Positions 1-32,093 of a stretch of DNA of 32,093 nt are shown here, in pieces. A program made the position numbers and the translations under genes. The stretch spans positions 1-32,093 of the forward strand of contig JAZDHC010000143.1 of the NCBI GenBank assembly GCA_043806395.1, read 5' to 3'. This DNA is from Candidatus Desantisbacteria bacterium (GTDB taxonomy: Bacteria > UBA9089 > CG2-30-40-21). The notes below the pieces were generated by a model, which was not told where the DNA came from, did not search any database, and saw only the letters and a list, made by a program, of their open reading frames with translations. Every line of letters starts with the position of its first letter. Position 1 is the stretch's first letter.

Positions 1-137
1 GCCTCTAAAAACTCAATCAAGTCGATGATGGCAAGGCGCAAAGATGCGAAAAAGCGCAGTTTACAAGTGGTAAATGAGCATTTTGAGCAGCTTTGCAACG
101 CTGCCAGCGCGGCTTTAGTGGGTTTTTAGAGGTGCCC
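1..137. mobile_element. MITE-like palindromic element, ~140 bp (left end cut by window edge)
   Basis: Near-identical to 23253-23392; right terminal repeat TTTTTAGAGGTGCCC is complementary to the left GCCTCTAAAAA; no ORF. Confidence 0.85.
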
Positions 138-153
138 TAAACAGGAGGAACGA

Positions 154-1125
154 ATGCTGAATGAAAAGATGACCAATATAGGGCAGATTGCTCTAAATGG
201 AAAGGATATTACGGATAAGGAAGCATTGTTTTTAGTCAAGGCACCACTTTATGAGCTTCTTTTTTGGGCAAATGCCGTGCGAACCAAATTCAAAAAGGAT
301 AAAATAGATACATGTGCAATAATTAATGCCAAGAGTGGCAAGTGTTCGGAGGATTGTAAATTTTGTGCCCAATCCTCTCATTATTCAACTGTTGTTCAAA
401 GCTATCCCCTTGTTGAAGAGGAAAGGATATTAGAGACTGGACATTATGCTGGTAAGGTTAAGGCTAAAAGGTTTGGGATAGTAGTCAGTGGACGAAGGCT
501 TTTGGATGAAGAGATAGATAAGATTTGCAGAGCCATTAAGCGGTTAAATCGGGTGAGTACTGTCCTCCCCTGTGCATCTCTGGGCAAATTAACCATAGAC
601 TATGCAGAGAGGCTTAAGGAAGCAGGTCTAAATCGTTACCATCATAACCTTGAAACCTCAGAAAGATTCTTCCCCAATATTTGTACTACCCATAGTTATC
701 AAGAACGAATAAGCACAATAAAAATTGCTAAGGATGCAGGGTTTGAGGTCTGTTCAGGCGGGATATTTGGACTTGGAGAGACATGGGATGACAGGGTACA
801 ATTAGCCATAGCATTAAGAGAATTGGGTGTTACCTCTATTCCATTGAATTTCCTGAACCCTATTCAAGGCACCCCTTTGGGTGAAAATAAACTTCTCTCG
901 CCTCTTGAAGCCTTGAGAATAATCGCTATCTTTCGGCTTATTCATCCAAAACAAGAGATACGGATAGGTGGGGGACGGGAAATAGTTTTAAGAGATATTC
1001 AAAGCTGGATTTATTATGCTGGAGCCAGTGGCATAATGATTGGAAATTATCTGACTACCCCTGGAAGAGCACCAGAGGAGAATTTGCAGATTATAAAAGA
1101 CCTTGAGCTAACCATAGATGAGTAA
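154..1125 (+). CDS. bioB: Biotin synthase (radical SAM)
   Basis: INAKSGKCSEDCKFCAQS (CxxxCxxC), YHHNLETS, CSGGIFGLGE, GNYLTT motifs; AGGAGG RBS at 143-148. Confidence 0.96.
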   Translation: MLNEKMTNIGQIALNGKDITDKEALFLVKAPLYELLFWANAVRTKFKKDKIDTCAIINAKSGKCSEDCKFCAQSSHYSTVVQSYPLVEEERILETGHYAGKVKAKRFGIVVSGRRLLDEEIDKICRAIKRLNRVSTVLPCASLGKLTIDYAERLKEAGLNRYHHNLETSERFFPNICTTHSYQERISTIKIAKDAGFEVCSGGIFGLGETWDDRVQLAIALRELGVTSIPLNFLNPIQGTPLGENKLLSPLEALRIIAIFRLIHPKQEIRIGGGREIVLRDIQSWIYYAGASGIMIGNYLTTPGRAPEENLQIIKDLELTIDE

Positions 1126-1858
1126 CATAGTAATTATTACCGGAGCATCAAGGGGACTGGGGGCAATGCTTGCCAAATACTTTAGTGATGCTCAGTTTTC
1201 TGTGGTAGTTAACTACAATAAAAATAGGACAAAAGCAGAAGAAATAGCTAAAGAGTTAAGGGAAAATGGCAGGGATGCAAAGGCAATACAAGCTGATGTG
1301 TCAAAGCCATGCGAAGTAAACACCATGGTAGATATGGTGTTAGCCTCATGGGGCAGGATAGATGTACTGATAAATAACGCTGGTGTGATCAATGATAACC
1401 TGCTAATTAAAACCTCAGATGAGTCGTGGCAAGAGATAATAACGAATAATCTGTCTGGTACCTTCATATGTATGCGGGCTGTAGCCGAGGTAATGGCAAA
1501 ACAGCATAATGGGCATATCATCAATATTGCATCAATTTCTGGGATACGAGGACAAAAAGGTCAGTCAGCCTATGCAGCATCAAAGGCAGGCATACTGGGG
1601 CTAACAATGTCCGCCGCTAAAGAACTTGGAGAATATAATATCAGGGTAAATGCTGTTCTGCCCGGCTATCTTTTGACTGATATGGGGGCATCTACGGTCA
1701 GGGCAAGGGATAAGGCAGCGGAAATGAGTGTTTTGCACAAGCTTTCGGATATGGATGAAACCGCTTCTTTTATTGTCAAAATTGCACAGATGACTGGTGT
1801 TTCCGGGCAGGTGTTTAGTTTGGATAGCAGGATTGGCAACGGAGGATGGATTTTTTAA
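1118..1858 (+). CDS. fabG: Short-chain dehydrogenase, 3-oxoacyl-ACP reductase (FabG)-like
   Basis: TGASRGLG Rossmann motif, NNAG, catalytic YAASK, NAVLPG; overlaps the bioB stop. Confidence 0.8.
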   Translation: MSNIVIITGASRGLGAMLAKYFSDAQFSVVVNYNKNRTKAEEIAKELRENGRDAKAIQADVSKPCEVNTMVDMVLASWGRIDVLINNAGVINDNLLIKTSDESWQEIITNNLSGTFICMRAVAEVMAKQHNGHIINIASISGIRGQKGQSAYAASKAGILGLTMSAAKELGEYNIRVNAVLPGYLLTDMGASTVRARDKAAEMSVLHKLSDMDETASFIVKIAQMTGVSGQVFSLDSRIGNGGWIF

Positions 1859-1881
1859 TCCGTTAATGGTGTAACTGTTTC

Positions 1882-3309
1882 TTATAAGTTAACACAACCT
1901 ATCCCCTTAGCTGACTCCAAGGCAAAAGAAATGAACGATTGTGGCAGGATGCCTATGAGGAAAAGTCCAAGCATAATGAGGATAAGTACTGTTCTTAACA
2001 AAAATGGGGTAGGAATAATAGACTCATCCTTTACTTCCCCAAAGTACATGGATTTAAGGATGCGGAAGTAGTAATAAACCGAGATTGTACTAAAGATAAA
2101 ACCAATTGCTGCCAGATAGATATATCCGCTATGTATTGCATAAGCAAACAGATAAAACTTACCCATAAACCCGGCTAAGGGTGGCAATCCAGCAAGTGAA
2201 GCCAGACAGATAAGCATACACATACATAAAAATGGTGATCGTTGGTACATTCCAGTATACCCATCAATCTCGTCAGTATTTATCTTGTTAGAAATAATGG
2301 CTATAACCATGAATATTCCAAGTGTGGCTAAAGCATAAACAAGCAGGTAAAACATTACTGCTGACAGCCCATTTGTAGTGCCTATTATTATGCCAATAAG
2401 CAGATACCCGGCATGCCCAATACTTGAGTAAGCCAATAGCCTCTTTATGTTTGCCTGAGGAATAGCAGAGAGATTACCAATAGCCATGGTAAGGATACAG
2501 AGAACAATCAACGCCATTGTCCACTCTTGTCTTATTCCGCCAAATCCCTCTATAAATACTCGAATAAAGACTGCAAATGAGGCTGCCTTTGAGGCTGAGG
2601 CAAGAAAGCCTGTAATTGGTGTTGGTGCTCCCTCATATGCCTCTGGTACCCAGAAATGGAATGGAATACAAGCTATCTTGAACCCAAACCCGGCCAATGT
2701 AAATGCCAGCCCCAGTAGCAAAACACATCGATTATCTCCCTTGCTCAAAAATTCCCCTATTCCCTGTATCTCTGTTGTCCCGGTTATACCATAGATTATG
2801 CCCAATCCATAAAGCAATATTGCTGAACAACATGCCCCAAACAATAGATACTTTATTCCACCCTCAATTCCTTGCTTTGTTCGAAGATATGCCACCAGCA
2901 CATACGAACCAATACTCAGCAGCTCAAGGCTTACGAACAGGCTGATGAGTTCACCTGTTGAAACCATAAACATCGTGCCCATGATAACCAGGAGTAACAC
3001 AAAGTAATACTCACCATGATGAGTCGTGCGGTCTTTAAGATAATCCATTGAGGAAAAAACAACCAATATCCCAATCCCTAAGAGAAGATACTTGAAATAT
3101 ATGGAAAATGAATCAACCACAAAGCTCCTGTTACCAAAGGCAAGCCCATGTGGTGTATTATAGACAGCAACCATCCCGGCTATTAATCCAGCAATGGCTA
3201 TCCAGCCAAGCAGCTTTTTGGCTGACTGTGGTAGGAATAAATCCATAACAAGTATAAACATGGCTGTACAACAAATTATTATTTCTGGTGTAAGTAATGT
3301 ATAATTCAA
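1882..3309 (-). CDS. nuoN: NADH-quinone oxidoreductase subunit N
   Basis: Polytopic; EGGIKY, GFGFKIACIPFHFWVPEAYEGAPT, NIKRLLAYSSIGHAGY; TTG start with GGAGG RBS. Confidence 0.95.
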   Translation of the reverse strand: MNYTLLTPEIIICCTAMFILVMDLFLPQSAKKLLGWIAIAGLIAGMVAVYNTPHGLAFGNRSFVVDSFSIYFKYLLLGIGILVVFSSMDYLKDRTTHHGEYYFVLLLVIMGTMFMVSTGELISLFVSLELLSIGSYVLVAYLRTKQGIEGGIKYLLFGACCSAILLYGLGIIYGITGTTEIQGIGEFLSKGDNRCVLLLGLAFTLAGFGFKIACIPFHFWVPEAYEGAPTPITGFLASASKAASFAVFIRVFIEGFGGIRQEWTMALIVLCILTMAIGNLSAIPQANIKRLLAYSSIGHAGYLLIGIIIGTTNGLSAVMFYLLVYALATLGIFMVIAIISNKINTDEIDGYTGMYQRSPFLCMCMLICLASLAGLPPLAGFMGKFYLFAYAIHSGYIYLAAIGFIFSTISVYYYFRILKSMYFGEVKDESIIPTPFLLRTVLILIMLGLFLIGILPQSFISFALESAKGIGCVNL

Positions 3310-3329
3310 GGTAAATCCTCCAATGACTT

Positions 3330-3385
3330 GTAGTGGAGGGCTTTAGCCCTCCATCAGAAAATGGAAGGCTGAAGCCTTCCACTAC
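3330..3385. repeat. GTAG-type REP doublet (REPIN-like)
   Basis: GTAG-TGGAGGGCTTTAGCCCTCCA-spacer-TGGAAGGCTGAAGCCTTCCA-CTAC: two hairpins in inverted orientation; related copy at 29183-29235. Confidence 0.85.
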
Positions 3386-4864
3386 TTACGGCATTATCCC
3401 CTTAACCATCTGTGTCGTAGAAACATTCATCAAATTAACCAATAGGGCAGGATAAATGCCTATCAGGATGATAATTATTAATATGGGTATAATCGCCAGA
3501 AGTTCTCTTTTATTTATATCCGTCAGATGTTCCCACTTTGGAGAAAGTCCTCTCCAGAACACCCTTTCCATCATCCACAAAAGGTAAACCGCAGTTATAA
3601 CCACACCACTTGTAGATAATATTGCCAATAGCTTAAACCCAGGTAATGTGCTCACAAATGTACCCATCAGACAGACAAACTCACCGATAAACCCGGCCAG
3701 TCCTGGCAAGCCAAGTGAGGCTAAGACTGCAAGCATCATTAGTCCTGTATATATTGGCATTTTTTGCCATAACCCGCTGAATTCATCAATATTCCTGGTA
3801 TGTGCCCGATCATAGATAACCCCAACAAGCATAAACAAGCTGCCAGTTACTGCCCCATGGGTAAACATCTGGACAACCGCCCCATTTATTCCGGTTACGG
3901 TTAAGGCACTCATAGCTATCAGGCAAAATCCCATATGGCTGATACTCGAATAGGCGATCATCTTCTTTAAGTCATTCTGAGCCATAGCTGTTAAAGCACC
4001 GTAGATAATATTGATTACACCAAGTACTGCAAATGGATAGGCAAAATATATGGCTGCCTCTGGAAATATAGGGAAACTTATCCTTAAAAATCCATAGACC
4101 CCCATCTTTAGTAATATACCAGCAAGAATAACGCTGGCTGCGGTTGGTGCTTCGGTATGTGCATCTGGAAGCCATGTATGAAATGGCCAGATAGGCACCT
4201 TAACTGCAAACCCGATAAAGAATAATAAGAACATTATATTTTGAAACTCTCTGGCAAAACTGCATGTCTTAGAAAGTTCCAGAATATCCATGGTATGTGG
4301 GTTAGAGGTGAAATAGACGCACAATATTCCAATAAGCATTATTAAACTGCCAGCCACAGTGTAAAGCACAAACTTAATAGCTGCATACCTTCTTCTTGGT
4401 CCTCCCCACACACCTATAAGGAAATACATGGGAATAAGCACAACCTCCCAGAAGATATAAAACAAGAATAGATCCATGGCAACAAAAACCCCGAGCATTC
4501 CGACCTCAAGTACCAGAAAAAGGATGAAATATTCCTTTACCCTCTTTGTTATATTGCAGGAAATAAGGACAGCTAAAAAGGTTAATAGAGCGGTCAGCAA
4601 AAAGATGGATATACTTATTCCATCAAGTCCAACGAAATAATGAATATTAAAGATTGGAATCCATAATATTTTTTCTACAAATTGCATTTGGCTAATAGCA
4701 GGATTAAAATTGGCATAGACTATTCCTGCAAGAACAAGAGGAATAAACGAAAACACCAATGCCAGTCCCTTGATAGTCTTCTCCATCTCCTTTGGCGTAC
4801 AAAGGATAAGCATTCCACCTATCAATGGTATAAATATCATCCAACTTAAAATTGGGAAATCCAT
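3386..4864 (-). CDS. nuoM: NADH-quinone oxidoreductase subunit M
   Basis: FYIFWEVVLIPMYFLIGVWGG, FAVKVPIWPFHTWLPDAHTEAP, KKMIAYSSISHMG. Confidence 0.95.
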   Translation of the reverse strand: MDFPILSWMIFIPLIGGMLILCTPKEMEKTIKGLALVFSFIPLVLAGIVYANFNPAISQMQFVEKILWIPIFNIHYFVGLDGISISIFLLTALLTFLAVLISCNITKRVKEYFILFLVLEVGMLGVFVAMDLFLFYIFWEVVLIPMYFLIGVWGGPRRRYAAIKFVLYTVAGSLIMLIGILCVYFTSNPHTMDILELSKTCSFAREFQNIMFLLFFIGFAVKVPIWPFHTWLPDAHTEAPTAASVILAGILLKMGVYGFLRISFPIFPEAAIYFAYPFAVLGVINIIYGALTAMAQNDLKKMIAYSSISHMGFCLIAMSALTVTGINGAVVQMFTHGAVTGSLFMLVGVIYDRAHTRNIDEFSGLWQKMPIYTGLMMLAVLASLGLPGLAGFIGEFVCLMGTFVSTLPGFKLLAILSTSGVVITAVYLLWMMERVFWRGLSPKWEHLTDINKRELLAIIPILIIIILIGIYPALLVNLMNVSTTQMVKGIMP

Positions 4865-4921
4865 TGTTTGCTCCTTATTATCAGATAATTTTTCACCTGT
4901 ACAACTATAAACAAGAAATTG

Positions 4922-5054
4922 TATCCACAGATTACACAGATTGCACAGATTAATAAAAAGAGTAGAGAATAGAGAGAGTATTGTTACTTTCTTTATTTTT
5001 TATTTTCTCTATTCTCTCTATATTCATCTGTGTAATCTGTGTAATCTGTGGATA
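4922..5054. repeat. Palindromic element with 9-nt tandem-repeat arms (CACAGATTA / TAATCTGTG)
   Basis: TATCCACAGATTACACAGATTGCACAGAT ... ATCTGTGTAATCTGTGTAATCTGTGGATA around an AT-rich, partly self-complementary core; lies between nuoL and nuoM. Confidence 0.85.
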
Positions 5055-5071
5055 TAATCCTATCCAACATA

Positions 5072-6940
5072 TCATCCGCCCCACATCCAGATAACCAACA
5101 AGATAATTATTCCCACCATCATTGCCAGAATATATGATTGAATCAATCCTGTTTGTACTTTTCTGACAAATGAGCCGCATCCAGCCGTAACATTTGCCAC
5201 ACCATTTACTGTTCCATCAATTACGCACCTGTCAAACTTTACGCTGAATTTTGTCAAACCCACAAATGGCTTAACAATAACAACATCATATATTTCATCA
5301 AAGTAATACTTATTAAACACCAGCTTATAAATAAATGTTTTTTTAACAAAATCAAGATTGATAACCTTTATCCCATAAACCAACCATGCCGAAAGTATCC
5401 CTATGCCAGCCATGGAGAGTGAAATAAGCATAACTAACTGATGTCCTGAATGTTCCACTCCGTGATGAGCTGCATGTCCACTATCAAAGCAGACAAAGCT
5501 TTGGAACCAGTTATTTAAGTAAGGCGAACCAATAAACCCGGCTGTTATGGCTAAAAATGCCAGTATACACATGGGTATTGTCATTACCCATGGCGACTCA
5601 TGTGGATGAGCATCATGCTTTCTCGTCTCACCACCAAAGGTAACAAAGCAAAGCCTGAACATATAAAAGGCTGTCATCAATGCCCCAATTTCACCTATAA
5701 TAAATAATAGCATATGCCCCGAGGAATAAGCAGCCATTAATACCGTTTCCTTGCTCCAGAACCCGGCAAGGGGAGGCACTCCGGCAATGGCTAAGGAACC
5801 GATAATAAATACTATAGCTGTTATCGGCATTTTTTTACCCAGACCACCCATATCCCAGATATTATTGGAATGCATAGCATGGATAACACTCCCTGCTGCT
5901 AAGAATAAGAGTGCCTTGAAAAAGGCATGGGTTGTCAAATGAAACATCCCTGCAGAAAATCCGCCAACACCTAAGGCAAGCATCATATAACCGAGTTGGC
6001 TCAGGGTTGAGTAGGCAAGTACGCGTTTAATATCATTTTGACACAAACCAATGCTTGCCGCAAACAATGCTGTAAATCCTCCTACATACCCAACTACAAG
6101 TAATGCATTTGGTCCGGCATCAAACATGGTATATGTCCTTGCTACCAAAAACACACCGGCAACAACCATTGTTGCTGCATGGATTAAGGCAGAAACAGGG
6201 GAAGGACCCTCCATAGCATCTGGAAGCCATGTATGGAATGGAAACTGTGCTGATTTCCCCATTGCCCCTATGAATATCAAGACAGCCATTAGGGTCAAAA
6301 TTTGTGGACTAATCTGTCCCTCATGAATCAACCCCTCTATACTTAAGAAGTTGAATGTGCCAGTATAAAGTCCAATACATAAAATACCAATCAAAAATCC
6401 TGCATCTGCCAATCTGGTAATAATAAATGCCTTCTTTGCTGCTGCTGCTGCCGATGGTTTGTGATGCCAGAAACCAATCAACAGGTATGAACAAAGACCA
6501 ACAAGCTCCCAGCAGGCAAAAATCGTAATAAAGTTGTTTGCCAGAACCAAGCCAAGCATGGAGAATGTAAATAACGAGATGAATGAATAATACCTTGAAA
6601 AATCAATATTCTTCTCTGATGACAAGTACCCTCTGGAATATACCTGAATCATCAGGCTTATCATGGTTACTACAACCATCATAATTGAGGATAAAGGATC
6701 TACCAGCATCCCCATCTCAATCTGAAACTCACCGCTCTCAAACCATGGAAGGCTAAATTCATAATGTCTCTGCCCACTTATTGCCAACTCTCTTAATATC
6801 CCGCAAGCCATTGAAAATGATGCCAGCATTCCGACGATAGAAAGCCATGATGAAAGGTTTTTGAACCTTTTAATGAAAAAGGTAATAATCATAAACACTA
6901 TAAACGGTATTGCTGGAATTAACCATGCATTATTTATCAT
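5072..6940 (-). CDS. nuoL: NADH-quinone oxidoreductase subunit L
   Basis: WELVGLCSYLLIGFW, GKSAQFPFHTWLPDAMEGPSPVSALIHAATMV, HAFFKALLFL; start moved to ATG 6940, which has an AAAGGAG RBS. Confidence 0.95.
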   Translation of the reverse strand: MINNAWLIPAIPFIVFMIITFFIKRFKNLSSWLSIVGMLASFSMACGILRELAISGQRHYEFSLPWFESGEFQIEMGMLVDPLSSIMMVVVTMISLMIQVYSRGYLSSEKNIDFSRYYSFISLFTFSMLGLVLANNFITIFACWELVGLCSYLLIGFWHHKPSAAAAAKKAFIITRLADAGFLIGILCIGLYTGTFNFLSIEGLIHEGQISPQILTLMAVLIFIGAMGKSAQFPFHTWLPDAMEGPSPVSALIHAATMVVAGVFLVARTYTMFDAGPNALLVVGYVGGFTALFAASIGLCQNDIKRVLAYSTLSQLGYMMLALGVGGFSAGMFHLTTHAFFKALLFLAAGSVIHAMHSNNIWDMGGLGKKMPITAIVFIIGSLAIAGVPPLAGFWSKETVLMAAYSSGHMLLFIIGEIGALMTAFYMFRLCFVTFGGETRKHDAHPHESPWVMTIPMCILAFLAITAGFIGSPYLNNWFQSFVCFDSGHAAHHGVEHSGHQLVMLISLSMAGIGILSAWLVYGIKVINLDFVKKTFIYKLVFNKYYFDEIYDVVIVKPFVGLTKFSVKFDRCVIDGTVNGVANVTAGCGSFVRKVQTGLIQSYILAMMVGIIILLVIWMWGG

Positions 6941-7007
6941 GAAACACTCCTTTGTGTCAGTTATACTCTCCAAGTTCACAATCTGTAATTTTTGTGTCTT
7001 CGTGTGA

Positions 7008-7430
7008 TTATAAGGTTATATTCCTCATAATTGCAGCCAACTTTGGCTCTTTCTCTGCAAACTCACGCAATATCCTCTCTAATCTTCCTTCTCTTTCCTC
7101 TAACATTTCCATCTTCTTCACAGCAGGAGCAAGAGCTGTCCTCCTATCCCAGAGAACAAACCCTACCAGAGCAAACATACCTGATAAGATGACATAGAGA
7201 AGATTTCGGATATCATCTATCTGCTTCTGGGAATTTTTCTGTCCTTCCTCAATTCTGGCAACCCTTACATCAATATTGTTTATTCTTATATTAATATCGT
7301 TTAGTTTTTCATCTATTCTGTCCAGCTTCTCTAAAATCTGCCTGTTGGTAATCGTCTCTTCGGAGGAACCATTACTAACCAGCCCAAGAATCAAAAGAAA
7401 CAATATCGTTACAATGCGTATTCTTTTCAT
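7008..7430 (-). CDS. Hypothetical protein: N-terminal signal/TM segment, coiled coil, second TM helix
   Basis: MKRIRIVTILFLLILGLV, heptad-patterned LEKLDRIDEKLNDINIRINNIDVRVARIEE, hydrophobic LLYVILSGMFALVGFVLW; co-oriented and fills the nuoK-nuoL gap. Confidence 0.75.
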   Translation of the reverse strand: MKRIRIVTILFLLILGLVSNGSSEETITNRQILEKLDRIDEKLNDINIRINNIDVRVARIEEGQKNSQKQIDDIRNLLYVILSGMFALVGFVLWDRRTALAPAVKKMEMLEEREGRLERILREFAEKEPKLAAIMRNITL

Positions 7431-7438
7431 AACTGCCC

Positions 7439-7744
7439 CTACCACTTCATCAAATTAATATCCTCAACATTAATACTCTTCATATGCCGATAAGCTGACA
7501 GGATAATAGCCAATGCAACAGCTACCTCTGCTGCCTCAATAGCGATAACAAACATTGTAAAGATATGTCCTGTTAACATATGGGGATACAGATACTTAGT
7601 AAATGCTACAAAATTGATATTAGCTGCATTAAGCATCAACTCAATAGATAATAATATCATCACTGCATTCCGTCTGACCAGAACACCGTAGATTCCCAGA
7701 CAGAAGAATATGGCACTTAGTATTAAATAATTCGTCAGGCACAT
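7439..7744 (-). CDS. nuoK: NADH-quinone oxidoreductase subunit K
   Basis: RRNAVMILLSIELMLNAANINFV, AAEVAVALAI; 101 aa; AGGAGG RBS. Confidence 0.95.
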   Translation of the reverse strand: MCLTNYLILSAIFFCLGIYGVLVRRNAVMILLSIELMLNAANINFVAFTKYLYPHMLTGHIFTMFVIAIEAAEVAVALAIILSAYRHMKSINVEDINLMKW

Positions 7745-7765
7745 AATTAACGCCTCCTTACATGA

Positions 7766-9874
7766 TTAATAACTACTGTTTTTCCGTATTTCTGTGGCGA
7801 ATTTCCCTTCCCCCCACAACGCCCCTGTCGGACACGCTTCCACGCACTTACCACAAGAATCACACTCGGTTTCAGCCAATGGCTTGCCAAAGGTTGGCTC
7901 AATGGTTGTCTCAAACCCGCGATTAACAAAGCCGAGGGCACCAATCCCCTTTATCTCCAGACATATCCGTACACACTTGCCACACCTGACACATTTATTT
8001 GGATCCCGCAAGATAGCTGGATTGGAGCTATCTATTCTGTAATGATGTACCTTGCCGGATTTGAACCTATCCAGATCAACACCATATTCAATCCCGTACT
8101 TTCGCAAGGAACACTTATCAATGGCATTACATCCACACTCAAGGCAGCGGTTAGCCTCGGTTATGGCATTTACTTGCTTCAGTCCAAGCTCAACCTCATC
8201 AAAGCCCTTCAGCCTTTCCGCAATCTCAAGCTCTGGCATCCTTACCCGTGCCTGTTTTTCCACGCCCTCAAATTCGACACCATCAACTTCATCAAGACTG
8301 CCCTTGCTCACATTAAATATCAATGTCTCAGGGATAATCTTAAGCCCTCCTCGCAGGTATTGAGCAATCGAGTCAGCTGCTCTCTTACCACCAGCAATTG
8401 CCTCAATCACTGTTGACGCACCGCTTACCACATCACCAGCAGCAAACACACCAGCCCTGCCAGCACCCATATTATTATCAACTACTATTGTTTTGCCCCT
8501 GCCCAGATGAATGCCCTGTTCCTCAGCCAGACACGCAACCCCTGGAAACTGACCAATGGCTGCAATCACTGTATCAACAGCTATCGTAACCTCAGAGCCT
8601 TCAATGGGTACTGGCTTTCTCCTGCCGCTTGAGTCCGGCTCACCAAGCTCCATCCTGATACACTCAATCGCCTCTACCTTGCTATTTCCAATTACCCGTA
8701 CAGGGGCAGACAGGAAGTGAAACTGAACCCCCTCATGCTCTGCCTCATTAATCTCCACCTCATTAGCCGGCATCTCAGCCCTTGAGCGACGATATATCAG
8801 CATCACCTCATCTGCACCCAGCCGCAGGGATGTTCGAGCCGCATCAATGGCTGAATTCCCACCACCAATCACAGCTACTCTGCCCTTGAGTTTGATTTCC
8901 TTATTCAACCCCATATCCCGCAGGAAATCAATCGCAGATAGAACACCCTCAATCTCATCACCATTTACACCTAAACGAGAACTTCCGTGTGCCCCAATGC
9001 CAATAAACACTGCCTCAAAGCCATCACTCATCAGGCTGTCTATGGTAAAATCATTGCCAAGGGACATGTCACATTTTATTTCAACCCCATGTTTACAAAT
9101 ACCTGCAATCTCTTTATCTAACACATCTTTAGGCAACCTGTATTCTGGTATCCCATATCTCAGCATCCCGCCCGGTTCAGGCAATGCCTCAAATATTGTA
9201 CATTCATAACCCATGCCTGCCAGATAATAGGCACAACTCAATGAGGCAGGACCTGCCCCAATCAATGCCACTTTCTTGCCATTTTTTGACTGCTGACTGT
9301 TGACTGCCGACTGCTTATCAGGGCAGACACATAGGTCTGCCCCTACTTCCCAGTCTGCCACAAACCGTTTCAAGAAGTCAATTGCCACTGGTTCATCAAC
9401 CCTATTCCGTCTACACGCCAACTCACATGGTCTCACACAAACCCTGCCGCAAACTGCTGGCAATGGGTTATTTTCCCGTATAACTCGGGCAGCCTCTTGA
9501 TATTTACCCTCAGCTATCAACCCAATATAATCCTTAACCCTCACCCCTGCCGGACAAGCCATCTGGCATGGCGGCAGGCAATCACCATAATGGTCCGAAA
9601 AAAGCAACTCCAGACACAACTTGCGAGTTTCACGGATAAGCTCGCTCATGGTGGTAATTACCATGCCATCCCGCACCATCGTTGCACATGATGGAACCAA
9701 TGGTCTTCGTTCACCCTCAACCTCTACCACACACAGAAAACATGACCCAAATGGCAAAAGCTGTTTATCATGACAAAGGGTTGGGATATCAATCCCATTC
9801 AGCCTGGCTGCCTCCAGAATTGTTGCAGACTCATCCACCATATATTCTTGTTTATCTATAATTATTTTTACCAT
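7766..9874 (-). CDS. FAD/Fe-S NAD(P)H oxidoreductase: HydA/NuoG-type Fe-S scaffold with inserted GltD/NfnB-like domain (NfnA/NsoC-like, BfuA-type)
   Basis: N-terminal [2Fe-2S] (IPTLC..GSCFLCVVE..SC); ELLFSDH followed by a GltD-like block (PPCQMACP, VCGRVC, GAGPA, GGMLRYGIPEYRLP, GGGNSAID, YRRS, FAAGD); ends with RCLECGC and two ferredoxin motifs (KCVRCGKC, CDSCGKCVEACP). No H-cluster or Mo domain. Confidence 0.85.
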   Translation of the reverse strand: MVKIIIDKQEYMVDESATILEAARLNGIDIPTLCHDKQLLPFGSCFLCVVEVEGERRPLVPSCATMVRDGMVITTMSELIRETRKLCLELLFSDHYGDCLPPCQMACPAGVRVKDYIGLIAEGKYQEAARVIRENNPLPAVCGRVCVRPCELACRRNRVDEPVAIDFLKRFVADWEVGADLCVCPDKQSAVNSQQSKNGKKVALIGAGPASLSCAYYLAGMGYECTIFEALPEPGGMLRYGIPEYRLPKDVLDKEIAGICKHGVEIKCDMSLGNDFTIDSLMSDGFEAVFIGIGAHGSSRLGVNGDEIEGVLSAIDFLRDMGLNKEIKLKGRVAVIGGGNSAIDAARTSLRLGADEVMLIYRRSRAEMPANEVEINEAEHEGVQFHFLSAPVRVIGNSKVEAIECIRMELGEPDSSGRRKPVPIEGSEVTIAVDTVIAAIGQFPGVACLAEEQGIHLGRGKTIVVDNNMGAGRAGVFAAGDVVSGASTVIEAIAGGKRAADSIAQYLRGGLKIIPETLIFNVSKGSLDEVDGVEFEGVEKQARVRMPELEIAERLKGFDEVELGLKQVNAITEANRCLECGCNAIDKCSLRKYGIEYGVDLDRFKSGKVHHYRIDSSNPAILRDPNKCVRCGKCVRICLEIKGIGALGFVNRGFETTIEPTFGKPLAETECDSCGKCVEACPTGALWGEGKFATEIRKNSSY
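9287..9346 (-). repeat. In-frame GTAG-REP plus four 7-mers inside the flavoprotein gene
   Basis: Minus strand GTAGGGGCAGACCTATGTGTCTGCCCT (hairpin GGGCAGAC/GTCTGCCC), then GCAGTCG-GCAGTCA-ACAGTCA-GCAGTCA; encodes VGADLCVCPDKQSAVNSQQS. Confidence 0.75.
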
Positions 9875-9919
9875 AAATACTGCCTTAAATTCCTTTTATT
9901 ATGTAGATGCAGGTAACCA

Positions 9920-10054
9920 CTAACCTCTTCCTTGAATTTCACTAACCCTGATACTGTTTTGTATCTTTTTCTTATGATCGGAATATAAGGCTATCCCTAC
10001 CATTATAACACCAAATATAGCAATCATACCCATACCAATTAATATACTTTCCAT
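9920..10054 (-). CDS. Small single-pass membrane protein, 44 aa (below the ORF-track cut-off)
   Basis: Manual translation MESILIGMGMIAIFGVIMVGIALYSDHKKKIQNSIRVSEIQGRG*; purine-rich GAAGAAGGGAA upstream; TM helix followed by KKK. Confidence 0.6.
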   Translation of the reverse strand: MESILIGMGMIAIFGVIMVGIALYSDHKKKIQNSIRVSEIQGRG

Positions 10055-10107
10055 TTCCCTTCTTCTGTCAAGACAACTAATAATTATAATAGCCATAAAG
10101 CTGATAA

Positions 10108-11904
10108 CTAATTGCTTATGCCATACCTGTCCACCTTAATAATTGCTTCCAACTTGCATTTAGCCACACACTGCCCGCACCTGACACATTTATTCGCATC
10201 GATTACATGCAGTTTTTTCTTCTCCCCGATGATAGCCCCAGTTGGACATACCTTAATACACAGCCCACACCCTTTACAACGGTCATCAATGATGGCAAAC
10301 GATATTAATTCTTTACAAGCCTTTGCTGTACATCTACGATGCTTGATATGCAACTCATACTCATCCCTGAAATACCTCAAGGTTGTCAACACTGGATTTG
10401 GGGCAGTCTGCCCAAGCCCGCACAATGATGTATTTTTTACCTTTTGTGCCAAATTCTCCAATAATTCAATATCGCCTTCAACACCATGACCGGAGACTAT
10501 CCTTTCCAATATCTCCAGCATCCGTCTGGTGCCAATCCTGCAAAAAGTACATTTACCACACGATTCGTTTTGGGTAAAATTGAGAAAAAATCTGGCAATA
10601 TCTACCATACAGATGGTATCATCCATTACCACCATGCCACCTGAACCCATGATGGCACCAGTTTGGTTAATGGAATCATAATCAACCGGCGTATCAAGCA
10701 GACTTGATGGGATACACCCACCAGAGGGACCACCCATCTGAACTGCCTTAAACTCATGCTTGCCAGTGCCAGAGGTGCTACCTCCTACCCCGCCGCCAAT
10801 CCCAAAGATAACATCTCTCAGGCTCATGCCCATGGGAACCTCAACCAGACCACCTCGCTGTATCTTGCCAGCTAAGGCAAACACCTTTGTCCCCTTACTT
10901 TTTTCCGTACCAAAAGCGGCATAGCTTTCTGCCCCTTTCAGGATAATCCAGGGAATATTTGCCAATGTCTCTACATTGTTGATATTAGTCGGCTTACCAT
11001 ATAATCCGGAGATAGCTGGAAACGGTGGTCTTAACCGCGGCATCCCCCGTTTACCCTCAATAGAGGCAATCAAAGCTGTCTCCTCACCGCAGACAAAGGC
11101 GCCAGCCCCTTCCTTTATCAAAATCTCAAATCCAAAATCACTCCCACAGACATTTGGACCAATAACCCCGGTCTTCGTAGCCTGCTCAATGGCTATCCTC
11201 AGTCTCTTTATCGCCAATGGGTATTCAGCCCGAACATAAATATACCCATGATGGCTGCCGATAGCATAACCTCCAATAAGCATGCCCTCAATCACGCTAT
11301 GTGGATCACCCTCCAGCACACTTCTATCCATAAATGCACCCGGGTCACCCTCGTCTGCATTACAGATGAAATATTTTTCATCACCCGGGCTCTTTGCCGC
11401 AAATCCCCACTTTACTCCGGTGGGAAATCCGGCTCCACCTCGTCCACGCAAACCAGATTGAGTAATCTCATCAATTACTTGTGAGGGCGACATCTCCAAA
11501 AGCACCCGACGAATTGCCTTATAGCCATCCAGACTAATATATTCATCAATTGACTCCGGCGATATAACCCCACAGTTGCGAAGTACAATCCGTTTTTGTT
11601 TATTAAGACACTCCTCGTCTTCCAAAGAGATCAGCCATTCGGTAATGATCCTGCCATCAAGCACATGCTCATCAAGTATCCGCTCTACCATATCAGGGGT
11701 CACATGTTTATAGGTAACCTTTCCATCAGGCAAGATAACATCAACCAGCACTTCATTGTAGCACATGCCAATACAACCAGTCTCGGAAAGCACCACATCC
11801 AATTCACGGGTAGAAATCCCTTGCATCAATCGTTCATAAACCTTTTTGCCACCCGAGGCAATTCCACAACTGCCCAAACCAACAACAATATGTGCCTTCT
11901 GCAT
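10108..11904 (-). CDS. nuoF: NuoF/HydB(BfuB)-like flavoprotein, copy 2
   Basis: N-terminal thioredoxin-like Fe-S domain, GLRGRGGAGFP, CNADEGDPGAFMDRS, CGEETAL, GGPSGG, SCGKCTFCR, C-terminal 2x[4Fe-4S]. Confidence 0.92.
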   Translation of the reverse strand: MQKAHIVVGLGSCGIASGGKKVYERLMQGISTRELDVVLSETGCIGMCYNEVLVDVILPDGKVTYKHVTPDMVERILDEHVLDGRIITEWLISLEDEECLNKQKRIVLRNCGVISPESIDEYISLDGYKAIRRVLLEMSPSQVIDEITQSGLRGRGGAGFPTGVKWGFAAKSPGDEKYFICNADEGDPGAFMDRSVLEGDPHSVIEGMLIGGYAIGSHHGYIYVRAEYPLAIKRLRIAIEQATKTGVIGPNVCGSDFGFEILIKEGAGAFVCGEETALIASIEGKRGMPRLRPPFPAISGLYGKPTNINNVETLANIPWIILKGAESYAAFGTEKSKGTKVFALAGKIQRGGLVEVPMGMSLRDVIFGIGGGVGGSTSGTGKHEFKAVQMGGPSGGCIPSSLLDTPVDYDSINQTGAIMGSGGMVVMDDTICMVDIARFFLNFTQNESCGKCTFCRIGTRRMLEILERIVSGHGVEGDIELLENLAQKVKNTSLCGLGQTAPNPVLTTLRYFRDEYELHIKHRRCTAKACKELISFAIIDDRCKGCGLCIKVCPTGAIIGEKKKLHVIDANKCVRCGQCVAKCKLEAIIKVDRYGISN

Positions 11905-11916
11905 ACAATCTCCCTC

Positions 11917-12384
11917 TCAATAATTCTCCAACATCTCTTTAATCCTGTCCTCATTCAGCCTTCCATACACATCCTCATCAATCATAACCACAGGTGCCAG
12001 ACTACAACACCCAAGGCAAGAAACCTTATCAAGGGTAAACCTCATATCAGCGGTTGTGTTACCCGGCAAGACACCGAGTTTATCTGCCATAATCATGGTT
12101 ATGTTCTCTGCCCCGGACACATGACAGGCCGTACCATGACAGGCACGGATGATATGTTCACCAACAGGAGAAAACCTGAACTGGGTGTAGAATGTTGCTA
12201 CCCCATATACCTCACTTGGTTTTAATCCAAGACCATTTGCAACGATGGTCATGGATTCCTCGGATAAATACCCATACAACCCTTGTGCCTTTTGTAGCAC
12301 GGGTATGAGTCCACCTGATTTACCCTGATATTCAAAAAGGATATATGTCAATTCATCTTGATTTTTAGAACATTGGCATCCCAT
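11917..12384 (-). CDS. nuoE: NuoE/HydC(BfuC)-like [2Fe-2S] subunit, copy 2
   Basis: GVATFYTQF, CHGTACHV, SCLGCCSLAP. Confidence 0.92.
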   Translation of the reverse strand: MGCQCSKNQDELTYILFEYQGKSGGLIPVLQKAQGLYGYLSEESMTIVANGLGLKPSEVYGVATFYTQFRFSPVGEHIIRACHGTACHVSGAENITMIMADKLGVLPGNTTADMRFTLDKVSCLGCCSLAPVVMIDEDVYGRLNEDRIKEMLENY

Positions 12385-12386
12385 GG

Positions 12387-12911
12387 TTATTCTCCCTTCC
12401 TTCCAATCACTATCGCCCCAATCAATGCCACCAATAGTACAAATGAAACTAATTCAAATGGCAAGACGAATTGTCCTAATAATAATTTTCCAATTTGGGA
12501 TATATCACCAATAATTGGTACTGCTACCGTTTCATTCCATTTCATAGCCTTCAAGATATAAAAGATAAGGCAAAACAAAACACCTGAGGTAACTATTGCC
12601 ACCCCTTTTAATTGATTTCCCTGATGATTCGCCATGTCTGAAACCTTATAGGTCAACATGATAAGAAACATAAAGAGAACAACAATTGCCCCAACAAAGA
12701 TAAATACCTGAATGATTGCCAGAAACTCTGCATTAAGGGTAATAAACAACCCGGCTACACTCAAAAGAAACACAGCCAGAAATAATACTGCATGCACTAA
12801 ATTTCTCACTGTCACCACCAGCACACCGCAAACAATACCAATAGCTGCCAGCACGAAAAACGCCATATTTGGTAATAACCATGAACAAATAGCATCAATA
12901 TTTATCATCAT
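12387..12911 (-). CDS. nuoJ: NADH-quinone oxidoreductase subunit J
   Basis: RNLVHAVLFL, LNAEFLAIIQVFIFVGAIVVLF, LPFELVSFVLLVALIGAI; start uncertain (12908, 12911 or 12917). Confidence 0.93.
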   Translation of the reverse strand: MMINIDAICSWLLPNMAFFVLAAIGIVCGVLVVTVRNLVHAVLFLAVFLLSVAGLFITLNAEFLAIIQVFIFVGAIVVLFMFLIMLTYKVSDMANHQGNQLKGVAIVTSGVLFCLIFYILKAMKWNETVAVPIIGDISQIGKLLLGQFVLPFELVSFVLLVALIGAIVIGRKGE

Positions 12912-12919
12912 ATCCACCC

Positions 12920-13414
12920 CTATCTGGTTTTAAGTACTACGCCTTCCAGACCTGTCAATCTTTGCTGCAAATCAATAAGTAAATTCTTCAACATCCCTAT
13001 CTCTTCTATTTGGACATTGACCAGCCTGTCTTTTTCTGTAACCTTCAAATGCTCCTCAACCACTGTCTCGGTTTGAACCACCCTTCTCCACATCATTACC
13101 CACTGCCCGGCCAATCCGGCCAGCACCATGAGTACTGCACCAAAGGTAACCTGAAGCCAGAACATCATATCCCCAAATCGATTATTCGTATCATTAAGTC
13201 GCTGATCCATAGCCGTAAACCGTTGATCCATACTTTTTTCCATAGCCACAAACCGTTGATTTATCATTTGTTCCAAACTATCCAGCCTTGTCTCAATCTT
13301 AGCCAGTCTTACTTCAACACTTGTTTCTCCTTGTGTCGCATACACCAACTGTGTATTGCCCAACAAACAACATATTCCTGCCACAATCAGTATGCTTTGC
13401 TTAATCCACATCAC
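12920..13414 (-). CDS. Hypothetical protein: signal peptide, coiled coil with xxQRF-like repeats, TM helix
   Basis: GAGGAGGA RBS; INQRFVAMEKS-MDQRFTAMDQR-LNDTNNRF; TM WLQVTFGAVLMVLAGLAGQW; fills the nuoH-nuoJ gap. Confidence 0.8.
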   Translation of the reverse strand: MMWIKQSILIVAGICCLLGNTQLVYATQGETSVEVRLAKIETRLDSLEQMINQRFVAMEKSMDQRFTAMDQRLNDTNNRFGDMMFWLQVTFGAVLMVLAGLAGQWVMMWRRVVQTETVVEEHLKVTEKDRLVNVQIEEIGMLKNLLIDLQQRLTGLEGVVLKTR

Positions 13415-13424
13415 TGCATCCTCC

Positions 13425-14483
13425 TCATATCAACACCATCACCAATCCAGTCAATCCAATATTCAAAAACGCAAGCGGCAGCAATACCTTCCAGCCAAAC
13501 CCCATCAATTGATCCACTCGAATGCGGGGGTATGTCCATCTAAACCATATAAATAAAAACACAATCGCATATGTCTTTGCCAAGAACCATACAATTGGTG
13601 GCAAAGACAGAGGAATTCCGGGTATCCCATTCCATCCGCCCAAAAACAGTGTAGCACAAACAGCTGAAGCAACAAACATATTGGCATATTCAGCCAGGAA
13701 AAACATGGCAAACTTAATGCCGCCATATTCGGTATGAAATCCAGCAATCAGTTCTGATTCTGCCTCAGGCAAGTCAAATGGTGCCCGATTACATTCTGCA
13801 ACTGCTGCAATGATAAACAAAATAAATGCCAGAGGTTGTTTGATAATATACCAGCAATCCTGCTGGCTAACAATAATATCACTCAGTTTCAAAGAGCCAG
13901 CCAACATTATTACCCCAATCACTGAAAGGCTCATAGCCAGTTCATAGCTCACAATCTGGGCACTGGAACGAATCCCGCCAAGCAGGGAATACTTATTCCC
14001 GGATGACCAGCCAGCCATGATTATGCCGATAACCCCTATGCTGCCAACAGCCATGAGATAAAGCACGCCAAGGTTTAAATCCCTGACAATCAAGCCCGGT
14101 GACCATGGCAGGACAACATAAGCCATCACCGCCGGAGACATAACAATCACTGGTGCCAGAAAAAATGTCCATTTATCCGCTACCTTAGGCATAATATTTT
14201 CTTTAAGTAATAGCTTAATTGCATCAGCTGCTGTCTGCAATATTCCAAAGGGTCCAACTCGTGTTGGTCCAAGCCTGTCTTGTATATAGCCGGCAATCTT
14301 GCGTTCAGCCAGAACAAGCATCATAGCATTAACCGAGATAAATCCACCAATCACGGATAATGCTACAACCATGGCTACCACGCTTACCACTAAAACAGGT
14401 GGCAGGTGATATGCTTCACACATATTCACCAGCCAATACTGGATATTGTCTACTAATTGTTGTGTATTATATAAAAACTGCAT
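13425..14483 (-). CDS. nuoH: NADH-quinone oxidoreductase subunit H
   Basis: ERKIAGYIQDRLGP, ADAIKLLLKE, NRAPFDLPEAESEL, YPRIRVDQLM. Confidence 0.96.
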   Translation of the reverse strand: MQFLYNTQQLVDNIQYWLVNMCEAYHLPPVLVVSVVAMVVALSVIGGFISVNAMMLVLAERKIAGYIQDRLGPTRVGPFGILQTAADAIKLLLKENIMPKVADKWTFFLAPVIVMSPAVMAYVVLPWSPGLIVRDLNLGVLYLMAVGSIGVIGIIMAGWSSGNKYSLLGGIRSSAQIVSYELAMSLSVIGVIMLAGSLKLSDIIVSQQDCWYIIKQPLAFILFIIAAVAECNRAPFDLPEAESELIAGFHTEYGGIKFAMFFLAEYANMFVASAVCATLFLGGWNGIPGIPLSLPPIVWFLAKTYAIVFLFIWFRWTYPRIRVDQLMGFGWKVLLPLAFLNIGLTGLVMVLI

Positions 14484-14497
14484 TTTGAAAACCTCAT

Positions 14498-14835
<338 letters not shown>

Positions 14836-15306
14836 CTACTTATACCTCGTAACCTCCGGCTCCTTTGTCAACCCTTCAATATCATATATCATTTTATCTC
14901 GACTATAGCAAGCCATTTCATAACAACCAGTCATACGGATAGCATCCTTTGGGCATGCCTCCACGCACAACCCACAGAATATACACCTTGATATATCAAT
15001 AATATAGCTTTCAACCTTTTTATCACAGCCTTGTACATCCGGCTCATCCATAACTACGGTTGTAATCTTGATTGCCTCAGCCGGGCAATATCTGGCACAT
15101 AATCCACAGCCAACGCACAACAATTGCCCATTCTCATCCACATTCAATCTTTGTAACCCACGGAATCCTTCTGCTACAGGCATTCTCTGGGTTGGATACT
15201 GAATGGTCACTGATGGCGTAAAAAGATGCTTAAAGGTTACTAATAGACCATGAATTAATTCTATGATAATTGTAAAAAAACCTATCTTTGGTGTATACTG
15301 TTTCAT
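14836..15306 (-). CDS. nuoI: NADH-quinone oxidoreductase subunit I
   Basis: VTIQYP, FRG, CVGCGLCARYCP and CIFCGLCVEACP; ATG 15306 overlaps the nuoG stop (ATGA). Confidence 0.93.
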   Translation of the reverse strand: MKQYTPKIGFFTIIIELIHGLLVTFKHLFTPSVTIQYPTQRMPVAEGFRGLQRLNVDENGQLLCVGCGLCARYCPAEAIKITTVVMDEPDVQGCDKKVESYIIDISRCIFCGLCVEACPKDAIRMTGCYEMACYSRDKMIYDIEGLTKEPEVTRYK

Positions 15307-17756
15307 TTTAATAACTCCACATTTCCCTTTACAGGCATCATCTCTTTCCCAAACAAACACATTATATTCATTGTTGGATACAAATGAACAACCCCAACCC
15401 CATCAGGTACATCATGGCTTGCCCTTGCCTTTAGCTCAATTCGTGCATTCTTGGAGGAAACCATAACCATGTCTCCATCCTTTATCCCCAACCTCAAAGC
15501 TTCATCAATGCCTATCTCTACGCAAGCATCACCTATCTCAAGTAAGGTTGGACTCCATGCACCAAATGAGCCAGAATATAAATGGGATGGGCTGGATACT
15601 AACAGCAACCCATCATCAGCCATTATCCCCTCACACTCAACCGGGATGAATTTACCCTTCCAATCCTTAAGTGAAAAGGGAGAAGGGCTACTCACCTTTA
15701 TCTCCTGTTGCACATCCTCTGTCGCTTCACAACCAAGTTGCTTGCAGAAATCCATAAATATTTCCAAATCTGTCCTGCTTTCCCCAACGCAAGGCAACAC
15801 CTTGTTTAATCTCTGCACCCTTCGCTCCAGATTTGTATTTGTTCCATCCTTCTCCGCAAAGCTACAGGCTGGCAGAACCACATCAGCCATATCAGCCGTA
15901 GTGGTCATAAACATATCCTGCACTACAAGGAATTCCATGGCATCCAAAGCCTTTCTCATATTAGTGAACGGATAGGTAAGCAAAGGATTTTCGCCCACGA
16001 TATACATTGCCTTTAGTTTGCCATACTCAAGCATTTCCATAGCATCAAGCCCTGGCTTATCTACAGGCACATACCCGGGTAAAAACCCTGGTACTGCTCC
16101 CATGTTAAGTGCCCCTTGTGAGTTATTCTTTTCCGGCAGGATATACACCCCGCAGGACTGCCTGCCGATATTTCCGGTAAGTAACGCCAGATTGCTTGCT
16201 GCACAGGCAATATCATGGTCATTTCCAACCAACCCCACACCCGTAGCCACAATAATGCAGGCATTAGCTGCCTCAGCATAAGTTTTGGCGGCTAATTCAA
16301 TGGCAAGAGGCTTAATCCCACATACCCTTTCCACATATTCAGGGGTATATTTTTCTATCGATGCTTTTAGCTCAGCAAGCCCTTCGGTTTTGTTATTAAC
16401 AAAGGTTGTATCAGCCAATTCAAGCCTGATTATCTGATTTATAATCCCATTAATCAAGGCAACCTCTGTTCCTGGCTTAATTATGAGGCTATCCTGTGCC
16501 TGACGGCTAAGCAGTGTCCTTTTATTATCTACTACAATCAACTTTGCCCTGTTTCGATTAACAGCCAAGTTTACCTCTATCCTGACATTTGGATGTGTCT
16601 CATTAAGGTTAGCCCGCACCAACAAGATAGCGTTTGCCTTTCTAATCTCATGCAGGAAATTGGTTGAGCAAGCCACACCAAGGCTTTCCCTTAAACCCAA
16701 TAATCCCTGATACCTGCCACCATGATCAATATTATTCGTTCCTATCCCCTGCCTGATCAATCGTTGAAAGAGATATAGCTCTTCATTGGTCAATCTGGCA
16801 GAGCCAAGCCCACCAATAGAATCTGCCCCGGATGCAGCCTTTATTTCATTAAACCGTGACACCACAAGCCCCAGAGCCTCATCCCAGCCAACCTCTTCAA
16901 ATAGTCCATTCCTTTTCACCAACGGCTTTTTTAATCTCTTCGGGCTACTGATAAACTCATATCCAAACCTGCCCTTAGAGCAAAGATTACCCTCATTTAT
17001 TCCAATATCATAATCACCTGTAACCCGCTGTATCTTATTATCCTTAAGTCCCAGCACAAGTGAACACCCATTTGAACAATAGGGACAAATTGTTGTTTTA
17101 TTCTCAAGATCCCATACGCGTGCCTTATATTTGAACATTTTTGAGTTCAATGCCCCAACCGGACACACAGAGATACACTGCCCACAAAATTCACAACTCA
17201 TAGGACGGTCAAAGTCCGTACCAATATATGTCTTAATTCCTCGATTGATAAAGCTAATCTCCCCTACACCCTGTATCTCGTTACAGATTCGTACGCATTT
17301 GCCACAGAGAACACATCGATTCATATCTCGTTCAATAAATGGTGAAAGCCTTTCCACTGCCTTTTTAACAGCCTTCATACGATATGGATTATCAACTACC
17401 CCATATTCATACACCAGATCCTGCAACTGACACTCCCCTGCCTTATCACACACAGGGCAATCAAGTGGGTGTTCTGCAAGAATAAGCTGAAGCTGTGCCC
17501 GTCTTGCCTCAATTATCTCAGGGCTATTGGTAATTATCTCCATTCCATCCTTGACCGGATTAAAACAGGCTGGTATCAATGCCTTGCGACCCTTAAGCTG
17601 AACCACACACATACGGCAGGCACCAAAGCCAATCAGCCGTTTGTCTGCACAAAGGGCAGGTATTTTTACACCAGCCTTCTGTGCTGCCTCAAGGATCATT
17701 GTTCCCTTTTTGACTGTTATCTGTTTTTTATCAATTGTTAGTGTAATTTCTGACAT
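15303..17756 (-). CDS. nuoG: NuoG-like subunit (Fe-S domain plus molybdopterin-oxidoreductase fold, FdhA-like but lacking the catalytic Cys/Sec)
   Basis: GACRMCVV, HPLDCPVCDKAGECQLQD, RCVLCGKCVRIC, CEFCGQCISVCP, CPYCSNGC..LC; NNIDHGGRY where FDH has NNIDHC/U. Confidence 0.85.
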   Translation of the reverse strand: MSEITLTIDKKQITVKKGTMILEAAQKAGVKIPALCADKRLIGFGACRMCVVQLKGRKALIPACFNPVKDGMEIITNSPEIIEARRAQLQLILAEHPLDCPVCDKAGECQLQDLVYEYGVVDNPYRMKAVKKAVERLSPFIERDMNRCVLCGKCVRICNEIQGVGEISFINRGIKTYIGTDFDRPMSCEFCGQCISVCPVGALNSKMFKYKARVWDLENKTTICPYCSNGCSLVLGLKDNKIQRVTGDYDIGINEGNLCSKGRFGYEFISSPKRLKKPLVKRNGLFEEVGWDEALGLVVSRFNEIKAASGADSIGGLGSARLTNEELYLFQRLIRQGIGTNNIDHGGRYQGLLGLRESLGVACSTNFLHEIRKANAILLVRANLNETHPNVRIEVNLAVNRNRAKLIVVDNKRTLLSRQAQDSLIIKPGTEVALINGIINQIIRLELADTTFVNNKTEGLAELKASIEKYTPEYVERVCGIKPLAIELAAKTYAEAANACIIVATGVGLVGNDHDIACAASNLALLTGNIGRQSCGVYILPEKNNSQGALNMGAVPGFLPGYVPVDKPGLDAMEMLEYGKLKAMYIVGENPLLTYPFTNMRKALDAMEFLVVQDMFMTTTADMADVVLPACSFAEKDGTNTNLERRVQRLNKVLPCVGESRTDLEIFMDFCKQLGCEATEDVQQEIKVSSPSPFSLKDWKGKFIPVECEGIMADDGLLLVSSPSHLYSGSFGAWSPTLLEIGDACVEIGIDEALRLGIKDGDMVMVSSKNARIELKARASHDVPDGVGVVHLYPTMNIMCLFGKEMMPVKGNVELLK

Positions 17757-17802
17757 CTTTACCTCATCATAACCATCAGCGTTATCAGCGTTCTATTTCT
17801 TC

Positions 17803-19608
17803 CTAATCTATCGCATCAAACTTACAAGCTGTAATACAAGATCTGCACATAGTACATTTTTCCCGATCAATAATTGCTACCTGCTTTTTCTCCCACACAA
17901 CAGCGTTTGAGGGACAAGCCTTAAAGCACACTCCGCACATCTTACATTTTTCTTCATTTACCTCAAATTTTATCAGATCAATACAAACCCTGGACGGACA
18001 TCGTTTTTCCTTGATATGAGCATCATACTCATCCCTGAAATAGCGAATGGTTGAAAGTATTGGATTGGCTGCTGTTTGACCAAGCCCACAGTGTGATGTA
18101 TTTTTTATATGCCTGCCAAGCTGTTCCAAAAATTCAATGTCCCCTTCCTGTCCCCTGCCAGCAACAATATCCTCAAGTTTATTGAGCATAACCCTTAATC
18201 CAATTCGACAGGGCACGCACTTACCACAGGATTCATCTACAGAAAAATCCGTAAAAAATCGGGCTGTATCAACCATACAGGTAGCATCATGCATAATTAC
18301 CACACCGCCAGAGCCCATCATGGCTCCAGCAGAGGTGAGTGAATCAAAATCTATGGTTATATCAAGCAGACTCTCTGGTATGCACCCACCAGATGGACCA
18401 CCAAGCTGTGCTGCCTTAAATTTTCGTTTGTTTGAGATGCCTCCGCCAATATCAAATACCAATGCCCTTAAGGATGTACCCATAGGCACTTCAACCAATC
18501 CAACATTATTTATTGCCCCGGTTAAGGCAAAGACCTTTGTGCCCTTGCTTCCCTCCGTGCCAATAGAGGCAAACCATGCCCCGCCATTAAGGATAATCTG
18601 TGGCACATTGGCAAATGTTTCAACATTGTTCAAGTTGGTTGGCTGTCCCCAGAGCCCTGATTCAGAAGAGCGGGGTGGTTTTATCCTCGGCATACCCCGT
18701 TTACCCTCAATAGAGTACATCAAGGCACTTGACTCACCACAAACAAATGCACCAGCACCTGGATATATCTCAATATCAAAATTAAAATCAGTACCAAAGA
18801 TATTTTTACCAAGCAATCCATATTCTCTTGCCTGCTCAATAGCTATATTTAATCTGTGAATAGCAAGCGGATATTCTGCCCGCACATAAATATACCCCTT
18901 TTCCACACCACCAATGGCATAGGCTGAGATAGCCATGCCTTCTAAAACCGCATGAGGGTCAGCCTCTAAGACTGATCTATCCATAAATGCACCCGGGTCA
19001 CCCTCATCACCATTGCAGACCGTATACTTTGGAAAATTCTTATACTTTCGGCACTCTTCCCACTTTTTCCCGGTTGGAAATCCGCCGCCGCCACGGCCCC
19101 GTAAGCCAGAGATAATCATCTCATTGATAACATCCTCTGGAGTCATCCCGGTTAATATTTTAGCCAATGCCTGATACCCATCACGGGCAATGTATTCGTC
19201 GATTTTCTCAGCATCAATCAGTCCACGATTCCGCAGGGCACGCAATACTTGATGTTTGAAGAACGGAATATCACTTATCAGGGGAACAGCCTCTTTTTCT
19301 GTTGGTGGGGTATACATTAAGTCCTTTACAGGCCGTCCCTTTAAGAAATGCTCTTCTACTAATAATGGTATATCCTCTGGCTTAAGGGAATGATAAAATA
19401 TACCCTCTGGATAAACTACAAATAATGGACCCTTAGCACAAAAGCCATTACAACCAGTTAAGGTTATCTGGATTTCTCTCTGGAGATCCTTTTTCTGTAA
19501 TTCATCCTCTAATGCCGTTTTTATCTTTGATGCACCACAAGCAACACAACCTGTGCCAGCACAAATTAATATATTAGCTCGAAATTGCGTCATTTCTTTC
19601 TCCCTCAT
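17803..19608 (-). CDS. nuoF: NuoF/HydB(BfuB)-like flavoprotein, copy 1
   Basis: N-terminal CAGTGC..GCNGFC [2Fe-2S], GLRGRGGGGFP, CNGDEGDPGAFMDRS, CGESSAL, GGPSGG, SCGKCVPCR, C-terminal 2x[4Fe-4S]. Confidence 0.92.
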   Translation of the reverse strand: MREKEMTQFRANILICAGTGCVACGASKIKTALEDELQKKDLQREIQITLTGCNGFCAKGPLFVVYPEGIFYHSLKPEDIPLLVEEHFLKGRPVKDLMYTPPTEKEAVPLISDIPFFKHQVLRALRNRGLIDAEKIDEYIARDGYQALAKILTGMTPEDVINEMIISGLRGRGGGGFPTGKKWEECRKYKNFPKYTVCNGDEGDPGAFMDRSVLEADPHAVLEGMAISAYAIGGVEKGYIYVRAEYPLAIHRLNIAIEQAREYGLLGKNIFGTDFNFDIEIYPGAGAFVCGESSALMYSIEGKRGMPRIKPPRSSESGLWGQPTNLNNVETFANVPQIILNGGAWFASIGTEGSKGTKVFALTGAINNVGLVEVPMGTSLRALVFDIGGGISNKRKFKAAQLGGPSGGCIPESLLDITIDFDSLTSAGAMMGSGGVVIMHDATCMVDTARFFTDFSVDESCGKCVPCRIGLRVMLNKLEDIVAGRGQEGDIEFLEQLGRHIKNTSHCGLGQTAANPILSTIRYFRDEYDAHIKEKRCPSRVCIDLIKFEVNEEKCKMCGVCFKACPSNAVVWEKKQVAIIDREKCTMCRSCITACKFDAID

Positions 19609-19617
19609 CCCTTTTCC

Positions 19618-20001
19618 TCAATATGTCGCTTCATTACCAATTCCCAGGGCATATTCTTCTACAATGTTCCCACCAATAACATGTTCTAAAAGTATCTTTT
19701 TAATCTTCTCTCCATCTAAATCAACATATTTCACCGGTGACTTTCCTGCTAATTCAACAGTTACCATTGGTTCGCGACTACATAAACCAGCACAACCAGA
19801 GGTAGTAACAGTAACATCTGTCATGTTTTGTTGCATGATTTCATCCATTAAGGCAGACATTACCCCTCTTGCACCAGAGGCAATACCACATGTCCCCATG
19901 TGAATAATAAATCTCGCTCGATAACCACCCTCTCGCAGGGTACTTGTTGCCTTATATTGTTCCTTAATCTTTATTAAATCATCAATAGTTAACTTTGCCA
20001 T
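19618..20001 (-). CDS. Thioredoxin-like (2Fe-2S) ferredoxin, HydD/HndB-like subunit
   Basis: IHMGTCGIASGAR, TSGCAGLCSREPMVTV, HVIGG; ATG 20001 with GAGGGG RBS. Confidence 0.88.
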   Translation of the reverse strand: MAKLTIDDLIKIKEQYKATSTLREGGYRARFIIHMGTCGIASGARGVMSALMDEIMQQNMTDVTVTTSGCAGLCSREPMVTVELAGKSPVKYVDLDGEKIKKILLEHVIGGNIVEEYALGIGNEATY

Positions 20002-20002
20002 A

Positions 20003-20230
20003 TTAAAAATCACCCCTCAATCGTTCATGGATAAACCTTATTATCGCTGGTAGATTTCCTGATTCTGCCTGTATCATGGTTGTATCAAGCAGAGTTATGG
20101 TCTCTGCTATCCCAATTATATCCAACCCTTTTAATTTTGCCTGCCTCACAATTGCCCTTGGTGACATCTCCAGCTCAGCACAAGGTGACAGGCAAGTATG
20201 AATATGGAGATCTGTCTTAAATATTCTCAT
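20003..20230 (-). pseudogene. Truncated PHP-domain gene, probably a deletion fusion
   Basis: DLHIHTCLSPC..MSP..IV..A..KGLDIIGI is a PHP N-terminus, but the expected TDH and the rest of the domain are missing (75 aa only). Confidence 0.7.
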
Positions 20231-20495
20231 TTCTGATGCCAAGCTGGTACAATTTACCTGCCAACTCAAAGGCAGGCAATTGGCTCACCAAAATAGTTAT
20301 TCCTTCCTGTTTTGCTTTTTCCAGGGTATCTTCTGCTGGTTGTCGATTATTTACTAATATAATTCCCGATAATTCCTTTAAAACAGCCACAGCCACGATA
20401 TTCTGATGAACTTGCAGGGTAATCCAGACATTTCCCCTTTGAGCATGAGCAATGACATCAGACAATAAATCAGAAACATAACCGCCGCTTAATAT
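20217..20495 (-). pseudogene. DRTGG-domain protein lacking its N-terminus
   Basis: The frame extends upstream of the tracked start as LSGGYVSDLLSDVIA, then VWITLQVHQNIVAVA; an in-frame TGA lies inside the 20500-20540 palindrome and there is no ATG/RBS. Confidence 0.7.
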
Positions 20496-20499
20496 TTTT

Positions 20500-20540
20500 G
20501 GTGATCAGTTATCGGTATTTACTACCGATAACTGATCACC
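20500..20540. repeat. Perfect 18-bp-stem palindrome built from 7-mer units
   Basis: GGTGATCAGTTATCGGTA-TTTAC-TACCGATAACTGATCACC. Confidence 0.9.
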
Positions 20541-20610
20541 GATTACTATTTGACCACTCCGCCTGACAACTTGTTATTCTCATTCAAATCATGCCCGGAT
20601 AAATAGCCAA

Positions 20611-20892
20611 CTATTTACCCTTCTCATCTTCATCCTCATCTTCATCCCAATCATCCTCATCCTCATCCTCATCCCAATCATCCTCATCCTGTCCATGTCC
20701 CACAGACGATAATCCCTTAGCTACCTCTGCCACCAACCGAAAACATGACAGTTCACATAATCCGGTTGTTTCTAATATCTCCGGCATATGCTCTCCTACA
20801 TTTGACAGGTAAGCAACGCAACTCTCATCACACACCCTTTCCATATAACAACATTTTTTCTCTTTCTTTACCTCTGTCTTACAACAACCCAT
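20611..20892 (-). CDS. Small Cys-rich protein with a highly acidic C-terminal tail
   Basis: AGGAGG RBS; 8 Cys (CC, CC-x5-C-x3-C, C-x3-C); tail with (DEDDWDEDE)-like repeats. Confidence 0.75.
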   Translation of the reverse strand: MGCCKTEVKKEKKCCYMERVCDESCVAYLSNVGEHMPEILETTGLCELSCFRLVAEVAKGLSSVGHGQDEDDWDEDEDEDDWDEDEDEDEKGK

Positions 20893-20893
20893 T

Positions 20894-21472
20894 TCAATTA
20901 TACCTCCTTAATATATCTATAATCTTCCCAGGCGTTACCATGCCATGGGTATCTTCACCAACTAATACAGCCGGGGCAAGCCCACAAGCCCCAATACATC
21001 GCACAGCCTCAAGTGTAAATTTTTTATCTTCCGTGGTTTCTCCAACCTGAATCCCTAATTCAGACTCAAGCTTAACAATAATCTCCTGTGCACCCTTAAC
21101 ATAACAAGCAGTTCCAGTACAAACCTTAATCAGATATTTGCCCTTTGGCACAGTAGTAAAAAAAGCATAAAATGTAACCACCCCAAAGATATGAGCTGGC
21201 GGCACATTAATTCCTACAGCAATATGCCGTTGCAATTGAGCAGGTAGATACCCAAACGCTTCTTGAGTTTCCTTCAGAATGGGGATAAGATAATTGGGCT
21301 TTGCACCATACTTTGCCACAATAGCATCTATCTGTGCCAATTGCTCGGGCGAAAATATTTCTATTGGTTCGGGGCTTGATTGAATCTTTGAACTCAATTT
21401 TTCATCACCCATTGTGTTCTTCAAAGCCATAAGTGTTTCATCTTGTTTGCAATTACAATTACATCCTGCCAT
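20894..21472 (-). CDS. nuoE: NuoE/HydC(BfuC)-like [2Fe-2S] subunit, copy 1
   Basis: GVVTFYAFF, VCTGTACYVKG, RCIGACGLAP; N-terminal extension MAGCNCNC. Confidence 0.92.
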   Translation of the reverse strand: MAGCNCNCKQDETLMALKNTMGDEKLSSKIQSSPEPIEIFSPEQLAQIDAIVAKYGAKPNYLIPILKETQEAFGYLPAQLQRHIAVGINVPPAHIFGVVTFYAFFTTVPKGKYLIKVCTGTACYVKGAQEIIVKLESELGIQVGETTEDKKFTLEAVRCIGACGLAPAVLVGEDTHGMVTPGKIIDILRRYN

Positions 21473-21490
21473 AACTTTTTTACCTCAAAA

Positions 21491-21910
21491 TTATTTCATC
21501 TTTAACAAAGGCAAATACGGTGACTCTGGCCTTACTTTCAAAGTTTGCTCACTACAATCTACGATTAAGTCCATCACTTCCATAATAATTTGCCCAACCA
21601 ATGGTTCAGAATTTGGTGGACCAACAATACAATCCGTATTCATTTGTCTATTGCCAATTCGTACACTTACTACACCAGCGATATTCCTTTCTTCTTTCCT
21701 TTCATCAGCATAGGTCACCACAGCCTTTCGTATAATCTCAAGTCCAAGAGCCTCCACGAGATCTTGTGGCAACATCAACATTATTGCCCCAGTATCTACA
21801 AGGGCTGTTGCTTCTTCTTTGCGAATTTGTGATTCCTTAATCTCTTTATTTGTACATCGATACCTGTCCCATGCATTTTCAAGACAGAGCGTTACATTTA
21901 CCTCACCCAT
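21491..21910 (-). CDS. Clan AA (retropepsin-like) aspartic protease, AF_0612-like
   Basis: ALVDTGA catalytic motif, LPQDLVEALGL, YAD, PLVGQIIMEVMDL; ATG 21910 with AGGAG RBS. Confidence 0.85.
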   Translation of the reverse strand: MGEVNVTLCLENAWDRYRCTNKEIKESQIRKEEATALVDTGAIMLMLPQDLVEALGLEIIRKAVVTYADERKEERNIAGVVSVRIGNRQMNTDCIVGPPNSEPLVGQIIMEVMDLIVDCSEQTLKVRPESPYLPLLKMK

Positions 21911-21920
21911 TTTTCTTCTC

Positions 21921-23099
21921 CTACCTGTCAATCTCCCCTAACACAATATCCAATGTTCCAATAATTGCCACCACATCAGCTATCATCGTGTTATTCTCAC
22001 ACATCTTGCCAATTGCCTGAAGGTTGGCAAAGGATGGCGTGCGAATTTTCATGCGATATGGTTTTGGAGAGCCATCACTAATGATATAAAAACCAAGCTC
22101 ACCTTTGGGTGCTTCAATAGATTGATATATCTCACCTATTGGCGGATTAAATCCCTCGGACATGATATGAAAGTGATGGATAAGGGATTCTATCGTCGTA
22201 TTCACCTTGTCTTTTGTTGGAGGCACGACCCTTGGATCATTTGCCATGAGCTTGCCCTCAGGCATCTTTTCAAGAGCCTGTTTAACTATACCATGGCTTT
22301 GTCTCATCTCTTCCAATCGTACCAGATATCGGTCGTATGTATCTCCTACTCCCCTGCCGGTTGGGATAGAAAAGTCAAGCTCATTATAAACACAATAGGG
22401 TTCTGCCCTTCGAATATCCCATTCAACCCCTGAGCCGCGAAGACAGGGACCACTCAGGCTATAATTTACAGCGTCCTCAGCAGAGATAATCCCCACATTT
22501 ACAGTGCGATCAAGCCATATCTTATTATTTGTCAATAATGCCTCATACTCATTTATTTTTGATGGAAATATATTAATAAACTCCGTTATCTTCTGTCGAG
22601 TGTTATTATCAATATCCTTTGGCACACCACCAATGCGAAAGGCAGTGGTAGTAAGCCTTGAGCCACAATACGACTCAAAGATGTCAAGTAGCAACTCCCT
22701 TTCTCTAAAGCAATACATGAATGGTGTAAATGCCCCTAAATCAAGGGCATGGGTTGCTAACCAGACAAGGTGGCTGACTATTCGGGTAAGTTCAGCCAGA
22801 ATTACCCTGATATAGCTTGCCCTCTTTGGCACACTTAACCCCAATAACTTTTCCACAGCAAGACAATAGGCAAGATTATTGGAAATCGCAGCAATATAAT
22901 CAAGCCTATCTGTCACCGGCAGAAATTGGGCATAGGTTTTGTTCTCAGCCAGTTTCTCCAGCCCACGGTGCAAATAACCCAGATCAGGTATAACCTTAGT
23001 TACCACCTCACCATCAAGGTGCACAATCAGTCTCAATACCCCATGCGTACTTGGGTGTTGAGGACCCATATTAACGATTAATTCTTGTACTTCAGACAT
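21921..23099 (-). CDS. nuoD: NADH-quinone oxidoreductase subunit D
   Basis: NMGPQHPSTHGVLRL, GYLHRGLEK, DRLDY, EAPKGE, GEIDR; no NiFe CxxC motifs. Confidence 0.96.
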   Translation of the reverse strand: MSEVQELIVNMGPQHPSTHGVLRLIVHLDGEVVTKVIPDLGYLHRGLEKLAENKTYAQFLPVTDRLDYIAAISNNLAYCLAVEKLLGLSVPKRASYIRVILAELTRIVSHLVWLATHALDLGAFTPFMYCFRERELLLDIFESYCGSRLTTTAFRIGGVPKDIDNNTRQKITEFINIFPSKINEYEALLTNNKIWLDRTVNVGIISAEDAVNYSLSGPCLRGSGVEWDIRRAEPYCVYNELDFSIPTGRGVGDTYDRYLVRLEEMRQSHGIVKQALEKMPEGKLMANDPRVVPPTKDKVNTTIESLIHHFHIMSEGFNPPIGEIYQSIEAPKGELGFYIISDGSPKPYRMKIRTPSFANLQAIGKMCENNTMIADVVAIIGTLDIVLGEIDR

Positions 23100-23129
23100 T
23101 TTTTGTCCTCTTTATCTGGAAATGCTCTC

Positions 23130-23184
23130 GGTGGCACAGGCATCCTTGCCTGTGGTCCACAGGCTGGAAGTCTGCGAGACTACC
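23130..23184. repeat. GTAG/GTGG-type REP doublet, second family
   Basis: GGTGG-CACAGGCATCCTTGCCTGTG-GTC-CACAGGCTGGAAGTCTGCGAGA-CTACC. Confidence 0.7.
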
Positions 23185-23252
23185 TTGATTTTCATCCCTT
23201 TGCAGGAATATACACCATGTTACTCGCCAAGCCTCATTTCCAATTGTCTCAA

Positions 23253-23392
23253 GGGCATCTCTAAAAGCTCAATCAAGTCATGATGGCAAGGCGCAAAGAT
23301 GCGAAAAAGCGCAGTTTACATGTGGTAAATGAGCATTTTAAGCAGCTTTGCAACGCCGCCAGCGTGGCTTCAGTGAGTTTTTAGAGATGCCC
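23253..23392. mobile_element. MITE, 140 bp, with 14-bp TIRs and a 4-bp target duplication
   Basis: GGGCATCTCTAAAA ... TTTTAGAGATGCCC flanked by TCAA at 23249-23252 and 23393-23396; second copy at 1-137. Confidence 0.9.
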
Positions 23393-23845
23393 TCAAAATA
23401 TCTCCAGCATTTTGCCTATCAATCCTGCCATTGAAATAGCAGCAAATGTCATGGCAAAAGTAAATAATCTGGTGGTTAATGCCCTGTTTTCTCTTAATCC
23501 TGCATCTATTTTTACATCCACCCTTTCTATCAATTTATCTAATTTAACATCAATTTGTTCAAATCGTTTGTCTATCTTATCAAATCGTTTGTCCACTTGT
23601 TCAAATCGCTTGTCCATCTTATCTTCAAGGGATTTTACCCCTGATTTTACATCATCTACCTGTTGTTGTAAATGATCAAATTTTACATTTATTTGTTGTT
23701 GCAAATAGCCGAATTTTAGATCCATTTGTTGTTGCAAGTGGTCAAAACGAACCTCAAAATATTTTGAGGTTGGGATGATATTTGTTATTAATACATCCAT
23801 TGTCTTTTTATCAAGCATTAATCCTTCTTCTTTTTCTTCTGCCAT
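23393..23845 (-). CDS. Hypothetical coiled-coil repeat protein with a C-terminal TM helix
   Basis: 11-aa repeats (FDHLQQQMDLK/FGYLQQQINVK/FDHLQQQVDDV), 7-aa repeats (DKRFEQV/DKRFDKI/DKRFEQI), hydrophobic C-terminus; GGGAG RBS. Confidence 0.8.
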   Translation of the reverse strand: MAEEKEEGLMLDKKTMDVLITNIIPTSKYFEVRFDHLQQQMDLKFGYLQQQINVKFDHLQQQVDDVKSGVKSLEDKMDKRFEQVDKRFDKIDKRFEQIDVKLDKLIERVDVKIDAGLRENRALTTRLFTFAMTFAAISMAGLIGKMLEIF

Positions 23846-23857
23846 ATCAATATCTCC

Positions 23858-24358
23858 CTACACCGGCACATGCGTCCTTAACTTTTCCTCAAGCCATTTC
23901 TCACCCACATCTGTCACCAATGGATAATCCTTTCGCAATGGATGTCCTTCCCAATCCTCAGGCAATAAAATTCGCCGAAGATCCGAATGATTATCAAACA
24001 CAATGCCAAACATATCATAAACCTCGCGTTCAAACCAGTTAGCTGCCTTCCAGACACTCTCCACCGAAGCAATGATTCCATTCTCTTCAACAGCAGCCTT
24101 TAGCCTGAGGCGATGCCTTTTGTTTATTGAATATAGATGATAGACTACATCAAAACGAGGTTGTCTTTCTGGATAATCCACACCACAAATATCTGTTAGA
24201 TAATCAAACTCTATCGTTGGTGTATCATGAAGAAATTTGCAGAACTCAAGAATGCTTTCCTTTTTAACACGAATGGTTAAATCCAACGCATCATCTACCT
24301 CTTCAATTGCTCCTGCAAATTTTGCTTTTATTGTATCAACGATTTCCTGTTTACTCAT
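23858..24358 (-). CDS. nuoC: NADH-quinone oxidoreductase subunit C
   Basis: GVDYP, RFDVVYHL, ANWFEREVYDMFGI, GHPLRKDYP. Confidence 0.96.
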   Translation of the reverse strand: MSKQEIVDTIKAKFAGAIEEVDDALDLTIRVKKESILEFCKFLHDTPTIEFDYLTDICGVDYPERQPRFDVVYHLYSINKRHRLRLKAAVEENGIIASVESVWKAANWFEREVYDMFGIVFDNHSDLRRILLPEDWEGHPLRKDYPLVTDVGEKWLEEKLRTHVPV

Positions 24359-24399
24359 ATTTGCCTGCCTTTTTAGTCTGTAACCTATAGCCTAATTGT

Positions 24400-24924
24400 C
24401 TACAGTCTATTCACCTGAGTAGTTACAATACTCATTCCCTTAATCTTGTCCTGCAACTTCATCAATCCATACAAAAGCCCCTCTGGTCTTGGCGGACAAC
24501 CAGGGACGAAAACATCAACCGGTATAATCTTATCCACGCCCTGTACTACATTGTATGTATTGAATATTCCGCCAGAATTAGCACAACTGCCCATGGATAT
24601 GACCCATTTTGGGTCAGGCATCTGATTGTATAATAATTCAATGCGTGGTGCCATCTTATAAGTAACCGTACCAGCAATAATCATCAAATCAGCCTGTCTT
24701 GGTGATGGTCTGAATACCTCAGCCCCAAATCGAGCAAGATCATACCGAGATGCACCTGTAGCCATCATCTCAATGGCACAGCATGCCAGACCAAAGGTCA
24801 GTGGCCATAAGGATGATCGTCTTGCCCAATTAATCATAAAATCCATTGGTGCCAGAACTATTTGTCCACCGGGTATTTTTTCAATCCTTACCCCTACTTG
24901 TTCAAGAATACTCATAACAACCAC
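24400..24924 (-). CDS. nuoB: NADH-quinone oxidoreductase subunit B
   Basis: [30 protein letters not shown]; start at GTG 24924 or ATG 24915. Confidence 0.96.
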
Positions 24925-24941
24925 ATCCTATTTAATATTAC

Positions 24942-25304
24942 TCAATTCCATTTCAACACACCCTTACGCCACGCATAAAGCAAGCCAATAAGCAAGATAA
25001 CAATAAAAATAGCCATTTCCACAAAAGCAACCAACCCTAATTCCTTAAATACCACTGCCCATGGGAACAGAAAGGCTACCTCAACATCAAAGACAACAAA
25101 TATCAAGGCAAAGAGATAGTATCGCATATTAAACTGTACCCAGGAGGAACCCACTGGCACCTCTCCGCATTCATAGGTAAACAGCTTTTTGGGTGATGGG
25201 TTGCTCGGACGAACAAGCCAGTTGGTCACATAACCACCAAACACAAACAGCATCCCAAGCCCCATAAATAAAATAACCCATCCATAATCAGCTAAAAGGT
25301 TCAT
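24942..25304 (-). CDS. nuoA: NADH-quinone oxidoreductase subunit A
   Basis: YECG, YYLFALIFVVFDVE, YAWRKGVLKW; ATG 25304 has a GGAGAGG RBS (alternative start 25316). Confidence 0.95.
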   Translation of the reverse strand: MNLLADYGWVILFMGLGMLFVFGGYVTNWLVRPSNPSPKKLFTYECGEVPVGSSWVQFNMRYYLFALIFVVFDVEVAFLFPWAVVFKELGLVAFVEMAIFIVILLIGLLYAWRKGVLKWN

Positions 25305-25330
25305 AATCCTCTCCATTTTGTAAGTTGTGG

Positions 25331-25525
25331 GTAACTACTCAGGTAGAGGAATTCACCACAGAGACACGGAGAACCACAAGAGATTTTCAGGGTGTTTTTA
25401 AGGTGTTCCCCTACGATTTAAGGCAACTTCTTCTGCAAGAAAAGTGAGAAATGAAAAAATAAGGGCATTCTTCATCAATTCTCCGTGTTCTCCGTGCTCT
25501 CTGTGTCTCCGTGGTGAGTAGTTAC
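25331..25525. mobile_element. MITE-like element, 195 bp, with GTAA ends and tandem-repeat inner arms
   Basis: TIR GTAACTACTCA / TGAGTAGTTAC; inner arms TCACCACAGAGACACGGAGA / TCTCTGTGTCTCCGTGGTGA; flanks AGTTGTGG / AATTGTGG (7 of 8 match). Confidence 0.8.
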
Positions 25526-25535
25526 AATTGTGGTT

Positions 25536-25564
25536 ATTATACTTTATGACAGTAACTTTGTCAA
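25536..25564 (-). promoter_or_regulatory. Sigma70 promoter of the nuo operon
   Basis: Minus strand TTGACA (25564-25559), 17-nt spacer, TATAAT (25541-25536): perfect consensus pointing at nuoA. Confidence 0.85.
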
Positions 25565-25678
25565 GTTATATTTTTGTAAAACAGCACATTTTTTTTATGC
25601 TCTTAATAATAGCTACTCATAATTGTCATTGTTGCGGTTACGATCAATAAACTCAAAAGTTCAGAACTTCAATACTTC

Positions 25679-27391
25679 CTACCTTCTGAACAACCTCACC
25701 TCTTTCCCTGTAACCACATCCCATAATCGAACCGTGTCATCTGAACTGCCAGAGACAATATATTTCCCATCAGAGGTAACAGCTACAGAGGTAACATCAT
25801 CTGTATGCCCTCGCAAAAGCTTTGCCTGTTTGCCTGTAGCTACATCCCAGATACGGACACTTCCATCCCGACTGCCTGAGACAATATACCGCATGTCTGG
25901 TGTAGGATGAGCAGAATATATCCATGATTCATATTCCTTTAGCTGTTTCACCTGCTTGCCTGTCTTTATCTCCCACAGTCGAACCATTTTATCCCTTGAA
26001 CCAGAGATGATAAATCTGGTATCATGACTAAATCCAACACATGTTACTGCCTCTGTATGTTCCGTCCATGTTTTACAGCATTCACCAGTAACCGTTACCC
26101 ACAGTCGTACCGTGTTATCGCTACTTCCAGAGACGATATACCTTCCATCATCCGGGTCAAAGGCAAGGCTTAATACGGCATCGCTATGTCCGGTATACAC
26201 CCGAACAAGTTTATTGTCTGGTATTTTCCACAGCCGAATAGTTTTGTCTTTACTTCCAGAGGCAATATATCGGCAATCAGGGCTAAAGGCAACAGCCGTA
26301 ACAGAGTCAGCATGTCCTGGAAAGGCAGTAATCAGTCCCCCTTTTTCTACATCCCAGACACGAACCGTTCTGTCTGCCCCTCCGCTTACTAAATATTTAC
26401 CATCCGGGCTAAAGGCAAGGGACATAACAGTACCAGTATGCCCCTTAAATGTCTTTACCAATTTGCCACTGACTGAATCCCACATACATATTGTTTTATC
26501 TGAACTGCCAGAGGCAATATACCTGTCGAGAGGACTAAAACTAACTACAATCACATCATTTGTATGCCCTTGCAAATAGCCGCGATGCCTGCCGCAAAGC
26601 ACATCCCATAGTCGAACGAGTTTATCTGAACTGCCGGTAATCATGTGATCCCCATCATTGCTAAAGGCAGCACAATAAATATCTGTTGTGTATCCCTTAA
26701 ACCTTTTGATGAGCTTTCCTGTAGTAACATCCCAGAAGCCAATGGTTTCATCCATGCTGCCAGAGATAATGTATTTACCATCCTTGCTAAACACGGTTGA
26801 ATACACAGCAGCATCATGTCCTTCAATTTTTTTGATGATATTGCCGGTAGCTACCTCCCACAAATATATATGCTTATCTGTACCACCAGATATAAGATAT
26901 TTTCCATCAGGGCTAAATTCCACTGATCTGACCCATGAGGTATGTCCCTTAAGTGTTTTGATCATCTTGTCATTCTTAATATCCCATATATGGATAACCC
27001 CTTCTCCACTGCTTGAGGCAATATATTTACTATCAGGGCTAAAGGAAATTGAATAAACCCATGATTTATGCTCATAAAAGATTTGCACAACCTTGCCTGC
27101 GGCAACATCCCAAAGACGGATTGTCTTGTCAATGCTTCCTGAGGCAATGTATTTACCATCCGGGCTAAAGGCAAGGCATTTGACCCAGGCAGCATGTCCC
27201 TTGAATGTTTTAATGAGTTTGCCTGTAGCCGTTTCCCAGAGATAGATAACCTTATCCAATCCAGTGGTTGCTACAAATTTATCATCAGGGCTAAAAACTA
27301 CGGATTCAATATTAGGGATATTTGGCTCATCATAACATTCCCCTGCTCCGAGGCTTATGATAAGGATAAAAATTACAACAAATGTTCTCAT
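25679..27391 (-). CDS. WD40-repeat protein with an N-terminal signal peptide
   Basis: 13 repeats of GH..V.SVAFSPDG.Y..SGS.D..VRLWD type; hydrophobic N-terminus MRTFVVIFILIISLGA. Confidence 0.93.
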   Translation of the reverse strand: MRTFVVIFILIISLGAGECYDEPNIPNIESVVFSPDDKFVATTGLDKVIYLWETATGKLIKTFKGHAAWVKCLAFSPDGKYIASGSIDKTIRLWDVAAGKVVQIFYEHKSWVYSISFSPDSKYIASSSGEGVIHIWDIKNDKMIKTLKGHTSWVRSVEFSPDGKYLISGGTDKHIYLWEVATGNIIKKIEGHDAAVYSTVFSKDGKYIISGSMDETIGFWDVTTGKLIKRFKGYTTDIYCAAFSNDGDHMITGSSDKLVRLWDVLCGRHRGYLQGHTNDVIVVSFSPLDRYIASGSSDKTICMWDSVSGKLVKTFKGHTGTVMSLAFSPDGKYLVSGGADRTVRVWDVEKGGLITAFPGHADSVTAVAFSPDCRYIASGSKDKTIRLWKIPDNKLVRVYTGHSDAVLSLAFDPDDGRYIVSGSSDNTVRLWVTVTGECCKTWTEHTEAVTCVGFSHDTRFIISGSRDKMVRLWEIKTGKQVKQLKEYESWIYSAHPTPDMRYIVSGSRDGSVRIWDVATGKQAKLLRGHTDDVTSVAVTSDGKYIVSGSSDDTVRLWDVVTGKEVRLFRR

Positions 27392-27606
27392 ATTTATGCT
27401 TACTCACCATTTCTTAATGTAACTGTTTAGGTATTGTGTTGGTTCATTGGGAATCGTAATTTTTCATTCAATAATTTAGCGACTTTTCCGTATTTGTGAG
27501 GCGGTATCTCCACCCCAGATACAGAGGTTTTTTTAGGCATAAAAGGCAACTCAAGATTATCCTACTTAATCACCTTTCCCTTCTTTCGCAAGGACAAGAT
27601 TTAGTC

Positions 27607-27631
27607 GGTGGGGGAATACTGATCCCCCACC
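27607..27631. terminator. GC-rich hairpin right after the truncated amtB (terminator-like or REP remnant)
   Basis: GGTGGGGGA-ATACTGA-TCCCCCACC, 9-bp stem; no clear U-tract. Confidence 0.35.
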
Positions 27632-27633
27632 TC

Positions 27634-27972
27634 TCACGACAATAATCTATCGTCACCAATCAGCCCCCCTTTGTCGGGACCAAAGGCTAAACTGTAACCA
27701 AACAAAATCCATTGCAACCCAACAACATATAAGCCGACAAGGCATCCCTTCATCGTTGACAGAACATTTTTTCGTCTGACCATGCCACCATAAAACAGCC
27801 CAAGACCAGGGATCATGAGCATGACTAATGCGGTGGAGATGAGGAGCCATAATGTGTCTGCTTGATTAATTGCCATCTGAGTTGTTTGGTTAGCAACTGC
27901 ATTGCTGTTTGAAAAAATTGAGGCGAGTAATAAGATTGCTACTGGTAGTTGTTTCATTTTATTCTTCCACAT
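27634..27972 (-). pseudogene. amtB: Truncated AmtB ammonium transporter (N-terminal ~110 aa)
   Basis: [36 protein letters not shown] and [11 protein letters not shown] are AmtB TM1-TM2 motifs; the ORF stops after LIGD and I see no continuation downstream. Confidence 0.85.
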
Positions 27973-29132
27973 TATACACCATCAAACTCTTCAACATCAA
28001 CATACGGCTCTGACCTTCTGCCCAGAGCAGAAATAATTTTTCCAGTAATCAATCCAGTAATAGCGGCGAGTACAACTGTTACGAGTATGCCGATTAACTG
28101 AGCACTAACATTAATACCTGCAACAACAAAAAGGGCAGCTATACCGCCGAAGAGCCCCGGCAAGCCATGCAGATAAAACACACCGCAAGTATCAACCTTC
28201 TTGGTCATATCCGTCAATTTTGATTGAATGATCGCAAAGCCAAAGGTGGAGATGATCCCAGCCATGATACCGATTGCAAAGGCAGCAGCAGGAATGGACT
28301 GATTACAGGTTGAACCAATGGCCACACCGCCGGCCAGGGTTGCATTGGCAATATCCGCCGCTGATACCTTCCCTCTCAATTTGACTGACGCAAAATATGT
28401 AGCGATAGTTGATCCACAAAGTGCCAGTATGACATTGACGGCTGTCTTAGGCACATCTTCAGGGGCGACTAATGCCGCACAGAAACTGGGCCAGAATACC
28501 CATAACACCATGCTCCCCAGCAGGGAATATTTGTCGCTGTTTTCATCGCTCTCGATAGCGGTTTCACATTCCTTCATCGTTGTCATGGAGGCAGCCACTC
28601 CCAGTCCGAAGATGGCACCAAAGGCGTGGATGATGATTGAACCACCGGTATCTACCACATTACCCGTAATCAGACCTAATCCGCCATGGAGAACGATCCA
28701 TTCATTTAAGGCATAAAACGGGACAAAGATGATACCCAGCAGCATATATTGGTGCATTTTCAGGCGACCCAATACGGCTCCGGCACAGATCAACAAGCTG
28801 GCAGCAGCAAATTCGGACAGGATAAGTTTATCAATAACACTTCCAGAACTACCCATGACAGAAAAGCTGTCTTTCAGGAAGTATAAGGGGATCGAAACAC
28901 TTACTAATAAATAGGTTGCCGTTATTGTGGATCGCCCATATTTTTTAACAAAAACCATCAGGAATCCGAAACCTACCAGCAACATAGCCATAATGTGGAT
29001 GGCACGGTTGTATTTTTGTACATCGGTCAATGCTGCCAGACTATTGCCAGATATTTCAGCAGCATATACTACTCCACATGCTGTAAACATCAATGCGGTG
29101 AACAACAGGATTGTTTTAGTGTAATTTTTCAT
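27972..29132 (-). CDS. amt: Ammonia channel of the Amt/Mep/Rh superfamily, Rh50-type
   Basis: Rh signatures [46 protein letters not shown]; twin His in IHAFGA and LHGLPG; ATG 29132 with AAGGAG RBS. Confidence 0.9.
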
Positions 29133-29182
29133 TGATTTCTCCTTTTGTGATAAGCACCAGACCATAAATATCTATAACAAAT

Positions 29183-29235
29183 GTAGCGGAGGGCTTTAGA
29201 CCTCCAGTAGATGGAAGTCTAAAGCCTTCCGCTAC
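29183..29235. repeat. GTAG-type REP doublet (same family as 3330-3385)
   Basis: GTAG-CGGAGGGCTTTAGACCTCCA-GTAGA-TGGAAGTCTAAAGCCTTCCG-CTAC. Confidence 0.85.
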
Positions 29236-29241
29236 AACACT

Positions 29242-30573
29242 TTACAGAATAGACAGATACTTATCCAATTCATACTCTGTAACCTGTATCCGATATTCTT
29301 CCCATTCCTGCTCTTTTATGGCGATAAACCTTGGAAAGATGTGTTCTCCCAATGCCTTGCGGAGTAATTCACTCTGTTTGCCGATATTTATTGCCTCACC
29401 CAAACTACCAGGCAGCATCTCAATCCCGGCAGCTTTTCTTTCCTCAGCTGTAAGGTGATAAAGGTTTTTGTCCATAGGTTGCTGCAATTCATACCCTTTC
29501 TCAATCCCATCAAGTCCAGAGTGGAGAAGGACGGCAAAGGTAAGGTATGGGTTACATGCTGGATCTGGACAACGCAGTTCTGCACGGGTGGATTGTTCCT
29601 TCCCAGGATGATACAGAGGGATTCTCACCAATGCTGACCTGTTGCGTTGTGACCAGGCAATATAAACCGGTGCCTCATAACCAGGAACAAGCCTCTTGTA
29701 AGAGTTTGTCCACTGGGCAAAGATACAAGACATTTCCTGAGAGTGCGTTAATTGACCAGCAATAAATTGTTTGGCTGTATCACTCAGGTGATGCTCATCA
29801 TTTGCATCAAAGAAGGCATTATCAGTTCCCTTAAACAAGGATTGATGGACATGCATACCACTACCGTTTTGTCCAAAGATTGGTTTGGGCATAAATGTAG
29901 CATAAACCCCATACTTCTGTGCTATTTCCTTGACAACTAAGCGATAGGTCATGACATTATCTGCCATTGCTAAGGCATCTGCATATCTCATATCAATCTC
30001 ATGCTGACTTGGTGCCACCTCATGATGGCTATATTCCACCCGAATACCCATTGCCTCCAAGGTCAAAATGGTATCCCGCCTGATGTCAGAACCAGCATCC
30101 AATTGATTCAAATCAAAATACCCACTTTTATCTAAGACATCAGTGCCATCTGAGGATTGAAAATAAAAGTATTCAAGCTCCGGCCCAACGAAGAAATGGT
30201 CAAATCCCATAGCAGTTGCCCGTTTTATGGCTTTCTTCAAGATATAACGGGGGTCACCCTCATAAGGCTGCCCGTATGGGGTCATAATATCGCAGAACAT
30301 TCTGGCTACTGCCGTCTCTTTTGGTCTCCATGGAAGTATCTGGAAGGTTGACGGATCTGGTTTAGCAATCATATCACTTTCTTCAATATCCTGATACCCT
30401 GTTACCGAAGAACCATCAAATCCCATGCCATTTTCCATTGCATTTTCGAGTTCTGCACTGGTAATAGCAAAATTCTTCAGCTGTCCAAGTACATCCGTAA
30501 ACCATAAACGGATAAACTTGACATTGTTGTCTTTAACTAACCTGAACACATCCTCTTTTGTCTTTGCACACAT
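29242..30573 (-). CDS. glnA: Glutamine synthetase type I (443 aa, GSI-alpha size)
   Basis: FDGSS, GPELEY, HHEVAPSQHEI, TFMPKP..NGSGMHVHQS, NSYKRLVPGYEAP, NRSALVRIP, ELRCPD; AGGAGG RBS. Confidence 0.96.
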   Translation of the reverse strand: MCAKTKEDVFRLVKDNNVKFIRLWFTDVLGQLKNFAITSAELENAMENGMGFDGSSVTGYQDIEESDMIAKPDPSTFQILPWRPKETAVARMFCDIMTPYGQPYEGDPRYILKKAIKRATAMGFDHFFVGPELEYFYFQSSDGTDVLDKSGYFDLNQLDAGSDIRRDTILTLEAMGIRVEYSHHEVAPSQHEIDMRYADALAMADNVMTYRLVVKEIAQKYGVYATFMPKPIFGQNGSGMHVHQSLFKGTDNAFFDANDEHHLSDTAKQFIAGQLTHSQEMSCIFAQWTNSYKRLVPGYEAPVYIAWSQRNRSALVRIPLYHPGKEQSTRAELRCPDPACNPYLTFAVLLHSGLDGIEKGYELQQPMDKNLYHLTAEERKAAGIEMLPGSLGEAINIGKQSELLRKALGEHIFPRFIAIKEQEWEEYRIQVTEYELDKYLSIL

Positions 30574-30655
30574 ATTGTGTACCTCCTTTTATTTTCTAAG
30601 ATAAGACCTATACCATATAAAGTAAAAAAACATTGCCTTTGGTAACCCTCTGCTC

Positions 30656-30716
30656 AAAAAAAATTGGCATGGTTCAAAATTCTACCCCCGCCAGTGGGAT
30701 ATATGAACCATGCCAA
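30656..30716 (-). terminator. Inverted repeat with U-tract between the TPR gene and glnA
   Basis: 13-bp arms TTGGCATGGTTCA / TGAACCATGCCAA around a 27-nt loop, followed by T8 on the minus strand. Confidence 0.55.
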
Positions 30717-30739
30717 AAATTTGCACCATGCTTTTTCTC

Positions 30740-31909
30740 TTATCTCTCTATCAATATCTGTCTCTTTGAACACCTATGCTGTGGTTTTGTGGCTGATATA
30801 AAATTATTTGACGGCTCATTGCACAGATTTTCAAAGAGTTCCATATCACAGAGAGGTATTTTCCCCTCATCTTCGCCAGAGTACTCTTTAACCTTAGAAA
30901 TATCATATTTTTTATCCCACAACAAGTTACCTGTCTTTGCCTCAAAAAAGCAGAACCTTATCTTTAATGCCACCTTGCGGGTAATACTTGGGATATCATA
31001 GTAAATATATCGCCTTTCCTCTTCTGAATAACGGCTTTTACTTGTTAGCAGTTTTGTTCGATCATCCTTAAATTCTATTATCTCAAGGACAAATACCCCC
31101 TGAATATCAGAATCATTACACAGGTCTATTATTGCCTCATTTGCCAGATGGGCTCCCTCATTTATTGCCTGTAATGTCTCTTCATCAATATAAAATGAAC
31201 TTTCCTCTTGTATCTTTTCCTTAAATGCCTCAACAATCATCGATGCTATTTCCTCTGTCTTTTCATCTGGAAATGCAGATTGTGGAGTCATCTTCCATTG
31301 GTGGCTGGGGGCGGGGGTGGTTATTGAATTTCCCTTTGTATCTTGCAAAGGCATGGATTTTTCATCTGGCAACAAGACAAATATCCCCACACGGTTTATG
31401 CCATCTACGGTCAATACCGGGATAAGTTTTTTCTTTATCTCCACCCTTTTGGACAATATCTTTTTTGAGGCAGAAAATGTTCCTGCTACAGGCATAATTT
31501 GCGTTTGCCCTGTTTCCTCCATGAAAGCCTTAAGATTTTGATAGCAAATATTTTCAGTAGAACCACCCATGCCCTGTCGTGAGTTTTTACTTTGTGCCTT
31601 TGTGCCTTTGTGCCTCTCTGTTCCTGCATTTTCAATAGAAATACCTACCGCTTTTTCATAAAGCCGTTTTGCATTATCATTGTCTCCAAAATACTCATAA
31701 ACCACACCAAGATTATTACAGACAAACATGTTATCAGGGTTATTCTTCATGGCTTTTTCAAGATGAAATTTAGCATCATGCCAGAGATCCATGGTTATAC
31801 ATTTAGTTCCATATTGACTATTTGCTGCAACCATAGAATGTATGCCTGTACAGCCAATTGTAATGTTTATAAGCACTGTTAGTAGAATGATGCTCTGTAT
31901 TCGTGTCAT
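30740..31909 (-). CDS. Putative lipoprotein with TPR motif(s) and an uncharacterised C-terminal domain
   Basis: Signal peptide ending ITIGC; TPR-like LEKAMKNNPDN..NNLGVVYEYFGD..A..LYEKA. Confidence 0.75.
   Translation of the reverse strand: MTRIQSIILLTVLINITIGCTGIHSMVAANSQYGTKCITMDLWHDAKFHLEKAMKNNPDNMFVCNNLGVVYEYFGDNDNAKRLYEKAVGISIENAGTERHKGTKAQSKNSRQGMGGSTENICYQNLKAFMEETGQTQIMPVAGTFSASKKILSKRVEIKKKLIPVLTVDGINRVGIFVLLPDEKSMPLQDTKGNSITTPAPSHQWKMTPQSAFPDEKTEEIASMIVEAFKEKIQEESSFYIDEETLQAINEGAHLANEAIIDLCNDSDIQGVFVLEIIEFKDDRTKLLTSKSRYSEEERRYIYYDIPSITRKVALKIRFCFFEAKTGNLLWDKKYDISKVKEYSGEDEGKIPLCDMELFENLCNEPSNNFISATKPQHRCSKRQILIER
31590..31621. repeat. In-frame 8-mer tandem repeat (CTTTGTGC)x3 plus a degenerate unit
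   Basis: Same unit as the intergenic element at 32017-32093; encodes TERHKGTKAQS. Confidence 0.75.
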
Positions 31910-32016
31910 TTTCTATGTCCTTATCCTACCCTTTTTCCTGTTTTACCATTTCCCGTAATTGCTCAATAAAGTGTGGAACTCGCAATGCCACTACTAAATG
32001 TGTAAGATAGAGATTT

Positions 32017-32093
32017 GCCACTAAGACACCAAGACACTAAGAAAACACTAAGAATATCTTCCTTTGTGTATTCCTTCGTGCCTTTGTGCCTTT
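32017..32093. repeat. Palindromic element with 8-nt tandem-repeat arms (right end cut by window edge)
   Basis: GCCACTAAGACACCAAGACACTAAG ... CTTCGTGCCTTTGTGCCTTT. Confidence 0.75.

Follow-up and report, generated by a model that had tools for sequence, protein, structure and literature searches.

Two separate Bfu (HydABC-like) enzymes, possibly acting in series, are probably made from one nuo operon of a genus of Candidatus Desantisbacteria (UBA9089; CG2-30-40-21), uncultured groundwater bacteria, a reading to which we give a probability of roughly 0.65. The first would be a complex I of 14 subunits belonging to the predicted 'Nuo-Bfu' kind, in which a quinone-type NuoA-D and NuoH-N core carries a BfuC/B/A module formed by NuoE1, NuoF1 and NuoG with a HydD-like protein; the second, formed by NuoE2, NuoF2 and a 702-aa GltD fusion, would be a complete, soluble, short-form NfnABC/StnABC transhydrogenase. 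The initial annotation had called this an undescribed system. Both kinds are already on record, Nuo-Bfu through the 2022 prediction by Schut et al. of a BfuABC-headed complex I (PMC9304861) and the Nfn-Bfu/Stn enzymes through solved structures (PMC10482914, PMC11829005), and what appears new is just their joining in one operon of one genus, a layout for which no literature report was found.

The operon lies in a window (the whole stretch of DNA analysed, 32,093 nt of contig JAZDHC010000143.1, assembly GCA_043806395.1) as a run of roughly 23.7 kb including its promoter, from 25564 to 1882 on the minus strand, to which all gene coordinates below refer. As the initial annotation had described, the run is single and co-oriented: the ORF list holds 25 ORFs from 25316 to 1882, all on the minus strand, and together with the Pfam search it yields 14 nuo genes and a further NuoE/NuoF pair, along with the GltD-fusion protein and eight small extra ORFs. 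The strong promoter proposed ahead of the run corresponds to a sigma-70-type site, TTGACA-17-TATAAT (25536..25564), that matches 12/12 consensus positions and is the sole perfect match within 14000-26000, and terminator-like matches are near chance (10 observed vs 10.1 expected; 14 observed vs 7.9 expected). A check for chimeric assembly, set beforehand, found none, because the same junctions recur in five other genomes of the genus. Several repeat arrays and the eight small ORFs are scattered through the run; among the repeats, neither assigned a strand, are 43 copies of the heptamer TCTCAAC in the nuoI-nuoH spacer (14521..14835; Tandem Repeats Finder score 392) and a long imperfect hairpin between nuoL and nuoM, made up of 9-mer repeats (4918..5058; 51-nt arms, 86% complementary).

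In the Pfam search nuoA, B, C, D, E, F, G, I, H, J, K, L, M and N were all recognised, as were two further proteins, E2 with a 2Fe-2S_thioredx domain and F2 with a Complex1_51K domain, each the second of its family in the run. The claimed full nuoABCD/HIJKLMN set is thus present, but its actual order is G-I-H and not G-H-I. The core comprises nuoA (24942..25316; Oxidored_q4, E 1.6e-38), nuoB (24400..24924; Oxidored_q6, E 6.8e-31; Cys at 48, 49, 114 and 143), nuoC (23858..24358; Complex1_30kDa, E 4.6e-50), nuoD (21921..23099; Complex1_49kDa, E 4.8e-118), nuoI (14836..15306), nuoH (13425..14483; NADHdh, E 4.1e-124), nuoJ (12387..12917; Oxidored_q3, E 1.1e-35), nuoK (7439..7744; Oxidored_q2, E 4.1e-29), nuoL (5072..6979; Proton_antipo_M, _N and _C), nuoM (3386..4864; Proton_antipo_M, E 1.4e-82) and the last gene, nuoN (1882..3309; Proton_antipo_M, E 1.3e-73), which converges on a plus-strand SDR gene in the ORF list. 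NuoI has two Fer4 motifs; its ORF opens at 15360 with the likely start near 15306, and orthologues in genomes G003-G005 and G012 are 75-86% identical over residues 1-156. NuoD has no terminal Cys motif at either end (GPQHPSTHG...DIVLGEIDR) and passes the NuoD equivalog model TIGR01962 (581.6 bits, cut-off 459.35), which bears out the view of a quinone-type core devoid of NiFe ligands.

The operon's two NuoE/NuoF pairs are indeed non-identical (F1 vs F2 52-53% identity, E1 vs E2 38%), and both flavoproteins, F1 (17803..19608, 601 aa) and F2 (10108..11904, 598 aa), show the motifs that had been listed for them, EGDPGAFM, FKAxQxGGPSGG, a Cys-Met...His...Cys...Cys set and, at the C-terminus, two CxxCxxCxxxC motifs, besides a single CxxCxxC cluster motif complemented by a fourth Cys. 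They share with respiratory NuoEFG (E. coli, Thermus Nqo1-3) the FMN/NADH fold and N3-type cluster of NuoF, just as the NuoE fold and the N-terminal clusters of NuoG are shared; unlike respiratory NuoF, they have extra N-terminal thioredoxin-like and C-terminal 2x[4Fe-4S] domains. Their alignments with solved HydB, StnB and NfnB extend over the full length (654-867 bits), whereas the best respiratory NuoF, Thermus Nqo1, reaches 386-394 bits over the core only, and both miss the nuoF_fam equivalog cut-off of 558.65 (468.6 and 492.1 bits). At the level of sequence, their assignment to the bifurcating HydB/BfuB type, as the initial annotation had it, is therefore supported.

Module 1 consists of E1, the thioredoxin-like protein, F1 and G. 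NuoE1 (20894..21472, 192 aa) is BfuC-type (2Fe-2S_thioredx, E 3.2e-51), and F1, a BfuB/HydB-type flavoprotein by PDB matches and motifs, is closest to HydB of NiFe-HydABCSL (7t2r_B, 812 bits) and of A. woodii (7q4v_B, 807 bits) vs 386.5 bits to Thermus Nqo1. The HydD-like protein expected in this module is present before F1 (19618..20013, 131 aa, thioredoxin fold), but it has just three Cys and its 2Fe-2S_thioredx score (E 5.7e-4) lies below the Pfam cut-off. In 11/12 Desulfobacterota nuo operons this gene lies between E and F, and in the remaining one (L122, with no E match) it comes directly before F; G003 and G004 lack it. NuoG (15303..17756, 817 aa; Pfam, TIGR01973) has an FdhA-like, non-catalytic molybdopterin domain: the alignment shows a gap at the catalytic Cys-His of FdsA, the domain scores 395 bits to FdsA-type chains vs about 200-240 to complex I NuoG chains, and TIGR01973 gives 467.3 bits for a cut-off of 470.05. 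Among the best 20 Desulfobacterota relatives of F1 fetched (63-76% identity), 12 lie inside nuo operons ordered nuoABCD, DRTGG, PHP-like, E, Trx, F, G, H, I, J, K, L, M; the other eight have no adjoining nuo membrane genes, and the E-F-G trio can therefore also serve other enzymes.

Module 1 is thus the predicted head of a complex I of 'Nuo-Bfu' layout. In PMC9304861 that prediction covers Geobacter, Deferribacteres, Planctomycetes and Nitrospirae; the term was found in the literature solely there, and the class is itself a predicted one. The operon resembles it in the BfuC/B/A-type E, F, G block in the middle of a nuo cluster, in the quinone-type NuoD, in the DRTGG gene, the gene after it and the HydD-like Trx protein that recur in the 12 of 20 fetched Desulfobacterota operons, and in an F1 that is 68-76% identical to the F of those operons. 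Unlike that layout, it has nuoI ahead of nuoH, an entire second Bfu enzyme between nuoJ and nuoK, small ORFs of foreign origin and repeat arrays in the spacers, and DRTGG and PHP-like genes that have decayed and stand after nuoE1 rather than before it. The truncated DRTGG ORF (20217..20465, 82 aa; E 8.2e-5, below cut-off) covers profile positions 35-104 of 105 and shows 55-70% similarity to its counterpart in Nuo-Bfu operons. The 88-aa remnant of the following gene (20003..20269; no Pfam match), which we take by its motif to be PHP-like, matches by tblastn at 34-74% the ORF after DRTGG in G012 and the Desulfobacterota nuo operons.

Module 2 comprises E2, F2 and the 702-aa protein, and its counterparts are the Nfn-Bfu transhydrogenases StnABC of Sporomusa ovata (8OH5/8OH9) and NfnABC of Caldicellulosiruptor saccharolyticus (9BOV/9BP5) and Thermococcus sibiricus (9N5U). 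NuoE2 (11917..12384, 155 aa; 2Fe-2S_thioredx, E 3.8e-50) is NfnC/StnA-type, and F2 is NfnB/StnB-type, scoring 867 bits each against StnB (8oh5_B) and Csac NfnB (9bov_B) over residues 6-588 and having the same N-terminal Cys pattern. The 702-aa protein (7766..9874; Fer2_4, Fer4_20, Pyr_redox_2, Fer4_Nqo3) aligns through its [2Fe-2S], GltD/NfnL-like FAD/NADPH and 2x[4Fe-4S] domains with Csac NfnA (9bov_A, 691 bits, 1-699 onto 3-684 of 1178) and StnC (8oh5_C, 608 bits, 3-687 onto 5-672 of 1172), 8OH5 being the Stn entry and 9BOV the Csac Nfn entry. The three subunits thus share the domain orders of StnABC/NfnABC; the differences are that their genes lie inside a nuo operon and that the large subunit stops at 702 aa, before the FdhF-like domain of roughly 490 residues. 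Large subunits of this short form are also common elsewhere (of the 105 matches listed under 60% identity, 21 measure 687-700 aa). The GltD/NfnL-like domain also matches NfnAB/NfnSL of Pyrococcus and Thermotoga (5jca_L, 333 bits; 4ylf_B, 338 bits), and the overall reaction would be the same, but module 2 lacks an NfnS/NfnA-type small subunit; in the Stn/Nfn-Bfu enzymes (PMC10482914, PMC11829005) bifurcation is assigned to the BfuBC core and not to the GltD-type FAD. By homology, then, module 2 is a putative short-form NfnABC/StnABC transhydrogenase with its own predicted NADPH, NAD and ferredoxin sites, the sole part apparently missing being the inactive FdhF-like domain.

This bears directly on the suggestion that the two modules are swappable heads, with E2, F2 and the 702-aa protein replacing E1, F1 and G on NuoB/C/D/I and giving an NADPH-specific complex I. 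The two modules do share one operon, and both ends of the 702-aa protein, the N-terminal [2Fe-2S] and the C-terminal 2x[4Fe-4S] part, are related by homology to NuoG's N-terminal part, but nothing in it matches NuoG residues from about 215 to 817, so that this BfuA-type subunit is without the whole C-terminal domain of NuoG. The trio is moreover a self-contained three-substrate enzyme that in other families of the phylum is found away from the nuo genes, and in the solved Stn and Nfn enzymes the clusters lead from the FAD/NADPH site to the BfuB FMN, which leaves the NADPH domain sitting at the point where electrons would have to exit to NuoI. We consider such a swap very improbable. The alternative offered alongside it, a co-expressed transhydrogenase, fits the evidence.

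The missing domain raises a further reading, namely that the short Nfn-Bfu enzyme attaches to the head of Nuo-Bfu, for instance via the surface so freed, with electrons passing without free ferredoxin as in an NADPH-driven proton pump. In StnC, according to PMC10482914 and PMC11829005, the FdhF-like domain holds clusters C1 and C2 and, together with the N-terminal domain, forms the tetramer contacts; the Stn/Nfn tetramer assembles through it, and a stable S. ovata complex required this domain. Natural short forms may thus need other stabilisation, which leaves room for a partner. Co-transcription and the unusually FdhA-like NuoG are in keeping with docking. Short forms also occur, however, in families whose nuo operon lies elsewhere and are common in other phyla, and such a supercomplex appears quite unlikely.

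Relocation of module 2 into the nuo operon can, with its identities, architecture and conserved layout, be counted as shown. The full-length short form is found in 15/25 genomes of the phylum, and in all six genomes of the window's genus the module lies between nuoJ and nuoK, at about 77-85% protein identity and with no second full-length copy in any of them. In G012, G013, G015, G021 and G022 the short form adjoins an F2-like gene on contigs without nuo matches; E2 is also present in four of these, and the G021 contig ends inside F2. G015 also has a short NuoF-like gene matching the core only. In the other Desantisbacteria families nuoJ adjoins nuoK, and E2, F2 or stnC-like genes stand between them in none of the ten non-genus loci holding both. 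Among the loci compared, the nuoJ-nuoK placement is limited to the window's genus. A 74-protein tree places the genus copies together with those of two other families, f3 and f4 (SH-aLRT 100). The three-gene unit thus already existed in the phylum and went between nuoJ and nuoK in the ancestor of the genus; because the trio occurs elsewhere on nuo-less contigs and its placement is genus-specific, two enzymes made together are most likely.

Whether co-location has a functional meaning must be judged against the many other insertions in this operon. X1 (23393..23845; a 150-aa coiled-coil ORF with a hydrophobic tail and no Pfam family above cut-off) has an 83% identical copy beside unrelated genes on contig C75 and is probably an inserted gene, not a subunit. 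The 146-aa retropepsin-like ORF (21491..21931; Asp_protease_2, E 2.5e-8), with four paralogues of about 32% identity elsewhere in the genome, is an inserted gene, also present in G003 and adjoining nuoK in G007 and G008. X2 (12920..13414; 164 aa, coiled-coil/TM, no Pfam family) occurs in G001, G002, G003 and G005 (59-78% identity), as a remnant in G004, and not in G012, where H abuts J; it is specific to the genus. X3 (7008..7445; 145 aa, coiled-coil/TM; XhlA E 9.8e-6, below cut-off), with a paralogue on C77 and absent between K and L in L001, is an insertion in the window's species. A 93-aa ORF with a Cys-rich N-terminus and an acidic tail (20611..20892; no Pfam or NCBIfam match) has a 38-45% similar ORF at the equivalent place in G003 and G004. 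In relatives, MntA/HepT and DUF4160/DUF2442 cassettes lie within the very module under discussion. Many neutral insertions are thus tolerated in the operons of this lineage, and co-location alone is no proof of a functional link. Nfn-Bfu could likewise have landed by chance and been tolerated, as a general redox-balancing transhydrogenase unlinked to complex I: the operon took in X1, X2, X3 and the retropepsin-like ORF, its DRTGG/PHP genes decayed, the heptamer array and long hairpins accumulated, those cassettes entered relatives, and the trio is apart from nuo in other families. Against this, the arrangement is kept throughout the genus, both junctions are tight in the window (E2 starts 2 nt past the nuoJ ORF end, nuoK 21 nt past the stnC-like stop), nuoK to nuoN need read-through across the module, and what one enzyme produces the other is predicted to consume. 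A chance passenger is, on balance, unlikely.

Given its position, the trio would now necessarily be co-transcribed with the complex I genes. Two contigs of a groundwater RNA library cover parts of the run, one 10527-12640 (F2, E2, nuoJ) and the other 6800-7690 (X3, nuoK); as assembled contigs of one study they cannot prove a single transcript and may include carried-over DNA. The genome (one genome, 98.7% complete) has MqnA/D-type menaquinone synthesis, dsrAB and a DsrL-like gene with the YRR motif, and neither an [FeFe] hydrogenase nor RnfD or cytochrome bd turned up in it; the YRR motif of DsrL has been tied to strict NADP(H) use (PMC7596348).

Under the two-enzyme reading, the transhydrogenase would catalyse 2 NADPH + NAD+ + 2 oxidised ferredoxin <-> 2 NADP+ + NADH + 2 reduced ferredoxin, and the Nuo-Bfu head, whose use of ferredoxin we infer, would oxidise NADH and reduced ferredoxin together, passing electrons to menaquinone while protons are pumped. 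That the outputs of Nfn-Bfu equal the predicted inputs of Nuo-Bfu suggests a net route from NADPH to menaquinone, with the two enzymes presumably acting in series, a series that could also run in reverse and make NADPH. If this is true, NADPH could feed menaquinone and proton pumping through two co-made enzymes in series.

The operon reads along the minus strand of contig C143, which the window covers whole and which is part of a 2.73-Mb genome in 330 contigs, as 25 ORFs extending from 25316 to 1882, and is preceded by TTGACA-17-TATAAT (25564-25536, minus strand), the sole 12/12 promoter match in the operon. In order of transcription, and with Pfam assignments, it carries nuoA, nuoB, nuoC, X1 (150 aa, coiled coil), nuoD, a retropepsin-like ORF, nuoE1, a 93-aa Cys-rich acidic ORF, a truncated DRTGG ORF, an 88-aa remnant, a 131-aa thioredoxin-like protein (Trx), nuoF1 (601 aa), nuoG (817 aa), nuoI, nuoH, X2, nuoJ, nuoE2 (155 aa), nuoF2 (598 aa), a stnC-like 702-aa protein (Fer2_4, Fer4_20, Pyr_redox_2, Fer4_Nqo3), nuoK, X3, nuoL, nuoM, and nuoN. 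Eight of these 25 ORFs are small extra ones interspersed, like several repeat arrays, among the operon genes, and terminator-like sites within the run are close to chance expectation (10 versus 10.1 expected; 14 versus 7.9 expected). The gene run described by the initial annotation, with a strong promoter in front, a complete nuo set, and two NuoE/NuoF pairs, is present, as are all the motifs it named in both NuoF proteins; its G-H-I order is wrong, as nuoI precedes nuoH, and the gene for its HydD-like ferredoxin exists with only a weak family match. NuoD is quinone-type as proposed, passing the NuoD equivalog and carrying no terminal Cys motifs, and together with a four-Cys NuoB this points to a quinone-reducing rather than a NiFe hydrogenase core. 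With the motifs in both NuoF proteins and a quinone-type NuoD, the original observation stands with small corrections. Within contig reach, 5/5 other genomes of the genus share the arrangement F1, G, I, H, (X2), J, E2, F2, stnC-like, K, L, M, N, and both junctions of module 2 (E2, F2, and the 702-aa protein) are seen again there; because gene order and junctions recur across the genus, a chimeric assembly is ruled out. An Rfam scan of the window returned no family at gathering score. Downstream of glnA, adjacent minus-strand ORFs of 112 aa and 397 aa (27634-29165) both match the ammonium transporter family, the shorter matching the profile at its N-terminal 65 positions alone, and may represent a split or duplicated amt gene.

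The NuoF of the first input module (E1, Trx, F1, and G) resembles bifurcating enzymes more closely than respiratory ones. The best PDB matches of F1 are the bifurcating HydB chains 7t2r_B (812 bits) and 7q4v_B (807 bits), aligned over the full length, versus 386.5 bits for Thermus Nqo1, of which the core alone aligns. Both F1 (468.6 bits) and F2 (492.1 bits) fall below the 558.65-bit cut-off of the NuoF equivalog TIGR01959, and both possess the FMN/NADH site, the B1 cluster, and the N-terminal thioredoxin-like and C-terminal 2x[4Fe-4S] domains of BfuB, an assignment based on motifs and Cys sets, Pfam domains, and full-length alignment with solved HydB, StnB, and NfnB. Likewise, E1 and E2 match 2Fe-2S_thioredx (E 3e-51 and 4e-50), have four Cys each in Cx4C...Cx3C-type spacing, and are encoded beside BfuB, as is characteristic of BfuC. 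A complete nuoA-N cluster surrounds the BfuABC genes (A, B, C, D, E1, Trx, F1, G, I, H, J, ..., K, L, M, N). These assignments identify module 1 with the head of the predicted Nuo-Bfu, a complex I variant for which Schut et al. 2022 (PMC9304861) propose that NADH and reduced ferredoxin are oxidized together and menaquinone is reduced. Attachment of such a head to the membrane core and its use of ferredoxin plus NADH are predictions, in the literature as well as here. In Desulfobacterota, F1 matches at E <= 1e-200 occur in 153/251 sampled genomes, and in 12 of the best 20 places fetched (63-76% identity) the gene sits in an operon of nuoA-B-C-D, DRTGG, PHP-like, E, Trx, F, G, H, I, J, K, L, M. 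The remaining 8/20 have no adjoining nuo membrane genes, which counts against the reading preferred here. NuoG scores higher against FdsA-type chains (395 bits) than against solved NuoG chains (~200-240 bits) and reaches 472.9 bits on TIGR01591 (formate dehydrogenase alpha, cut-off 666.25). As a hidden formate dehydrogenase it can nonetheless be rejected: the catalytic Cys-His ('CH') found in both top-scoring FdsA-type chains falls in a gap of NuoG, and the Mo/W-ligating Cys/SeCys-His pair of formate dehydrogenase alpha is missing from it.

The head itself varies among other Desantisbacteria families (loci L097, L099, L100, and L105), being of Bfu type in G012 and a NuoF-like gene matching the core alone in G015, and two genomes (G007 and G009) have nuoG without adjoining nuoE or nuoF. 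Complex I N-modules within one phylum may thus be Bfu-type, short and NuoF-like, or represented by nuoG with no nuoE/F beside it. In a further genome, G011, nuoI follows nuoD and no nuoG was seen. The window's own genome holds a third Bfu-type cluster (contig C295, 2498-8984), in which a NuoE-like gene is followed by a 1036-aa open frame that fuses a NuoF-like gene to a GltD-like domain, and then by an 850-aa NuoG/FdhA-like gene.

Module 2 is of a different and equally recognizable kind. Against solved structures, F2 scores 867 bits with both StnB of Sporomusa ovata (8oh5_B) and NfnB of Caldicellulosiruptor saccharolyticus (9bov_B), aligned over residues 6-588, and 828 bits with Thermococcus NfnB (9n5u_B), and its N-terminal Cys pattern is that of the StnB/NfnB chains; PMC10482914 and PMC11829005 identify 8oh5 as S. 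ovata Stn and 9bov as C. saccharolyticus Nfn. The 702-aa protein aligns with C. saccharolyticus NfnA (1178 residues) at 691 bits over 1-699 and with StnC (1172 residues) at 608 bits over 3-687, and is, by Pfam order and alignment with 9bov_A, 8oh5_C, and 9n5u_A, a BfuA with a GltD/NfnL-like FAD/NADPH domain between its [2Fe-2S] and [4Fe-4S] domains. These comparisons place module 2 among ordinary Nfn-Bfu enzymes. It differs in lacking the C-terminal FdhF-like domain, ending at aligned StnC residue 672 and NfnA residue 684, whereas S. ovata and C. saccharolyticus have that domain and T. sibiricus has part of it. The short form is no novelty, as 21/105 relatives among the matches listed below 60% identity are 687-700 aa long, several of them named Chloroflexi or Dehalococcoidales, and the FdhF-like domain is accordingly not universal. 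In PMC10482914 and PMC11829005 the domain is described as catalytically inactive, with its two clusters off the electron path, and StnC tetramer contacts are assigned to it and to the N-terminal domain. The former source also reports that no active complex was obtained from S. ovata StnC without the FdhF-like domain, which counts against the preferred reading.

Whether module 2 is a second, swappable head for complex I, one of two options in the initial annotation beside a co-expressed transhydrogenase, can be judged from its architecture. Solved relatives contain an NADPH site where the third substrate enters and a cluster chain leading from there to the BfuB FMN (PMC10482914). Module 2 therefore has all three substrate sites, including its own NADPH site, and no free exit toward NuoI, and nothing in the 702-aa protein corresponds to NuoG residues ~215-817. 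Because it appears self-contained in these respects, and because the same unit occurs apart from nuo elsewhere, module 2 is most likely a soluble enzyme and not an alternative complex I head, and swappable heads are not supported. In Bacteroidota MAGs (loci L039-L044 and L030), a group-4-hydrogenase-like cluster of NuoN/L/H/B/C/D/I-like genes, of which L030 shows the NuoD- and NuoI-like ones only, is directly followed by a GltD/NfnL-like gene with 35-37% identity to residues 103-507 of the 702-aa protein; this arrangement may be a further means of connecting NADPH with a membrane module of complex-I-like type.

The distribution of module 2 within the phylum suggests where it came from. A full-length short form is encoded in 15/25 genomes of the phylum set, which includes the window's, and no genome of the genus has a second one. 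Four genomes (G012, G013, G015, and G022) have a stand-alone E2, F2, stnC-like trio on contigs without nuo matches, flanked by 6-8 kb in G012 and G015, and in a fifth (G021) stnC lies beside F2, inside which the contig breaks off. The families with the stand-alone trio keep their nuo operons on separate contigs, and in 10/10 loci outside the genus that hold both nuoJ and nuoK the interval between them, 64 nt in G012, contains no E2, F2, or stnC-like gene. That a three-gene unit is able to stand alone is borne out by these gene neighborhoods. A maximum-likelihood tree was built from 74 proteins by quick search under LG+G4, the outside proteins being trimmed to residues 1-720; in it, the ten sequences of the genus cluster with the four copies from families f3 and f4 (SH-aLRT 100), and the copies from f6 and f7 are placed elsewhere with weak support. 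On the simplest account, three genes already resident in the phylum relocated as a unit to the nuoJ-nuoK interval in the genus ancestor; module 2 would thus have been moved rather than invented. It has since been retained within the operon in 6/6 genus genomes.

The position of module 2 would bind its expression to that of complex I. The nuoE2 start lies 2 nt past the nuoJ ORF and the nuoK start 21 nt past the stnC-like stop, with nuoK to nuoN downstream of the inserted module, and on this arrangement co-expression of module 2 with the complex I genes would be close to forced. In a groundwater RNA library, assembled contigs extend over 30/30 bins of the examined stretch, one (10527-12640) covering F2, E2, and nuoJ and another (6800-7690) covering X3 and nuoK; runs labeled X3 and X6 yielded small pieces only. 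These contigs lend weak support, because they can neither prove a single transcript nor exclude DNA, and their depth is unable to rank genes. An RNA spike at ~9304-9347, seen in several runs, reflects a short word common to other organisms and is no signal.

Module 2 might alternatively be a neutral passenger, tolerated in the nuo operon with no special link to complex I. Apparently neutral insertions are common in this lineage's operons: the window operon carries X1-X3, a retropepsin-like ORF, repeat arrays, and hairpins, and MntA/HepT and DUF4160/DUF2442 cassettes lie within the same module in relatives. Because such insertions are so many, this alternative keeps some weight, although we regard it as unlikely. 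X1, X2, and X3 (23393-23845, 12920-13414, and 7008-7445) are coiled-coil ORFs with one hydrophobic segment each, lying between nuo genes. They were considered as complex I accessory subunits and rejected, having minimal mutual similarity (best E 3.8e-5 over 65 residues), copies in unrelated contexts, and variable occurrence among species, and are treated here as probable insertions. An 83% identical copy of X1 lies on another contig (C75:3514-3945), X3 has a paralogue on C77, and further X-like ORFs occupy different nuo operon positions in G003, G005, G007, and G014. The retropepsin-like (Asp_protease_2) ORF of 146 aa (21491-21931) overlaps the end of nuoD, has four paralogues in the genome at ~32% identity, and has a counterpart beside nuoK in G007 and G008. 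The 93-aa ORF (20611-20892), Cys-rich at its N-terminus and ending in a long Asp/Glu tail partly encoded by a 27-nt repeat, has no family match and is retained between nuoE1 and nuoF1 in G003 and G004; a perfect 18-20-bp palindrome (20498-20542) separates it from the DRTGG remnant. Most of the nuoI-nuoH spacer is filled by 43 copies of the heptamer TCTCAAC (14521-14835, 315 bp, TRF score 392), and a long imperfect hairpin with 51-nt arms, 86% complementary and containing 9-mer repeats, lies between nuoL and nuoM (4918-5058). Toxin-antitoxin-type cassettes in the E2-F2-stnC spacers of relatives (L095:6731-7331, L095:9332-9966, and L084:2757-3555) belong to the DUF4160 + DUF2442, NTP_transf_2 + HepT-like, and DUF6036 families.

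The Stn reaction converts 2 NADPH to NADH and 2 reduced ferredoxins. For NfnI, the abstract describing the enzyme gives 2 NADPH -> 1 NADH + 2 reduced ferredoxins. These products, NADH and reduced ferredoxin, would be the very substrate pair predicted for Nuo-Bfu, and the net effect of the two enzymes might be to oxidize NADPH and reduce menaquinone while pumping protons, or the reverse of this. Such a route agrees with the genome context. The 98.7% complete genome includes an MqnA/D-type menaquinone gene, and [FeFe] hydrogenase, RnfD, and cytochrome bd were not found in it. A locus on contig C142 (3685-8387) encodes dsrA (600.6 bits, above cut-off) together with dsrB and, next to these, a DsrL-like gene of 595 aa carrying the YRR motif, which has been linked to strict NADP(H) use (PMC7596348), and this set suggests NADPH-dependent sulfite reduction. 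Beyond a shared pool of products, the short Nfn-Bfu might bind the Nuo-Bfu head and pass NADH-level and ferredoxin-level electrons directly, forming an NADPH-driven proton-pumping menaquinone reductase; this long shot is raised because the self-association domain has been lost and the enzyme would be encoded on the same transcript as complex I. If true, such a complex running in reverse would use the proton motive force to generate NADPH, which could supply the NADPH-specific sulfite reduction of DsrL type that the genome appears to encode.

As both kinds of enzyme are known, the initial proposal of a candidate undescribed system is not supported beyond the joint operon. Nuo-Bfu was predicted in 2022 and Nfn-Bfu structures were solved in 2023-2025; the new element is that a single genus joins them in one operon. 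That union was not found in the literature, the supplementary Nuo-Bfu lists of PMC9304861, which perhaps have a Desantisbacteria entry, lying outside the search; nor did searches on Desantisbacteria NADH dehydrogenase, or on nuo operons combined with Nfn, transhydrogenase, or a Bfu NuoF, retrieve such an arrangement, and the term 'Nuo-Bfu' was found in Schut et al. 2022 and in no later paper. A Nuo-Bfu operon that houses, in 6/6 genus genomes, an enzyme making the predicted substrate pair from NADPH provides independent, if circumstantial, support for that pair. More broadly, the operon would represent a compact, testable, 17-gene system in which to examine links among the pools of NADPH, NADH, ferredoxin, and menaquinone in a lineage that is uncultured and probably reduces sulfite.

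Follow-up and report, generated by a model that had tools for sequence, protein, structure and literature searches.

Three-subunit enzymes of the NfnABC (= StnABC) kind have been solved from Caldicellulosiruptor saccharolyticus (9BOV/9BP5), Sporomusa ovata (8OH5) and Thermococcus sibiricus (9N5U), and the available parts of PMC11829005 and PMC9304861 describe the assayed homologues as NADPH-dependent, NAD+-requiring ferredoxin reductases. A 14-subunit complex I with a BfuABC input, Nuo-Bfu, has been described alongside, and is itself only a prediction so far in the available part of PMC9304861. Here we analysed a stretch of 32,093 nucleotides from Candidatus Desantisbacteria bacterium (GCA_043806395.1, JAZDHC010000143.1:1-32093; hereafter the window), whose host genus comprises uncultured groundwater bacteria of a Desantisbacteria-related phylum. 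We consider it fairly probable that this locus encodes a bifurcating NfnABC with a short A subunit, which was moved into the nuo operon and works beside a Bfu-type complex I.

A three-gene cassette between nuoJ and nuoK

Gene coordinates and Pfam agree with the initial annotation that nuoJ and nuoK are split by NuoE2 (E2), NuoF2 (F2) and a 702-aa protein (P702, the A subunit), with E2 starting 2 nt past the nuoJ stop (junction ...TAA CC ATG; Table 1). The final nuoJ codons contain a GGAAGGGAGA stretch ahead of E2, the 21-nt spacer between P702 and nuoK contains a TAAGGAGG motif, and intergenic spacing at the cassette is tight (2, 12 and 21 nt). The cassette shows no sign of foreign origin, since its GC3 (0.42-0.44) falls inside the range of the operon (0.27-0.46). 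Other passengers in this operon are an aspartic-protease-like ORF and three coiled-coil membrane ORFs; the latter have no mutual relationship detectable by BLASTP, and in Pfam they gave chance-level coiled-coil matches and a weak XhlA match (26 bits against a cut-off of 35).

Table 1. Coordinates of the cassette, its flanks and the operon's own input genes in the window.
Feature	Position	Strand	Evidence
nuoK, 101 aa, downstream flank of insertion	7439-7744	minus	Pfam Oxidored_q2 4e-29
P702, short NfnA/StnC-type A subunit	7766-9874	minus	Pfam, PDB, AF2 model
Spacer F2/P702, 233 nt, containing 58-aa ORF 9920-10096	9875-10107	minus	ORF list
NuoF2, 598 aa, NfnB/StnB-type bifurcating core (FMN, B1 cluster, Zn site, C-terminal 2x[4Fe-4S])	10108-11904	minus	Pfam, PDB
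NuoE2, 155 aa, NfnC/StnA-type, [2Fe-2S]	11917-12384	minus	Pfam 2Fe-2S_thioredx 4e-50
nuoJ, 176 aa, upstream flank of insertion	12387-12917	minus	Pfam Oxidored_q3 1e-35
NuoG, 817 aa, full molybdopterin-like domain	15303-17756	minus	Pfam, NCBIfam
Operon's own N-module genes	17803-21472	minus	Pfam, NCBIfam, PDB matches
NuoF1, 601 aa, Bfu-type	17803-19608	minus	PDB matches
NuoE1	20894-21472	minus	

The small ORF noted initially between F2 and P702 did not hold up. This 58-aa ORF matched no family at E<0.05 and had no tblastn match in any related locus, and the distance between the F2 and P702 matches in four relatives' loci varies from 34 to ~850 nt. It is probably not a gene, judged from these comparisons; as a fourth subunit it was rejected because it is unconserved and without a family, and it lies outside the enzyme system. 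One relative carries a nucleotidyltransferase/HEPN-like pair, recognized by motif, in its F2/P702 spacer.

RNA-library contigs were available for part of the locus. One contig of 2114 nt covers 10527-12640, that is nuoJ-E2-F2, with 0 mismatches, in a library that may contain DNA. No RNA-library contig lies over 7691-7854, leaving the P702-nuoK junction unbridged, and runs X2-X4 gave short pieces only. Contig depths were 231 (P702), 24 (E2/F2) and 15 (nuoK), values unfit for ranking expression; hundreds of foreign contigs also stack on a conserved 37-nt stretch within P702 (9311-9347). A scan of 6900-13500 by consensus only returned 23 promoter-like sites (14.4 +/- 3.7 in shuffles) and 5 terminator-like sites (4.0 +/- 2.1 in shuffles), with no minus-strand site of either kind in the 233-nt spacer. 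The earlier suggestion that the insertion is tied to complex I expression gains support from the nuoJ-E2-F2 contig, the tight spacing and a genus-specific position described below.

Cofactor sites of the three subunits

Along P702, Pfam places Fer2_4 (1-77), Fer4_20 (100-177), Pyr_redox_2 (201-495) and Fer4_Nqo3 (619-686), and residues 1-101 and 575-700 align to positions 1-99 and 95-221 of the HydA, HoxU and NuoG models of NCBIfam. This domain order, together with scaffold alignment on both sides of the insert, fits the proposal that a GltD-like FAD domain sits inside a HydA/NuoG Fe-S scaffold, with a His before the insert and the remaining Cys after it: H95, C577, C580, C582 and C588 are invariant in 20 aligned homologues, and the scaffold alignment is split accordingly. 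The annotated GGGNSAID and YRRS motifs are present in invariant columns of the same alignment, as are all P702 cluster cysteines, Y361-R362-R363, K169 (= Sov K170) and R246 (= Sov R239). In the Sporomusa enzyme, Sov K170 is the Lys ligand of the FAD-proximal cluster, Sov R239 is the Arg near FAD, and Sov C114 was proposed as partner of K170 at that cluster (PMC10482914). P702 has V113 at the position of Sov C114, which the Caldicellulosiruptor protein keeps as Cys. Judged from the alignments, all cofactor ligands are kept in the trio apart from this C114 equivalent. The cofactor sites predicted for P702 are a [2Fe-2S] at the N-terminus, FAD/NADPH and two [4Fe-4S] in the inserted domain, one His-ligated cluster, and a ferredoxin-like domain of the 2x[4Fe-4S] type. 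As annotated, there is no H-cluster or Mo domain: Pfam gave no hydrogenase, Molybdopterin or Molybdop_Fe4S4 match in P702, whereas the operon's NuoG does have molybdopterin domains.

The solved A chains are matched along nearly all of P702. Residues 1-699 align on 3-684 of the 1178 residues of 9bov_A (E 2e-206), and the matches to 8oh5_C and 9n5u_A have E values of 3e-181 and 3e-177. An AF2 model of P702 (pLDDT 78.8) gave Foldseek TMq values of 0.86/0.85/0.86 over ~690 columns against the three solved A chains. In HMM and structure comparison, the check named by the initial annotation, P702 fits the A chains of NfnABC/StnABC and stays below the cut-offs of the GltD models. P702 was also considered as glutamate synthase small subunit GltD and rejected on both curated models (TIGR01317, 199 against a cut-off of 448; TIGR01318, 307 against 483). 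It was likewise ruled out as NuoG, since its TIGR01973 score is 114 bits (cut-off 470), over residues 4-104 only, and the operon has its own 817-aa NuoG.

P702 ends 15 residues past the ferredoxin-like domain, and its PDB alignments end at residue 684/1178 and 672/1172 of the solved chains; as predicted from its gene, it is a natural short A subunit without the FdhF-like domain. In NfnABC/StnABC, this FdhF/NuoG-like C-terminal domain has a role in tetramer formation and in holding the N-terminal domain of the C subunit. Sporomusa StnC without it (aa 683-1172 deleted) gave no active, assembled complex (PMC10482914), and in Caldicellulosiruptor the NfnC N-terminal domain occupies a cleft formed partly by it (PMC11829005); assembly around a short A subunit may thus follow another route or depend on some further component. 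Short A subunits occur in other lineages too, with at least 10 changes of the 'short' label on a tree of 129 rows, which was built with FastTree only and in which truncated gene calls may account for some of the 'short' proteins. They are spread over several clades on this tree and appear to have arisen repeatedly.

The other two subunits fit the same family. F2 aligns over residues 6-590 with 8oh5_B and 9bov_B (both E 7e-260) and 9n5u_B (4e-248), has Pfam matches to Complex1_51K, NADH_4Fe-4S and two Fer4, and carries CX2CX2CX3C motifs at Cys543/546/549/553 and Cys573/576/579/583. Its C432, H519, C525 and C530 align to Tsi C437, H524, C529 and C534 of 9n5u_B, the Zn (B2) site typical of the Bfu family (PMC12018979). 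At its N-terminus (residues 6-100), F2 aligns with the corresponding domains of three NfnB/StnB chains and shares their C13 ... C44-x3-C48 pattern; this N-terminal Cys pattern is compatible with Zn or [2Fe-2S]. For E2, the PDB matches are 9n5u_C (5e-47), 8oh5_A (4e-45) and 9bov_C (7e-45), and Cys82/87/123/127 have spacing identical to Tsi C74/79/115/119, the cluster ligands of the Thermococcus C subunit (PMC12018979). F2 and E2 thus have the ferredoxin motifs, Zn-site residues and thioredoxin-like [2Fe-2S] features expected of a BfuBC core, as read from their sequences.

Distribution of the trio and the operon's own input module

Among 25 genomes of the phylum, six of them from the host genus, a P702 ortholog is found in 16 (15 full length, 1 cut by a contig end). 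The NfnS small subunit scores above its NCBIfam cut-off in the other 9 and only there, and in 7 of these 9 it adjoins a 454-463-aa NfnL-type protein in the annotated stretches. The P702-type A subunit and classical NfnSL never occur together in this set, the same either/or pattern that the available part of Schut et al. (PMC9304861) reports for Thermococcaceae. Together with the sequence and fold matches, those to the Thermococcus enzyme included, this distribution upholds the assignment of the trio as NfnABC/Bfu-type with an NADPH-binding GltD/NfnL-like domain.

The position of the cassette within nuo is specific to one genus. Within it, the nuoJ-cassette link is seen in 5/6 genomes, the cassette-nuoK link in 5/6 and a contradiction in 0/6; nuoJ is 84-94% identical in the five other genomes, and the cassette keeps its position in all six although identity among its proteins has dropped to 78-85%. 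Outside the genus, nuoK stands next to nuoJ without a cassette in 15/15 nuoJ loci, which answers the question whether relatives have contiguous nuoJK. The trio stands elsewhere, not in nuo, in four genomes of three other families (G012, G013, G015, G022), with A orthologs of 687-708 aa compared with 686-711 aa for those in the operon. The stand-alone neighbours annotated in G012 and G015 are uninformative: PPDK, a response regulator, a DUF4160 protein, an ORF without assignment, CutA1, aspartate-semialdehyde dehydrogenase and transketolase. By motif reading only, nucleotidyltransferase/HEPN-like and RelE-like pairs, a tandem Usp-like protein and a Uma2-like nuclease lie between nuo genes of relatives, in gaps that include the one from nuoJ to nuoK.

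Besides the cassette, the operon encodes NuoE/F/G/I of its own. In the PDB, F1 scores highest with two HydB chains of bifurcating enzymes, 7t2r_B (812 bits) and 7q4v_B (807 bits), and reaches 386 bits with canonical NuoF 2fug_1; with NuoE1 (E1) it is predicted from these matches to form a bifurcating-type 'Nuo-Bfu'. NuoG has Pfam matches to Molybdopterin (3e-60), Fer2_4, NADH-G_4Fe-4S_3, Fer4_Nqo3, Molybdop_Fe4S4 and Molydop_binding, and scores 467 bits on TIGR01973 (cut-off 470). The N-module region also holds a 93-aa Cys-rich ORF, DRTGG-like and PHP-like fragments, and a 131-aa thioredoxin-like ferredoxin. Searches of the genome (98.7% complete) found neither Rnf nor an [FeFe] hydrogenase.

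For the activity of the trio, its direction, its soluble state and its coupling to complex I, we infer the following scheme. The trio would act as a three-subunit Bfu-family electron-bifurcating transhydrogenase, with the reaction 2 NADPH + NAD+ + oxidised ferredoxin <-> 2 NADP+ + NADH + reduced ferredoxin. By homology, NADPH would reduce FAD in the GltD/NfnL-like domain of P702, from which electrons would pass through the Lys-ligated cluster, the second [4Fe-4S], the His-ligated cluster, the ferredoxin-like cluster and the [2Fe-2S] to an FMN/[4Fe-4S]/[2Fe-2S] bifurcation site built by F2 and E2. There, FMN would pass electrons to NAD+, and the C-terminal 2x[4Fe-4S] domain of F2 would pass them to ferredoxin. 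The cassette would have moved in one genus from a stand-alone place to its site between nuoJ and nuoK, where it would be co-transcribed with complex I. Since F1 is Bfu-type like F2, both enzymes would handle the pair of NADH and reduced ferredoxin; the Nfn may convert NADPH to the two donors of a confurcating complex I, or use both donors to make NADPH. Because E1/F1 is itself of bifurcating type, the NfnABC trio and complex I are most likely separate complexes sharing this pair, and the cassette probably ties the NADPH pool of the cell to the proton pump.

Alternative readings and known systems

The position of the cassette may be incidental, because many unrelated genes have entered nuo operons in this phylum: the gaps in relatives hold toxin-antitoxin-like pairs, a tandem universal-stress-like ORF and a nuclease-like ORF (by motif), and the window's operon holds its coiled-coil and aspartic-protease-like ORFs. 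In addition, the trio stands alone in other families, and cassette GC3 falls within the operon's range. Still, a working soluble NfnABC that landed neutrally in an insertion-tolerant operon, with no link beyond shared transcription, seems rather unlikely, given that the position was kept in six of six genomes despite protein divergence, that spacing is tight, that both modules are Bfu-type with a common substrate pair, and that NADPH-linked Stn/Nfn-like modules also occur in nuo operons of unrelated phyla. A much closer tie, in which P702 with E2/F2 docks on, or feeds, complex I as an NADPH-accepting alternative to NuoE1/F1/G, would suit an A subunit without the FdhF-like domain that stabilises the soluble Sporomusa enzyme (PMC10482914). 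It would also suit two Chloroflexota nuo operons (L175 and L152), where a P702-like protein is encoded and the fetched loci gave no match to nuoG. In L175, the C-terminus of the P702-like protein and an E-like ORF both contain NuoI-like sequence, and beyond this contig the genome gave neither another NuoH nor a NuoI-like match. The available part of PMC4758237 likewise describes GltD-like subunits that replace NuoI in Mbx-like operons. We nevertheless regard this as very doubtful for the window: its operon has a complete NuoE1-F1-G set, orthologous trios stand alone elsewhere, F2 is a full Bfu-type NfnB-like protein and not the short NuoF (~410-450 aa) found beside the Chloroflexota proteins, and P702 lacks the NuoG C-terminal domain. 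In-operon orthologs are moreover no longer than stand-alone ones and lack the ~100-aa C-terminal extension of the Chloroflexota proteins. The idea in the initial annotation of docking through the NuoG-like scaffold finds no support in the same observations. It is decidedly unlikely, too, that the cassette serves only to feed NADPH-derived electrons into a confurcating complex I, docked on the peripheral arm or in a transient supercomplex and handing its products NADH and reduced ferredoxin to NuoE1/F1/G, which would make the operon an NADPH:menaquinone proton pump, with loss of the FdhF-like domain freeing the A subunit for association.

The trio might instead serve another acceptor, as an NAD(P)H-dependent sulfur/polysulfide or other reductase like Thermococcus litoralis NsoABC as first reported. 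NsoC is among the closest homologues of StnC (PMC10482914), and sulfur chemistry is at hand in the genome, since a DsrB-like gene adjoins a DsrL-like GltD paralogue on contig C142. We hold this to be highly improbable: the either/or distribution with NfnSL, found in 25 of 25 genomes, speaks for an Nfn function, the Thermococcus sibiricus homologue was shown to be a genuine Nfn (available part of PMC9304861), and neither the window nor the annotated stretches of G012 and G015 have sulfur genes beside the trio.

On the preferred reading, an NfnABC working beside complex I, one operon would encode a predicted Nuo-Bfu and an Nfn-type enzyme making exactly its two substrates from NADPH, a testable pairing. 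Natural A subunits without the FdhF-like domain contradict a simple reading of the Sporomusa deletion and may offer a minimal NfnABC for structural work. Taken with the Chloroflexota operons, the cassette adds to signs that complex I operons of unrelated uncultured phyla have recruited NADPH-linked modules of Stn/Nfn type; were the location merely incidental, what would remain is that a known enzyme family has gained a new and short member.

Among known systems, NfnSL/NfnAB (Thermotoga maritima 4YLF, Pyrococcus furiosus 5JCA) catalyses the overall reaction predicted for the trio, its NfnL matches the GltD-like part of P702 (E 9e-100; TM 0.80-0.81 normalised to target), and the two enzyme types replace each other across the phylum. 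NfnSL, however, bifurcates at the large-subunit FAD and has no NuoE/F-like core, whereas in P702 the predicted role of the FAD domain is limited to supplying electrons. HoxU of NAD-reducing [NiFe] hydrogenases has the extent of the P702 scaffold minus its insert (residues 580-700 on 100-221 of the 238-position NF005745), but it lacks a flavin domain and serves a hydrogenase, and P702 scores 161 bits against a cut-off of 333. Mbx-like operons (Degli Esposti 2015, PMC4758237), in the available part of that account, encode an NAD(P)H-binding GltD-type module with complex-I-like membrane subunits, a layout that we found in 7 Bacteroidota loci; their GltD-like protein is described there as alone, without a NuoE/F core or NuoG-like scaffold.

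The Chloroflexota complex I operons (L175, L152, L164), on which our literature search found no paper, encode a P702-like protein with 40-44% identity, the same domain order and no Mo-like domain, beside NuoE- and NuoF-like genes inside nuo. They differ in that the module replaces NuoG, NuoF is short and not Bfu-type, and NuoI-like sequence is fused to flanking proteins. Nuo-Bfu, as the available part of PMC9304861 presents it, shares the Bfu-type F1 and E1 in the usual nuoEFG place, but has one Bfu module, to which the window's operon adds a second, Nfn-type one further down; the host phylum is absent from the phyla named there for Nuo-Bfu clades 38 and 39. NfnABC/StnABC share with the trio the gene order C-B-A, a NuoG/HydA-like A scaffold with a GltD/NfnL-like domain inserted at the His-cluster motif, and a B subunit of 584-602 aa (598 aa in F2) with Zn-site His/Cys and C-terminal 2x[4Fe-4S]; P702 also retains their Lys ligand to the cluster, their Arg close to FAD and their YRR motif. 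Their A subunit has 963-1178 aa, whereas P702 has 702 and lacks the FdhF/NuoG-like C-terminal domain and its cluster; Sov C114 is Val in P702, and the genes of the trio lie inside a nuo operon. The enzyme kind is thus already known, and what is new here is its unusually short A subunit and its address inside the nuo operon.

Identity of the cassette between nuoJ and nuoK

Contig C143, which makes up the window, belongs to a 2.73-Mb metagenome-assembled genome with 98.7% completeness whose closest named relatives are Candidatus Desantisbacteria. ORF calls together with family searches revealed that a single minus-strand nuo operon fills nearly all of the window. The operon runs nuoA, B, C, a coiled-coil ORF, nuoD, an aspartic-protease-like ORF, nuoE1, a Cys-rich ORF, DRTGG-like and PHP-like fragments, a thioredoxin-like ferredoxin, nuoF1 (601 aa), nuoG (817 aa), nuoI, nuoH, a second coiled-coil ORF, nuoJ, E2, F2, the gene for a 702-aa protein, nuoK, a third coiled-coil ORF, and nuoL, M and N. 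The initial annotation had placed the cassette exactly: nuoJ terminates at 12387 and E2 begins at 12384 (junction TAA CC ATG), with spacers of 12 nt between E2 and F2 and 21 nt between the 702-aa gene and nuoK. Its small ORF did not hold up as a cassette member; we do not count this 58-aa ORF, housed in the 233 nt that separate F2 from the 702-aa gene, as a gene because it matched no family and had no counterpart in the relatives' loci searched.

In a PDB sequence search, each trio protein paired with the corresponding chain of all three solved enzymes of the NfnABC type, a three-subunit NADPH/NAD+/ferredoxin transhydrogenase. The 702-aa protein matched 9bov_A (2e-206), 8oh5_C (3e-181) and 9n5u_A (3e-177); F2 matched 8oh5_B and 9bov_B (7e-260) and 9n5u_B (4e-248); and E2 matched 9n5u_C (5e-47), followed by 8oh5_A and 9bov_C. 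The solved enzymes are Caldicellulosiruptor saccharolyticus NfnABC, Sporomusa ovata StnABC and Thermococcus sibiricus NfnABC (PMC11829005, PMC12018979, PMC10482914), and the assays reported for all three have NADPH oxidised and ferredoxin reduced only when NAD+ is present (PMC11829005, PMC12018979, PMC9304861, PMC10482914). The 702-aa protein was modelled with AlphaFold2 (20-row alignment, pLDDT 78.8), and the model aligned with the three solved A chains at TMq 0.85–0.86, whereas NfnL, GltD and DPD matched its flavoprotein part only (TMq 0.53–0.55).

Profile alignment and invariant residues bore out the proposed anatomy of a GltD-like domain spliced into a HydA/NuoG-like Fe-S scaffold. Residues 1–101 and 575–700 of the 702-aa protein map to adjoining stretches of the HydA, HoxU and NuoG models, so that the GltD-like part interrupts the scaffold at the His-cluster motif; the invariant residues H95 on the one hand and C577, C580, C582 and C588 on the other precede and follow it, respectively. 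Residues probed in the Sporomusa ovata (Sov) enzyme are kept (K169 = Sov K170, R246 = Sov R239), the YRR motif is present, and the position of Sov C114 is occupied by Val. F2 carries the hallmarks of the bifurcating (Bfu) family: a Zn site that by alignment comprises H519/C525/C530/C432, two ferredoxin motifs, and an N-terminal thioredoxin-like domain with the NfnB-type three-Cys pattern.

Coordinates of features in the window and in fetched loci (L) or contigs (C)
Feature	Locus or contig	Coordinates	Strand	Remarks
E2–F2–702-aa gene cassette	window	7766–12384	minus	
Operon's own N-module, Bfu type	window	17803–21472	minus	NuoF1 (601 aa), extra 131-aa thioredoxin-like ferredoxin, short DRTGG-like and PHP-like ORFs
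Three ORFs, 145–164 aa	window	23393–23845; 12920–13414; 7008–7445	minus	between nuo genes; coiled-coil plus one hydrophobic helix, read from translations
Clan-AA aspartic-protease-like ORF, 146 aa	window	21491–21931	minus	between nuoD and nuoE1
Passenger ORFs between nuo genes	L083; L085; L086; L088	8327–9098; 1899–2670; 8054–8561; 8407–9294		motif reading alone
Passenger ORFs between nuo genes	L089; L014; L010	3582–4664; 4720–5320 and 7321–7955; 4328–4897		motif reading alone
Chloroflexota (RBG_16_72_14, Limnocylindria) nuo clusters	L175; L152; L164	2574–17517; 1303–9292; 4752–11324		702-aa-like, GltD-containing protein in nuoG place
Further GltD-like modules of the window's genome	C142 (L004); C295 (L003, L005, L007); C30 (L002)			

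Distribution and origin within the phylum

We next consider the 25 genomes of the phylum. An ortholog of the 702-aa protein occurred in 16 (15 full length, one cut by a contig end), and NfnS, of the classical two-subunit NfnSL type, exceeded its curated cut-off in exactly the nine others (396–422 bits against a cut-off of 220); the best NfnS match in the ortholog-bearing genomes reached 165 bits. All nine NfnS genomes also carry, in the annotated stretches, an NfnL-type gene of 454–463 aa that passes TIGR01316; NfnS adjoins it in seven, lies on the same contig in one and on a different contig in the last. Thus every genome had one Nfn type (25/25) and none had both. These genomes are relatives and hence not independent, but the type switches both between families and within one family. 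Like exclusivity of the two types is described for Thermococcaceae by Schut et al. (PMC9304861). This either/or distribution is evidence for an Nfn function of the trio and, with sequence and structure comparison both running in favour, upholds the initial annotation: assignment as an NfnABC-type transhydrogenase is well supported, on homology and distribution.

The cassette does split a nuoJ–nuoK pair, as had been suggested. Within the window's genus, nuoJ shares a contig with the cassette in five of six genomes and nuoK follows the cassette in five of six, the link in each odd genome being absent because of a contig end. Outside the genus, nuoJ loci were fetched from 15 genomes; in all of them the cassette is absent between nuoJ and nuoK, which adjoin or have 0.5–1.2 kb of other genes between them. 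The trio lies on other contigs in four relatives' genomes (G012, G013, G015, G022), as do F2 and the A gene in G021; in genomes of family f6, E/F neighbours of the A-like gene were absent from the stretches examined. On a FastTree phylogeny the genus orthologs group with families f3 and f4 (a clade of 19 rows), f6 and f7 form another clade, and the sister family f2 carries NfnSL instead. From this pattern, the genus may have inherited the cassette and moved it, or gained it from a related lineage. Separately, the B subunit of the stand-alone trio in G012 (L072 6688–8541) is nearer NuoF1 (57% identity) than NuoF2 and has an N-terminal 2Fe-2S_thioredx match, while the other genome of the same family has an F2-like B subunit (67% identity), which suggests an exchange of this subunit.

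Relation of the cassette to complex I

The address of the cassette could be incidental, since nuo operons of this phylum hold many passengers. By motif reading alone, relatives' nuo genes are interspersed with several kinds of ORF, including nucleotidyltransferase/HEPN-like, RelE-like and DUF4160/DUF2442-like pairs (toxin-antitoxin-like), a tandem universal-stress-like protein and a Uma2-like nuclease; in one genome of the genus the cassette itself contains two such pairs. However, cassette position and tight spacing are constant throughout the genus, and a 2114-nt RNA-library contig spans nuoJ–E2 into F2 with no mismatches, with DNA carry-over possible and the nuoK side unbridged. The operon's own NuoF1 is also of the bifurcating type, with scores of 812 and 807 bits for bifurcating HydB and 386 for canonical NuoF; it has a thioredoxin-like domain and a Cys pattern of the [2Fe-2S] type at its N-terminus, and a di-cluster domain at its C-terminus. 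Synteny, and weakly the RNA contig, support the proposed link to complex I expression.

Short DRTGG-like and PHP-like ORFs, as accompany NuoF1, are typical of Bfu hydrogenase operons. NuoF1 itself fits the predicted Nuo-Bfu, a complex I in which NADH and reduced ferredoxin would be oxidised jointly to reduce menaquinone (PMC9304861). An Nfn-Bfu enzyme converts 2 NADPH to NADH and reduced ferredoxin; in series with complex I it would add up to NADPH:quinone oxidoreduction, and in the reverse direction, the two would compete for NADH and reduced ferredoxin. The window's genome (98.7% complete) encodes a single NuoH and one UbiA-type prenyltransferase, and neither Rnf nor [FeFe] hydrogenase was found in it. 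Functional coupling of the cassette with complex I is a reasonable inference. In the literature searched, the Bfu paper's supplementary clade tables aside, we found no nuo operon described as containing an Nfn-type cassette.

Physical docking through the NuoG-like scaffold, as the initial annotation had envisaged, is unsupported: NuoE1, NuoF1, NuoG and NuoI are all encoded in the operon, and we found no domain added to in-operon 702-aa-type proteins relative to stand-alone orthologs. The idea is not absurd, because loci from other phyla include complex I neighbourhoods and the Chloroflexota layouts. Among 80 such loci with relatives of the 702-aa protein, 53 hold a full-length relative (43 with E and F upstream), and complex I genes lie nearby in eight. 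No nuoG match was found in the three fetched Chloroflexota loci; in L175, an 835-aa 702-aa-like protein sits between a short NuoF and nuoJ, NuoI-like sequence occurs at its C-terminus and in the E-like ORF, and beyond this contig the genome yielded neither a further NuoH nor a NuoI-like match.

Other GltD-like arrangements were also observed. Ktedonobacteraceae loci (L154–L156) combine NuoB-like, a 246-aa ORF, short NuoF-like and an 802-aa 702-aa-like protein with a di-cluster region, with no membrane nuo genes near this four-gene cluster. A Planctomycetales locus (L021) shares the DRTGG-PHP-E-Fdx-F order with the window's own N-module, and a split GltD-like plus NuoG-like pair comes next. Bacteroidota loci (L023, L026, L027, L034, L043, L044, L047) have a GltD/NfnL-like gene directly after an Mbx/Ech-like cluster (NuoN/L/H/B/D/I-like), resembling the mbx-like operon that PMC4758237 describes as carrying a gltD-related flavoprotein. 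The window's genome itself encodes a 594-aa DsrL-like protein adjoining a DsrB-like gene (C142), a NuoF-GltD fusion of at least 942 aa, after which comes a 902-aa frame containing NuoG-like sequence, and a GltD-like stretch within a 1530-aa open frame.

Comparison detected no kinship among the window's three coiled-coil ORFs, which could be accessory subunits or passengers. Of three loci from relatives that span its site, two retain the ORF before nuoJ and the third matches only its last 37 residues, and the ORF after nuoK has a relative in nuo operons of two other families. An ORF 31% identical to the window's aspartic-protease-like ORF follows nuoK in two sister-family genomes (L083 9505–9894; L085 1114–1503).

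The short A subunit compared with the solved enzymes

The 702-aa protein ends 15 residues past its ferredoxin-like domain, whereas the solved A subunits have 260–490 more residues that form an FdhF/NuoG-like domain. That domain is described as lying outside the electron path, mediating tetramer formation and helping to hold the C subunit (PMC11829005), and its deletion in Sporomusa is reported to leave no active complex (PMC10482914). Of the best 120 database relatives of the 702-aa protein, 33 are likewise at most 725 aa, some possibly being cut gene calls. Mapped on a quick FastTree phylogeny with 129 rows, the short label must change at least 10 times, and one group of short forms is a separate Dehalococcoidales clade nested within long forms. 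Judging from these sequences, an A subunit shorter than those of the solved enzymes is recurrent across lineages and evidently viable.
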